Origin: a virus
DNA length: 44,559 nucleotides
Direction: 5' to 3' (one strand)
Virus record (IMG/VR): IMGVR_UViG_3300045988_062990
The position numbers were made by a program, and so were the translations under genes. Shown piece after piece: positions 1-44,559 of this stretch. The notes under the pieces are model-generated. The model was not told the DNA's origin, did not search any database, and worked only from the letters and a program-made list of their open reading frames with translations. How positions within the stretch are numbered: the first letter of the stretch is position 1; each line of letters starts with the position of its first letter.

Positions 1-95
1 CTTATTATGAAATCCTCTTACCATTGGAGCTGTGCGAATATCCCCAACAGGGGTATCGACCGCGCCGCCAAGGGAGTGGAACGAGCGACCGTAAG
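1..95. repeat. Terminal overlap, identical to 44465-44559 (closure of a circular contig)
   Basis: Read directly: the first 95 nt equal the last 95 nt. The overlap lies inside one continuous ORF. Confidence 0.95.
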
Positions 96-867
96 GGACA
101 TCAAGCACGCGAAATACTGCGTGAAGATGGACATTCACAAGTTCTATCCGTCAATCCCGCATGACAAGCTAAAATCCTTTTTAAGTCGGAAAATCAAGGA
201 CAAAAAGGCACTTGGTATTATCCATTTGGTAATCGACTCATACCATAGCTCTCCCGGACACGGTATACCCATCGGAAATTACACCTCGCCGTGGCTTGCA
301 GAGTTTTATCTACAGTCGTTGGATTACTTCATCAAGCAAACCCTCGGTATACGCTATTATATCCGCTATGCCGATGATTTAGTCTTGATTGATAATAACA
401 AGCGAAAGCTCCGAAAATCCATGTACGCGGTTATGGAGTTTGTAGGAAAGCTCGGCTTGGAGATAAAGCACGATTACCAGTTATTTCGTATTCAACGAAA
501 CTGCAAGAGCAAACAGCACCGTAGAGGGCGAAAGATTGACTTTGTAGGTCGCTGTTTCGGTATCAGAACCACGACCATACGAAAAAGACGCGCTCTCGCT
601 CTTATGCGACAAAGCCGCCACATTCGGAAAATTCAAAAACGAAACGGAGTCGTATCGTTCCGTATAGCGGCGGGTTTCCTGTCACGGTGTTCCTGTTTCA
701 AGCATACTGACTCACTCGGTATGAAAAAGAAATATTACGATACAGTCAAAATCAGAAAATTAAAGGAGGTAGTCAGAAATGAGAGTAAAAGGAAATGTCT
801 CTCCCGTAACCCTGTCGATGGAGTCTTACCTGCCGTTGGAGGGGTATGTAGAGGTCAGACTGCGTGA
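1..867 (+). CDS. DGR reverse transcriptase, C-terminal part (continues from 44171-44559 across the junction; whole gene 1161 nt, 386 aa)
   Basis: The frame is continuous through the overlap (..QPLIMKSSYHW..). RT motifs are present: KMDIHKFYPSI, GIPIGNYTSP, and IRYADDLVL with YADD at 367-378. The gene lies 113 nt downstream of the TR. Confidence 0.9.
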   Translation, partial: LIMKSSYHWSCANIPNRGIDRAAKGVERATVRDIKHAKYCVKMDIHKFYPSIPHDKLKSFLSRKIKDKKALGIIHLVIDSYHSSPGHGIPIGNYTSPWLAEFYLQSLDYFIKQTLGIRYYIRYADDLVLIDNNKRKLRKSMYAVMEFVGKLGLEIKHDYQLFRIQRNCKSKQHRRGRKIDFVGRCFGIRTTTIRKRRALALMRQSRHIRKIQKRNGVVSFRIAAGFLSRCSCFKHTDSLGMKKKYYDTVKIRKLKEVVRNESKRKCLSRNPVDGVLPAVGGVCRGQTA

Positions 868-1102
868 AAACATCAAAGAAGTCACTGACATTGACCCGCA
901 GACGGAAACCTCTGTCACCATGTTCGAGTATGATGAGTACACTTTCCTCTTGAAAGACCGTGAGGGCTTGCGAGAGGACATCGAAAGCAATCTTAATGAT
1001 TGGCTTATCACTGGCAGAACGCTTGAGGTCAACGAAAGCGCAAGCATTGTGCAGGACATGAAAGCCGCACTGGAAATTTTGGGGGTGAAAGACAATGCGT
1101 AA
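779..1102 (+). CDS. Hypothetical protein (107 aa); overlaps the RT 3' end by 89 nt
   Basis: AAGGAGG at 763-769 lies 9 nt before the ATG. The ORF is acidic. I recognise no family. Confidence 0.65.
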   Translation: MRVKGNVSPVTLSMESYLPLEGYVEVRLRENIKEVTDIDPQTETSVTMFEYDEYTFLLKDREGLREDIESNLNDWLITGRTLEVNESASIVQDMKAALEILGVKDNA

Positions 1103-1274
1103 ATGGGAAATCGCCGCTATCAAGCGCAAAATGGAAATTGATGCCGCTGATGAGAAAGCCAATGACCTTGACATTATTGTGTCTGAGATTATGAAGTTGC
1201 CATACGGTCAGCTCAAAAAGGTTCTAACCCCGGAGGTCATGGAGGTTCTCAAAAAATATGGTTACGCGGAGTGA
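1095..1274 (+). CDS. Small hypothetical protein (59 aa; below the ORF-track cutoff)
   Basis: ATG at 1095 overlaps the end of the previous ORF. MRKWEIAAIKRK...KKYGYAE, stop TGA at 1272-1274. Confidence 0.5.
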   Translation: MRKWEIAAIKRKMEIDAADEKANDLDIIVSEIMKLPYGQLKKVLTPEVMEVLKKYGYAE

Positions 1275-1301
1275 TAATTATAAGAACAGGAGAGTAAGCT
1301 G

Positions 1302-1622
1302 ATGGTTTCTGAAAGCACACTGATTATCAGTATTGTGGGAGCGGTCTTTGCAAGCACAGGTTTTTGGGCGTTCCTCACAAGTCTTATCCAAAGCAAAAAG
1401 TCCAAAGACAGTGCGGAGGGGCAAATGCTGAAAGGTCTTGGACACGACCGCATTTGCTATCTCGGTGAGTGTTATATTCAGCGCGGGTATATCACCAAAG
1501 ACGAATATGAGAACCTGCATGATTATTTATACTTACCGTATAAAAAGTTGGGTGGAAACGGTACTGCCGAAAAGGTTATGAAAGAGGTTGACCGTCTCTC
1601 ACTCAAGGACAAGGAGGATTAA
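1302..1622 (+). CDS. Membrane protein with one N-terminal TM helix, in the lysis-module neighbourhood
   Basis: Hydrophobic N-terminus LIISIVGAVFASTGFWAFLTSLI. GGAG-type RBS upstream. Confidence 0.6.
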   Translation: MVSESTLIISIVGAVFASTGFWAFLTSLIQSKKSKDSAEGQMLKGLGHDRICYLGECYIQRGYITKDEYENLHDYLYLPYKKLGGNGTAEKVMKEVDRLSLKDKED

Positions 1623-1698
1623 CCTATGGACGAAAAGAACACTCACGATGTAGTTACGCCCGAAATGTTGGACGAACTGAGTAACGGAAAGGGGGACG

Positions 1699-2742
1699 AT
1701 GAAGATGAGTAACAGTCCGCTCGTGAGCTACACTCGAATTTCTCCGAACAGAGGAAACACAATCAACAAGGTATGGAAGCCGGAAAGAACACGCGCAATC
1801 GACACCATCACAATTCATTGTGTCGTAGGGCAGTGTTCCGTGGAAACCCTCGGCAATGTCTTTGCCCCGACTTCTCGACAGGCAAGCTCCAACTACGGTG
1901 TTGGGTACGATGGCAAAATCGGTATGTATGTCGAGGAAAAAGACCGCTCTTGGTGTACCTCAAGTGCGGCGAATGACAACCGCGCTATCACCATCGAGGT
2001 CGCAAGTGATACCAAACACCCTTATGCGGTGAACGATAAAGCGTATGCCGCAATGCTCGACCTTGTAACCGATATTTGCCGCCGTAACGGTATCAAGAAA
2101 CTGGTATGGTCTACGGACAAGAACAAGCGCATGAACCACTTGGACGGTTGCAACATGACCGTTCACAGGGATTATGCAAACAAGTCTTGCCCCGGTGATT
2201 ATCTGTATAACCGTCACGGAGAGATTGTCGCAGAGGTCAACAAGCGGCTCGGAGCGACCGTTGACACACCTGCCAAGGAGGACAAGCCTACGCCCTCTGT
2301 GACAAGTTCCGTCAAGGCAGGTGATACCGTCAAAATCCTCTCCGGCGCGACCTACTACAACGGCAAGGCAATTCCCGGTTGGGTCAAGAACAAGAAGTGG
2401 ATTGTCCGTGAGGTCAGCGGTGACAGAGCGGTTATCGACAAGTCTGAGGACGGAAAGAACGCGATTTGCAGTCCTATCAACACAAAGTATCTGAGTGTTG
2501 TTTCTGCCGCTTCTACGCCCTCTCAGAGCGCGTGGACACCGCAGGTAGGGGATTATGTCTCTTTCACGGGAAAAGTCCACTACGCAAGTTCTAACAGCGA
2601 CAGAGAGGTGTCCTGCAAGGGCGGTAAGGCAAAGATTACGCAAATCTACACCAAGGGCAAGCACCCGTACCATCTTGTCAATATGGGTGGCGGGTGTACG
2701 GTCTATGGTTGGGTTGACCGAAGCACTTTCACAAAAGCGTAA
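1699..2742 (+). CDS. Endolysin: N-acetylmuramoyl-L-alanine amidase (Amidase_2/PGRP type) with C-terminal SH3-like binding repeats
   Basis: IHCVVG..SSNYGVGYDG..TIEV..HRDY..KSCPG zinc-amidase signature. Repeated ~60-aa C-terminal modules. The start could be 1699 or 1705. Confidence 0.85.
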   Translation: MKMSNSPLVSYTRISPNRGNTINKVWKPERTRAIDTITIHCVVGQCSVETLGNVFAPTSRQASSNYGVGYDGKIGMYVEEKDRSWCTSSAANDNRAITIEVASDTKHPYAVNDKAYAAMLDLVTDICRRNGIKKLVWSTDKNKRMNHLDGCNMTVHRDYANKSCPGDYLYNRHGEIVAEVNKRLGATVDTPAKEDKPTPSVTSSVKAGDTVKILSGATYYNGKAIPGWVKNKKWIVREVSGDRAVIDKSEDGKNAICSPINTKYLSVVSAASTPSQSAWTPQVGDYVSFTGKVHYASSNSDREVSCKGGKAKITQIYTKGKHPYHLVNMGGGCTVYGWVDRSTFTKA

Positions 2743-2757
2743 AGGAGGTCTGACGGT

Positions 2758-3033
2758 ATGCGGAGGGTAAAGAAAAAGCCACCGAAAGAGTTTTCAAAGA
2801 AAATTCTTATTGTGGCAGGAATTATCAATACTGTCGTTATCGTCTTTACGATGATAATGATTTGGCGTACTCTCGACCTTTCGCCGCTTGCCTACCTCAT
2901 ACCGTCAGTAGCCGCCGAAGTTGCCACGGGTACGGGATTTTATTACTCCAAGGCAAAGGTCGAGAACCGAATAAAGCTGATGAAGCAAAACAAAGTTACA
3001 CCCAACGACACACATTTTTCCGAAAATTATTGA
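2758..3033 (+). CDS. Two-TM membrane protein (holin-like)
   Basis: Two hydrophobic segments, a basic N-terminus, and a position directly after the endolysin. Confidence 0.55.
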   Translation: MRRVKKKPPKEFSKKILIVAGIINTVVIVFTMIMIWRTLDLSPLAYLIPSVAAEVATGTGFYYSKAKVENRIKLMKQNKVTPNDTHFSENY

Positions 3034-3045
3034 GGAGGTATTACC

Positions 3046-3339
3046 ATGATTGACATTACCAATGTTGTTTCCGCAGTTATCACCCTGCTCGTAGCGGTCA
3101 TTACCACTTTCCTTATCCCCTATCTGAAAGAGAAAGTGGACGCTGAAAAGTTCGAGAAAATCAAGGCGTGGACAAAGGTTGCCGTTGAAGCCGCAGAAAT
3201 GATTTACAACGGCGCGGGTCGCGGTGCGGAGAAGAAAGCCTATGTACTGGAATACTTGAACAGTAAGGGTTATAAGCTCGACTCTGACACCATTGACAAG
3301 TTGATTGAGTCTGCTGTCCTTGAGCTGAAAAAGGGCTAA
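3046..3339 (+). CDS. Holin, LL-H family-like
   Basis: N-terminal TM helix VVSAVITLLVAVITTFLIPYL followed by a helical soluble part with ..AVEAAE..G.G.EKK.YV, typical of LL-H holins. Confidence 0.7.
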   Translation: MIDITNVVSAVITLLVAVITTFLIPYLKEKVDAEKFEKIKAWTKVAVEAAEMIYNGAGRGAEKKAYVLEYLNSKGYKLDSDTIDKLIESAVLELKKG

Positions 3340-3352
3340 GTTTACCCCGCCT

Positions 3353-3461
3353 AAGTAGTCTAAGTAGTTAAAAATCGGTTTTTGCGTAAACTTTCGCCTA
3401 ATACGCGCGTACTTAGAGGAAGTTACACGCAAAACCTTAAAAACAACTACTTTGACTACTT
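3353..3461. repeat. Palindromic site 1 (candidate attP / module-boundary element). Its arms are perfect inverted copies of the arms of site 2 at 21333-21445.
   Basis: 3353-3387 is the reverse complement of 21411-21445 (35/35). 3414-3461 is the reverse complement of 21333-21380 (48/48). The internal dyad is centred on TACGCGCGTA (3402-3411). Each arm carries tandem AAGTAGT motifs. Confidence 0.85.
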
Positions 3462-3480
3462 AAACCCCCTCCCGTGGCAT

Positions 3481-3510
3481 AGAAAAAGAACGCACGATTA
3501 TCGTGCGTTC
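3481..3510 (-). terminator. Intrinsic terminator of the integrase gene
   Basis: The stem GAACGCACGA/TCGTGCGTTC encloses the stop codon. On the - strand it is followed by TTTTTCT. Confidence 0.65.
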
Positions 3511-5060
3511 TCTATTCTGTAAACAAACCCAAAAGTGTGTTTTATGAAGAACACAGAGTTCGGATTTGCACTATTTGGTGGAGCATAACACCCAATATCC
3601 GAACTCGTGAGAGTAGCGGTATTATTGCCCGAAAGATTGAATGTTAGCACAATCCGCTTTCCACCATCTTCATCGTCATACACATATACAGAGTTTACCA
3701 ATGTATCAATCACGCGCCGTTGGTAATCCTCATCATCAACATTCCCGCTCTTGAACGAAGTAAGCCAATACCTAATGCGGTTCTCGTTCAAGAGCGGTTT
3801 TTTCATTTCCTCACGGGCGATACGCCCCTCAATATCGGACTTCTCCTGTTCCAGTTCGTCAAGGCGGTCTTTGGTAGCAGAAGTAATGATACCTTGCTCT
3901 ATTGCGGAGACAAGGTTCTTTATTTTTTTCTGAACATCTTTCAGTTCAGCATTGAGACCGTCCAAGTAGGTGGTATCTGCTGATTCTTTTTCGATGATTT
4001 CCATAGCCCGTTTTGCAATAAGGGCGATATTCTCATCAGTCAACACATTCCGAACTGTATAGCGGACTACCAGTTTCTCTATCCAGTCTTTTCGTTCGGA
4101 TTTCTTTTTACAAGCGTGTTCCCGCTTTGCCTTTGTGCATTTGTAGTAATGATGCACCTGCCCTGTTTTTGATGTGCCACTCTCACCGACCATCGGACTA
4201 CCACAATGACCGCAGAACAGTTTGGTAGTCAGCAGATAGTTTTCGTGGGCTTTCGCCTTTGCCCTCGCTTTCCCATTATGCTTGAGCATAGCTTGTACTT
4301 TCTCAAACAGTACCTTGTCTATGATAGCGGGCATACCATCGGGAATAACAATGTCCATGAGCTTGTATGTGCCGATGTATTTCTCGTTTCGGAGAATGGT
4401 CTTGAGACTGTTCTTGTTAAAAGCGTTACCTCGTGCTGTCTTATACCCTCGTTCGTTGCAGTAGTTGATGATTTGGGTAGCCGACATACCATCAGCGTAG
4501 AGCTGAAATATCTCCTGCACGATTTTTGCCCCAACAGGGTCAACAGCGTACTTTCTGTCCTCACCTACGGTATAGCCAAGCAGGAGGTTTGCACCACCAG
4601 TGGCAAGACCTTGGAGGGCGTTCTCTCTGATACCTCGTTTGATGTTACGGGCAAGGTTCTCTGAGTAATATTCGGCATATCCCTCAAGGACAGACTCAAG
4701 GATAATGCCCTCCGGCGTGTCCGGCATGGGTTGTTTTGCGTAATAGACCCGTACCCCATTCTTTTTCAGTTTGGCTTTATAGATAGCAGAGTCGTATCTG
4801 TTACGGGCAAAACGGTCAAGGGTGTACATGATTACCGCTTCAAACTGTCCCTTTTCGCTGTCCTTGATGAGACGCTGAAAGCTCGGACGATTATCTGTTT
4901 TGCCGGAAAGGGCGCGGTCAATGTATTCGTTTATGATGGTAAATCCATTTTTGATTGCGAACTCGTGGCACTCTCGGAGCTGACCCTCTATAGACTCCTC
5001 TCTTTGATTGTGGCTCGAATATCGAGCATAGATTACTGCTTTCGTAGTCTCACCTCCAAT
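3498..5060 (-). CDS. int: Large serine recombinase (phage integrase); start codon unresolved
   Basis: The catalytic N-terminus ..KAVIYARYSSHNQREESIEGQ.. is encoded at 5042-4830, upstream of the first ATG (4829). A Cys-rich zinc-ribbon region (CGHCG..YYKC) and a coiled coil follow. The frame is open from ATT at 5058-5060, which follows an in-frame TGA at 5061-5063. Confidence 0.85.
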   Translation of the reverse strand: MGGETTKAVIYARYSSHNQREESIEGQLRECHEFAIKNGFTIINEYIDRALSGKTDNRPSFQRLIKDSEKGQFEAVIMYTLDRFARNRYDSAIYKAKLKKNGVRVYYAKQPMPDTPEGIILESVLEGYAEYYSENLARNIKRGIRENALQGLATGGANLLLGYTVGEDRKYAVDPVGAKIVQEIFQLYADGMSATQIINYCNERGYKTARGNAFNKNSLKTILRNEKYIGTYKLMDIVIPDGMPAIIDKVLFEKVQAMLKHNGKARAKAKAHENYLLTTKLFCGHCGSPMVGESGTSKTGQVHHYYKCTKAKREHACKKKSERKDWIEKLVVRYTVRNVLTDENIALIAKRAMEIIEKESADTTYLDGLNAELKDVQKKIKNLVSAIEQGIITSATKDRLDELEQEKSDIEGRIAREEMKKPLLNENRIRYWLTSFKSGNVDDEDYQRRVIDTLVNSVYVYDDEDGGKRIVLTFNLSGNNTATLTSSDIGCYAPPNSANPNSVFFIKHTFGFVYRIENAR

Positions 5061-5099
5061 TCACGCTTTCGGTAAAGTAACTCAATGAGAATGACGCGC

Positions 5100-5465
5100 T
5101 CAACCGATAGCGTTTGCTTTATCCCCCTCGTATTCTTTTCGGTCTCCGAAATCATAAACCATTGCCATGAACTCATGCTTGGCTCGGCGAGGTAACGCAC
5201 GATAGACCTTTAGAATGTCCTCCTCGTCCTCATTTTCGGGTACAGCTTTCTCACAGCAGAGGTCTTCTTCATCGGCAAAAAAGTCCATTACAGAGCATTG
5301 CAGAATTTTGGCGAGAGCAAGCAACTCCTCTTGGTTTGGTATAGAACCTCGTTTATTGATGGCAGTCGTGTATGAAGACTGTCCATTTTTTATTTGTTTG
5401 ATAACGGCGGTTAGGTTCGTGCCACGCTCGGCACAGATACGATTGATGTTCTCAGCAAAAGTCAT
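5100..5465 (-). CDS. XRE-family HTH repressor (CI-like)
   Basis: HTH N-terminus (ICAERGTNLTAVIKQIKNGQSSYT..) and an acidic C-terminal domain. It is divergent from a Cro-like gene. Confidence 0.8.
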   Translation of the reverse strand: MTFAENINRICAERGTNLTAVIKQIKNGQSSYTTAINKRGSIPNQEELLALAKILQCSVMDFFADEEDLCCEKAVPENEDEEDILKVYRALPRRAKHEFMAMVYDFGDRKEYEGDKANAIG

Positions 5466-5511
5466 AGAGTTCCCTCCTCGGAAAATAATTCGGATATTTT
5501 GAATTTACCTC

Positions 5512-5540
5512 TTGACAATTCAGATAATAAGAATTATACT
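5512..5540 (+). promoter_or_regulatory. Early rightward promoter (TTGACA-17-TATACT)
   Basis: TTGACA at 5512-5517, a 17-nt spacer, TATACT at 5535-5540. A TATAAT on the opposite strand overlaps at 5533-5538 (leftward promoter). Confidence 0.7.
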
Positions 5541-5552
5541 AAGAACAAGAAG

Positions 5553-5567
5553 TTCGGAATATCCGAA
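5553..5567. promoter_or_regulatory. Candidate operator palindrome TTCGGA-ATA-TCCGAA
   Basis: A perfect 6+3+6 dyad just downstream of the -10. A related half-site, TTCGGATAT, sits at 5489-5497. Confidence 0.55.
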
Positions 5568-5708
5568 TTGACAATAAGAAACCGACCTCTCGAAAACGGC
5601 AATTTTCGGGAAGTTGAAGCGGATTAGTCCTATAACAATAATAACAATAATTCGCCTTTTTGTCAATGGCAATTTCGATTTCAAGAACCACGAAAGGAGG
5701 AAATCTCG

Positions 5709-5903
5709 ATGAGTCAGATTCAGAAGCGAATGGAAGCACTTGGCGTAAAGCAGGTGGATATGATTCTTGAACTGCGTAAGCGAGGTATCACAGTTCAGCC
5801 GCCCGAAATGTCGAGTATTATTCGCGGGGTCTATACCTATCCAAAGGCGAAGCGAGTCCTCGATGAATGTGACAGAATCCTCACTGAACTTGAAGCTCAC
5901 TGA
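5709..5903 (+). CDS. Cro-like / small HTH regulator
   Basis: 64 aa and divergent from the repressor. GGAGG RBS. Confidence 0.65.
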   Translation: MSQIQKRMEALGVKQVDMILELRKRGITVQPPEMSSIIRGVYTYPKAKRVLDECDRILTELEAH

Positions 5904-5990
5904 GTCACAGGTGAGCGACCTCGCAAGACCATTGATGGGGATTTTGGAACGGTTCTACCAAGACCCTAAGAACGAGGAGGACTATCAAAA

Positions 5991-6632
5991 ATGGCTACTG
6001 AGTGTAGAAGAACTAAAAAACGAGTCAACAGAAACCGACTCGTAAGATTACTTATCGTCCTTGTAGTAATTGCGGCTATCGCGTTCGGAATCGGCAGAGT
6101 GACCGCTCCTGCAAAGACAAAAACCGTTACCGTCACGGAGACCGTAGAAGTCCCTGTATATAGCGCAAACAAGCTCCCCGAAACATCGGACATCTTCTAT
6201 TTCGATGTTCCTCTCTCACATAGCTTGCAGAGGTTCATCTATGAAGTGTGTGCCGATGAAAATGTCCCTGTAACACTCATCTATGCAATGATTGAGCATG
6301 AGAGTCAATTTAATCCCGAAATTGTAAGTAAAACGGACGATTATGGACTCATGCAAATCAACGCGGTCAACCACACATGGCTCAACGAGGAGTATCGGTG
6401 TGCGGATATGCTCGACCCTTATCAGAATGTGTTCTGCGGCGTGAAAATCATCGGGTCGTATGTCAGCCGTTATGACGGAGACCTCACGAAAGCTCTTATG
6501 GCTTACAACATGGGTGACTACGGCGCAAGAAAAGCATGGGAGAACGGGGTCAAGGAAATTGCCTATTCCAACACGATTCTCGGTCTCATGCAAAATTACG
6601 AGGAGGTGCTTCAAAATACCAAGAGTAATTGA
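5991..6632 (+). CDS. Membrane-anchored lytic transglycosylase (SLT domain)
   Basis: N-terminal TM helix, then EHESQFNP..DYGLMQIN..AYNMG SLT motifs. Confidence 0.8.
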   Translation: MATECRRTKKRVNRNRLVRLLIVLVVIAAIAFGIGRVTAPAKTKTVTVTETVEVPVYSANKLPETSDIFYFDVPLSHSLQRFIYEVCADENVPVTLIYAMIEHESQFNPEIVSKTDDYGLMQINAVNHTWLNEEYRCADMLDPYQNVFCGVKIIGSYVSRYDGDLTKALMAYNMGDYGARKAWENGVKEIAYSNTILGLMQNYEEVLQNTKSN

Positions 6633-6636
6633 ACTG

Positions 6637-6843
6637 TTGGATAAAAAAGTTGAAACCCTGTTCAATCGACAGGATTTTGAATATCTACTCGAACGGTACA
6701 TGGGGTACGAAGCGGTTCAGTATTTCCGTGATGTGATTGAAGAAATCGAGGATTCCTACAACGGACAGATTGACGAGCTTACCGTACAGAACGAAGACCT
6801 CCGTGAAAAATTGGAGAATATTCGGGAGGTGTGCCGTGAGTAA
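6637..6843 (+). CDS. Hypothetical coiled-coil protein (start uncertain; a TTG is proposed)
   Basis: The open frame has coding-like composition (..QIDELTVQNEDLREKLENIRE..), but no good RBS is visible. Confidence 0.4.
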   Translation: MDKKVETLFNRQDFEYLLERYMGYEAVQYFRDVIEEIEDSYNGQIDELTVQNEDLREKLENIREVCRE

Positions 6844-7234
6844 CAAGAAAATCGGCAACGGCTTTGAAGCTGAGTTTTGCGAGAAGCTGTTCCAAAACGG
6901 CTATTGGGTTCACAACCTCGCACAGAACGCGGCGGGACAACCCGCAGATGTTATCGCAGTAAAAAACGGGACACCGTTTCTCATTGACTGCAAAGTATGT
7001 TCCGGCAAAGTGTTCCGTCTGTCCCGCATTGAGGACAATCAGCGAATGTCGATGAAGCTATGGGACGATAGTGGAAACGGTACTGGTTGGTTTGCAGTAA
7101 AGTTCACCAAGAACATTTACATGGTAGAGCTTTGGCAGTTTGACCTTGCCGATAAAGCAAATCTCTCCGAAGAATGGTTCACCGAATATGCTGAAACCCT
7201 TGAGGAATGGTTAAGGCGGGGTGTTGCAACATGA
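6836..7234 (+). CDS. Holliday-junction resolvase-like PD-(D/E)XK nuclease (RecU/Hjc-like)
   Basis: GTG start after GGGAGGTG. GNGFEAEF..ADVIAVKNG..LIDCK pattern. Confidence 0.55.
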   Translation: MSNKKIGNGFEAEFCEKLFQNGYWVHNLAQNAAGQPADVIAVKNGTPFLIDCKVCSGKVFRLSRIEDNQRMSMKLWDDSGNGTGWFAVKFTKNIYMVELWQFDLADKANLSEEWFTEYAETLEEWLRRGVAT

Positions 7235-8634
7235 ATGTAACTGTATCAAATGTCCTCACCATCGAGAACCCCACGCAGGACGCATTGATGTGGTGCAAAC
7301 GCAACCTCACGATTACGAACCCCGAATATACCAAGAAAGCCCGTATGCACTTTTGGCTCGGAAATACCCCCGCAACGCTGACCCTGTACGAGACGCGCGG
7401 CAACACCTTGGTTCTTCCCTTTGGGACGCTCCGAAACCTGCCGGACTGTATCGCAAAAGAAAGCACCTTTCAGAGCGCGTTTTCTATCCCTGTGAGCGTG
7501 TCTTATGGCGGGGTGGATATTCCACTCTACGATTACCAAAAGACCGCTGTGGACGCTCTGTACGCCGCGAAATACGGTATCTTGCAGAGCGCGGCAGGTA
7601 GCGGGAAAACGCAGATGGGGATTGCCCTTGTAAAGCGGTTCGGAAAGCGCGCCCTGTGGCTCACCCACACACTCGACCTGCTCCGGCAGAGTAAGGCTCG
7701 TGCCGAAATGTATATGGACTCAGACCTCATCGGAACTATCACAGAGGGTAAGGTCAATATCGGTAAGGGTATCACATTTGCCACTATCCAAACGATGTGC
7801 AAGCTCGACCTCGCACAGTACAAGGATTTCTTTGATGTGATTATCGTGGACGAGTGCCACCGCGTAGCGGGAACACCTACCGCTATGACGCAGTTCTACA
7901 AGGTTCTGAACAGCTTGTCGGCACGACATAAAATTGGTCTCTCCGCTACGGTACACCGCTCGGACGGAATGATTGAAGCTACTTATGCCCTACTCGGTCA
8001 TGTGGTTTACACCGTTCCCGATGAAGCCGTGGGAGACAAGATTATGAAAGTAGGTATTACCCCTGTTGGGACAGGCGTGGAAATCAGCCGCGAATGTCTG
8101 AACTCAGACGGTACGCTGAACTACACCAAGCTCATTACCTACCTTTGTAACGACAATTACCGCATAGCGTTCATAGCGTCATGGATTGTATCGGAAGCAG
8201 ACCATTCCTGTCTTATTCTGTCCGACAGACTGGAACACCTTGAACGGCTTATGAACGCTCTCCCTCGAAGTATGAGGGAAAATGCCGTAATGGTTAGCGG
8301 CAATATGACAACAAAAAAGGGAAAGGCTGAACGAGAAAAAGCGATTGAGGATATGCGAAGCGGTAAAAAGAAGTACCTGTTCGCTACTTACTCCCTCGCA
8401 AAAGAGGGGTTGGATATTCCTCGGTTAGAGCGGTTGTTCTTGGCAACACCCAAGAACGATTATGCGGTTATCACACAGAGTATCGGCAGAATTGCTCGTA
8501 CCTTTGATGGTAAAGAGGACGCTATCGCCTATGACTTTGTGGACAATATCCCCTATCTCGTGAAGTCCTATAAAAAGCGGTGTACGACCTACCGAAAGAA
8601 CGGGTGCTACTTCCGCTATACGGAGGGAGAGTGA
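7231..8634 (+). CDS. Superfamily-2 DEAD/DEAH-box helicase
   Basis: Walker A AAGSGKTQ, motif II DECH, later SAT-like LSAT. ATGA overlap with the upstream gene. Confidence 0.8.
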   Translation: MNVTVSNVLTIENPTQDALMWCKRNLTITNPEYTKKARMHFWLGNTPATLTLYETRGNTLVLPFGTLRNLPDCIAKESTFQSAFSIPVSVSYGGVDIPLYDYQKTAVDALYAAKYGILQSAAGSGKTQMGIALVKRFGKRALWLTHTLDLLRQSKARAEMYMDSDLIGTITEGKVNIGKGITFATIQTMCKLDLAQYKDFFDVIIVDECHRVAGTPTAMTQFYKVLNSLSARHKIGLSATVHRSDGMIEATYALLGHVVYTVPDEAVGDKIMKVGITPVGTGVEISRECLNSDGTLNYTKLITYLCNDNYRIAFIASWIVSEADHSCLILSDRLEHLERLMNALPRSMRENAVMVSGNMTTKKGKAEREKAIEDMRSGKKKYLFATYSLAKEGLDIPRLERLFLATPKNDYAVITQSIGRIARTFDGKEDAIAYDFVDNIPYLVKSYKKRCTTYRKNGCYFRYTEGE

Positions 8635-8637
8635 GAA

Positions 8638-11145
8638 ATGAGACTGATTGTATACGATGTTGAGGTTTTTGCCTTTGACTGGATTGTAGTGTTCAAAGAT
8701 GTGGAAACGGGGACGCATACGGTCATTCACAACGACAGCGAAGCTCTCAGAGAGTGCCTGTATGACGATGGTATCTATGTTGGATTTAACTCCAAACACT
8801 ACGACCAATTCATCATTAAAGCCGCCGCAAACGATTTTTCTCCGCAGGAAATCAAGCGACTCAACGATTTCCTCATCGGCGGCGGTCGCGGTTGGGAATA
8901 TGCACCGCTCAAGGCATTTTACTTCCGTTTCAACAATGTGGACATTCGAGACGATGTTCAGTTGGGTCTATCCCTCAAGGCTATCGAGGGTCACATGGGA
9001 ATGGATATTCAAGAAACGGAGGTGTCATTCGACCTCGACAGACCGCTTACAGAGGAGGAACTGCAACAGACCGTTCACTACTGTAAGCACGATGTTGACG
9101 CTACCCACGAGCTGATGAAGCTCAGAGCAGACTACCTCAAGACCAAAAAGAACCTCGGTAAACGAGCGGGAATTGATGAGGTCAAGTCCCTCGCCGCCAC
9201 CAATGCCAAGCTAACCGCAATGATGTTACGGGCAGAGCGTAAAGAATGGGACGATGGGCGAGAGTATGTCTATCCGGCAAACCTCGATACCGCCGTTATC
9301 CCCAAGCCGATACTGGACTTTTTCGAGACCATTCACGATAAGTCCATTCCCGATGAGGTTCTGTTTAAGACCTCATTTGAGATTGAGATTGGCGGTATGC
9401 CCTGTAAATACGCTTGGGGTGGTGTCCACGGCAGTCTGACAGGCTATTACGAGGAAGCAACAGAGGATAGGGTCATTCAGAACAGAGATGTATCAAGTCT
9501 GTACCCCTCTCTGATTGAGATTTACAACTACTTGTCCCGTAATGTCCCCGACCCCGAACTGTTCTACGCTATCAAGCGTGACCGCATACAGGCGAAGCAC
9601 AACGGGGATAAGCAGACAGCAAAGGACTTGAAGCTACCGCTCAATACCGTGTCCGGCGCACAGGAAAACCGCTACAACGACCTGTATGACCCGCTCCCGA
9701 CCCGCTCTCTGCGAATATCAGGACAGTTGTTCCTAACGGTACTTACCATGCGTCTGCTGAACGCCTGTAAGACGATAAAGCTCTTGAACCTCAATACCGA
9801 TGGTCTGATGTACTCCATCGACAAATCGGAACTGGCTCTCGTGGACGAAATCGCCCACGCTTGGGAAACAGAAACGAAGTTTGAGCTTGAGGTCGATGAT
9901 ATTCAGCGGGTTTGGATTAAAGATGTGAACAACCTCTTGATGATTAAGACCGATGGTGAGGTCAAGACGGTTGGCGGCTATCTGAACTATGGCGTGTCCG
10001 TCAAGGGCGCGTGGGCTATCAATAACAATATGGTTATCGTGAAAAAGGCTCTGATTGAGTATTTCGTCCACGGTACACCCGTTGAGGAAACAATCAACGG
10101 CAGTACAGATATTTTCGATTTCCAGTTGATAGCAAAGGCAGGTGCGAAATACCGTGAAGCCTATCACATTGTCGATGGTGAGCAAGTCCCGGTGCAGAAA
10201 GTAAACCGTGTATATGCTACGGCAGACGAGCGGTACGGGAAATTATTCAAGGTCAAAGCTGAGACGGACGCTACTGCGAAAATCGAAATGCTCCCCGACC
10301 ACTGTATCATCGACAATGACAATCATCTAACCATAGACGATGTAGACAGAACATTCTATATCGAAATGGCAAAAAAGCGAATCAATGATTTCTTGGGTAT
10401 CAAGCCCGAAAAGAAAAAAGGAGGAAAACGCAAAATGGCTACTACTGCAAAGAAAGAGACCGTCACTCTGAATGTTTATCAGAAATTGCTCAAGGCAAGG
10501 GAGATGTTCCTGCAAGCCGATGTGCAGAAAACGGGTAAGAATATGCACCTGTCGTTCAAGTATTTCGAGCTTGACGATATTGTGCCTACTGCCACCCGCA
10601 TTTTCAGTGAGGTCGGTCTTATCCCTATCGTGACCTTTACCTCTGATGTGGCAACGATGAAGATTGTCAACATCGACAATCCCGATGAGGAGTATATCCC
10701 GTTTGTTGCCCCGTTCAATCAGATTGCCCCGATTATCAGCAACGCCGGAAAACAGGCTACTAACGAAATGCAAGCCCTTGGTTCTTCCATCACCTATATG
10801 CGCCGTTACCTGTATATGATTGCGCTCGACATTTGTGAGAGCGACAGCATTGACGGTGAGCTTGGCAGACCTGCTCCCGCACCCGCTCCGAAAGCTCCTC
10901 CGGCTACTCCCGAACAGCGACAGGAAGTGAAGCAGGAACTCACCGCTCCGCAGGACAATGCAACCCCGTTGCAGATTAAGGGTCTCAAGGCGGTGCTGAA
11001 AAAGCTCAAGGACGCTGACCCCACCAAGGAGGAAATGATTGCTCAGATTGCAGTTCAGACGGAGGGCTTTACCTCTATCAGTAAGTCTGACTGTGAAACA
11101 CTCATTCAGAAAATCACCGCTATGCTTGAGGGAGGTAACGAGTAA
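8638..11145 (+). CDS. Family-B DNA polymerase with 3'-5' exonuclease domain, fused in frame to an ERF-family single-strand annealing protein
   Basis: ExoI YDVEVF, ExoII NSKHYDQF, ExoIII YCKHDVD. Pol motif A DVSSLYPS, motif C-like NTDGL. From residue 600 the sequence is ERF-like (KYFELDDI..QALGSSITYMRRYL). Confidence 0.75.
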   Translation: MRLIVYDVEVFAFDWIVVFKDVETGTHTVIHNDSEALRECLYDDGIYVGFNSKHYDQFIIKAAANDFSPQEIKRLNDFLIGGGRGWEYAPLKAFYFRFNNVDIRDDVQLGLSLKAIEGHMGMDIQETEVSFDLDRPLTEEELQQTVHYCKHDVDATHELMKLRADYLKTKKNLGKRAGIDEVKSLAATNAKLTAMMLRAERKEWDDGREYVYPANLDTAVIPKPILDFFETIHDKSIPDEVLFKTSFEIEIGGMPCKYAWGGVHGSLTGYYEEATEDRVIQNRDVSSLYPSLIEIYNYLSRNVPDPELFYAIKRDRIQAKHNGDKQTAKDLKLPLNTVSGAQENRYNDLYDPLPTRSLRISGQLFLTVLTMRLLNACKTIKLLNLNTDGLMYSIDKSELALVDEIAHAWETETKFELEVDDIQRVWIKDVNNLLMIKTDGEVKTVGGYLNYGVSVKGAWAINNNMVIVKKALIEYFVHGTPVEETINGSTDIFDFQLIAKAGAKYREAYHIVDGEQVPVQKVNRVYATADERYGKLFKVKAETDATAKIEMLPDHCIIDNDNHLTIDDVDRTFYIEMAKKRINDFLGIKPEKKKGGKRKMATTAKKETVTLNVYQKLLKAREMFLQADVQKTGKNMHLSFKYFELDDIVPTATRIFSEVGLIPIVTFTSDVATMKIVNIDNPDEEYIPFVAPFNQIAPIISNAGKQATNEMQALGSSITYMRRYLYMIALDICESDSIDGELGRPAPAPAPKAPPATPEQRQEVKQELTAPQDNATPLQIKGLKAVLKKLKDADPTKEEMIAQIAVQTEGFTSISKSDCETLIQKITAMLEGGNE
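10435..11145 (+). CDS. ERF-family recombinase, possible independent translation from an internal start
   Basis: AAGGAGG at 10419-10425 lies 9 nt upstream of the in-frame ATG at 10435. The region downstream is a complete ERF-like domain plus a Pro/Ala linker. Confidence 0.5.
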   Translation: MATTAKKETVTLNVYQKLLKAREMFLQADVQKTGKNMHLSFKYFELDDIVPTATRIFSEVGLIPIVTFTSDVATMKIVNIDNPDEEYIPFVAPFNQIAPIISNAGKQATNEMQALGSSITYMRRYLYMIALDICESDSIDGELGRPAPAPAPKAPPATPEQRQEVKQELTAPQDNATPLQIKGLKAVLKKLKDADPTKEEMIAQIAVQTEGFTSISKSDCETLIQKITAMLEGGNE

Positions 11146-12167
11146 TGGAATGGCTTGACAGCAAACAAATTAAAATCAACCCGCCGAAGCGCACCAAGAA
11201 AGTCACGGGTACTCGCTTTGCCACAATTCTCGGTCTGAATCCGTGGTCTACTCCGTTCGAGATGTGGCTTGCAATCACCAAGACCTATGAGACCCCGTTC
11301 GAGGACACTATCTATACAAAGGCAGGTAAGGCAATCGAACCGAAACAGGCTGAGTATATGAAGAAGTCCTACGGCATGGACATCATCACTCCGACTGACC
11401 GCTACGGTGAGGATTATTTCAAATCCACTTGGGGTGATTTCTTCCCCAACAGTAAGCATTTCGGCGGTATGTGGGACTTCCTCGGTGTGGACGAGGACGG
11501 TACGGTTGATACGGTTCTCGAAATGAAGACCACCAAGCGTATCGAAGACTGGCAGAATGACGCTCCCGAATATTACGCTCTGCAAGCTGCCCTCTACGCT
11601 TACCTGCTCGGTGTGGACAATGTGATTATGGTCGCGTCTTTCCTTGAAGAAAAGGACTACGCTGACCCCACGAAGTACACACCGAATATCAAGAACACCA
11701 TTACCGTGGAGTTCAAGGTGAGTGAGCGTTACCCCGACTTCGAGGACAAAATCAAGTTCGTTGAAAACTGGTGGGCTGAGTATGTGGACAGCGGTATTTC
11801 CCCTGTCTATGACGAGAAAAAGGACGCTGAACTGCTTGCGGCTCTGCGTACTCACAGTCTCGCACCCGACACCGACATCAACGCCCTTATCACCGAAGCG
11901 GAAAGTCTCAAGAGTGAAATCGACAAGACCACCGCCACTATCGCCGATAAGGAAAAGCGGCTCGGTGAAATCAACAACATCATCAAGGAACACGCTATGG
12001 GGCAGTTCCGTGATGGTGATAAAAAAGTTGAAATCAAGGGCGCGACCTACACTTGGTCGGTGTCCCGCTCGGAAACCACGACCATCGACAAAAAGGCTCT
12101 GGAAAAGGACGGTCTGCTCGACAAATATCAGAAGAAATCTGAACAATACCGCATGACGGTGAAATAA
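11145..12167 (+). CDS. YqaJ-like (lambda Exo-type) recombination exonuclease
   Basis: ..TGTRFATILG..PW..FE.W.., LEMKT (ExK) and YYALQA..Y motifs. ATG overlaps the upstream stop. Confidence 0.75.
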   Translation: MEWLDSKQIKINPPKRTKKVTGTRFATILGLNPWSTPFEMWLAITKTYETPFEDTIYTKAGKAIEPKQAEYMKKSYGMDIITPTDRYGEDYFKSTWGDFFPNSKHFGGMWDFLGVDEDGTVDTVLEMKTTKRIEDWQNDAPEYYALQAALYAYLLGVDNVIMVASFLEEKDYADPTKYTPNIKNTITVEFKVSERYPDFEDKIKFVENWWAEYVDSGISPVYDEKKDAELLAALRTHSLAPDTDINALITEAESLKSEIDKTTATIADKEKRLGEINNIIKEHAMGQFRDGDKKVEIKGATYTWSVSRSETTTIDKKALEKDGLLDKYQKKSEQYRMTVK

Positions 12168-12181
12168 GGAGGATAAAGACA

Positions 12182-12622
12182 ATGAAATTTAAGAAATTCG
12201 TAAAATCTCTTGGAGCTGATGGTATTCTCTATGTTCGTGAAAATGGAGACCGTTGGTTGTCCTCCGGCTCTATCTTTATGAAAGTCCCGGAAGACATTCG
12301 CACTGTAACCGCTTGTGATAGCACGAGTATGCTCTCTCTCATCGAGAACATCATCAATTACGACTCTTTCTCTCAGCCTTGTGAGCTGGTCGAAGCGGTC
12401 ATGCCTGTTGCCGATGGTGTAATCAAGGACTGTGTGCGTATCTTCGCCACCGAAAACGGCATTGATAAGACCGCTATCTGCAATGATGGCTATGCTCTTA
12501 TCGAGCGTGGTGACATTGTGGAAATGTTCGTTGACGAGAAGATTTCCGCATTGGTTATCAAGAGACCTGTAGACCTCGTGGACGAGGAAATTGTCGGAGT
12601 CATTCTCCGTACCGAATATTAA
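12182..12622 (+). CDS. Hypothetical protein
   Basis: RBS GGAGG upstream. No family recognised. Confidence 0.65.
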   Translation: MKFKKFVKSLGADGILYVRENGDRWLSSGSIFMKVPEDIRTVTACDSTSMLSLIENIINYDSFSQPCELVEAVMPVADGVIKDCVRIFATENGIDKTAICNDGYALIERGDIVEMFVDEKISALVIKRPVDLVDEEIVGVILRTEY

Positions 12623-12636
12623 GGAGGGTAAATAAC

Positions 12637-13152
12637 ATGGCAAGAATCCCTATGACGAGTGGTTTCACTCTTATCCCGGAGGGAACTTATGTGTTCCGCA
12701 TTTACGATGCGTCCTACGATGAGGAGTTTGGCAAGATTGAGATTAAGCTCGTGAACGCGGCGGGTATGACTCAGACCGAACGCTTTACCATCAAGGACAA
12801 GAACGATGAACCGAACGAAAAGGCTCTGAACGCTTTCTCCTATTTCGCCAAGACCGCTATGGGCGATTACACCCTTGAGGACATTGACCCGATGGAGCTT
12901 ATCGACCACTTTATTGAAGCGGAGGTCGTTCACACCAAGCTCCCGTCCAATAAAGACCCGAACAAAACGGTCACTTTCGCAAATCTCGGTGATAAAGCTC
13001 CTGCTGAGTATTTTGATACCGAACCCGTGTCCCGTGCGCTGACGCTCGGCAAGGACAAGAACGCCGCTCCTGTCCCTCAGAAACAGGTTACTGCTCCCGC
13101 TCCTGCCGCACCGAAAAAGGGTCTCGACCTTGACGCACTGCTCGGAGGTTGA
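12637..13152 (+). CDS. DUF669-like phage ssDNA-binding protein candidate
   Basis: N-terminus ..IPEGTYVFRI.. with a Pro/Ala linker and the acidic tail LDLDALLGG. Located within the recombination module. Confidence 0.5.
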   Translation: MARIPMTSGFTLIPEGTYVFRIYDASYDEEFGKIEIKLVNAAGMTQTERFTIKDKNDEPNEKALNAFSYFAKTAMGDYTLEDIDPMELIDHFIEAEVVHTKLPSNKDPNKTVTFANLGDKAPAEYFDTEPVSRALTLGKDKNAAPVPQKQVTAPAPAAPKKGLDLDALLGG

Positions 13153-13200
13153 TGGGTATGGGGAGCGAAAGCTCCCCTCCCTCTAAAGGAGGTGCCGTAA

Positions 13201-13677
13201 ATGGAATTACAGGACAGTGGCAACCGCAGAGAGTTTGATTCCGGCGCAGTACGCGATATTTGCGAGGGCAAAGGCAGGTGTGACCTGCTCCCGCTTGATA
13301 TTGTCGCTGACATTATGGACGATGAAATCCTTTGTTACATCGACCAGTATGTTCGCTCCGGCAACAGAACCTCTCTTGTAAAGGCAATCAAGTCTTTTTC
13401 AGAAGCTCGATACGGGACTCTCAACACAGCTATGTTGGAAGTCTCCAAACACTACGAGGACGGTTGCAACAAATATGGTGAACGGAATTGGCAAAAGGGT
13501 ATTCCCCTCCACTGTTATATCGACAGTGGTGTACGCCACTACATCAAGTTCACCCGTGGTGACGATGATGAACCTCACGACAGAGCGTTCCTGTGGAATA
13601 TGCTCGGTGCGTTGTGGACGCAGAATTACCACCCCGAATATTGCGACCTACCATTCACTGAGGAGGTGCGAAAATGA
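13201..13677 (+). CDS. dATP/dGTP-diphosphohydrolase-like protein (DUF5664-type N-terminus)
   Basis: Signature DSGAVRD..GKGRCDLLP and ..YGERNW..G. Confidence 0.5.
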   Translation: MELQDSGNRREFDSGAVRDICEGKGRCDLLPLDIVADIMDDEILCYIDQYVRSGNRTSLVKAIKSFSEARYGTLNTAMLEVSKHYEDGCNKYGERNWQKGIPLHCYIDSGVRHYIKFTRGDDDEPHDRAFLWNMLGALWTQNYHPEYCDLPFTEEVRK

Positions 13678-14225
13678 CCGATAAAGAACGCCTTGACCTT
13701 ATGATGGCAACCAACCTCTCCGAAATCGTCAAGGAGGATTTTCTCAAATGGCTTGCGGAAAACGGATTTTTCACCGCCCCGGCAAGCACCAAGTACCACG
13801 GTAATTACGAGGGCGGTTTGTTCGTCCATTCCTTTATGGTGATGAACCTGCTTGTGGAACTGTCGGCGGCGAACGGTCTCAAGTGGAAACGCCCCGCGAG
13901 TCCGTTCCTTGTGGGTATGTTCCACGACCTGTGCAAAATCGACCAGTACCGTATTGACAACAGCACTCCGTACACCGTGGGTGAACCTACTCGATATGAG
14001 TATAACCCCAATACGATGTATAAGGGGCATGGTGATAAGTCCATTATACTGCTCTCTCAGTTTACAACGCTGACCGATGAGGAGACCGCCTGTATTCGAT
14101 ACCACATGGGCGCGTTTACTGAGAAAGAAGAATGGCGAGATTACACTCGCGCCGTACACGCTTTCCCGAATGTCCTGTGGACGCACCAAGCAAATATGCT
14201 TGCGTCTCATGTGGTAGGGATTTGA
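13674..14225 (+). CDS. HD-domain phosphohydrolase
   Basis: H..HD pattern (FVHSF .. MFHDLCK .. GHGDKS .. RYHMG). Confidence 0.6.
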   Translation: MTDKERLDLMMATNLSEIVKEDFLKWLAENGFFTAPASTKYHGNYEGGLFVHSFMVMNLLVELSAANGLKWKRPASPFLVGMFHDLCKIDQYRIDNSTPYTVGEPTRYEYNPNTMYKGHGDKSIILLSQFTTLTDEETACIRYHMGAFTEKEEWRDYTRAVHAFPNVLWTHQANMLASHVVGI

Positions 14226-14227
14226 CG

Positions 14228-14563
14228 ATGGCGGTATTCAAGAGAGCGAACGGTCACATTTTCGGCGTTCAATTTTCTGCCAAGGAGCAGAAAGCGATTG
14301 ACACTGAAATCCTCCGACAGTGCGCGGAGTACGACAAAAAGAACGCCGATGAGGTGGACGCGGTTATCCTGTGGTTACTTCACGAAAAATTTGGGTTCGG
14401 TAAAAAGCGTCTGAGGGCGTTTTACGATTCCTTTTCCACTGAGCTTGACGCACTGGTTAAGCGGTATGAAATGGGAGACGAGGACAAGGCGTGGCTCTGC
14501 TCCCGAAAACTGAGAGATTACGGAATTGACATTTCCGAATGGAATAAGGAGGAAAAGAAATGA
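14228..14563 (+). CDS. Hypothetical protein (111 aa)
   Basis: ATG at 14228 directly after the upstream stop. Coding-like composition. Confidence 0.6.
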   Translation: MAVFKRANGHIFGVQFSAKEQKAIDTEILRQCAEYDKKNADEVDAVILWLLHEKFGFGKKRLRAFYDSFSTELDALVKRYEMGDEDKAWLCSRKLRDYGIDISEWNKEEKK

Positions 14564-14793
14564 GTTACAAGCTCAAGACTGCAAACGGTAAGGTTGCTTT
14601 CCTGCTCAAGACGGGTAAGGATTTTGTGAAAAATCAGATGGCGGTCGCTTCCGCACAGCACATTATCGACACTGGTGAAGTCAAAAAGTCCGATATTGAG
14701 GGCTACCCCATCAATGTGGACGATAAGTGGTACTTTGCCGGAGAGGTGTTCAAGAAGTCCGCTTCCCGTAAAACGGAGGGCGTTGCGGAATGA
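14560..14793 (+). CDS. Hypothetical protein
   Basis: ATGA-type overlap with the neighbouring genes. Confidence 0.6.
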   Translation: MSYKLKTANGKVAFLLKTGKDFVKNQMAVASAQHIIDTGEVKKSDIEGYPINVDDKWYFAGEVFKKSASRKTEGVAE

Positions 14794-15083
14794 GAACATT
14801 TTACTCCGAATATGTCCAACACTGTATGCGTTTCTACGCTCGTCACACTAACCCGAAGTTCCGCAGTGACGCAGATAAAAAGAATTGGTTCGCCTGTGAT
14901 AGCGCACTGAAAGGCTTTACGGACAAGGAACAGGAAATGCTCCTTACTATCTACCGTGAGGGAGATACGATTCCCGATAACATCTACAACCTGTCCGTTG
15001 CGTTGGAGATTAAACAGGATATTCTTTGGAAGCTCGTGAATGAGCTTGAACGCAAAGTTGCGAAAAGGAGGGGACTTGTGTGA
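14790..15083 (+). CDS. Possible sigma-70 region-4-like / ArpU-like transcription regulator
   Basis: The C-terminal HTH-like segment (..IYNLSVALEIKQDILWKLVNELERKV..) is only a weak resemblance. Confidence 0.35.
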   Translation: MRTFYSEYVQHCMRFYARHTNPKFRSDADKKNWFACDSALKGFTDKEQEMLLTIYREGDTIPDNIYNLSVALEIKQDILWKLVNELERKVAKRRGLV

Positions 15084-15868
15084 CCTGCTACGAGAACATA
15101 CCTACAGAACTGAAAAAACTGAATCAGTGGGTTTGTACTCGTGGGGATAGCAAAGTCCCGATGAAAGCATGGGAGAATGAAGCCGCGTCCTCCGTCAACC
15201 CGCAAACATGGGCTGATTTTGATACCGCGCACAAATCCGTGTCAGAGGGTCACTACGATTACTGCGGGTTCGTGTTCAACGACAACGGACTTGTAGGTGT
15301 GGACATTGACGCGGGATATGACGAGGACGGGTTTCTCTCTCAGCTTGCCGCTGACATTATCGGTAAGTGCCAAAGCTATACGGAGAAATCCAAGAGTGGA
15401 CGCGGCTTTCATATCCTGCTCAAAGGAGACTTGCCCTTTAAGGGCAAGAACAACCTTGCGGGTGTGGAGATTTACAAGTCCTCCCGATACTTCATTATGA
15501 CAGGCGATACGCTCCTCTATCGCACCATCGAAGAAAATCAGAGCGCGATTGAGTATATTGTCGAGAAGTATTTTCCCGATACCCGACAGGAGAAAGAGAC
15601 TCCGACCTTTGGTGGTCGTATCTACTGCCCGATATGGGAAATGCCCGAAAACAATCGTATCAAGCTCCGTCCTGTCTATCCCCGCATACCAAACGGAAGC
15701 CGAAATATCTGTCTGACCTCCCTTGCGGGTATGCTCCACAACCAAGGGTACAGTAAGCAACAGATATATGACGAACTGCTCTACTGCAACACAGTTGCCT
15801 GTGACCCTCCCCTCGACAGAGGTGAGATACAGACAATTTGTAACAGTGTGACACGGTACAAACGATGA
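15080..15868 (+). CDS. Bifunctional primase-polymerase (prim-pol) with a PriCT-like C-terminal domain
   Basis: GTG start. ..VGVDIDA..SKSGRGFHIL.. archaeo-eukaryotic primase motifs. C-terminal ..GSRN..L.S.AG.. PriCT-like segment. Confidence 0.7.
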   Translation: MTCYENIPTELKKLNQWVCTRGDSKVPMKAWENEAASSVNPQTWADFDTAHKSVSEGHYDYCGFVFNDNGLVGVDIDAGYDEDGFLSQLAADIIGKCQSYTEKSKSGRGFHILLKGDLPFKGKNNLAGVEIYKSSRYFIMTGDTLLYRTIEENQSAIEYIVEKYFPDTRQEKETPTFGGRIYCPIWEMPENNRIKLRPVYPRIPNGSRNICLTSLAGMLHNQGYSKQQIYDELLYCNTVACDPPLDRGEIQTICNSVTRYKR

Positions 15869-16071
15869 AATACGAACCCTATCACGCGCTTATAAACGCG
15901 ATTATTCTGCAAGCGGTCAAGGATTACCGCACAGCGTTGGACGATGGGAACACCTCCGGCATTGCGGAGTGTGAGAGGTTCTTCCGCTCGGATTGGTTCA
16001 CTTTCCTCACCGATGTTGACGGAGAAATCATTATCCGGCAGGTTCAGCGGGAGATAACACGAAAAAGATAA
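15865..16071 (+). CDS. Hypothetical protein (68 aa)
   Basis: Overlapping start and stop with the upstream gene. Confidence 0.55.
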   Translation: MKYEPYHALINAIILQAVKDYRTALDDGNTSGIAECERFFRSDWFTFLTDVDGEIIIRQVQREITRKR

Positions 16072-16089
16072 ATAATTGCACAAATAATA

Positions 16090-16118
16090 TTGACAGATAA
16101 TCTTTTTCGTGTTATACT
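16090..16118 (+). promoter_or_regulatory. Sigma-70-type promoter (TTGACA-17-TATACT) in front of the MazF-like gene
   Basis: TTGACA at 16090-16095, a 17-nt spacer, TATACT at 16113-16118. Confidence 0.6.
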
Positions 16119-16171
16119 CCAATCGTAAAGAGACAAGAAGTAGTCTCAATAAGATTAAGGAGGTTTATAAA

Positions 16172-16531
16172 ATGACTGAGTATTACCGTGGGGACATTTT
16201 CTACATAACGCCGTTTTATACGGTCACTGGCTCTGAGCAGAGAGCGGGGAGACCCGGCGTGATTGTGTCGAATGACACAAACAACAAGTATTCTCCGAAT
16301 GTGGAGATTGTATTTCTGACCTCACAGGAAAAGAAACCGCTCCCCACCCATGTCCCTGTGATGTGCCGTGTTCCGTCCACTGCCCTCTGCGAGAATATTC
16401 AGACGGTATCGAAAGACAGGCTCTCCACATTCATTAAGTCTTGCACCACGAAAGAGCTGAAAAACATCGACAACGCTCTGCTGGTGTCCCTTGGTATCAG
16501 CGACTCCTCGCCCGTTGGGGGGGGGGATTGA
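16172..16531 (+). CDS. PemK/MazF-family toxin-like endoribonuclease; its 3' end lies in a G10 tract
   Basis: GDIFYI..GSEQRAGRPGVIVSND..N..SPNVEIVFLTS..PTHV..ALCENIQTVSKDRL matches the MazF/PemK pattern. AAGGAGG RBS. Confidence 0.75.
   Translation: MTEYYRGDIFYITPFYTVTGSEQRAGRPGVIVSNDTNNKYSPNVEIVFLTSQEKKPLPTHVPVMCRVPSTALCENIQTVSKDRLSTFIKSCTTKELKNIDNALLVSLGISDSSPVGGGD
16517..16526. repeat. G10 homopolymer at the end of the MazF-like ORF
   Basis: Ten consecutive G, counted directly. The +1 frame beyond it stays open for 36 codons and stops at 16635-16637, overlapping the next ATG. Confidence 0.9.
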
Positions 16532-16633
16532 TGAAACTGCGCCGCAGGAAAGCTCACACGCAGAGGTGGAGCGAGACCTTTACAAGTCTCTATACGAGCA
16601 AATTCTTGATAAATTGATGGGAGGAAACAACCG

Positions 16634-17299
16634 ATGATTAAAGTAGAAAACATCGACACTTGGGGCTTTGAACACGCTATCCGTGGTATGAGAAACCCCT
16701 TGAACAGTTGGTCGAGGTCGGATAGCTCATTCGAGGATTATGTCCCCGATTACGCTATGGACACGGCACGAACCTATCCCTGCGTAAAAATCGGGGTGAA
16801 TGACCTCAAGCTCATGCGTCAGCTTTATGTCGGCGGTCAGCCGCACAGAAAGTACCTCCGACAGATTTTCGCAGTCATGGACATCACTGCTCCGCTCTAT
16901 TGGTGGAAAGAGTTTGACACTTATAAGGTCGGTACGACCGCCAACTCCTGTTCTACCATGCACAAAATCGCGGCAAAGGAGTTTGAACTCTCCGATTTCA
17001 GCACGGAACATTTAGATAGTGTGTCGTTAGATACTTTTGAGTATATTATCGCTCAGTTGGAATATGACCGTAAACGCTATCTGAAAACCAAAGATAAAAC
17101 ATACTGGTGGCAGATGGTACAGCTTCTTCCCTCAAGCTACAATCAGCGGCGCACAGTCAGCATGACCTATGAAAATGTGATGAATATGCTCGACTACCGC
17201 GAGGGTCACAAACTGGACGAGTGGCGGGAGTTCTGCAAAATTCTAAAACAATTACCGTATGTGGAGGTGATTAGAGATGGCAAAAAAGAAAGAACCTAA
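16634..17299 (+). CDS. Hypothetical protein (221 aa)
   Basis: Coding-like. There is a faint resemblance to the ThyX fold, but the RHR..S..S.RY catalytic motif is not present. Confidence 0.65.
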   Translation: MIKVENIDTWGFEHAIRGMRNPLNSWSRSDSSFEDYVPDYAMDTARTYPCVKIGVNDLKLMRQLYVGGQPHRKYLRQIFAVMDITAPLYWWKEFDTYKVGTTANSCSTMHKIAAKEFELSDFSTEHLDSVSLDTFEYIIAQLEYDRKRYLKTKDKTYWWQMVQLLPSSYNQRRTVSMTYENVMNMLDYREGHKLDEWREFCKILKQLPYVEVIRDGKKERT

Positions 17300-17687
17300 G
17301 TCTTGGTGTGACATTCAATCGGATTTTGAAAATATGCAGAGAATGTCTTGTGTTCCTATTGGTATTCGCAAAGTCAGAAAAGACTATATTTTTGACGAAA
17401 ACCAGTCTGTGAAATGGAACAGAGAACAGGTTGAGAAAAACAATCTTGCGTATGAGAAAGAAGTTGCTCGACTTAACACATTGAAAAATAAAGAGCGAGA
17501 CCAAATCCTTGAAGACATTTACTACACCATTCAATGTGATGTTGGACATGATTTATCGCGTGAAAATGCGATACTGTTATGGAATTGGTCTTACGAGTTA
17601 GGACATACCTGTGGGATTTACTGTGTTATAGCTCATTTAGAGGGCATTATCACACTTGTTGACAAAATGTTAAGTGGGGTGAAGTAA
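17277..17687 (+). CDS. Hypothetical protein
   Basis: Open frame that overlaps its neighbours by a few nt. Confidence 0.6.
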   Translation: MAKKKEPKSWCDIQSDFENMQRMSCVPIGIRKVRKDYIFDENQSVKWNREQVEKNNLAYEKEVARLNTLKNKERDQILEDIYYTIQCDVGHDLSRENAILLWNWSYELGHTCGIYCVIAHLEGIITLVDKMLSGVK

Positions 17688-19205
17688 ATGGCAAGTGACA
17701 GAGAACTTTTTGAACTGAGCAACGGCAGGTGCATTATGGACGAAGACCTGTCCGACAAAATGTATATTATCAAGTCCTATCACCCCGAACGGGCAGACGA
17801 AACCTCCTCCGGCTTTGAGTGGTCTGAAATGGGTATGGCAAACCTGTTCGGTATGCTCTACAACCGTGAAGCGCGGTACTGCACCGAACACAAGAGTTGG
17901 TACACCTACTTTGAGGGGGCGTGGCGTAAGGACGAGGGTGCAATCCTTGTCTCCGAGAAAATCAAGGACTTTGTTCGCTTGATGATACTCTACTGCGGCG
18001 AGATTACGGACGATGATACCCGCAAGGCGTACACCTCGTTCGTGAACAAGATGGGTGACAGGCGTATGCGCGACCGCATACTCAAGGACGCAACAGGTGA
18101 ACTCCGCATTTCTGCTACGGATTTCGACTCCAACCCCTACCTCATCAACTGTCTCAACGGTACTTACTCTTTGGAGGACTACTCGTTCCGTGAACCACGG
18201 TGGGACGATTTTCTCACAATGCAGACCCGTTTCCGGCACACAGTACGCCGTGATGTGAAGTGTAAGCGGTGGGAACAGTTCATTGATGAAGTCACACAGG
18301 GCGATAAGGATAAAGCCGACTTCCTGCAACGCGCCCTTGGGTACTCCATGCTTGGCATGAGCAATGAGGAGTGTATGTTTATCCTCCATGGTAAAACGAC
18401 CCGCAACGGCAAGTCTACTCTGCTCAACACCATTGAGTATATGCTTGGGGATTACGCCAAGGTTGCCCCTGTCGGTATGATTTGTCGAGGTGACAGACAG
18501 AAAGACGTGGAAGCCGCTTCCCCTACCCTTGCAGGACTGAAAGGCAAACGGTTTGTCACGATGAGCGAGAGCAACGAGTACGGCAAACTGGACGAGGAGA
18601 AAATCAAACAGCTTACAGGCGGCGAGGAAATCTCCGCTCGTGCGCTCTATCAGACCGCTATCACCTATCGCCCTCAGTTTACTTTGTGGCTCTCCTGTAA
18701 TGACCTGCCGATGGTTACGGACAAGTCCCTGTTCGCTTCACAGCGTATCAAGGTGATTGAGTTCAATCGACACTTTACGCCGGAGGAGCAGGACACTCAC
18801 CTCAAGGACGAGCTGACCTCCACGGAAGCTATGAGCGGCATTTTCATGTGGCTTGTGCGCGGATATATCAAGTACAAGGAAAACGGTCTCGCAATGTCCA
18901 AGAGCTTGTCTGATGTGGTCGAGCGGTATGAGCGGGACAACGACCTTGTGTTGCAGTTCCTTGAAAACCGCTGTGTACGACTGACCGACTACTCTGACAA
19001 CAGGACTGACGCTAAGAACAATATTATCAAGGCGAAAGACCTGTATCAAGCGTTCAAGCTGTGGGCGAAGTCTGAGGGAGCGTATGTGCTATCGGCGCGG
19101 AAGTTCAATGCTGAGATGGAACGCCACCCCGAATGGTTTGACCGTAAATCGACTTCCAGTGGATTTATGATTTATTGGGGCTTGAAGCTCAAGGAGGTAG
19201 TATAA
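17688..19205 (+). CDS. D5/P4-family primase-helicase (NTPase)
   Basis: Walker A HGKTTRNGKST, Walker B-like FVTMSE, and the general D5_N/P4 C-terminal layout. Confidence 0.8.
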   Translation: MASDRELFELSNGRCIMDEDLSDKMYIIKSYHPERADETSSGFEWSEMGMANLFGMLYNREARYCTEHKSWYTYFEGAWRKDEGAILVSEKIKDFVRLMILYCGEITDDDTRKAYTSFVNKMGDRRMRDRILKDATGELRISATDFDSNPYLINCLNGTYSLEDYSFREPRWDDFLTMQTRFRHTVRRDVKCKRWEQFIDEVTQGDKDKADFLQRALGYSMLGMSNEECMFILHGKTTRNGKSTLLNTIEYMLGDYAKVAPVGMICRGDRQKDVEAASPTLAGLKGKRFVTMSESNEYGKLDEEKIKQLTGGEEISARALYQTAITYRPQFTLWLSCNDLPMVTDKSLFASQRIKVIEFNRHFTPEEQDTHLKDELTSTEAMSGIFMWLVRGYIKYKENGLAMSKSLSDVVERYERDNDLVLQFLENRCVRLTDYSDNRTDAKNNIIKAKDLYQAFKLWAKSEGAYVLSARKFNAEMERHPEWFDRKSTSSGFMIYWGLKLKEVV

Positions 19206-19421
19206 ATGAACGCTTCTTGCTTAGATGAGAAAGGACGCTTTAAGTCCTGCCCGTACAGAGTATATACCGATGAGCATAAGGCGGTTTTAAGAGGACAGGG
19301 TGATTTTACCTCACAGTGTTTTTACCCGTGCATTGGCGAGGGGTGCATTGCATATCATGTGGGCGTTTGCCTACGCCTTGCCGCCGCGCTAAAGGAGGAC
19401 TTGAAAAATGACGAACGATGA
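19206..19421 (+). CDS. Cys-rich small protein
   Basis: 71 aa with several Cys pairs. The ATG immediately follows the upstream stop. Confidence 0.55.
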   Translation: MNASCLDEKGRFKSCPYRVYTDEHKAVLRGQGDFTSQCFYPCIGEGCIAYHVGVCLRLAAALKEDLKNDER

Positions 19422-19770
19422 ACGCCGCCCGACAGGGCTACTCCATTCTGCTGACGAACTGCGTCAGCTTATCCGTGAAAATCCTACCCTCCCGCTCATC
19501 GTGTTTGCGGGTGAGGAAGCCAACAGCGGGGACTACTCATATATGAGTTGCAGTTATGTCAAGGCATATAAGGGAGAATATCTCGACTGCTCTCAAAGCG
19601 TCAACGACTGTATGTGCTTCACCGACAGGGACGAGTTCGAGGAAGCTGTCGCAGATAGTCTTGCCGACAGGAATTGCACCGATGAGGAGTTTGACGCTCT
19701 TGTGAAAAAAGAAATGGCAGAGTATGACCCCTATTGGAAGCCCTGTATCATTCTGAATGTGGACAACTGA
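19408..19770 (+). CDS. Hypothetical acidic protein
   Basis: Open frame with a 14-nt overlap with the upstream gene. Confidence 0.55.
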   Translation: MTNDERRPTGLLHSADELRQLIRENPTLPLIVFAGEEANSGDYSYMSCSYVKAYKGEYLDCSQSVNDCMCFTDRDEFEEAVADSLADRNCTDEEFDALVKKEMAEYDPYWKPCIILNVDN

Positions 19771-19782
19771 GGAGGTAAAACG

Positions 19783-19956
19783 ATGGCACGATATTTCAAA
19801 CTGGTCGAAATTGACCGCGACAGTTTTATCGAAGCTACGGGAGGTGATTTAGATTGTCTTCAAGTGGTCGATGTATGTGAGGGTATTGGGTATGTTGCTA
19901 TTGCTGATACCGAGACAGAAATGACAATCGACTTAGATGTTTTCGAGGAGGAATGA
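19783..19956 (+). CDS. Small hypothetical protein (57 aa; below the ORF-track cutoff)
   Basis: GAGGAGG at 19769-19775 lies 7 nt before the ATG at 19783. MARYFKLVEIDRDSF... stop at 19954-19956. Confidence 0.5.
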   Translation: MARYFKLVEIDRDSFIEATGGDLDCLQVVDVCEGIGYVAIADTETEMTIDLDVFEEE

Positions 19957-19958
19957 TT

Positions 19959-20153
19959 ATGTTCATTTGGCTCACAAGCCCGACTATCGGGCAGGTGCTT
20001 GTAAATCTCAACCTCGTCACCGCTGTCACTTGCGTACAGAGTAGGAACGCCGTTTGTTTCACAGGCGGCGAGGAGGATTATATCGTGGTTACGGAGTCCC
20101 TTGAGGACATCTACGAGCAGATTCAGTCCGCAGAAAAGAGGTACAGAAAATGA
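19959..20153 (+). CDS. Hypothetical protein
   Basis: GAGGAGGA RBS. The second ATG (19959) has better spacing than 19953. Confidence 0.5.
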   Translation: MFIWLTSPTIGQVLVNLNLVTAVTCVQSRNAVCFTGGEEDYIVVTESLEDIYEQIQSAEKRYRK

Positions 20154-20491
20154 CAATTCCCGAAAAACTGAAAATCGGCGCAAAGGTCTACGGTGTAGAA
20201 ATCACGAACAAGCTCGACTTGGGTAATGTGAATTACTCCGGCGAAATCTCTTACACCGACTTGGTTATCCGTATCTGTCCGAACGCACAGGCAAAAATGG
20301 AAGCCGACTTTCTTCACGAAATGATTCACGGTATGCTCGACCATCTTGGCTATACCGAACACGATGAGAAAAAGGTGGACGAGCTTGCAAATGTGCTTCA
20401 CATGGTAATACTGGACAACCCCGCCGTGTTCGCACCTGTTAAGGAGGGACAGCACGAAAATGTTTGCAATTCAGAATCAGAGGACAGGTAA
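20150..20491 (+). CDS. Putative zinc-metallopeptidase-like protein (HEMIH motif)
   Basis: The HExxH motif LHEMIHGML is the only recognisable feature. Confidence 0.45.
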   Translation: MTIPEKLKIGAKVYGVEITNKLDLGNVNYSGEISYTDLVIRICPNAQAKMEADFLHEMIHGMLDHLGYTEHDEKKVDELANVLHMVILDNPAVFAPVKEGQHENVCNSESEDR

Positions 20492-20699
20492 GTTCCTCTA
20501 TGGTACAGACTACCGTTACAATCCCCCACGACAGAGAACGAGCTTCAATGAAATGCGTACCTACTCCGATTTGAGATATGCCGTAGCTGACTACAACAAT
20601 CGCAGGTGTGGGAAAGACTATCGCATTGTAGTCCTCAAATCGGTAGAGGTCAAGCGAGTTATCGACTATGACTGTGAGGAGGGTTACGCATGGAAATGA
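20460..20699 (+). CDS. Hypothetical protein
   Basis: AAGGAGGG lies 11 nt upstream of the ATG. Confidence 0.55.
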   Translation: MFAIQNQRTGKFLYGTDYRYNPPRQRTSFNEMRTYSDLRYAVADYNNRRCGKDYRIVVLKSVEVKRVIDYDCEEGYAWK

Positions 20700-20971
20700 G
20701 AAAATGCGGTGTTCTCGCTTTCTGCTTGATGGTATTACTTGGTGCTACCGCCTGTTCCGCAGGGCGGGACATCAGCCCAACTTACCCGAAAGTAGAATAC
20801 CGCAACAGCTCCTACAATCTCGACCCGTACAACCGTGAAATCCCCATCGAGAGCGGGTATGTATTGGACGAAGCACATTCCTATGATGTGATGGAAACCG
20901 AGGACGGGTACGACATTGTTCTTCATTTCGTGAAAGGCGGTGAGACCGATGGAAATGAAAATGCTGACTGA
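20690..20971 (+). CDS. Putative lipoprotein
   Basis: Signal peptide MEMRKCGVLAFCLMVLLGATAC with a lipobox-like ATAC. Confidence 0.55.
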   Translation: MEMRKCGVLAFCLMVLLGATACSAGRDISPTYPKVEYRNSSYNLDPYNREIPIESGYVLDEAHSYDVMETEDGYDIVLHFVKGGETDGNENAD

Positions 20972-21131
20972 GCTTTCGGGTATGCTTGAGGACATAAATC
21001 CCGTGGAAATTACCTCTCACATACTGGACGGAACGCTCATGTCGTGGCTTGCGAGTTGGAAAATGAAGTCTCAGATGTTGGTGGCTTTCCTGCTCGAAAA
21101 TGAAAAAGCTCGATTATCCGAATCGGATTGA
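20940..21131 (+). CDS. Hypothetical small protein (start uncertain)
   Basis: Last ORF of the early operon. Its 3' end overlaps the first iteron. Confidence 0.4.
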   Translation: MRPMEMKMLTELSGMLEDINPVEITSHILDGTLMSWLASWKMKSQMLVAFLLENEKARLSESD

Positions 21132-21320
21132 AAAATAATCCTAAACGACATTAGGGAGATAATCCTAATCGGATTGGAAAATAATCTTTTCGACTTTTGG
21201 ATTTTCAGACCGAAATCGGAGGGGCGTAGACAAAGGAGATAATTTCTTATCCGAATTAGATACCGATGTTTTTGGGCGGTTGTCCTAATCGGATTGAGAA
21301 ATAGTCTTGTTCGGATTGAA
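21121..21320. repeat. Iteron-like direct repeats AATCGGATTGrrAAATArTC (3 full copies plus 1 partial)
   Basis: Copies at 21121-21140, 21167-21186 and 21287-21306, with a partial copy starting at 21309. Each has the core 9-bp dyad AATCGGATT. Confidence 0.75.
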
Positions 21321-21332
21321 TTGAGGTTTTTC

Positions 21333-21445
21333 AAGTAGTCAAAGTAGTTGTTTTTAAGGTTTTGCGTGTAACTTCCTCTATATAGGAAAATCCCTACTAT
21401 AAGAAGTTACACGCAAAAACCGATTTTTAACTACTTAGACTACTT
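21333..21445. repeat. Palindromic site 2, inverted partner of site 1
   Basis: Perfect 16-nt inverted repeats TTTTGCGTGTAACTTC / GAAGTTACACGCAAAA flank a 27-bp AT-rich centre. The outer arms match site 1 (48/48 and 35/35 in reverse complement). Confidence 0.85.
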
Positions 21446-21465
21446 TTACCCAAGAAGAATAAGAA

Positions 21466-21519
21466 GAAAAGAGGACTCTCCGGCTTGAAAAGAGGACTCT
21501 CACGCGACTATACGACTTT
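21466..21519. repeat. Direct repeats upstream of terS: 2x GAAAAGAGGACTCTC, then CGACTAT and CGACTTT
   Basis: Exact 15-mers at 21466-21480 and 21487-21501 (21-nt period). Heptamers at 21505-21511 and 21513-21519. Confidence 0.8.
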
Positions 21520-21537
21520 ACGGAGGTGCATTGAAAA

Positions 21538-22125
21538 ATGGCAGTGAAAAAAGAGCAGAAAGATGTGCAGGTGATTAAGAAAAAGCCCCGTGGTGGAAAC
21601 TCGCCTGTCATTGGTGATAACGGGCTTATGCTTGAAAAGGGAGACAATGCAAAGATTTTGCAAGTCAATATGGCATTGATGAAAATGCCGGAGATTGACC
21701 TTGACGATGTGGAAGCAGTTGAAAACAGGTTGATGGAATATTTTAGCCTGTATGCTCAAGCTGATATGAAACCTACGGTCGTTGGTATGGCGATTGCTCT
21801 GAATGGGCATAGCCGTCAATGGCTGTGGGCTGTTGCTCGTAATGGGGCTATCAATGGTAGGGGTGAAACGGTCAACCTGCGCCCGGAGGTGGCGAACGCC
21901 ATTAAAAAGGCGTACTTTTTAATGGAAAATCAGTGGGAAACCTACATGAACAGCGGCAAAATTAACCCCGTCAGCGGTATCTTCCTTGGCAAGAACAACT
22001 ACGGCTACCAAGACAAGACCGAGTATGTCCTCACTCCCAACACGCAAAACGACTCCGACTATGACGCGGAGGATATTCGACAGCGTTATCTCATCGACTC
22101 TGATAGCGACTCTCAGAGCGACTAA
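21538..22125 (+). CDS. terS: Terminase small subunit
   Basis: N-terminal basic region plus an HTH-like ..[23 protein letters not shown].. segment typical of Firmicutes-phage TerS. It sits at the head of the packaging module. Acidic DSDSDSQSD tail. Confidence 0.7.
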
Positions 22126-22164
22126 CGACTCTCGACTCTCAAACGACTTTCGACTATCGACTAT
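22126..22164. repeat. Tandem CGACTNT heptamers (5 copies) immediately after the terS stop
   Basis: CGACTCT CGACTCT(caaa) CGACTTT CGACTAT CGACTAT. Three more CGACT lie in the last terS codons (22095-22123). Confidence 0.8.
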
Positions 22165-22169
22165 CACGC

Positions 22170-22226
22170 AGACCGCCCGGACGGGAAAGCGGCTCACTTG
22201 CCGCCACCGTTGGGCGGTCTTTTTGT
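22170..22226 (+). terminator. Intrinsic terminator after terS
   Basis: Stem AGACCGCCC (22170-22178) / GGGCGGTCT (22212-22220) with a nested GCGGC/GCCGC hairpin, followed by TTTT. Confidence 0.55.
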
Positions 22227-22391
22227 GCGGATTTTTCACGGATTTTTGGGGATTTCGCCCCGTTCCTATTAACGCTTTAATGCAATAAAGCAAAATACTC
22301 CATTGACGGGCGGCGGCGCGGGGTGAATTTTGTTATATAATAAGTAGGATTTGAAATAATCCGAAAAAGATAAAAAATATTGAAAAAAGGG

Positions 22392-22420
22392 TTGACAATT
22401 CGGAAAAGGCGAATTATACT
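22392..22420 (+). promoter_or_regulatory. Promoter of the accessory island; a near copy of the early promoter at 5512-5540
   Basis: TTGACA-17-TATACT. 23 of 29 positions are identical to 5512-5540, including TTGACAATTC and GAATTATACT. It carries a TTCGGA half-operator. Confidence 0.7.
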
Positions 22421-22474
22421 ATAATCACAACAGGACAACAAACAATACAAAACAGATTATAGGAGGTTTACAAA

Positions 22475-22813
22475 ATGCGAATTTACGAATTGACGCCGGG
22501 CGGCTATGACCGTGCAAAATCCTTTTACGGGAAAGCGAAAGTTATTGAAACGGACGGAGAAACGCTTTTACAATCCTATGATACTACCGTTTGTAAGATT
22601 GATAAAAGCGGCGAATTTGTCCGAATGTGGAGCGGGTACAGTGTTACCACAATGCGCCATATCAACGCATTTATTGAAATGTTCGGCATTTCGGGCGGCG
22701 GTAAAAAGTGGTGGGACGCGCTCCCGGTGGAGGAAAAGCCCCGCGGCGGCGCGGATATGACCCCCGCCGAAAGTCTAAAAGCAATGTACGCAAGACGCGC
22801 CGCGAATTATTGA
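22475..22813 (+). CDS. Hypothetical protein (island gene 1)
   Basis: AGGAGG RBS. MRIYELTPGGYDRAKSFYGKAKV... I cannot name a family. Confidence 0.7.
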   Translation: MRIYELTPGGYDRAKSFYGKAKVIETDGETLLQSYDTTVCKIDKSGEFVRMWSGYSVTTMRHINAFIEMFGISGGGKKWWDALPVEEKPRGGADMTPAESLKAMYARRAANY

Positions 22814-22827
22814 GGAGGTAAAGAAAA

Positions 22828-23172
22828 ATGAAATTCAAGACAACACAAAAAGCAATCCGGGCGAATTACAACAAAATTATTTGTGTTCCCTATTGCGGTT
22901 TACAAAACCTATTGAATTATGAAAGCCCGGTTGCGTACACGGTACGCCGTGAGGGGTGGGCGGCTGATATTTACGATATGGGCGGCGGGGTTGCTATTGT
23001 AACAGGTTATGCGCCGTTCGGAAATATTCGCCCGTCCTATGAATTGCGGGAACGGTACGAAACAGGCGCGGAAAAAATCCGGGAGTATTACAATTTCGAT
23101 TATGAAAAATGTAAAACCCGGTTGCGTGCGGCTATTCGTGAATTTATTGAGGAGGTAACACGCCATGAATAA
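22828..23172 (+). CDS. Hypothetical protein (island gene 2)
   Basis: GAGGAGG RBS. No family recognised. Confidence 0.7.
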   Translation: MKFKTTQKAIRANYNKIICVPYCGLQNLLNYESPVAYTVRREGWAADIYDMGGGVAIVTGYAPFGNIRPSYELRERYETGAEKIREYYNFDYEKCKTRLRAAIREFIEEVTRHE

Positions 23173-23423
23173 ACGGGAATATTGTGAAAGCCGGGAAAGC
23201 ATTGCATATTATAGCGGCTTGAATGGGCTTGAAATAAAGGGCATTGAATACGGTATAAACGATTTTGTTTATTGCGTTTCGGGTTGTTGGTATGGCGGGA
23301 AAGCCGCGCGGCGTTTCCACCGTTGTAAAATCTACTACCCCGCAAACGGGAAAGACAGCGCATTTTTTTAGGGTACACGGGTACAAAATCCCGCTTGATG
23401 AATGTATTAGAATGGGGGTTTAA
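23165..23423 (+). pseudogene. Island gene 3, interrupted by a +1 frame change at a T7 run (23363-23369)
   Basis: Frame 0 stops at 23371. The +1 frame continues with coding-like ..RVHGYKIPLDECIRMGV and stops at 23421-23423, just before the next ATG (23426). Confidence 0.55.
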
Positions 23424-23425
23424 TT

Positions 23426-23752
23426 ATGAAATATTGGCAATTTGTGAATTGGGAACCCGCGCCGATTGAAAGCGCGTTAAAATCCCGCGTTGCTGTCGCT
23501 ATTGCGGCATACGAAAACGGTGATAAAAACGCCATAAAGGAATATTACAGGCAATCCGCGACAGTGGAAACACTGAAAAACCCCGTTGTTAAAATTGGCG
23601 GGTGGGCGTTTTCATTGCGTGAGTTTTGCCGGGTGTATTGGGTAAAAGTCCGCTATTATGGAATTATGGAGCTATACGCGCCGAACAAATCCGCTATTTA
23701 TTCCGTGTTGGGTAAATATCATGTTTTGAAAATACAGGAGGTCGAACAATGA
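23426..23752 (+). CDS. Hypothetical protein (island gene 4)
   Basis: Open frame, tightly packed with its neighbours. Confidence 0.65.
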   Translation: MKYWQFVNWEPAPIESALKSRVAVAIAAYENGDKNAIKEYYRQSATVETLKNPVVKIGGWAFSLREFCRVYWVKVRYYGIMELYAPNKSAIYSVLGKYHVLKIQEVEQ

Positions 23753-24015
23753 ACATTGATAGTACTATGAAAGAATTAGCGGAATATATCCGCATGGGTG
23801 AGGAAATAGCCGCAAACATTGACGCATTGAAAGACGCGCTAAAACAGTACATGAGGGAAACAGGCGTTGACAGCTTGACGGGAACGGAACATAAAGCAAG
23901 TTATAAAGCGGTTGTTTCCTCCCGCATTGATACCACGGCACTAAAAAAGGACGCGCCCGAAATAGCCGCGAAATATACCCGGACAACGGAAAGCCGCCGC
24001 TTTACATTCGCATAA
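23749..24015 (+). CDS. Hypothetical coiled-coil protein (island gene 5)
   Basis: ATGA overlap with the upstream gene. Helical sequence. Confidence 0.65.
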   Translation: MNIDSTMKELAEYIRMGEEIAANIDALKDALKQYMRETGVDSLTGTEHKASYKAVVSSRIDTTALKKDAPEIAAKYTRTTESRRFTFA

Positions 24016-24032
24016 TATAGGAGGGTGAATAA

Positions 24033-24101
24033 ATGACTCTTATTTGTATCTTGCTTTTCCCGTTGGTGGTATTGGCTGAATTGCTAAAAATCAATAAATA
24101 A
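24033..24101 (+). CDS. Possible 22-aa hydrophobic peptide MTLICILLFPLVVLAELLKINK
   Basis: GGAGGG RBS 7 nt upstream. A terminator follows directly. Very short, so uncertain. Confidence 0.35.
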   Translation: MTLICILLFPLVVLAELLKINK

Positions 24102-24106
24102 CAGGC

Positions 24107-24135
24107 AAGCCCCGCTATTATTGGCGGGGCTTTTC
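24107..24135 (+). terminator. Intrinsic terminator
   Basis: Stem AAGCCCCGC / GCGGGGCTT, an 8-nt loop, then TTTT-like TTCC. Confidence 0.65.
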
Positions 24136-24268
24136 CTATGCCCTATTATAGCCGCTGTATGGGGCTTTATTGCGTTAGTGGTATATGGATATACCCCGCT
24201 TATATTATGCCCGTTGTGGGGCGTTCTGTTGCGCTGTGGGCGGTATGCCTTGCAAGCGGTATTAATGC

Positions 24269-24420
24269 GGGGCGCGTTCGGGAGTCTGTCAAGCTGTCCG
24301 GCGTTACTGTCGTTCGGGTGTAGTTTATTGACAGGGGCGCGGGGCGCGTTCAATAGGGTTGTTTTTCGCGTTTTGGCGGTACTGTCACGGGCGCGAAATG
24401 CTATTGACAGCGGACGCGGG
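24269..24420. other. GC-rich non-coding tract with repeated motifs and TGTC/GACA dyads (candidate recombinase res-like site or structured RNA)
   Basis: GGGGCGCGTTC occurs twice (24269-24279, 24341-24351). TATTGACAG+CGCGGG occurs twice (24326-24343, 24402-24420). Dyad TGTCA-N17-TGACA at 24383-24409. Confidence 0.4.
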
Positions 24421-24540
24421 ACGGCGTGAGGGCATACCCCCGGAGGGGGAACGCGCCCCGCCGCCGTGCCGGGAGGGAGTACGGCGAGTAGCCGAAAATT
24501 TCAAAAAGAATAAAAAGGACTATAAATTATCTTTTTCGTA

Positions 24541-24569
24541 TTGACATTCATCTTCCCTTGTGCTACACT
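24541..24569 (+). promoter_or_regulatory. Promoter TTGACA-17-TACACT for the HTH-recombinase-lipoprotein operon
   Basis: TTGACA at 24541-24546, a 17-nt spacer, TACACT at 24564-24569. Confidence 0.55.
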
Positions 24570-24597
24570 AATCTCACAAACAAAAGGAGGACGCACT

Positions 24598-24810
24598 ATG
24601 GTACGCAATAATATTGAACTCGATGTAAAGGTCAAGTGTGTGGAACAAGGTATCACACAGCTTGCCGTTGCGGAGAAAGTTGGGACTACGGGTCAGTATG
24701 TCAACAGAATCGTCAAGAAAAAGGACGGTATTATGAACAAGACTTTCGTGGAAATCATGGAAGCCCTTGGGTATGATATTGAGTTGACATATATCCCGCG
24801 AGAAAAGTAA
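24598..24810 (+). CDS. XRE-family HTH protein (70 aa)
   Basis: AAAGGAGG RBS before the ATG at 24598. ..GITQLAVAEKVGTTGQYVNRIV.. HTH. Confidence 0.7.
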   Translation: MVRNNIELDVKVKCVEQGITQLAVAEKVGTTGQYVNRIVKKKDGIMNKTFVEIMEALGYDIELTYIPREK

Positions 24811-24825
24811 ATCGGAGGTGGGTAC

Positions 24826-25398
24826 ATGAGGGTCGGTTATGTACGAGTCAGCACCGCAGAACAAAATCCGGCAAGACAGGTGGAGCTTATGAAATCCCTC
24901 GGTGTGGAGAAAGTCTTTCTCGACAAAATCAGTGGGAAGAACACGGACAGACCGCAGTTCAATGAAATGCTTTCGTTTCTCCGTGAGGGCGATACCCTGT
25001 ATGTAGAGTCATTCTCACGACTCTCCCGCAGTACACGGGATTTACTCGGTACAGTGTCGGTGCTGTCGGGGCGAGGTGTGCAACTGGTATCTGACAAGGA
25101 AAAAGTAGACACCAACACCCCACAAGGTAGGTTTATGCTGACGGTGTTTGCGGCGTTGTCGGAGTTGGAGCGAGAGAATATCCTTGAGCGTCAGCGTGAG
25201 GGTATTGAGATTGCCAAAGCGGAGGGCAAGTACAAGGGGCGTAAGCCGATTGCAGTGACGGACAGATTTCTTGGCGCGGCTCGGAGTTGGCAAGAGGGTT
25301 CTCTCCCGCTGAAAGACGCTATTGAGCAGTCGGGACTGTCGGAGTCCACATTCTTTCGTAAGTGCAAACAGCAAGGGATAAGGAGGGTCGGTGTATGA
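24826..25398 (+). CDS. Small serine recombinase (resolvase/invertase family)
   Basis: MRVGYVRVSTAEQN..R.. catalytic N-terminus, ..SRLSRS.., ..ELERENILERQREGI.., and a C-terminal HTH. Confidence 0.9.
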   Translation: MRVGYVRVSTAEQNPARQVELMKSLGVEKVFLDKISGKNTDRPQFNEMLSFLREGDTLYVESFSRLSRSTRDLLGTVSVLSGRGVQLVSDKEKVDTNTPQGRFMLTVFAALSELERENILERQREGIEIAKAEGKYKGRKPIAVTDRFLGAARSWQEGSLPLKDAIEQSGLSESTFFRKCKQQGIRRVGV

Positions 25399-25763
25399 GA
25401 AAGCTGATTTTGGCATTGTGTATGGTCGTAATGGTGTTCGTGTTGGTCGGTTGCGGTCAGAAAGAACCCGTTGCGGAAAAGACGGACGCTGAGAAGTTCG
25501 CAGAAGAAAACAGTATTTCGGTGGAATTGGCAGAGAGCATTGAGAACGCTCTGTCACAGACCGATGTTCCCTCCTCTCTGAATAAGCTCAATGATTGGGA
25601 ACAGATTGAGGATTATGCGGAGGGTCAGCGGTACACGGGCTGGATTTACTCCAATATGCAGGAGAAATACTACTACATGGTGTTCTATGTAAGCGGTGAT
25701 ACCGTTGAGAGTATTCGAGACCAAAAGAACGGACTTGAATATCTGTATCAGAAAACAGAATGA
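25395..25763 (+). CDS. Lipoprotein (122 aa)
   Basis: ATGA overlap with the recombinase stop. Signal peptide MRKLILALCMVVMVFVLVGC with an LVGC lipobox. Confidence 0.7.
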   Translation: MRKLILALCMVVMVFVLVGCGQKEPVAEKTDAEKFAEENSISVELAESIENALSQTDVPSSLNKLNDWEQIEDYAEGQRYTGWIYSNMQEKYYYMVFYVSGDTVESIRDQKNGLEYLYQKTE

Positions 25764-25778
25764 CGATTGATGATTACG

Positions 25779-25832
25779 GCGCATGATTGCGATTGAGGTT
25801 TCGACCTCGACCAGTCATGCGCTTTTCTTTTT
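25779..25832 (+). terminator. Intrinsic terminator at the end of the island (two-tier hairpin plus T-run)
   Basis: GCGCATGA (25779-25786) pairs with TCATGCGC (25815-25822). Inner stem GAGGT-ttcg-ACCTC. TTTTCTTTTT follows. Confidence 0.7.
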
Positions 25833-25928
25833 GCAGGAGGTAAACATGGAAAAGCTACTTTCAAAAATTCTATCGAAAAAATAAAAAAGGACTCTTACCT
25901 ATTTCGGACATGGGAAGACCTGCTCTAT

Positions 25929-27491
25929 ATGAGCAAGGAAGCTATGAAAAAGGACATTCCGCTTGGGGTAAGGTATCTCAAGCTGTTGTCGGCTGAGTGC
26001 GAGAGAGGTATCAGCGACCCGCTCTCCTCTGAGGAGGAAGTCAAAGAACTGTACGGACTACACAAGCGTGTCCTGCTTGCCGCCGCGCCGTATGATTTTG
26101 ACAGCTATCTACTCTATGTGGAGTGGAACAGAGAACCGAAAAAGAAGTTCTACCCGCCGCGCCGCAAGGTGCTGAAACAGGTGGTGGACGCACTACAGGA
26201 GCTTGCGGACGATAAATTGGACTTACTCGCGGTCAGTCTGCCGCCCGGTAGTGGTAAGACCACCCTTGCTATCTTCTACCTTACTTGGCTCGGCGGCAGG
26301 ATTCCGAACGAACCTATGCTGACGGGTTCTCACTCCAATTCGTTCGTGCGCGGTGTGTATGATGAATGTCTGCGTATCTTTGACGCAAATGGTGATTACC
26401 TGTGGCACGATGTATTTCCCGATATACAGGTCTCCAACACGAACGCGAAAGATTGTCGTATCGACCTTGACAAGCGACAGCGTTTTGAAACATTGGAGTT
26501 CACCTCCATCGGTACGGGCAATGCGGGTCTATATCGTGCGGCTACCCTTCTCTACTGTGACGATTTGGTGTCCGGTATTGAGGTCGCGCTATCCAAGGAG
26601 CGACTGGACAAGCTGTGGGAGACCTACACCACGGACTTGAGACAGCGTAAAATCGGAGACCACTGTAAGGAACTCCATATCGCTACCCGATGGTCGGTGC
26701 ATGATGTTATCGGTCGATTGGAACGGGAGTATATGGACAGCGACAGGGCAAAGTTCATTGTTGTTCCCGCAATGGACGAAAACGATGAGTCCAACTTTGA
26801 CTATGCTTACGGGGTCGGGTTCTCCACCAAGTTCTACCGCGAACAGCGGGGCATTATGGACGATGTTTCGTGGAGGGCGTTGTATATGAACGAACCGATT
26901 GAGCGTGAGGGCTTGGTCTATTCGCCGGACGAGCTACGCCGATACTTTGACTTGCCGAAAGAGGACGCAGACGCGATTATCGGTATCTGCGACACCAAGG
27001 ACAAGGGTGCGGACTACGCTTTCCTGCCCGTGGCGTATGTGTATGGACAGGACTACTATATTGACGATTGTGTATGCGACAACGGGCTACCAAACATCGT
27101 GGACGCTCGGTTGGTGGAAATCCTCGTGCGGGATAAGGTCAAGTCCTGCCGTTTTGAGTCCAACTCCGCAGGTCGGCGAGTGGCTGAGAAAATACAGGAG
27201 GAGGTCAAGAAGAAAAACGGCATTACACATATCACGACCAAGTTCACTACCGCCAACAAGGAGACGAAAATCATCGTCAACAGCGCATGGGTCAAGGAGC
27301 ATTGTCTGTTCAAGGACGCTTCCCTCTATCAGAGAAAGTCGGACTACGGTAAGATGATGGATATGCTTTGCTCCTATACTGTTGCAGGTAAGAACAAGCA
27401 CGATGATGTACCCGATGGAATGGCTATGCTTGCCGAATACGCACAATCTTTAAGCGGTCAGAAAGTCGAGGTATTCAAACGCCCGTGGTAA
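25929..27491 (+). CDS. terL: Terminase large subunit
   Basis: Walker A PPGSGKTT, Walker B LLYCDDLV, and a C-terminal nuclease region with ..DTKDKGADY.. and ..HDDVPDG.. Confidence 0.9.
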   Translation: MSKEAMKKDIPLGVRYLKLLSAECERGISDPLSSEEEVKELYGLHKRVLLAAAPYDFDSYLLYVEWNREPKKKFYPPRRKVLKQVVDALQELADDKLDLLAVSLPPGSGKTTLAIFYLTWLGGRIPNEPMLTGSHSNSFVRGVYDECLRIFDANGDYLWHDVFPDIQVSNTNAKDCRIDLDKRQRFETLEFTSIGTGNAGLYRAATLLYCDDLVSGIEVALSKERLDKLWETYTTDLRQRKIGDHCKELHIATRWSVHDVIGRLEREYMDSDRAKFIVVPAMDENDESNFDYAYGVGFSTKFYREQRGIMDDVSWRALYMNEPIEREGLVYSPDELRRYFDLPKEDADAIIGICDTKDKGADYAFLPVAYVYGQDYYIDDCVCDNGLPNIVDARLVEILVRDKVKSCRFESNSAGRRVAEKIQEEVKKKNGITHITTKFTTANKETKIIVNSAWVKEHCLFKDASLYQRKSDYGKMMDMLCSYTVAGKNKHDDVPDGMAMLAEYAQSLSGQKVEVFKRPW

Positions 27492-27546
27492 TTCACATTT
27501 TCCACAAAGTTTTCCACATATAATTCGCAAAAGAAGAATAAGAATA

Positions 27547-27575
27547 TTGACTTTTACGAATTAGTATGCTATAAT
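27547..27575 (+). promoter_or_regulatory. Promoter TTGACT-17-TATAAT with an extended -10 TG
   Basis: TTGACT at 27547-27552, TGC-TATAAT with TATAAT at 27570-27575. Confidence 0.65.
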
Positions 27576-27603
27576 TGTAAGTGTAGAAATAGATTGTTTT
27601 GAG

Positions 27604-27660
27604 TGGCGCATGATTGCGCGGGAACGAAAGTTCTCGGCGGTCGTGCGCCATTTTACTTTT
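27604..27660 (+). terminator. Terminator-like hairpin plus T-run in the leader between the promoter and the portal gene (candidate attenuator/antitermination target)
   Basis: TGGCGCA (27604-27610) pairs with TGCGCCA (27644-27650). An inner GAAC-gaaa-GTTC stem. TTTTACTTTT follows. It shares the 14-mer GGCGCATGATTGCG with 25778-25791. Confidence 0.55.
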
Positions 27661-27679
27661 TCAGAGAGGAGGGACAAAT

Positions 27680-29107
27680 GTGGGAAATGTAATCGACACT
27701 TCCAAGCCCGTGGCAGAGACTCGTCAGATGTTCGGGCGTAGAGTTATCAAGAGTAGCGTCACCGAAATCACAGATGAGAATGTCGTGGAAGTGTTGCTCA
27801 AGGCATTGTCCATTCACGCTCTGAACCGCTCTGAGATTGATTACCTGTGGGACTACTACAAGGGTAAGCAACCGATTTTGAACCGCACCAAGGAGGTTCG
27901 CCCGGAAATCTGCAATCGTATTGTAGAAAACCGTGCGAATGAAATCGTGTCCTTTAAGGTCGGGTATCTGTGCGGAGAACCTATTCAATATGTCGGCAAG
28001 AGCGGCGAGGAGTCCGTTACGGCGGCGATTACCCGCTTGAATGAGCTGATGTTCGCGGAGGATAAAGCGTCCCAAGACCAAGAGATTGTGGAATGGCAGA
28101 TGATTTGCGGAACAGCGTTCCGACTGGTTCTGCCGGACGCACGGGGCGAGGAAGATGAGTCCCCGTTTGAGCTGTATACGCTCGACCCGCGAGATACCTT
28201 TGTGGTGTATTCCAATGAAATCGGCAACAAGCCGCTTATGGCGGTGAAATACAGCAAGGACGATAACGAGATTACACGCTACTCCATTTATACGGAGAAC
28301 CGCTATTATCTCGTGGAGGACGGTATTCTGAAAGAGTCCACTCCTCATGCGCTGAACATGATTCCCATTTTCGAGTACCCGGCGAATAACGCTCGGCTCG
28401 GCTCGTTTGAGATTGTTCTTCCCCTCCTCGATACGATGAACAATATCACCTCCAACCGCATGGACGGTGTTGAGCAGGTGGTACAGGCGTTTATCAAGTT
28501 CATCAACTGTGACATCACCAAAGAGGAGTACGAGGAGTTTCTTACCCTCGGTGCAATCAAGGTGAAATCTGTGGACGGTGCGAACGCCGATGTGGGAGTT
28601 GTCACGACCGACCTCAATCAGACACAGACGCAGACCTTGAAAGAGGATTGCTACAATTCCATTCTCACAATTTGCGGTATGCCGAACCGTAACGGTGGTA
28701 GCTCCACGAGCGACACGGGCGCGGCGGTACTTCTGCGAGACGGTTGGTCTCTTGCCGAAGCGAGGGCGAAAGACAGCGAAAATATGTTCAAAAAGGCTGA
28801 AAAGAAAATGCTCAAGCTCGTGTTGCGTATCTGCCGTGAACTGAGTGATTTCGATATTGCCCTCAAGGACATTGAGTTACAGTTCACCCGCCGCAATTAC
28901 GAGAACATTCAGAGCAAGTCGCAGGTGCTTACGACCATGCTCGATAACCCGAAAATCCACCCGCTTCTTGCTTTCCAACATTCCGGCTTGTTCATCGACC
29001 CCGAACGCGCTTACGCAATGAGTGTGAAGTATTACGAGCAGGAACAGGCGAAAGTGATTGAGCAGAAGCCTGTAGAAAATCCGAACCCCGATGGGGACGA
29101 TAAATGA
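27680..29107 (+). CDS. Portal protein (SPP1 gp6-like)
   Basis: GTG at 27680 follows GAGGAGGG. The length and the ..IDYLWDYYKGKQPIL.. region are typical of SPP1-type portals. Confidence 0.8.
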   Translation: MGNVIDTSKPVAETRQMFGRRVIKSSVTEITDENVVEVLLKALSIHALNRSEIDYLWDYYKGKQPILNRTKEVRPEICNRIVENRANEIVSFKVGYLCGEPIQYVGKSGEESVTAAITRLNELMFAEDKASQDQEIVEWQMICGTAFRLVLPDARGEEDESPFELYTLDPRDTFVVYSNEIGNKPLMAVKYSKDDNEITRYSIYTENRYYLVEDGILKESTPHALNMIPIFEYPANNARLGSFEIVLPLLDTMNNITSNRMDGVEQVVQAFIKFINCDITKEEYEEFLTLGAIKVKSVDGANADVGVVTTDLNQTQTQTLKEDCYNSILTICGMPNRNGGSSTSDTGAAVLLRDGWSLAEARAKDSENMFKKAEKKMLKLVLRICRELSDFDIALKDIELQFTRRNYENIQSKSQVLTTMLDNPKIHPLLAFQHSGLFIDPERAYAMSVKYYEQEQAKVIEQKPVENPNPDGDDK

Positions 29108-29138
29108 TTTTAGGCGGCATTGACCGTTTGAGATAGTC

Positions 29139-29213
29139 AGAGAAGACTTTAATCGCAAATAGGTAGAGAAACCTTAAATCGCACCATAACGGGAGAGAAC
29201 CCGTAAAAACGCA
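29139..29213. repeat. Three direct repeats AGAGAA-N3/4-T(T)AAAtCGCA in the portal-scaffold intergenic region
   Basis: 29139-29157, 29165-29183 and 29194-29213, with a 26-29-nt period. Confidence 0.7.
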
Positions 29214-29227
29214 AGGAGGAATATTTT

Positions 29228-29803
29228 ATGGCAAGGATTGATGTAAGCAAAATTGAGGGTTACGCCGAAATGTCCGCAGAGGATAAGCTCAAGGCTTTGG
29301 AAGCATTTGACATTCCCGACCCCGATTATTCCGGCTATGTGGATAAGAAGCTGTTTGATAAGACTGCTTCCGAACTGGCTGAGAAGAAAAAGGAACTGAG
29401 GGATAAGCTCTCTGAGGACGAAGCCGCCAAGCTGAAAGAAAAGGAGGAGCGTGATGAGCTTGAGGAAAAGTACAACAAGCTCCTGCGTGAGAGCGCGGTC
29501 TCCAAGAACAAGGCGAAACTGGTCGCGTTGGGCTATGAGGAAAGTTTGGCTGATGAGACAGCGGAAGCTATGGCAGACGGCAATTTGGAAAAGGTCTTTG
29601 CCAATCAGAAGAAGCACCTCGCGTCCTTTGAAAAGAGGATTCGTGCGGAAGCTCTGAAAGATACTCCGAAACCTACTCCCGATGGAGACCCCAAGACTAT
29701 GACACTCAAAAAGCTCCGTGAAATGAGTCCTGCCGACAGACATAAGTTTTCGCAGGAACACGCGGAGGAATATAAAGAACTTTACACAGGAGGTAAAGAA
29801 TAA
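29228..29803 (+). CDS. Scaffolding protein
   Basis: A highly charged helical protein between the portal and capsid genes. Confidence 0.7.
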   Translation: MARIDVSKIEGYAEMSAEDKLKALEAFDIPDPDYSGYVDKKLFDKTASELAEKKKELRDKLSEDEAAKLKEKEERDELEEKYNKLLRESAVSKNKAKLVALGYEESLADETAEAMADGNLEKVFANQKKHLASFEKRIRAEALKDTPKPTPDGDPKTMTLKKLREMSPADRHKFSQEHAEEYKELYTGGKE

Positions 29804-30594
29804 TGGCTCATACGATTTACGATAATTTCTACCTCTCCAATGAGGTTGAAGACCAGTATAACTCCCACCTTGACCTGCAACAGTTCTGTACTGTTGACAA
29901 CTCTCTGGTGGGTACGGCGGGTATGCTCCGCAAAATCAATGTCTACAAGGCTACCAACGGCACGGAGAAACTTGAGATGGGTAAGGGCAATACCAAGTCC
30001 ATCGAGGTTTCCTATACGCCGGAGGAATACAAGATTCTGCTTGCTCAGAACCGCTTCAAGTATTATGACGAGCAGGAAATGACCGACCCCATGCTCGTTC
30101 CCGTTGGTGTTCGTCACATGGGTACGGATATGTTCAACACGGTCAATGCGGACATTTTCGCGGAGTTCAACAAGGCTACCCTTGCGGTCAGTGCCAAGGC
30201 GTATGATTTTGGTGCTTTTGCGGACGCTGTTGCGAAGCTGAACCTTGAGAAAATCGAGGGTGTGTCTATCTTTGGCTTTGTCAACGCCGCAGATATGGCA
30301 GAACTGCGTAAGGCTCTGAAAGAAGACCTTAAGTATGTTGAGTCTTTCGCGCGTACTGGCTATGTTGGTACGGTTGCGGGTGTGAACCTGTACACTAAGA
30401 AAGACGCGGTTACGGGTACTATCATTGTTGGTACTCGTGAAGCTGTTACCCTCTTTAACAAAAAGGGTACTGAAATCGAGCAGGAGCGTGACGCTGATAC
30501 CCGCGAGAACAGCATTTGGTCTCGTAAGTATTACCTTGCCGCTCTGACTGACGCGACCAAGGCAGTGAAGATTACTGTCACCCCGACCGTATAA
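29803..30594 (+). CDS. Major capsid protein
   Basis: Position after the scaffold gene. The N-terminus ..IYDNFYLSNEVEDQ.. resembles the N4-gp56-type capsid family, recalled from memory. Confidence 0.75.
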   Translation: MAHTIYDNFYLSNEVEDQYNSHLDLQQFCTVDNSLVGTAGMLRKINVYKATNGTEKLEMGKGNTKSIEVSYTPEEYKILLAQNRFKYYDEQEMTDPMLVPVGVRHMGTDMFNTVNADIFAEFNKATLAVSAKAYDFGAFADAVAKLNLEKIEGVSIFGFVNAADMAELRKALKEDLKYVESFARTGYVGTVAGVNLYTKKDAVTGTIIVGTREAVTLFNKKGTEIEQERDADTRENSIWSRKYYLAALTDATKAVKITVTPTV

Positions 30595-30618
30595 TCGTGA
30601 GAAATGGAGGACAGCGAT

Positions 30619-30819
30619 ATGTACAAGGTTGTAAGTAACTTTAGAGACGCAAAGGACAACAATCGCCTTTACGAAATCGGTGATGAGTACCCCGCCGCTG
30701 ACGCTCCGAAGCCGACTAAGACTCGGATTCTTGAGTTGGCAAAGGGCAAGAACCAGTATGGCGTGGTGTTCATTGAAGAAATCGAAGAAGCACCCGAAAA
30801 CACAGGCGATACTGAGTAA
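30619..30819 (+). CDS. Small head-associated hypothetical protein
   Basis: GGAGGA lies 7 nt before the ATG at 30619. Confidence 0.55.
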   Translation: MYKVVSNFRDAKDNNRLYEIGDEYPAADAPKPTKTRILELAKGKNQYGVVFIEEIEEAPENTGDTE

Positions 30820-30839
30820 ACGATGAGGAGGTGGACAGC

Positions 30840-31157
30840 ATGACCGATATTGAAAAACTGGCGGCTCTGAAAGCTATGGTCGGTGTTTCTGACACGGACG
30901 AAGTGTTGTCCACCTACCTTAAATTGTCCGGCAGTAAGATTCTCGCAAAAGCGTACCCGTATGACGATACCGTGACCGAAGTTCCCGCCAAATACGAGTA
31001 CCTGCAAATCGAAATCGCCGCCTATATGCTCAATAAGCGGGGTGCAGAGGGGCAGACCTCTCACACCGAAAACGGCATTACACGACAGTATGAGAACGCG
31101 GATATTCCCGCGTCCATGCTCAAGGCGGTCACTCCACATTGCGGGGTGATTCGATGA
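30840..31157 (+). CDS. Head-tail connector (gp6-like DNA-packaging/adaptor protein)
   Basis: GAGGAGG lies 8 nt before the ATG at 30840. ..LKA.VGV.D...D..L..YL.. pattern. Confidence 0.6.
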   Translation: MTDIEKLAALKAMVGVSDTDEVLSTYLKLSGSKILAKAYPYDDTVTEVPAKYEYLQIEIAAYMLNKRGAEGQTSHTENGITRQYENADIPASMLKAVTPHCGVIR

Positions 31158-31561
31158 GGTGCATGAACCGAAATAAGGTGAAGTTTTACTACGCTCTATA
31201 CGAGGGCAGAGAACCTATCCTTAACGAACAGGGCAGAAAAACAGGTCAGTACAAGGTCATTCACGGTAATCCCATCGAGGGACACGCTAATATCTCAGCC
31301 GCAAAAGGCGAAACGCAGACGCGGCAGTTCGGTGAGAATGAGTCCTATGACAAGGTAGTTGTGATGGATTTCATTACACCGCCTATTGACGAGTATTCAA
31401 TTCTGTGGGTTGACACCATGCCGGAACTCAATGCTGACGGTACTCTTGCTACAAACGATGAGGGTGAAGTCATTACTCCTCACGATTATGTGGTAAAGAA
31501 AGTCGCAAAGAGTCTGAACAGCGTATCAATCGCCATAAGCAAGGTGACGGTCAGTGGGTAA
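31154..31561 (+). CDS. Head-closure / head-tail joining protein candidate
   Basis: ATGA overlap. Call based on position in the morphogenesis module. Confidence 0.5.
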   Translation: MRCMNRNKVKFYYALYEGREPILNEQGRKTGQYKVIHGNPIEGHANISAAKGETQTRQFGENESYDKVVVMDFITPPIDEYSILWVDTMPELNADGTLATNDEGEVITPHDYVVKKVAKSLNSVSIAISKVTVSG

Positions 31562-32075
31562 AAAGATTATTCGATTTGGGCTGTCTGTGCGTGACATCGA
31601 CAGGGCAATGCGGGAACTGGAACAGTATAAGCAGGATATTATCCGTAAGACCGACTTCTTACGAGAGCGGGTAGCGGAACGGCTTGCAGAGCTGTCACGG
31701 GACGGATTTACGGGAGCTGTCGTTGATGATTTACTGAAAGGCGGTCAGCGTACCGCACAGGTCGATGTGAGTATCGACCAACGCGACAATATCACTCTCG
31801 TTATTGCGCGAGGTGAGGACGCAGTTTGGGTTGAGTTCGGCGCGGGTGTTCATTACAACGGCACGGTGGGTACTTCTCCCCACCCGAAAGGGTCTGAATT
31901 GGGGTTCACCATCGGCGGTTACGGTAAGGGCATGGGTAAAAAAGATGTGTGGGGATTCTATGAGGACGGCAAGCTACGCTTGACTCACGGCGCACCCGCT
32001 ACCATGCCGATGTATAACGCCGTAAAGACCGTGTGTGATGAAATCGCAGAGATAGCGAGGGAGGTGTTTCAATGA
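31554..32075 (+). CDS. HK97 gp10-like head-tail joining protein candidate
   Basis: GTG start overlapping the upstream gene. Call is by position only. Confidence 0.5.
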   Translation: MGKKIIRFGLSVRDIDRAMRELEQYKQDIIRKTDFLRERVAERLAELSRDGFTGAVVDDLLKGGQRTAQVDVSIDQRDNITLVIARGEDAVWVEFGAGVHYNGTVGTSPHPKGSELGFTIGGYGKGMGKKDVWGFYEDGKLRLTHGAPATMPMYNAVKTVCDEIAEIAREVFQ

Positions 32076-32488
32076 TTGACATGGAAGACGATATTTTTGA
32101 CGAAGTATCGGAAAAGGTTTATGCGGTGTTCGAGAAGAAATGTCCCGACCTGCTCATTATGAGCGAATATGTCAAGTCACCCTCCTCGTTTCCTTTTATC
32201 TCCATTGTTGAGATAGACAATGCCACATTTCGCAACTCTCAGACCACGGAGGGACACGAAAACCATGTGGCTGTGACCTACGAGGTGAATGTCTACTCCA
32301 ATAAGACATCGGGTAAAAAAGCGGAGTGTAAGGCACTGGCGGCGTTCGTTGACGAACTGCTTTTGGAACTGAACTTCACTCGGACAATGCTTGAACCCGT
32401 ACCAAACCAAGATGAAGCGACCATTTATCGTATGCTCGGACGCTACCGGGCAGTAATATCCAAAAATAAAACAATTTACAGGAGGTAA
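32072..32488 (+). CDS. Tail completion / terminator protein candidate
   Basis: Position immediately before the tail tube gene. Confidence 0.5.
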   Translation: MIDMEDDIFDEVSEKVYAVFEKKCPDLLIMSEYVKSPSSFPFISIVEIDNATFRNSQTTEGHENHVAVTYEVNVYSNKTSGKKAECKALAAFVDELLLELNFTRTMLEPVPNQDEATIYRMLGRYRAVISKNKTIYRR

Positions 32489-32493
32489 AAATC

Positions 32494-32922
32494 ATGGCTA
32501 TTTCCACCTATAAGATTTTCCTTATGAAGAAAGCCACCGCAGGTGAAACCTACGAAAAGGTTATCGACATTAAGGATTTCCCCGACCTCGGCGGTGCGCC
32601 GGAGATGTTGGAGACCACTACCCTGTCTGACAAAATGCAGACCTATATCCCCGGTATCCAGTCCCTTGACGCGCTTGAGTTCACCGCGAACTACACCAAG
32701 GCTGACTTTACCAAGCTCAAGGCTCTTGAGGGTAAGGAGGAGTCTTATGCTGTGTGGTTTGGCGGTGAGGAAACTGGCGGCACTTTGACCCCCACTGGCT
32801 CTGACGGAAAGTTCGAGTTTAAGGGTCAGCTTTCCGCGTTCCCTGTTGGCGGCGGCGTGAATGAGGTCGTTGATATGACCGTCACTATCGCACCGTCTAC
32901 CCCTATCACTGTGGCAGAGTAA
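32494..32922 (+). CDS. Major tail (tube) protein
   Basis: 142 aa, located before the chaperone pair and the tape measure. AGGAGG RBS. Confidence 0.7.
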   Translation: MAISTYKIFLMKKATAGETYEKVIDIKDFPDLGGAPEMLETTTLSDKMQTYIPGIQSLDALEFTANYTKADFTKLKALEGKEESYAVWFGGEETGGTLTPTGSDGKFEFKGQLSAFPVGGGVNEVVDMTVTIAPSTPITVAE

Positions 32923-32946
32923 AAGAAAATTTAGGAGGACAGAACA

Positions 32947-33276
32947 ATGAGTAAACAGTTGACTTTCACTTTCGAGGATAAGGAATACACCCTCGAATAC
33001 ACCCGCAGAACTGTTGCGGAAATGGAGAAAAAGGGTTTTATAGCGTCTGAAATCACCGAAAAGCCCATGAGTACTCTCCCGGCACTGTTCGCAGGTGCAT
33101 TCCTCGCTCACCATCGTTTTGTGAAGCAGGACACCATTGACACAATCTATTCTAAGCTCACCAAGAAAGAGGAGCTTATCGGTAAGTTGGCAGAAATGTA
33201 TAACGAACCGATTATGACCCTCGTTGAAGAACCCGAAGAAAGCAAGGGAAACTTGAACTGGACAGCGACTTGGTGA
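32947..33276 (+). CDS. Tail assembly chaperone (G-like)
   Basis: Canonical position between the tail tube and tape measure genes. Confidence 0.7.
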   Translation: MSKQLTFTFEDKEYTLEYTRRTVAEMEKKGFIASEITEKPMSTLPALFAGAFLAHHRFVKQDTIDTIYSKLTKKEELIGKLAEMYNEPIMTLVEEPEESKGNLNWTATW

Positions 33277-33713
33277 GTGACCCGCTGTCCTCCACTGAGG
33301 GGAGTGGTGGTGTTACTGCCACTGCTCCCCTCCACTCTTACGGAGAGAAATTTGAGGAGCTTTTTCCGTATTATCTGTCTCTCGGCATGACCGAAGAACA
33401 GTATTGGGATAAGGATTGCCGATTGGTGATTTTCTATCGGAAAGCGGAAGAACTCCGAACGAGCAGAAAAAACCAAGAAATGTGGTTACAGGGTGCGTAT
33501 TTCTACGAAGCTCTGTCCCGTGTGTCACCTCTGCTCCATGCTTTTGCCAAAAAGGGTACGAAACCTGCTCCGTACTTGTCAGAACCGTTCGCTATCACAG
33601 AAAAACAGGCTGAGTATCAGCAGGAAGAAAAGGACAAGAAAATCTACGATAAGGGCAAAGCACTTATCGAGGGCTTTATGGCGAAGCATAACAAGAAATT
33701 TGAAGGGAAGTGA
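32947..33713 (+). CDS. Tail assembly chaperone GT-like fusion made by a programmed -1 frameshift
   Basis: Slippery G_GGA_AAC at 33246-33252 in the zero frame. The -1 frame is open from there to 33713. The second ORF has no RBS of its own. Confidence 0.6.
33246..33252 (+). promoter_or_regulatory. -1 ribosomal slippery heptamer GGGAAAC
   Basis: X_XXY_YYZ in the frame of ORF 32947. Analogous to lambda G/GT GGGAAAG. Confidence 0.6.
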
Positions 33714-36700
33714 GAACCGTGTCTACTACAATCGAGCAGTTAGAACTTGAAGTACAATCGAGTGCCACATCAGCCGTGGCGCAATTAGACGCGCTTGCTT
33801 CTTCTTTGGGTAAAGTAAAATCCGCTACCAAAGGTGGAGTTGGTCTTACCGCTGTGGCAAGACAGCTTACCACGCTGAATACCGCACTGAACGGTATCAG
33901 CTCCACCAATGCGGATAATCTGAACAAGATGGCACAGGGCTTACAGGCACTTTCCTCTTGCGGAAACCTCAAGCTCTCGTCCTCTGTGGCTAATCAGATT
34001 TCCAACCTTGGGACGGCGGTACGGTCTCTGAATGGGGCTGATTTTTCCTCGCTTGGTCGGCTTGCGGACGCACTTACCCCGCTTTCCACCATCGGCAAGT
34101 CGAACCTCAACAGCTTTATCTCTCAGCTACAGCGATTGCCGCAAGCGGTACAGGGTCTCAACGGAGTGGACATCGGCGGGTTGGGAACACAGATTTCCGA
34201 ACTGGTATCTGCCCTTTCTCCGCTCTCTCAGATGGGTAAGAACAATCTCACCTCGTTTGTGACTCAGCTTGGTAAAATCCCCGCTCTCATGCAGTCTCTA
34301 AAGACGATAAACATTGGGGAACTTGCGTCACAAGTTCAACAGTTGGCAGACGCTTTCGCTCCTCTCGCTACGCAAATGCAAGCCATTTCGAGCGGTTTTG
34401 CGGCGTTTCCGGCAAGAATCCAAAAGCTGATTACCAGTACAAACAATCTGTCGAAGTCGAACGACAAAGCGTCCACGAGCTATGTGAACCTTGCCGCGAA
34501 AATCGGTATCGCAGTGGTAGCGGTCAAAAAAGCCGCTTCCGTATTGGCGAGATTCATCAACAAGTCCAACCAGTATGTCGAGGACTTGAACTTGTTTACA
34601 GCGTCTATGGGCGAGTACGCAAGTGCGGCGCAGGAATACGCGGAGCGTGTCAGTGAAATCGTTGGTATCGACCCCGCCGAATGGTTGAGAAACCAAGGCG
34701 TATTTATGACGATTACCAAGGGTTTCGGTGTGGCAAGTGATAGGGCGTACACGATGAGTCGAAACTTGACTCAGCTTGGGTATGACATTTCCTCGTTCTT
34801 CAACATTCCGTTCGAGGAAGCGTTCCAAAAGTTACAGTCGGGTATCGCGGGTGAGCTTGAACCGCTCCGTAGACTCGGTTATGACCTGTCTGTGGCTCGT
34901 CTACAGCAGGAAGCATACACCCTCGGTATCGAGAAGAAAGTCTCGGCTATGACACAGGCTGAGAAAGCGGAGTTGCGTTACTACGCAATTATGACGCAGG
35001 TAACAACCGCGCAGGGCGATATGGCGAGAACGCTGAACGCTCCTGCAAACCAACTCCGCGTCTTGCAAGCACAGGTAACTCAGTGCGCTCGTGCAATCGG
35101 TAATATCTTTATCCCCGCTCTGAACGCTATCCTGCCGTATGCGATTGCCGTAGCAAAGGTCATTCGGCTTATCGCAAATGCCATTGCAAGTCTGTTCGGA
35201 TTTGCACTGCCGGAGATTGATTACAGCGGTATCGGCGCAACTGTCGGGGGAGTCGCTGACAGTACACAGGACATCGGAGACGGTCTTGGTGACGCTACCA
35301 AAAAGGCGAAAGAGCTGAAAAACGCTCTGCTCGGTATTGATGAACTGAACATTATCTCTCCTCCCGAAGATACAAGCGGGAGCGGTGCAGGTGGTATCGG
35401 TGACATTGGAGGTGGCGGTCTTGGTTTCGACCTGCCGACCTACGATTTCCTTGACGGTGCTATCAGTTCAAAGGTCGATGAGATTGTTCAGAAAATGAAA
35501 GAATGGCTCGGTCTGAACAAGGAAATCGACTCGTGGGCTGACCTGTTCGATACCCGCCTTGGAAAAATCCTGTTAACGGTAGGAGCTATCGGTGCGGGTC
35601 TCGCGGCGTGGAAAATCGCAAAGAGTGTTGCCGATTTCGTGAAGTATATTACCTCGTTCAAGGGATTCGGTGCAGGTTGGGCGGGACTCGGCGCACTTGG
35701 GCTGTTGTCCGACCTCAATGAGTTCATCGGATATTTCCAAGACTTCCTTGAGAACGGCGCAACATTCCAAAATGTTGTCGGTATGATTAGTGAGTTCACG
35801 GGTGCAATCGGTGACTGCTTGATTATCCTCGGTAATCTCAAGATTGGCGGTGCGCTCAAGGTCGTACAGGGTATCGGTGAAATCGCTGTTGCAATCAAAG
35901 ACATTTCCGAAAGCGGTGTAAATTGGGACAATGCTAATACCGCTATCAGAGGTCTCACCAATATCGCAATCGGTATCGGCGTGTTTACGGGCAACCTCAA
36001 GGTGGCGGCATGGGGACTGGCTATCCAAGGCTTTACCTCCATCATCACGGAGATTGGCGCGAATTGGGACGCAATCAAACAGGGCGATTGGAGCGGCGTG
36101 GATAAGGTGACGCTGATTATCGGCGCACTGGAAGTTCTCGGCGGTCTCGCTATGGCGTTAGATGTGTTCTCCAAGCTCAAGGAGGTCGCTATCATCGGTA
36201 AGGCTTCCGAAGCAGTCACGACCGTTGCAACAGCAACAGAAACCCTCGATACCACGGTCAGTACAAAGCTGTCCCCGAACCTCACTTCTCTTGCAAAAAA
36301 CCTCGGTATGGGTATCGTTATTGTCGCGGAAGTCGCGGCGGCGGCACTTCTCATCACAGGTGCAATCATTTTGCTCGGTGAGGGATTAGCACAGGTCGGT
36401 GAATCGTGGCAACCCGTTATCAATAACGGTGGCACGGTCTTAGCGGCTATGGGTATTGGTATCGGTATCTTAGCGGTTGTCGGTATTGTGACCGCTCTGC
36501 TCGGTTCTGTCGGTACACCTCTCATCGTGAACATTGCTCTCGGTACTGCAATTCTCGCAGAGTTGGGTATCGCAACGGGGCTGTTCCTCGTAGAGATTTG
36601 GGCTATCGGTAAGGGCTTGGACGAAATCGGGCAAGCATGGCAACCCGTTCTCGATAACGGGGAAACCATTGCAACGGCTATCGGTCTCGGTACGGCTCTG

Positions 36701-38155
36701 CTTGTCGGTATCGGCGCGGTGACTGCCGCTCTTGGTGTGGCTACGGTCGCAAGTGCAGGTCTGCTCCCGTTGGCTATCGGACTCGGTACGGCTCTGCTTG
36801 TCGAACTGGCGGCGGCGTTCGTGCTGTTCTGTGAGAGCTTGGTCGCTACCGCAGATGAGCTTGGAAACAACCTCGCACCTGCCCTCAACGACCTTAACGG
36901 CAAACTGCCTACGCTGTCCGACAACATGAGCGATTTCGTTGACTTTATGACGGATTTCGCAGATGAGGTCGTTCGGTACACAAAGGTTTCAGCTATTGCC
37001 GGACTGAGCGCGACCATTGACACAATCATCGGTTGGTTTACGCAAGACCCTGTTGAGAAACTGGCAGACGATGTAGAGAACATTTACAACCAAACCACTA
37101 CCCTTAACGAAAAGCTGAACTTGGCTGTACCCGAATTGAAAACGGCAATCGACCTGCTCAAACAGTATAAGGGTTTCCTTACCGAAATGGAAACGCTCTG
37201 CAACAGTAATGTTGAACTGTCCACGGGTATGTTCGTGAACATGAAAGAGGTCGGTCAGAAGCTCGTGACGGGCTTTGTGGACGGCATTAAGTCGAAGTCC
37301 TCTGACTTCTCCAATGCGGCGAAAACACTGGTGGACGGGTTCAAGAACTCGCTGAACACCAACGCCGCAACCTGTAAGTCGAGCTTCATTTCTTGGGCTT
37401 CCAACCTCAAGAACTGGTTTACCTCCGCGTCCTTTGGTGCAATCAACCGAACGACATTCGGCAACTACGCCAAGGATATTGTGAGCGGCTTCAACAACGG
37501 TATCACCAATAACTACGCTACGGCTAAGAGTGGTATGGTGTCGTTTGCGAACACTGTGAAGAACGCTTTTACGGGAATTGTCTCTTACGAGGTGTTCTAT
37601 GACATTGCAAAAGATGTTATCAGCGGCTTCAACAACGGTATCAACGATTTCTACGATACGACAAGACCGTATATGCGGTGTTGGGCGAATGACGCGGCGG
37701 CGGCATACAAAGCGGCGTTGGACTCCAACTCTCCGTCTAAGCGGTTTATGCGTATCGGTGAGGACACCGTTCTCGGCTACAACCTCGGTATCTCCAACCT
37801 TGGCGATACGACAAAGGGCGTTGTGACGGATTGGGCGAACTCGTTTACAAGCGTAAGCCCGACCATGAGCTTTGCCGTAGACACCTCCGCTCTGAAATAC
37901 TACAGCAGTGATTCGTTCGCACAATCTGTTTCCGCTGATGTGGCGGCACACAGCACGGTTACTGCAACGGGCTTCAAGGAGGGCATGGAGGAGTTCTACA
38001 GAGAGTATATCGAACCTACCCTGTCGCAGATGGCAGACGATATGCGTAGACAAGCCGACAAGCAGGAACAGACCGTGGTTCAGATTGGCAACCGTGTTGT
38101 CAATGACGCGGTTACTACTCAGAAAAAAGCCAACGGCTATGTATTCGCACGATAA
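33710..38155 (+). CDS. Tape measure protein (1481 aa)
   Basis: Size, position, and long helical and Gly/Ala-rich hydrophobic stretches. Confidence 0.9.
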   Translation: MRTVSTTIEQLELEVQSSATSAVAQLDALASSLGKVKSATKGGVGLTAVARQLTTLNTALNGISSTNADNLNKMAQGLQALSSCGNLKLSSSVANQISNLGTAVRSLNGADFSSLGRLADALTPLSTIGKSNLNSFISQLQRLPQAVQGLNGVDIGGLGTQISELVSALSPLSQMGKNNLTSFVTQLGKIPALMQSLKTINIGELASQVQQLADAFAPLATQMQAISSGFAAFPARIQKLITSTNNLSKSNDKASTSYVNLAAKIGIAVVAVKKAASVLARFINKSNQYVEDLNLFTASMGEYASAAQEYAERVSEIVGIDPAEWLRNQGVFMTITKGFGVASDRAYTMSRNLTQLGYDISSFFNIPFEEAFQKLQSGIAGELEPLRRLGYDLSVARLQQEAYTLGIEKKVSAMTQAEKAELRYYAIMTQVTTAQGDMARTLNAPANQLRVLQAQVTQCARAIGNIFIPALNAILPYAIAVAKVIRLIANAIASLFGFALPEIDYSGIGATVGGVADSTQDIGDGLGDATKKAKELKNALLGIDELNIISPPEDTSGSGAGGIGDIGGGGLGFDLPTYDFLDGAISSKVDEIVQKMKEWLGLNKEIDSWADLFDTRLGKILLTVGAIGAGLAAWKIAKSVADFVKYITSFKGFGAGWAGLGALGLLSDLNEFIGYFQDFLENGATFQNVVGMISEFTGAIGDCLIILGNLKIGGALKVVQGIGEIAVAIKDISESGVNWDNANTAIRGLTNIAIGIGVFTGNLKVAAWGLAIQGFTSIITEIGANWDAIKQGDWSGVDKVTLIIGALEVLGGLAMALDVFSKLKEVAIIGKASEAVTTVATATETLDTTVSTKLSPNLTSLAKNLGMGIVIVAEVAAAALLITGAIILLGEGLAQVGESWQPVINNGGTVLAAMGIGIGILAVVGIVTALLGSVGTPLIVNIALGTAILAELGIATGLFLVEIWAIGKGLDEIGQAWQPVLDNGETIATAIGLGTALLVGIGAVTAALGVATVASAGLLPLAIGLGTALLVELAAAFVLFCESLVATADELGNNLAPALNDLNGKLPTLSDNMSDFVDFMTDFADEVVRYTKVSAIAGLSATIDTIIGWFTQDPVEKLADDVENIYNQTTTLNEKLNLAVPELKTAIDLLKQYKGFLTEMETLCNSNVELSTGMFVNMKEVGQKLVTGFVDGIKSKSSDFSNAAKTLVDGFKNSLNTNAATCKSSFISWASNLKNWFTSASFGAINRTTFGNYAKDIVSGFNNGITNNYATAKSGMVSFANTVKNAFTGIVSYEVFYDIAKDVISGFNNGINDFYDTTRPYMRCWANDAAAAYKAALDSNSPSKRFMRIGEDTVLGYNLGISNLGDTTKGVVTDWANSFTSVSPTMSFAVDTSALKYYSSDSFAQSVSADVAAHSTVTATGFKEGMEEFYREYIEPTLSQMADDMRRQADKQEQTVVQIGNRVVNDAVTTQKKANGYVFAR

Positions 38156-38167
38156 GGAGGGGTGAGA

Positions 38168-38539
38168 ATGGCTTATTTGGCAATCAACGGTTATGAGCTA
38201 CCTCCTCCGAAGCGAGGAGTACGCCCCACGGTGACTACTGTAGTAGACGCGGGTAGAAACGCCAACGGCTCAGTAGTCGGTCAGCGCGTGGGTCGAGACC
38301 AGTACAAGATTGATGGTCTTGAATGGTCTTGGCTCACCGCCGACCAATGGGCGCAAATATTGAGTGTGCTAAGTCATTTTTTCGTATATGTGACTTTCAC
38401 CGACCCTGTGTCGAACTCCCTCAAGACCGTCAAAATGTACTGCGGCGATAGAACCGCAGAACCCTATTGGGTCGATGAAAACGGGAAACCGACACACTAC
38501 AGAAATTGCAAGGTAAATCTGATTGATTGCGGAGAGTAA
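38168..38539 (+). CDS. Small distal-tail protein (hypothetical)
   Basis: AAGGAGG lies 8 nt before the ATG at 38168. Directly downstream of the tape measure gene. Confidence 0.6.
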   Translation: MAYLAINGYELPPPKRGVRPTVTTVVDAGRNANGSVVGQRVGRDQYKIDGLEWSWLTADQWAQILSVLSHFFVYVTFTDPVSNSLKTVKMYCGDRTAEPYWVDENGKPTHYRNCKVNLIDCGE

Positions 38540-38551
38540 GGAGGGGATTTT

Positions 38552-40774
38552 GTGCAAAAGGTTTCAAAAGCATATAAAGAGAGCATGAAATCCTCTCTCC
38601 GCGAGAGAGCGTATATTATGATTTCGTTCGGTCTGCTCAACCAAGAGGCACAAGCGAAAGCAAAGGTCGAGCAAGGTGATTTCACCTACTACTCCAACTC
38701 GACAAATATCCTGTCCGAAAAGACCGATGATACCATTTATGCTACCCTTGAGGAGAATTTCACCAAGGTTGACGGAACGATGTTCTTTCTTCCTCGACAA
38801 AACGCTTCCAATGCTTACCTTGATACTGGTATCATCAGCGACAAGCTCCTTACACAAGCGCAGTTCGAGCTTACAATCAATCTCAATGTTCCCGCTACGG
38901 ATTTCAAGGGTATTACCATCAATTTCGGTGAGAATTACCCTGTGAATTTCGATTTGGTGAGCAGTAGCGGACAGGTTGTCGAGTTTCGCAATAATACGGA
39001 GGGGCTGTTCAGTACCGAAGAAGTGTTGACAAATACGACCTCGGTGAAACTGGTCGTTTACAGTATGAAGAACCCCCATAGTCGGGTGCGTATCTACTCT
39101 ATCCGATTCGGTTACGGTCTTGTGTACTACAACGACTCTGTAATGGCTTCTTCCCTTGAGAGCTATGTCTCGCCCATCGGGGCAGATGTGCCGCAGATTG
39201 ATTTCTCGGTACAGCTCAAGAACTACGACCACTACTTTAATGTAGATAACCCGAAATCTGCTATCAACTTCCTTGAGACGGGACAGGAAATGGAAATCTA
39301 TTACGGCTATCAGCTTCCTACGGGAGAGGTCGAATGGATTCGAGGAAACCGCCTGTTGTGTTCGGAGTGGGAGTCGGACGATTACACCGCCACTATCCGC
39401 TGTCAAGATGTGTTCCGTAGTATGGACGCGGAGTTCTACAGGGGGCTGTATCGCAGTACAGGTAAGAGCTATTACGATTTGGCTCTTGAGGTATTGGCTG
39501 ACGCGGGACTGACCGATTACTATATCGACCCGCAGTTGAAAAATCTGAAAAGCAAAAACCCCATTCCTCGCGTTCAGCATAAGGAAGCGTTACAGATTAT
39601 CGCAAACGCTTGTCGCTGTGTGCTGTCGCAGACCCGTATGGGCGGTATTCAGATTAAGTCCAACTTCATTCCAGAAGCGGCGGCAAGCGCAAATGCGGAA
39701 GCAACCTATTCCAATGTTGAAAAGATTATGGACGGTACTGCAAAAGACGAGTACGCCACCTTTGCTCAGAACTATACCACGGCAGACGGTAAGATGTTCT
39801 TTCTACCCCGCAATTTTGGAAACGCCACGCTGAATACAGGTTTTGTGTCAGCAGTGCAGTCTAAAGCGGACGGAACATTCACCACCAACCCCGTTGTCAC
39901 GCTTACACAGGAAGTTGCTTGTATGTACTATGGTGTAAAACTGGTATTCGGACACTCGATTCCGGCAGCTTTTACAATCCGAACCTACAATGATGGGACG
40001 CTCGTGACGGAGTACGAGGTCGGGGCTGATGAAATCAGCAAGAACACGGTCATTCACACGGACTTTGACGATTTCGATGTTATGAAAATCGAGTTCACAA
40101 AGACCGCCGAACCGTATAGCCGTATCGTGCTGAATAATTTCAGCTTTGGCGATATTACGGATTTCACTATGACCCGCACAGATATGACCTCCTCTCCGAA
40201 AGCTATCAAGCAGGAGCTTGTCAAGGAGGTAATCGTTCCTTGCTACAGCTATCAGACGGGCAATCAGCAAGAGAACCTTATAAGTGAGGAAGTTACCGTA
40301 ACGGCGGGTGATGTAGAGACCTTTTTCGTTGGTGAACCCTCCTATGGATTTTCTGCCGCACTGGAAAACCAGTCGGGTGGCGTTTCCATCGTGGAGTCGG
40401 GTAACTACTACATCACTGTAAAATTCACTCGGACAGGTACTTTCCGCTTGGAGATTTCGGGGTATCGCTACAAAATCGTGGAACGGTACGCCACCAAAAC
40501 ACTAAACAATCGAGGGAAAACAATCAAGTGGGAAAATCCTCTCATTTCCGATATGGGAATGGCGCAAGACCTCGCGGACTGGCTCGGTGACTATTATCAG
40601 TCCGGCATTGAGTACGAGTACGATACTCGCGGTAATCCCGAAATTGATGTGAACGATATTGTTTACCAAGAGAACGAGTTCCAGTCTGATATGAAAGTAA
40701 ACATCTACCGCCACACCATCATTTTCAATCAGAGCTTTGCGGGTAAGGTCACGGCTCGTAGAACAGGAGGTTAG
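38552..40774 (+). CDS. Large tail/baseplate structural protein (740 aa)
   Basis: GTG start after AAGGAGGGG. Call based on position and size. Confidence 0.7.
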   Translation: MQKVSKAYKESMKSSLRERAYIMISFGLLNQEAQAKAKVEQGDFTYYSNSTNILSEKTDDTIYATLEENFTKVDGTMFFLPRQNASNAYLDTGIISDKLLTQAQFELTINLNVPATDFKGITINFGENYPVNFDLVSSSGQVVEFRNNTEGLFSTEEVLTNTTSVKLVVYSMKNPHSRVRIYSIRFGYGLVYYNDSVMASSLESYVSPIGADVPQIDFSVQLKNYDHYFNVDNPKSAINFLETGQEMEIYYGYQLPTGEVEWIRGNRLLCSEWESDDYTATIRCQDVFRSMDAEFYRGLYRSTGKSYYDLALEVLADAGLTDYYIDPQLKNLKSKNPIPRVQHKEALQIIANACRCVLSQTRMGGIQIKSNFIPEAAASANAEATYSNVEKIMDGTAKDEYATFAQNYTTADGKMFFLPRNFGNATLNTGFVSAVQSKADGTFTTNPVVTLTQEVACMYYGVKLVFGHSIPAAFTIRTYNDGTLVTEYEVGADEISKNTVIHTDFDDFDVMKIEFTKTAEPYSRIVLNNFSFGDITDFTMTRTDMTSSPKAIKQELVKEVIVPCYSYQTGNQQENLISEEVTVTAGDVETFFVGEPSYGFSAALENQSGGVSIVESGNYYITVKFTRTGTFRLEISGYRYKIVERYATKTLNNRGKTIKWENPLISDMGMAQDLADWLGDYYQSGIEYEYDTRGNPEIDVNDIVYQENEFQSDMKVNIYRHTIIFNQSFAGKVTARRTGG

Positions 40775-40776
40775 TT

Positions 40777-41211
40777 ATGGCATGGACAACGCCTAAAACA
40801 GACTGGTACGGTGTCACAAACCCCTCCGATGGGGTATATACGGGAGATAGGTTCAATGCGGTCGATTTCAACCGTATCAAGAACAACCTCACCTATCTGC
40901 GTGAGTTGGCTCTCAAGATGTACGATGAGTTCTCTATCGTCTCCCTCGGTGCTGACCGTACCTATTCGGATTACTTCTATGCTGACGAAATCAATCAGCT
41001 TGAAGAAAATCTGAAAACCATCAACAACAAAACTCTCAAAAGGTCGTATGGTAATCCTCCGACCTATGTAGCAAACGGAAACACAATGGATTTTGCAGAA
41101 CTGAATCGGTTGGAACGCGCCATACTTGACCTCTATGACAGACTCACCAACGAGTCTGAGGGGAGAAGAATGTTCACTTGGAATTTTGGAATGAGAGGAG
41201 GAGACCTGTAA
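40777..41211 (+). CDS. Tail-fibre-module protein (144 aa)
   Basis: Tight packing in the module. MAWTTPKTDW N-terminus similar in style to the next two ORFs. Confidence 0.6.
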   Translation: MAWTTPKTDWYGVTNPSDGVYTGDRFNAVDFNRIKNNLTYLRELALKMYDEFSIVSLGADRTYSDYFYADEINQLEENLKTINNKTLKRSYGNPPTYVANGNTMDFAELNRLERAILDLYDRLTNESEGRRMFTWNFGMRGGDL

Positions 41212-41928
41212 ATGGCATGGGAACTTTTACCCGTAAATTATACGGACGCTGTGTGGAGCGGTCTAAAACGGTACAACACCATCACCAATGAGGACGGTAC
41301 AGTATCGTTCCAAGATGTGACCGCTTACAGCAACAAAGAAAAGTCCTTTTTTGGTGCGAGAGACGCGAACCGTATGAACGAAGCTCTCAATACCCTTATG
41401 TCGATGGTAGAAAACGGTTCTGACCTGTATGAAGCATTTCAGAATTACTTTACCGCTCAGAAAGGACTTTTTGAGGACGAAGCGAACACCAAGCAGGACG
41501 GTTTTACCGCGTATATTACTGCTTTGGAAGCGGAGGGAGACAATGTAATCAACTCCCTTAAAACCGATTACCGCACGGAAATGGACACCTTTGAGAGTCA
41601 GCAACAGGCACTATTTACGACTTGGTTCGAGTTCGTCAAGAGTCAGCTCGGAGAAGATGTTGCCGGAAATCTGCAAAATCAGATTACTGCTCTCGACACC
41701 AAAACGGACGGTTTTGACCCCCGCGCAACTACTTTCTCTGCCGATGGAAAGACCATCACGGAAATCGACTCGGCAGGGAACAAGAAAATCGAAACTGTGT
41801 TCACTTCCGATACAGTTATCACGCAAAAGCTCTTTAAGAAAGAGTCAAACGGAAGTTATTCCCTCGTAAACACTAAGACCATCACTTTCAGTGCAGACGG
41901 TCTAAACATCACAGAGGAGGTAGTGTAA
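41212..41928 (+). CDS. Tail-fibre-module protein (238 aa)
   Basis: The ATG directly follows the upstream stop. Coiled-coil middle section. Confidence 0.6.
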   Translation: MAWELLPVNYTDAVWSGLKRYNTITNEDGTVSFQDVTAYSNKEKSFFGARDANRMNEALNTLMSMVENGSDLYEAFQNYFTAQKGLFEDEANTKQDGFTAYITALEAEGDNVINSLKTDYRTEMDTFESQQQALFTTWFEFVKSQLGEDVAGNLQNQITALDTKTDGFDPRATTFSADGKTITEIDSAGNKKIETVFTSDTVITQKLFKKESNGSYSLVNTKTITFSADGLNITEEVV

Positions 41929-43863
41929 ATGTCTTGGGCAGAAGCAAAATGGACTGTTGACAGTCTGTTGCAGAAAATCGGGCAAGCCCCGAACAACATG
42001 AGGAGCTTTATCGCATACTCGCTTTCCGCGACCAGTATCGGCTTGAAATTTCAAGAACCCGCCGACAGCTATGACGCAAACAACAATCTGATTTGTTCTG
42101 TGGGCGGTGTAATGATTCGCATGAGCGATACTGGTTATCCGACCAAACCCTCTGAGGGAACGCTCGTGGTAAACAACACCAATCTCGGTGCGTATATCAA
42201 CACGCCCTTTACGGTGAACGGACTCACCAAGGGAAAGAAGTATTACTTTTCGGCGTTTCCGTATTCCGTACAGGGCGTTTACAACCTGTCGAGCAATACG
42301 GCAAACAGAGCGGACGCTACCCCCGCCGCGGGTGAAATCGCCAATGTCACCATTTCTATTGACGATGATTCCGCATTTTCCAGTGTGGTAGTCACCTGTG
42401 TCGATGAAACGGAATCCGCGTCTACACAGTCGGCAACGCTCACCAAAACGAAGAAAACAGCTTCCTTTGTCGTGCCTATCGGTCATACCTATCATATCGA
42501 GTACGGTGCAGAGGACGGGTACAGCAAGCCGGATAACACTACACCGAAAGTTTCTGTGGCAGGTACGACCTCGAACTACACGGCAACCTATTACTACTTT
42601 ACGGCTACTATCGCTGTCACCTACCCCGCAGGTGCAACTTGTACCTGTGAGTGTGGGAGTACAAAGTACACCGCTCCTAATACCTCCGGCAATCATACTT
42701 TCCAAGTGCATAATGTCGGCACATGGACAGTAAAGGCAGTTTCCGGCTCTGATACAGACTCTAAGTCAGTATCTATCACTTCCTCCGGGCAGTCTCGTAG
42801 CGTGGAACTGTCTTTCGTGAAAATCTATGGTATCAGTCGTGACATTACGGCTACCTCTCCCGCTTGGGCGAGAACGGATTCTGCTGTCGGTAAGACTGCC
42901 AAAGCCACCGTAGGCACAACGGCGGGTTCGAGTGACTTCAACAACTGCTATCCTTGGAGCGGCATTGTCCGTGAAACCCTGTCCACGGGTGATGTAATGG
43001 TGAAAATCCCCAAGTTTTGGTATCGCCGTTATCGTAGTGGAAATGTGGAATATCTCAAGATTGCGGATAAAGCCACAAGCGGCTTCACGCTTCACCCCGC
43101 GTTCAATCACGGTGGTGTGGTAAAGGATTATCTCTATGTGGGTGCTTATAAGACCACGAGCGGTAACAAGTCCGCTTCCGGCGTAAGCCCGTTGGTAAAT
43201 CAGACGAGAGCGACCATGCGTTCCAATGCGAAAGCAAAGGGTACGGGTTGGGGCATTATCGACATTGCCGCACTCTCCGCAATTCAGATGTTGATTCTCG
43301 TGGAATTTGCCAACAACAATGTGCAGTCCGTCATTGGGCGCGGCTACTGCGACAGCAACAGCTCTGCCCTCAGTACAGGCACTTGCAACAATGTCAGTGG
43401 TCTCACGGGTAGACCTGCCGGAACAGACGGTAAGGTTGATGTAGTTTGGCGCGGTATCGAGGGTCTGTGTGGTAATGTTTGGGAATGGGTTGATGGTGTC
43501 AACTGGAACAACGGCACTTACTATGTGTGCAATGACCCGTCCAAGTACGCAGACGATACCACTACGAACTACACCGCCCTCTCCTTTAAGGGAGCAACGA
43601 ACTGGTCTTCCAGTTATATCACACAGGAGGGGCTTGACACTGGTAGTAATCCTCATGTCATGCTCCCGTCTGCCGCAGGTAGCGGAAGCGAAACGACCTA
43701 TGATTGTGACGCTTGTTGGTCTTCTACTGGTTGGCGCGTCTTCGTACGCGGCGGTGGTTGGGGCAATGGCTCGGGCTGTGGTCTCTTTACGGCTCATTTG
43801 GACGGTGGCTCGTCCGGCTCGCGCTCGAACGTTGGGTCGCGCCTGCTTTATATCCCCTCCTAA
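41929..43863 (+). CDS. DGR target protein: tail fibre / receptor-binding protein with a C-terminal C-type-lectin (FGE-sulfatase-like) fold carrying the VR
   Basis: ..WRGIEGLCGNVWEWVDG.. and the ..GGGWGNGSGCGLF.. C-terminus. The last ~40 codons are the VR. Confidence 0.85.
   Translation: MSWAEAKWTVDSLLQKIGQAPNNMRSFIAYSLSATSIGLKFQEPADSYDANNNLICSVGGVMIRMSDTGYPTKPSEGTLVVNNTNLGAYINTPFTVNGLTKGKKYYFSAFPYSVQGVYNLSSNTANRADATPAAGEIANVTISIDDDSAFSSVVVTCVDETESASTQSATLTKTKKTASFVVPIGHTYHIEYGAEDGYSKPDNTTPKVSVAGTTSNYTATYYYFTATIAVTYPAGATCTCECGSTKYTAPNTSGNHTFQVHNVGTWTVKAVSGSDTDSKSVSITSSGQSRSVELSFVKIYGISRDITATSPAWARTDSAVGKTAKATVGTTAGSSDFNNCYPWSGIVRETLSTGDVMVKIPKFWYRRYRSGNVEYLKIADKATSGFTLHPAFNHGGVVKDYLYVGAYKTTSGNKSASGVSPLVNQTRATMRSNAKAKGTGWGIIDIAALSAIQMLILVEFANNNVQSVIGRGYCDSNSSALSTGTCNNVSGLTGRPAGTDGKVDVVWRGIEGLCGNVWEWVDGVNWNNGTYYVCNDPSKYADDTTTNYTALSFKGATNWSSSYITQEGLDTGSNPHVMLPSAAGSGSETTYDCDACWSSTGWRVFVRGGGWGNGSGCGLFTAHLDGGSSGSRSNVGSRLLYIPS
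43730..43849 (+). repeat. DGR variable region (VR)
   Basis: Gap-free alignment to 43938-44057. There are 25 differences, all where the TR has A. Confidence 0.9.
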
Positions 43864-43868
43864 GGGGG

Positions 43869-43891
43869 TGCGGGGGATTTTCTCCCCCGCA
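43869..43891 (+). promoter_or_regulatory. GC-rich hairpin 5 nt after the target stop codon (DGR target-recognition hairpin candidate)
   Basis: TGCGGGGGA-ttttc-TCCCCCGCA: a 9-bp stem and 5-nt loop with no T-run after it. Confidence 0.65.
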
Positions 43892-43937
43892 TAAGTGGGT
43901 CGATACAAAACAGATAGAACTTCATAAGGCGAACAGT

Positions 43938-44057
43938 AAAAGCGCGTCTTCAAACACGGCGGTAATTGGAACAATGGCTCGAAATGTGGTCTCTTTACGG
44001 CTAATTTGAACAATGACTCGTCCAACTCGAACTCGAACATTGGGTCGCGCCTACTTT
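43938..44057 (+). repeat. DGR template repeat (TR)
   Basis: The A-rich invariant copy of the VR. Non-coding (a TAA at 43937-43939 in the VR-equivalent frame). Carries nine AAY codons at the varied positions. Confidence 0.9.
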
Positions 44058-44170
44058 TGTTAAACAGCAGAAACCTATACAAAATACTGTCTCGCCGTAC
44101 CCATTGGTAAAAAATAGTTTGGAGGGATAGGGTTAGTAAGTCTCTTGAAAGCCCTATAAGAAACAAAAGC
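43938..44170 (+). ncRNA. Predicted DGR RNA (TR plus 113-nt spacer up to the RT start)
   Basis: Inferred by analogy with characterised DGRs, in which TR and the downstream spacer form the template-primer RNA. No transcript boundaries are visible. Confidence 0.5.
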
Positions 44171-44559
44171 ATGAAAAGAATTGGTTTCCTATACGAACAG
44201 ATAGTTTCGGAAGAAAATTGCAGACTGGCTATCATCAATGCCGCAAAACATAAGAAGAAACGCAAGAATGTTATGAAAGTAATAAACAATCTTGACTTTT
44301 ATGCGAAAGACTTGTCTGAGCGGTTGGTTCGTTTAGATTTCACCTCTCCGTATCGGACTCGTATCATAAAGGACGGTCTGTCGGGCAAGGAGCGGGAGTT
44401 GCAGATTCCGGCATTCTATCCCGACCAGTGCGCTCACCATGCAATCGTGCAGGTGCTACAACCGCTTATTATGAAATCCTCTTACCATTGGAGCTGTGCG
44501 AATATCCCCAACAGGGGTATCGACCGCGCCGCCAAGGGAGTGGAACGAGCGACCGTAAG
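44171..44559 (+). CDS. DGR reverse transcriptase, N-terminal part (continues at position 96 of the window)
   Basis: MKRIGFLYEQIVSEENCRLAIINAAKHKKKR... The frame joins ORF 7..867 through the 95-bp overlap (44471 is equivalent to 7, and 300 nt separate it from the ATG). Confidence 0.9.
   Translation, partial: MKRIGFLYEQIVSEENCRLAIINAAKHKKKRKNVMKVINNLDFYAKDLSERLVRLDFTSPYRTRIIKDGLSGKERELQIPAFYPDQCAHHAIVQVLQPLIMKSSYHWSCANIPNRGIDRAAKGVERATV
44465..44559. repeat. Terminal overlap, identical to 1-95
   Basis: Direct comparison. Confidence 0.95.

Follow-up and report, generated by a model that had tools for sequence, protein, structure and literature searches.

Paired palindromic elements of a phage genome as probable origin sites of its own P4-family replication helicase

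The window, the whole 44,559-nucleotide stretch of viral DNA that was analysed (IMG/VR record IMGVR_UViG_3300045988_062990), is a circular assembly (1-95 = 44465-44559). It carries two long palindromic sites of one kind, designated E(i) and E(iii) (Table 1). E(i) is flanked by small early ORFs and terS, E(iii) by the holin gene and the large serine recombinase gene, as an earlier sequence-only reading had placed them. The ORF of the large recombinase has no ATG, GTG or TTG at its N-terminus; ACG (5045-5043) occupies the expected Met position. The assembly index contains its 443-aa call in 66 blocks, and none of these includes a contig above 50 kb. The recombinase gene has its own terminator at 3487-3511. 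The replication helicase scores 209.7 bits against TIGR01613 (cut-off 108.7).

Table 1. Features of the window that bear on the two elements.
Feature	Position	Strand	Remark
Holin gene	3046-3339	+	Flanks E(iii)
E(iii), second copy (site 1 of the sequence-only reading)	3353..3461	.	Lysis end
E(iii) heptamers	3353-59, 3362-68 (+); 3446-52, 3455-61 (-)		AAGTAGT
Large serine recombinase (integrase)	3498..5045	-	ACG at expected start codon
Probable attP of large serine integrase	3556..3606	.	51-bp imperfect palindrome inside int 3' end
Polymerase	8638-11145
Archaeo-eukaryotic-type primase (PriCT_1)	15080..15868	+	Partner of helicase
P4-family (D5-like, SF3-type) primase-C-terminal/helicase protein	17688..19205	+	Pfam D5_N, DUF5906, Pox_D5
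E(i), origin-type palindrome (site 2 of the sequence-only reading)	21333..21445	.	Between replication module and terS
E(i) outer heptamers	21333-39, 21342-48 (+); 21430-36, 21439-45 (-)		AAGTAGT
Small terminase subunit terS (P22 gp3-like)	21538..22125	+	93 bp downstream of E(i)
Small serine recombinase (Hin/resolvase type)	24826..25398	+

Each element consists of two AAGTAGT heptamers per side, in opposed directions, flanking an AT-richer core of ~75 bp. The arms described earlier were recovered by a repeat search of the window: 3353-3387 is the reverse complement of 21411-21445 (35/35), and the perfect 48/48 arm (3414-3461 and 21333-21380) sits inside a longer inverted repeat of 58 nt (3414-3471 and 21323-21380, 93%). 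Chance origin of the pair is excluded, since the next-best inverted repeat of the window has 32 nt at 78%. The heptamer occurs 13 times in the window (expected 4.4), and the two sites account for 8 of the 13, with each arm carrying two. The perfect 16-nt inner inverted repeat of E(i) (21360-21375 / 21403-21418) and the difference between the centres also held: the centre of E(iii), 3388-3413, is AAACTTTCGCCTAATACGCGCGTACT, with the central decamer TACGCGCGTA, and that of E(i), 21381-21410, is TATAGGAAAATCCCTACTATAAGAAGTTAC. Interior GC of the sites is 0.33–0.39 (0.33 in E(i)) versus 0.48 for the genome. One arm, 'alpha', is conserved; it faces terS in E(i) and lies on the holin side in E(iii). 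A profile search of the window found no copies beyond these two.

Outside the window, several hundred loci of gut Firmicutes phages and prophages carry element E as a conserved ~110-bp sequence, with two or three copies per genome (three, for example, in L077). Three positions are fixed: the interval between the replication genes and terS (i), where E always follows the helicase gene and precedes terS; ahead of the terL block (ii), a copy absent from the window; and the lysis end (iii). In one set of further copies 120 of 126 occupy these positions, and a census of 359 copies contains no other kind of flank. Late-region copies are squeezed between late genes, from stop codon to RBS. Across host families E is more conserved than its flanking genes. 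The inner motif TTTTGCGTGTAAC is strongly conserved, one asymmetric spacer is conserved, and centre types are linked to position. Polarity is mostly conserved: in copy (i) the alpha arm faces terS, and copies (ii) and (iii) have it the other way round. Inverted orientation of the copies is common, not universal: L253/L255 and the type-B phage described below carry direct copies. Stem-loop folds of ~100 nt are obtained for E and for both its variants (z = -3 to -8). Arm-arm complementarity is no greater than the shared consensus predicts, without compensatory change, and the dyad therefore reflects motifs, not pairing.

Presence of E follows the helicase strictly. E(i) was found in 42/42 terL-centred loci with the window-type helicase; E is missing from L149, the single terL-centred locus that lacks this helicase. 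In helicase-centred loci E lies downstream of the helicase gene in 57/57. The distance varies, being for example 91 bp in L100 and, with small ORFs between, 2.1 kb in the window. The helicase is 84–99% identical in all E-bearing loci.

A natural exchange of the helicase cassette is found in the type-B phage (L149/L275). Shared with the window are the SNF2 helicase (83% identity), polymerase-Erf (65%), YqaJ (85%), AEP primase (82%), terS (60%) and terL (91%); the recombinase is retained as well. The replication helicase is a different P4-family protein with ~20% identity to that of the window, in the ATPase core only; both pass TIGR01613, and the type-B protein matches SaPI5 PriRep (7OLA, E-value 1e-5). 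At the same two positions AAGTAGT is replaced by GAGACA(C/G) dyad elements. A third helicase variant, 65% identical to type B, is encoded by L276; ~100 bp after its gene stand two copies of TACACAGA, a 60-bp AT-rich palindromic core and two inverted repeats. Each of the three helicase variants thus has its own repeat type (AAGTAGT, GAGACAC or TACACAGA) in otherwise homologous genomes, in a comparison of one type-B lineage (two metagenomes) and one 65% relative. By sequence, the repeats appear to be specific to the cognate helicase. Within the swapped cassette the helicase is present in 63/63 loci (at least 84% identity) and the small ORFs in 8–53 of 63; only the helicase fits as reader of the repeats, because it is the sole member always present. 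The primase is not the reader, being 82% shared with the type-B phage, and terS, 60% identical there, does not track the repeat type.

From this linkage and by analogy with known replicons, we consider it probable that the two sites are copies of a binding and loading site, that is an origin, of the phage's own replication helicase. The window encodes a P4-family helicase and has 2 + 2 opposed heptamers around an AT-rich centre, as in SaPI-type origins. The helicase would recognise the AAGTAGT heptamers, probably via its C-terminal domain as in SaPI Rep and P4 alpha, load one ring per arm and then melt the core. Bidirectional synthesis would be begun by the phage primase and polymerase. E(i) would be the origin travelling with the replication module. 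E(iii), likewise a complete site, may also serve as an origin, or it may have an auxiliary or control role comparable to that of P4 crr or plasmid iteron control loci.

Other functions were weighed against this assignment. Recombination had been suggested earlier, with inversion of the early arc between the two sites; it is not supported, as of 222 joints of the early|terS and int|lysis kinds not one is rearranged (neither lysis|early nor int|terS; 359 copies scored in all). That E copies serve as serine recombinase substrates, whether to invert the arc they bracket or for resolution of the res type, is very unlikely. In relatives the small or another serine recombinase gene adjoins E(ii), upstream or 27 bp downstream, the integrase gene adjoins E(iii), copies are mostly inverted, and the two truncated copies (L097, L084) are broken at the centre. 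However, every close relative is collinear with the window, the same element stands beside three unrelated recombinase types, recombinases 73% identical adjoin elements with different repeats, the small recombinase gene of the window is 3.4 kb from the nearest E, and centres differ between copies of one genome. A Hin/Gin-type invertible segment was rejected on the absence of inverted joints among the 222 and on site sequence not matched to recombinase. The proposal that E(iii) is attP was refuted: the integrated prophages L079, L103, L091 and L099 retain the complete element. Their junctions lie ~400 bp from E, in the counterpart of window 3556-3606; at precisely this point the sequence departs into reverse-complemented tRNA/tmRNA 3' ends. 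The window segment, GAGTTCGGAT-N31-ATCCGAACTC with crossover near TTTGGTGGA (3574-3582), is probably the attP of the large serine integrase, distinct from E.

Control of late transcription, with E as activator or repressor platform or insulator before the packaging, morphogenesis and lysis blocks and its regulator in the same swapped cassette, is unlikely. Late activators of Gram-positive phages (RinA/ArpU-type regulators) are usually encoded just upstream of terS, and E stands directly upstream of terS, the terL block and, in some phages, the holin gene, with the RBS 12–30 nt beyond. On the other side, neither sigma-70 promoter nor intrinsic-terminator signatures were found inside E; copy (i) is inverted relative to (ii) and (iii) despite the same direction of transcription; downstream of E(iii) the window has no gene; none of the small cassette ORFs is kept throughout the E-bearing phages; and g20940 also occurs in the type-B phage, whose repeats differ. 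A bidirectional intrinsic terminator, as suggested earlier, was rejected for want of any terminator-like match within E and because certain phages have a holin gene, with an RBS of its own, starting 12 nt beyond E. The accompanying suggestion of a module boundary is partly supported: homology between diverged phages often stops 0–15 bp from E, which therefore lies at mosaic joints, most simply because E is a conserved homology patch. Packaging, with E as pac/cos-like recognition site of the small terminase, is highly improbable. The repeats of SPP1-type pac also flank a central site, E(i) is always 60–300 bp upstream of terS, and two half-elements are broken at the centre; but terS identity between AAGTAGT and GAGACAC phages lies within the 47–73% range among AAGTAGT phages, a 31%-identical terS occurs with intact E, copies number two to three per genome in opposite orientations, and placeable contig ends (two ENA assemblies) are located in DGR repeats rather than at E. 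A selfish miniature inverted-repeat element spreading among phages without phage function is scarcely credible. Terminal inverted repeats are conserved, the interior is more variable, copies are multiple and lie at mosaic joints; yet target-site duplications are absent, a matching transposase was not found, copies keep the same three positions and mostly their orientation, and the repeats switch with the helicase at both positions. A miniature inverted-repeat transposable element was rejected on the same absence of target-site duplication and of scattered insertion.

Some features fit the origin reading poorly. One origin per replicon is expected, but two copies are found in the window and up to three in relatives; two of the two to three full copies lie amid late genes, and the endolysin/holin interval that one copy occupies in some phages is odd for an origin. 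E(i) of the window is not directly after the helicase gene. The positions of E coincide with expected locations of late promoters. Polarity, inner motif and position-linked centre types are left unexplained.

The sequence-only reading, in which replication was not considered, knew of no described phage element of this form; comparable elements are known in the SaPI ori and the pRN1/BIP-1 stem-loop ori. P4 needs two cis sites, ori and crr, ~4.5 kb apart, both with the same octamer, and E(i) and E(ii) are 3.3–4.7 kb apart in relatives. Unlike the E copies, crr does not duplicate ori but consists of direct 120-bp repeats; the second copy in the window is 18 kb away. Iteron plasmids (e.g. P1 incA) carry extra initiator-repeat clusters away from the origin that control copy number; the extra E sites differ in being complete palindrome copies, with a hypothetical control role. 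P4 alpha, a primase-helicase of the P4 family, binds origin repeats through its winged-helix domain (PMC4234260); its primase is of Toprim type, whereas here a separate AEP primase is encoded. Protelomerase targets (N15 telRL, PY54 pal) are long palindromes with the same central decamer as E(iii) (PMC3540006). Unlike them, other E copies have other centres and the phage assembles as a circle; no protelomerase occurs among the large ORFs of the window (polymerase-Erf fusion, SNF2 helicase, P4-family helicase), and such a target was rejected. pRN1 and Bordetella phage BIP-1 have a 100-bp stem-loop origin downstream of the primase/SF3-helicase genes; the pRN1-type origin is sufficient in cis and movable, its gene being a primase/SF3-helicase/winged-helix replication gene (PMC4234260). 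E is likewise an inverted-repeat element of ~100 bp downstream of a replication gene; pRN1, however, has a single copy and conserves structure, not sequence, whereas E conserves sequence motifs. The SaPI ori lies just downstream of rep and has an AT-rich centre with at least two opposed iterons per side, read by the Rep C-terminal winged helix and specific to the cognate helicase (PMC9371898). E shares the opposed repeats, at least two per side, around an AT-rich centre, and the helicases belong to the same P4-family group. It differs in having four heptamers per element versus 6–12 iterons, a strongly conserved inner inverted repeat with one conserved asymmetric spacer, two to three complete copies in each genome, including two within the late region, against a single SaPI origin, and up to 2 kb between E(i) and the helicase gene, whose binding to the repeats is predicted. 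The sites are most likely helicase origins rather than recombination sites, and would thus represent a variation of an origin type already known.

The two inverted palindromic sites of the window are copies of one conserved element of about 110 bp (E), probably a replication origin element of the SaPI/P4/pRN1 type, with two copies here and up to three in relatives. Paired arms as described in the sequence-only reading: 3353–3387 is the exact reverse complement of 21411–21445 (35/35) and 3414–3461 that of 21333–21380 (48/48), the latter match extending to 58 nt at 93% in a repeat search of the window, where the runner-up inverted repeat has 32 nt at 78%. The paired sites are real and far beyond chance. 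Their centres differ, as had also been noticed: 26 bp including TACGCGCGTA in site 1, 30 bp and AT-rich in site 2. Interior GC of the sites is 0.33–0.39, against 0.48 for the genome. AAGTAGT occurs 13 times in the window (4.4 expected), with 8 of the 13 inside the two sites. The assembly is circular, with a terminal repeat of 95 bp.

Coordinates of features in the window and in the type-B relative L149
Feature	Coordinates	Setting
Amidase gene (lysis)	1699–2742	
Holin gene (lysis)	3046–3339	
Site 1, E(iii)	3353–3461	Between holin and convergent large serine recombinase genes
Large serine recombinase gene (int)	3498–5045	Convergent; cI-like gene beside it
Probable attP	3556–3606	GAGTTCGGAT-N31-ATCCGAACTC; 51-bp imperfect palindrome inside the int 3' end, prophage junction at its centre
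Early operon		Long, rightward; SNF2 helicase, DNA polymerase-Erf fusion, YqaJ exonuclease, AEP primase, P4-family helicase, small ORFs
AEP primase gene	15080–15868	
P4-family helicase gene	17688–19205	Small ORFs after it
Site 2, E(i)	21333–21445	After the small early ORFs, before terS
terS	21538–22125	
Accessory operon		After terS; ends in XRE-type HTH gene and small serine recombinase gene (24826–25398)
terL	25929–27491	Virion genes and DGR beyond
L149 dyad element, first	3771–4010	Before terS; same position as E
L149 dyad element, second	8070–8250	Before HTH-recombinase-terL block; same position as E

Present in many IMG/VR contigs as an element of ~109–113 bp and in 27 stretches of Firmicutes genomes or MAGs (arm-pattern search), more diverged copies being recovered by profile search. 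The E-bearing phage group was found in >300 loci, and one cultivable relative is the Dorea ammoniilytica prophage (NZ_JAOQJV010000002). Named hosts include Faecalibacterium, a Dorea ammoniilytica isolate, Catenibacterium mitsuokai, Criibacterium, Acutalibacter and Oscillospiraceae. Absent from the cultured phages of INPHARED and the plasmids of PLSDB; no Rfam family matches at either site, and literature searches on the motif and on prophage invertases yielded nothing pertinent. The consensus of 28 distinct, oriented copies is AAGTAGTnAAAGTAGTT-GAAAATCGG-TTTTTGCGT(R)TAAC...centre...GTTAYACGCAAAA-(variable 10 nt)-AACTACTTTnACTACTT. In these copies the alpha arm is at least 90% conserved across nearly all of its 35 nt, spacer GAAAATCGG included; in the beta arm the outer and inner motifs are kept and the spacer is variable. 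Centres are of few types (TAYGCGCRTA, TAGGAAAATCCCTA, G/C-run) and differ between copies within one genome. In the L003 group the inner motif is altered on both arms and in both copies. Judged by eye, the resemblances to dif, parS, hix and IHF consensus sequences are all partial. When single-stranded, all variants can fold as ~100-nt stem-loops. Complementarity between the arms is not above that expected from the shared consensus; the dyad is therefore read as protein-binding motifs on duplex DNA and not as a product of hairpin selection. A hairpin or RNA structure is rejected on the same ground, and also because copy (i) is inverted while the direction of transcription is unchanged.

A search of related genomes for the element, which the sequence-only reading had proposed for module borders, found three recurring positions and no others: (i) in the interval from the replication genes to terS; (ii) ahead of the terL block, where it follows the XRE-HTH gene and a serine recombinase gene may or may not be present; (iii) at the lysis end, where it either follows holin and adjoins int (the layout of the window) or separates endolysin from holin. 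In one further set of copies, 120/126 fall in these classes. Positions (i) and (iii) are occupied in the window, (i) and (ii) in many relatives, all three in L077. There is often no gap between E and the adjoining genes: the stop codon of the gene before it overlaps the first heptamer, and a ribosome-binding site comes within 12–30 nt. The alpha arm of copy (i) usually faces terS and copies (ii) and (iii) are opposite, a rule that held in 16/16 unambiguous pairs of the terL set; exceptions are L150/L251 and L253/L255. Some loci are cut where stored pieces end (E split across L002/L015 and L092/L100), and locus ends are unreliable as physical DNA ends at E. Two truncated copies, L097 and L084, both break at the E centre. 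In L097 (1–1400), the host spo0A 3' end and a pair of genes for an AraC-type regulator and GH2 enclose a 410-bp phage remnant, which begins exactly at the E centre and continues through a holin gene and its terminator. L084 is another half-element, broken at the centre.

Strictly tied to one helicase clade. Among loci centred on a terL of at least 81% identity, 42/42 with the window-type helicase carry E(i); among helicase-centred loci, 57/57 carry E, counted where enough downstream sequence is present. Cultured relatives of the window helicase reach only ~30% identity at best, and one unannotated faecal fragment 63%. In the cassette from AEP primase to terS, only the helicase is found in 63/63 complete loci (at least 84% identity); the small ORFs occur in 8–53 of the 63. 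The exception without the AAGTAGT element is L149/L275 (IMGVR_UViG_3300045988_079422), here type B, which resembles the window in SNF2 helicase (83% identity), polymerase-Erf (65%), YqaJ (85%), AEP primase (82%), terS (60%) and terL (91%). Its helicase is a different P4-family protein of 507 aa, ~20% identical to that of the window in the ATPase core only, both passing TIGR01613. Its dyads keep the design with another repeat: GAGACAgTGAGACAC, ~65 bp AT-rich with TATATA, GTGTCTaaGTGTCTC, plus extra repeats. At both positions, the repeat has changed in concert with the helicase.

On sequence grounds this exception appears decisive. The proteins g20940, primase and terS cannot set repeat specificity, because they are shared with the type-B phage; the small serine recombinases that adjoin the element in L003 (AAGTAGT) and in L149 (GAGACAC) share 73% identity. 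Since the second copy fits the helicase type even at a distance of 4 kb from the swapped cassette, the comparison argues for repeats read in trans and not merely linked to the helicase. In a third case, L276, the helicase shares 65% identity with that of type B and the element, beginning ~100 bp after the helicase gene, has TACACAGA twice, a 60-bp AT-rich core with the palindrome TACATACATATATGTATGTA, and two inverted repeats. Right after terS, L276 also carries about a dozen tandem-like CGACTTT repeats (12440–12600), then GC-rich GCGCGCGTG-type repeats; this is a separate array. The AAGTAGT, GAGACAC and TACACAGA variants offer a natural specificity swap for studying DNA reading by P4-family helicases. 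The XRE-type HTH protein beside E(ii) was considered as the binder and rejected: the L003 orthologue sits elsewhere, and the L003 elements have the changed inner motif.

Recombination readings were weighed against the same set of loci. The proposal that site 1 is attP is refuted: E is intact in integrated prophages, whole both in a Dorea prophage adjoining thiE/thiH/thiG (L103) and in one adjoining recR/dnaX (L079). Aligned prophage ends run through endolysin, E, ribosome-binding site, holin, terminator and ...GAGTTCGGATTTGCACTATTTGGTGGA, then diverge into the reverse complement of tRNA or tmRNA 3' ends. GAGTTCGGATTTGCACTATTTGGTGGA is also present in the window, within the int 3' end, where a palindrome separate from E has the anatomy expected of a serine-integrase attP and probably serves as one. 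Recombinase-driven inversion of the early arc is not supported, joints of lysis with early genes or of int with terS being absent from the 359 copies scored, those flanked by recognisable genes to left and right. This census placed 186 copies at an early/terS-block joint, 66 between HTH-recombinase and terL, 56 with HTH-recombinase on either side and 36 between int and lysis, the remainder being 15 minor combinations, all within the late region; the gene arrangement of the window recurs in all 8 of the listed loci with its exact integrase protein. A protelomerase target was also tried: TACGCGCGTA equals the N15/PY54 core, but a protelomerase gene is absent from the window. Striking inverted palindromes beside a recombinase gene need not mean a recombination system.

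Of the proposed terminator or module-boundary function, the boundary part has partial support: E marks joints of module exchange among these phages, and homology between diverged phages often stops 0–15 bp from it, as in the endolysin swap of L079 versus L091/L095 and in the gene after E(ii) of L008 versus L085. Discordant flank pairs number 1/72 at ≥85% identity and 89/191 at ≥68%, several ending within the same distance. The terminator part is not supported, neither a sigma-70-like promoter nor an intrinsic terminator being found in either site; the integrase has its own terminator (3487–3511). The mosaic joints are compatible with a homology patch, with no evidence of a dedicated exchange mechanism, and are sufficiently explained by a conserved sequence of ~110 bp in diverged phages encoding Erf/YqaJ recombination proteins.

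Further features of the integrase region. At the integrase start (minus strand, 5037–5063), the large serine recombinase ORF lacks any of the codons ATG, GTG and TTG; instead ACG (5045–5043) follows a good Shine-Dalgarno sequence, GGAGGTGAG, at the expected Met (TKAVIYARYSS...). The truncated 443-aa integrase call that results, the exact protein of the window, recurs in the assembly index in 66 blocks, and no contig >50 kb is among them. Either ACG serves as start or integration has been lost in this lineage. As the probable attP lies inside the int 3' end, integration would replace the last ~20 int codons. Prophages L079 (Faecalibacterium MAG) and L103 (Dorea ammoniilytica isolate) are 97.6% identical over 3.6 kb, which indicates either a broad host range with different tRNA-type targets or a mis-binned MAG.

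Further features around E(i) and terS. Three 38-bp direct repeats lie just 5' of E(i) (21105–21142, 21151–21188, 21271–21308), each with a TCCGAATCGGA-type palindrome; related TTCGGATAT/ATATCCGAA motifs occur in the cI/cro intergenic region (5487–5569), and in L149 motifs of the TCCGAATCGGA/TTCGGATAT/ATATCCGAA type lie on both sides of the promoter that follows its second element. The repeats may be repressor operators beside the origin and late-operon start. Two copies of AAAAGAGGACTCTC (21468–21481, 21489–21502) lie in the gap from E(i) to the start of terS; because the motif also precedes terS in the type-B phage (L149, ~4040–4056), it tracks terS and not the helicase, and the pair is a candidate pac or late-promoter signal. 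A terminator-like hairpin 3' of terS (22200–22218) is followed by a near-consensus sigma-70 promoter, TTGACA-17-TATACT (22392–22420), whose upstream region resembles one (16051–16095) before a MazF-like gene at 16109. This promoter heads an operon of small unknown genes, the last an XRE-HTH gene with its true start at ATG 24598, a layout like that of anti-defence (acr-aca) operons.

Elsewhere in the window, the small serine recombinase, of Hin/resolvase type and just 5' of terL, has no recognisable target site nearby; in relatives, E(ii) is flanked by a small serine recombinase gene or by a gene for a 251-aa Resolvase+Recombinase-domain protein. terL is bracketed by a 26-nt inverted repeat (25568–25593/27649–27674, 85% complementary), which may be chance. 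One 835-aa ORF (8638–11145) fuses a DNA polymerase (residues 2–592, phrog_1252) to an Erf-type single-strand annealing protein (599–831). The DGR template/variable repeat pair is 43734–43849/43942–44057 (116 nt, 82%); the sole Rfam match is the DGR-associated RT-18 RNA (44098–44172), and two related ENA assemblies with placeable contig ends break in the DGR region (43734–44172).

In an origin of this kind the helicase would bind the four heptamers, assemble on both arms and open the core; AEP primase and phage polymerase would then begin synthesis. Should this hold, an origin with its initiator would be defined, testably and at the level of sequence, for a large group of temperate, uncultured phages from gut Clostridia and Erysipelotrichia (record hosts include Faecalibacterium, Dorea and Catenibacterium); searches of cultured phages and of the literature turned up no replication origin for this group. 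Rather unlikely is a second view, in which E(ii) and E(iii) are not redundant origins: they would be dedicated helicase-loading or fork-control sites. By their fixed places before the packaging, morphogenesis and lysis blocks and a mostly fixed polarity opposite E(i), they could couple replication to late-gene expression or packaging, or else form a Ter-like polar pair defining where forks meet. If true, copies of its own origin would serve the phage as landmarks in the architecture of its genome.

The origin reading of E has counterparts in known systems. At SV40 and papillomavirus origins, too, double hexamers of SF3 helicases are loaded by means of short repeats in inverted sets. Replication of P4 requires ori and crr in cis, two sites that have an octamer in common and lie ~4.5 kb apart, a spacing comparable to that of E(i) and E(ii) (3.3–4.7 kb). 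The alpha protein of P4 binds origin repeats through a winged helix; pRN1 has a 100-bp stem-loop 3' of its primase/SF3-helicase/winged-helix gene, necessary, sufficient in cis and movable, and phage BIP-1 has a similar structure after its replication gene (PMC4234260). The published description of SaPI origins closely fits E: 6–12 iterons immediately 3' of rep, at least two per side in opposite directions around a central AT-rich region, recognised by the C-terminal winged helix of a helicase that loads itself, of which two hexamers are thought to load, one per side (PMC9371898). The type-B helicase matches SaPI5 PriRep (7OLA) with an E-value of 1e-5, and that of the window has a weak match in ASFV C962R, a D5-like protein. 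Notable in the present phages are the dispersed full copies, two to three at fixed places of a 44-kb genome, late region included, and the natural swaps of specificity.

Follow-up and report, generated by a model that had tools for sequence, protein, structure and literature searches.

Does the last gene of a phage tail module, together with the repeat and the reverse transcriptase (RT) gene that follow it, form a diversity-generating retroelement (DGR) that still rewrites the tail protein, and does it do so without the accessory gene avd? The locus lies in the virus record IMGVR_UViG_3300045988_062990, all 44,559 nucleotides of which were analyzed and are referred to here as the window. Because its first and last 95 bases (1–95 and 44465–44559) are identical, we regard the contig as circular. 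The evidence makes it very highly probable that the locus is a genuine accessory-free DGR, with the order target-VR (variable region), TR (template repeat), RT, of a circular temperate phage of gut Clostridia. Its parts are as follows, with the basis for each in brackets.

41929–43863, + strand: DGR target gene, 644 aa (ORF; PHROG; AlphaFold2/Foldseek)
43734–43849, + strand: VR (computed alignment, repeat finder, related contigs)
43744–43831, + strand: hypervariable VR core, codons 606–635 (18-sequence alignment)
43832–43849, + strand: constant 3′ block of the VR, TTGGGTCGCGCCTGCTTT, IMH-like (alignments; function by analogy)
43854–43892, + strand: two adjacent GC-rich hairpins (DNA fold; conservation)
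43942–44057, + strand: TR, non-coding (computed alignment and repeat finder)
44098–44172, + strand: structured spacer RNA, Rfam RT-18, RF03021 (Infernal)
44171–44559, + strand: 5′ part of the RT gene, codons 1–129 and two bases of codon 130 (ORF, RVT_1)
1–867, + strand: 3′ part of the RT gene, with YADD and a very basic C-terminal region (ORF across the circular junction)

The original prediction paired a VR at 43730–43849 with a TR at 43938–44057, and a computed alignment reproduces this pairing, without gaps and at a constant offset of 208. There are 25 mismatches in 120 nt, all of them where the TR has A and none where it has C, G or T, and eight TR adenines are unchanged in the VR. From TR to VR, the changes are 19 A>G, 3 A>T and 3 A>C; with 33 A in 120 nt, the hypergeometric chance that 25/25 mismatches fall on A is 3.3e-19. 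An independent repeat finder returned 43734–43849 and 43942–44057 (116 nt, 82% identity, spacing 208), a core for which the corresponding chance is 6.7e-17. As a count of mutagenic events, however, 25 is too high. The 18 aligned sequences (the window and 17 relatives) all share the four mismatches at 43730–43733 (GTTG versus AAAA) as well as the A>G at 43845/44053, and because no aligned relative departs from them we read these five as boundary differences that involve no mutagenesis: the first four define the 5′ limit of homology, and the fifth is a fixed VR/TR difference. All of the predicted mismatches lie on TR adenines, but mutagenesis accounts for 20/20, and the working TR consequently spans ~43942–44057.

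The placement and coding properties of the repeats also agree with the earlier description. The VR is near the end of its ORF, covering codons 601–641 of the 644 in 41929–43863, and the TR, which is non-coding, lies in the 307-nt gap from the target stop codon to the RT start codon at 44171, ending 113 nt before the latter. Read in the VR frame, the TR has nine AAY codons at the varied sites; a variable A also occurs in two AAA codons and in single CAC, ACG, GAC and ATT codons. Mutated adenines number 20 in the window copy and 28 across the population, and 26 of these 28 occupy codon position 1 or 2, with a stop attainable by mutation at the two AAA codons only. When both strands of the genome were searched by the non-adenine TR positions, no second VR was found.

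How this pattern arose can be judged from a comparison of 20 related IMG/VR contigs, with column statistics taken from 18 sequences (the window and 17 relatives); VR turnover is read from the related contigs. Their TRs are almost invariant (0.02–0.07 bits of entropy per column among aligned relatives), and each VR is distinct. In 18/20 contigs, mismatches of the VR to its own TR (15–26 each) are all at adenines, the exceptions being L007 with one and L026 with four at non-adenine TR bases. Across the 18-sequence alignment, 28/33 TR-adenine columns vary in the VR as against 8/87 other columns, and mean VR column entropy is 1.38 bits for the 33 TR-A columns and 0.05 bits for the others. All four bases are used in all but three of the 28 variable TR-adenine columns. 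Moreover, non-adenine TR polymorphisms recur in the cognate VR, with TR and VR having identical base counts in six of the eight varying non-adenine columns. The A-site-restricted heterogeneity that had been suggested as a check is thus present in the relatives, with variation confined to TR-adenine positions. Finally, three pairs of contigs (L019/L023, L011/L017 and L006/L007) have 0–1 differences in 1,611 flanking positions and 16–21 in 88 VR positions and, because near-identical flanks carry so many VR differences, VR turnover must be much faster than point mutation.

These data bear on two alternatives. One is that diversifying selection or recombination of tail-fibre alleles generates the C-terminal hypervariability, with no reverse transcription; phage receptor-binding tips are often hypervariable and mosaic, and the target gene does have raised-diversity patches upstream of the VR. 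Neither process, however, would restrict changes to the adenines of a nearby non-coding repeat, transfer TR-specific C/T/G polymorphisms to the VR, or yield saturated VR divergence alongside zero flank divergence, and we give this explanation almost no credence. The other alternative is a fossil DGR, in which the phage inherited the repeats and RT but lost homing, so that the VR differences are old. The lack of Avd, an RT motif with SP in place of the usual SQ, and an RT reading frame that appears interrupted in relative L026 could all be taken in this sense. By contrast, the RT ORF of the window is intact with YADD, the cognate VR mirrors non-adenine TR polymorphisms, contigs that are (near-)identical over 1,611 flanking bases differ extensively in the VR, and the coding flanks are less conserved than the TR, spacer and hairpin; a fossil is therefore very unlikely. 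Judged from its relatives, the DGR clearly appears to be active in this lineage.

The RT was predicted to be a 386-aa protein with YADD, split by the contig junction. YADD is indeed at residues 221–224, and the ORF crosses the junction to 867; within the 3′ part, bases 1–95 duplicate 44465–44559, new sequence begins at 96, and the stop codon is at 865–867. The protein matches Pfam RVT_1 (E 2.9e-17), and its C-terminal 122 aa have a pI of 11.5. DGR RTs normally have the motif 4 signature [I/L/V]GxxxSQ, from which this enzyme departs: the motif reads IGNYTSP, with IG present and Q replaced by P. The same SP occurs in 120/120 of the closest RT homologues, and SQ occurs in the Bordetella RT (bRT) and in more distant DGR-linked relatives. 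IGNYTSP is treated as a clade-specific variant that does not exclude the enzyme from the DGR RTs, given that the locus carries a DGR's functional signature.

Could the RT nevertheless belong to a group II intron, a retron or a defence system (Abi/DRT), with an unrelated imperfect repeat happening to lie nearby? Plain sequence comparison leans that way, since the top matches are to group II intron RTs, in NCBIfam TIGR04416 (100 bits) and in the PDB 5hhj (E 1.4e-16, versus 2.9e-16 for bRT), and a JGI source names one homologue a ‘retron-type reverse transcriptase’. Every NCBIfam match is far below its cut-off, however (TIGR04416, 100 versus 300; Drt3a, 90 versus 200; retron St85, 64 versus 235; AbiA, 23 versus 250), so that NCBIfam does not classify the RT; this collection appears to have no DGR-specific RT model, as none is among the matches. 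Similarly, phmmer against the PDB does not separate bRT from group II intron RTs, but structure comparison does. The AlphaFold2 model of a 96%-identical homologue (pLDDT 88) has the bRT structure 8ub7_A as its best Foldseek match (E 3.1e-16, TM 0.71/0.82), above group II intron RTs, and the enzyme conserves the residues that align with bRT R74 and with the IG-motif isoleucine. The motif is IG and not QG, and an Rfam search of the whole window found no group II intron or retron RNA. In addition, all RT relatives examined, at 27%–99% identity, adjoin adenine-biased TR/VR pairs; these include 16 distant ones (27–49%), among them RTs from Methanosaeta (archaeal), Desulfobacteraceae, Kiritimatiellales and Saccharibacteria bins. 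By its TR/VR neighbours, its structural match and its sub-cut-off NCBIfam scores, the enzyme groups with DGR RTs, as the original prediction held, and a non-DGR origin has a negligible probability.

The target gene follows the tape-measure gene and closes the tail module, and its product matches PHROG phrog_5302 ‘tail protein’ (E 6e-63). A tail protein had been predicted, and this much stands; the narrower designation ‘distal tail fibre’ would have to follow from the same annotation and gene position. The protein consists of an N-terminal β-sandwich region (FN3/Ig-like) and a C-terminal C-type-lectin fold that bears the VR. Its AlphaFold2 model (pLDDT 85.5) has as its best Foldseek match 5vf4, the DGR variable protein TaqVP (E 1.8e-12), which is also the best PDB sequence match by phmmer (E 9.5e-6); lower Foldseek matches are mostly FN3 and other β-sandwich proteins, and a profile search gives a weak match to the C-type lectin botrocetin. 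Profile and structure comparison thus bear out the proposed C-type-lectin fold. The further description of the C-terminus as GNVWEW-containing and FGE-sulfatase-like is supported in part: GNVWEW is at residues 515–520, but Pfam FGE-sulfatase is unmatched at E ≤ 10, so that Pfam lends no support to a target of that type (PF03781); the fold fits a TaqVP-type C-type lectin domain. More generally, Pfam finds no family at E ≤ 10 in the C-terminal 314 aa and none at E ≤ 0.01 in the whole protein. When 45 homologues are aligned, the positions within 604–640 at which no residue holds a majority coincide with the TR-adenine codons. Changes in the VR presumably alter phage binding, a receptor-binding role being suggested by gene position and fold. 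Among relatives, patches of raised diversity also occur in this gene upstream of the VR, for example at 43340–43399 and 43580–43639.

Avd is essential in the Bordetella prototype. It is present in 74% of DGRs (PMC5758913). Here, a Pfam search at E ≤ 0.01 of the ORFs nearby and of 49 others found neither Avd nor any other accessory gene, and there is no space for a gene between VR and TR. An ORF at 779–1102, which overlaps the 3′ end of the RT gene, was considered as Avd and rejected; its 107-aa product has no family match and is acidic, unlike the basic Avd. The DGR had been called complete, and the architecture of target-VR, TR and RT supports this; because no Avd is encoded, however, the term holds in the accessory-free sense only.

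Two further elements belong to the locus. First, the spacer between TR and RT contains a match to the Rfam motif RT-18 (RF03021), with an Infernal score of 43.5 bits (gathering score 41.3) and coverage of model positions 1–84 of 84. The motif occurs at the same place in seven related loci (L001, L018, L024, L025, L026, L043 and L044), no part of the locus is better conserved than this spacer (entropy 0.00–0.01 at 44088–44147), two of its stems show compensatory pairs, and RT-3 and RT-17 motifs occupy the TR–RT spacer in sister clades. The RT-18 element is probably the spacer/priming RNA of the DGR. Support is confined to this small element, as the fold of the whole TR-plus-spacer RNA is no more stable than shuffled sequence (z = 0.09). 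A promoter and terminator scan from VR to RT gave nothing informative, and no TR–RT promoter was recognized. When motifs RT-1 to RT-19 were described by Weinberg et al. in 2017 (PMC5737381), the RT-18 family was reported merely as ‘near RT genes’; RT-10 alone was linked to a DGR, as the BPP-1 spacer, and the others were speculated to be parts of retrons or DGRs. The match here reaches the gathering score over the full model and, in contrast to that general description, lies in this locus and the seven related ones exactly between TR and a DGR RT.

Second, the 3′ end of the VR is constant. The block at 43832–43849 holds a GC-rich decamer and is almost invariant, with two low-frequency column changes at 43832–43833 among 18 sequences; it differs from the TR block only by the fixed G43845 versus A44053, and VR–TR homology stops at 43849. 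By analogy with the BPP-1 IMH (PMC5758913, PMC3240598), the block would be IMH-like. Just beyond it, the main hairpin (43868–43892) has core strands GCGGGGGA and TCCCCCGC around a TTTTC loop; its DNA fold has a free energy of −18.3 kcal/mol (z = −4.7), with 0/200 shuffles as stable, and DNA folding finds no equivalent after the TR. The hairpin is kept in L026 with a compensatory C-G to T-A change, and in L024 and L025, the RTs of which are 42% and 39% identical, with a different sequence. We regard it as a candidate target-recognition hairpin or cruciform. It was not called a terminator because no T-run follows it, and a match to the Rfam Clostridiales-2 family was rejected as chance (18.6 versus 58.6 bits).

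Mutagenic homing could then proceed as follows. A transcript containing the TR (43942–44057) and the 113-nt structured spacer with RT-18 would be reverse-transcribed by the 386-aa RT, possibly by self-priming from the spacer, with C, G and T copied faithfully and random bases inserted opposite template adenines. The resulting cDNA would take the place of the VR, at the 3′ terminus of the tail-protein gene; the constant GC-rich block at 43832–49, with help from the downstream GC-rich hairpin, would set where the cDNA stops on its 3′ side. In this way, as many as 28 nucleotides, spread over 15 codons (nine AAY) of the C-type-lectin-fold domain, could be rewritten, a potential diversity of ~7e16 DNA variants and ~4e15 protein variants.

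Most of these features have parallels in the BPP-1 DGR (mtd-VR, avd, TR, brt), including the RT-dependent, adenine-specific TR-to-VR pattern, AAY-rich TR codons, a C-terminal VR in a receptor-binding protein of the tail that has a C-type-lectin fold (a role that is presumptive here), a GC-rich constant 3′ block and, shortly after the VR, a GC hairpin (PMC3240598), and a structured TR–RT spacer (PMC6182149, PMC5737381). The RTs share ~22% identity in the structural alignment on which the homologue model superposes on 8ub7. By contrast, our phage lacks avd and has 74 nt from the target stop codon to the TR; its RT is 58 aa longer than bRT, with a very basic C-terminal region and IGNYTSP in place of IGSLTSQ; its spacer carries RT-18 in place of RT-10 (Weinberg et al., PMC5737381); and PDB searches reveal no resemblance of its target to Mtd at the sequence level. 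The target instead resembles TaqVP of Thermus aquaticus (5vf4; PMC6328139), with which its VR segment aligns (601–641 with TaqVP 343–383), although identity is only 18–19% and TaqVP is a cellular protein without N-terminal β-sandwich domains, whereas our target belongs to a phage tail module. In gene order and absence of an accessory gene, the locus matches two groups described by Wu et al. 2018 (PMC5758913), Architecture A and Lineage 3, which lacks avd; Architecture A makes up 29% of their set (75/372 as printed), and they proposed Avd-independent retrohoming for such elements. Lineage 3A, however, comes from Bacteroides and relatives (PMC5758913), whereas the host evidence here points to Oscillospiraceae. 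Like DGRs of other gut phages (Minot 2012; hankyphage, PMC6199706; viral clades of Roux 2021, PMC8144416), this one has a tail-protein target, Ig-like domains adjoining a C-type-lectin VR domain at the C-terminus, and population VR turnover that appears constant. This phage uses a serine integrase, unlike hankyphage.

The locus is an unremarkable case of a well-known kind of system, and one that the field would expect. No richer source of DGRs is known than gut phages, DGRs without accessory genes have already been catalogued, and hankyphage itself is a transposable phage of the Mu type. Its value is as a clean natural example of a phage continually re-tuning a tail protein, with VR rewriting far outpacing ordinary mutation. 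Three small points may go beyond the routine. First, the element would work without Avd. Second, because SP replaces SQ throughout the RT clade, motif-based DGR finders might miss it. Third, the orphan motifs RT-18, RT-3 and RT-17 lie exactly in DGR TR–RT spacers, from which these RNAs acquire a probable function and a minimal two-part system becomes available for tests of Avd-independent retrohoming. More speculatively, the clade could use a mechanistically distinct form of Avd-independent mutagenic retrohoming, for which its longer RT (IGxxxSP, basic C-terminal region) and its small structured spacer RNA (RT-18, with RT-3/RT-17 in sister clades) would suffice; we put this forward tentatively and lean somewhat against it. 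If it were true, several ‘RT-n’ orphan motifs would be DGR priming RNAs, and a two-component diversifier (RT and RNA) would become usable for engineering.

The phage itself has a circular genome of 44.46 kb and is siphovirus-like, gut-associated and temperate. Its temperate character, part of the original prediction, is supported by an encoded integrase of the serine type and by a related prophage that adjoins the tmRNA gene in an Oscillospiraceae genome. The host is probably a gut member of the Clostridia, in the Oscillospiraceae, as a 164.5-kb Oscillospiraceae contig with an integrated relative and an Anaerotruncus isolate suggest; a 20-kb contig in an ‘uncultured Bacteroides’ bin was set aside in favour of this stronger evidence. 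Against 50,697 GenBank phage records, megablast of the 6-kb DGR/tail region (38500–44559) found no nucleotide match and a protein search found no RT above 40% identity; the nearest phages deposited there, at ~37% identity, are Butyrivibrio phage Arawn and Lactobacillus phage LBR48.

The phage carries a genuine diversity-generating retroelement (DGR), which varies the C-type-lectin domain at the C-terminus of a tail protein. The original prediction of such an element was right in substance, with an adenine-only repeat pair, a DGR-type reverse transcriptase (RT) and a variable region (VR) that is hypervariable in relatives. The element and the genes that frame it are laid out as follows.

Features of the retroelement and its surroundings
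1699-2742: amidase-type endolysin, after the small ORFs that follow the RT gene
3498-4829, minus strand: large serine integrase (PHROG, E 1e-96)
33710-38155: tape-measure protein, 1,481 aa (PHROG)
41929-43863, plus strand: 644-aa tail protein, target of the element
43734-43849: VR
43942-44057: template repeat (TR)
44171 over the contig end to 867: RT, 386 aa, ATG at 44171, YADD at residues 221-224

A computed alignment reproduces the alignment first made by hand: 43730-43849 pairs with 43938-44057 at an offset of 208 throughout and with zero gaps, and the downstream copy has A at all 25 mismatches (19 A>G, 3 A>T and 3 A>C). Eight TR adenines are identical in the VR, and no TR C, G or T differs. 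The probability that all mismatches land on the 33 adenines of the 120-nt repeat is 3e-19, and that of adenine-only mismatches by chance in the 116-nt core is 7e-17; an independent repeat tool returned the pair 43734-43849/43942-44057 (116 nt, 82% identity). The predicted layout was likewise borne out. The VR comprises codons 601-641 of the target ORF, roughly its last 40, and the TR, which contains nine AAY codons when read in the VR frame, lies in a non-coding gap with its 3' end 113 nt ahead of the start codon of the RT gene that the contig end splits.

All 25 mismatches do fall at TR adenines, as had been claimed, but five of them are columns that never vary. Four (43730-43733) read GTTG in the VR and AAAA in the TR in every aligned sequence and lie outside the real VR/TR homology, so the working TR is 43942-44057. 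The fifth, 43845, is always G in the VR; its TR counterpart is A44053, but G in the related contig L001. This fixed VR/TR difference sits within a nearly invariant GC-rich 3' block, TTGGGTCGCGCCTGCTTT, which occupies the place where an element like the IMH, known from the 3' end of the VR in Bordetella phage BPP-1, would be expected. The variable TR adenines span 43952-44039, corresponding to 43744-43831 in the VR, and the potential of the VR amounts to 15 codons, ~7e16 DNA sequences and ~4e15 protein sequences. The genome contains no second VR.

Scanning IMG/VR with the RT yielded 42 loci, 20 of which (RTs 75-99% identical) hold both repeats. The TRs of these relatives are nearly identical to that of the window, and their VRs all differ except for one common to L009 and L013. 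Mismatches between each VR and its own TR are adenine-only in 18 of the 20 contigs, with 15-26 per contig; non-adenine mismatches number one in L007 and four in L026. The latter, a 75%-identical relative, also has an interrupted RT frame (4001-4575), which ends after 191 codons, directly past IGNYTSP; tblastn still matches the whole protein, and a frameshift or a decaying copy is possible.

In a 1.7-kb alignment of the window and 17 of these 20 contigs, mean entropy per column is 0.35-0.55 bits for the VR, compared with 0.02-0.07 bits for the TR and 0.03-0.29 bits for the flanks. Within the VR, 28 of the 33 TR-adenine columns vary (mean entropy of the 33, 1.38 bits), with four bases used in all but three, as do 8 of the 87 other columns (mean entropy 0.05 bits). 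At six of these eight non-adenine positions, base counts are equal in the TR and VR columns. Because nearly all VR mismatches sit at adenines of the contig's own TR, these six are TR polymorphisms copied to the cognate VR, which points to a flow of information from TR to VR. Moreover, VR divergence is ~0.2 irrespective of flank divergence. For example, L019 and L023 have 0 differences in 1,611 flanking columns versus 16 in 88 VR columns, and the pairs L011/L017 and L006/L007 each differ at one of 1,611 flanking columns versus 19 and 21 of 88 VR columns, respectively. Such near-zero flank divergence beside high VR divergence indicates, at the level of population sequences, that the VR is rewritten far faster than the genome mutates and that the DGR is active in this phage's lineage.

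Plain sequence searches would leave the class of the RT undecided. Pfam gives RVT_1 only, the NCBIfam group II, Drt3a and retron models each score far under their cut-offs, and phmmer against the PDB places a group II RT (5hhj, E 1.4e-16) almost level with the RT of the BPP-1 DGR (bRT; 8ub7, E 2.9e-16). Three other lines of evidence decide in favor of a DGR RT. First, an adenine-biased repeat pair adjoins the RT in all examined distant relatives (27-49% identity; ten viral loci and four genome loci from Desulfobacteraceae, Methanosaeta, Kiritimatiellales and Saccharibacteria bins), as well as in two closer genome loci (74-85% RT identity). Second, an AlphaFold2 model (pLDDT 88), built for a homologue with 96% identity, has as its best PDB match bRT (8ub7_A, E 3.1e-16, TM 0.71/0.82, rmsd 3.8 Å), with group II intron, G2L4, DRT9 and retron RTs ranking below it. 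Finally, the residues aligned to bRT R74 and to the isoleucine of the 'IG' motif, which we take to be the bRT residues that modulate adenine mutagenesis, are conserved. The DGR RT of this phage nevertheless differs from bRT and the distant DGR RTs, which have IGxxxSQ, in carrying IGNYTSP (PIGNYTSP at residues 188-195, window ~258-281, past the junction). Proline replaces the glutamine here and in 120 of the 120 closest homologues, so the deviation from the textbook signature runs through a whole clade of DGR RTs.

No Avd, the DGR accessory protein, is encoded in the genome. The gap between the stop codon of the target and the TR is only 74 nt, and neither the neighboring ORFs nor 49 further ORFs contain an Avd-family domain. 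Such an absence has precedent: in the count of Wu et al., accessory-free 'Architecture A' makes up 29% of DGRs, and the same study describes an avd-less lineage and proposes homing that does not depend on Avd (PMC5758913). Compared with bRT, the RT has 58 additional residues, and the pI of its C-terminal 122 aa is 11.5; we speculate that this basic region may replace Avd. An acidic 107-aa ORF that is not Avd-like (779-1102, plus strand) overlaps the 3'-terminal 89 nt of the RT gene and matches no Pfam or PHROG family.

No part of the locus is more conserved than the 113-nt spacer between TR and RT. Positions 44098-44172 match the Rfam motif RT-18 (43.5 bits versus a gathering score of 41.3), two spacer stems contain compensatory pairs, and RT-18 occupies the equivalent place in seven related loci (L001, L018, L024, L025, L026, L043 and L044). 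In other loci this spacer is filled by RT-3 (L028 and L036) or RT-17 (L045). Of the motifs RT-1 to RT-19, which Weinberg et al. described simply as lying near RT genes, only RT-10 was assigned by them to a DGR spacer, that of BPP-1; for others, membership of DGRs was a speculation (PMC5737381). Given that RT-18, RT-3 and RT-17 all lie precisely between TR and RT, these orphan RNAs are probably DGR spacer or priming RNAs, extending an original description that linked RT-10 alone to a DGR. In BPP-1, the spacer is required and supplies the priming 2'-OH (PMC6182149).

Directly 3' of the VR is a pair of GC-rich hairpins, of which 43868-92 is the main one. The DNA fold is unusually stable (z = -4.7; 0 of 200 shuffles equally stable), and DNA folding finds no comparable hairpin after the TR. 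L026 retains the main hairpin with a compensatory change, and L024 and L025, with RTs only 39-42% identical, have a hairpin of different sequence there. The main hairpin has no T-run, and a terminator scan does not call a terminator. Efficient retrohoming in BPP-1 needs a hairpin/cruciform right behind the VR (PMC3240598), and by analogy we infer that this hairpin may aid retrohoming too.

The target ORF matches phrog_5302 'tail protein' (E 6e-63). In its AlphaFold2 model (pLDDT 85.5), N-terminal beta-sandwich domains match FN3 repeats, and the best PDB structural match of the C-terminal half is TaqVP (5vf4, E 1.8e-12), a DGR variable protein from Thermus aquaticus with a C-type-lectin fold (PMC6328139). 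TaqVP is also found by sequence alone (E 9.5e-6), in an alignment in which the C-terminal VR segments of the two proteins coincide, and a family profile search gives a weak match to the C-type lectin botrocetin. Thus, of the 'C-type-lectin (FGE-sulfatase-like)' target originally proposed, the fold stands; the FGE-sulfatase label is not supported, because Pfam FGE-sulfatase gives no match. When 45 homologues are aligned, those positions among residues 604-640 that lack a majority residue coincide with the TR-adenine codons. The closest cluster at 90% identity comprises 5,566 distinct sequences for the target versus 492 for the RT, which fits hypervariation but is only suggestive. Gene order, PHROG label and fold together suggest that the target is a receptor-binding tail fibre.

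More broadly, this DGR belongs to a well-known class and would not surprise a specialist: no source is richer in DGRs than gut phages, and most of the targets are tail proteins (PMC8144416). What it adds is modest: an architecture without Avd, an RT clade in which SP has replaced SQ throughout, and DGR spacers that contain orphan Rfam RT motifs.

The window is a complete phage genome. Because its terminal 95 bases are identical (1-95 and 44465-44559), the contig is a 44,464-bp circle, and the RT gene is broken only by the linearisation point. PHROG matches include helicase, DNA polymerase, primase, large terminase, portal and major head protein; G+C is 48%, and no GenBank phage has nucleotide similarity to 38500-44559. 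Four tail-module ORFs, of which the target is the last, stand behind the tape-measure gene, and small ORFs and the endolysin come after the RT, so that the retroelement is flanked by the tail and lysis modules. In an Oscillospiraceae genome bin, a 164.5-kb contig (L044) encodes a 74%-identical RT alongside its own TR/VR, and phage similarity stops there at a tmRNA gene; comparison of L044 7859-8267 with window 3510-3584 shows the related prophage ending at the tmRNA gene 3' end. The last L044 stretch resembling the window falls inside the integrase ORF, at its 3' end, suggesting an attP site that overlaps the end of that gene. Taken together, the Oscillospiraceae prophage, a target homologue with 72% identity in the isolate Anaerotruncus sp. 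DFI.9.16 and the serine integrase support a temperate lifestyle in gut Clostridia.

A second, small serine recombinase (24826-25398, plus strand, 190 aa; Resolvase domain E 6e-43, PHROG 'DNA invertase') lies directly upstream of the terminase gene. Among the 49 further ORFs, one matches PemK/MazF toxins (Pfam E 8.7e-19; PHROG 'MazF-like growth inhibitor') and another the N-terminal domain of a dATP/dGTP diphosphohydrolase (E 1.5e-12). A palindromic element of ~113-120 nt, whose arms reach 100% complementarity over 35 nt and 93% over 58 nt, occurs in two copies 18 kb apart, one just downstream of the integrase gene (3353-3471) and the other intergenic (21323-21445), near short direct repeats at 21105-21308.
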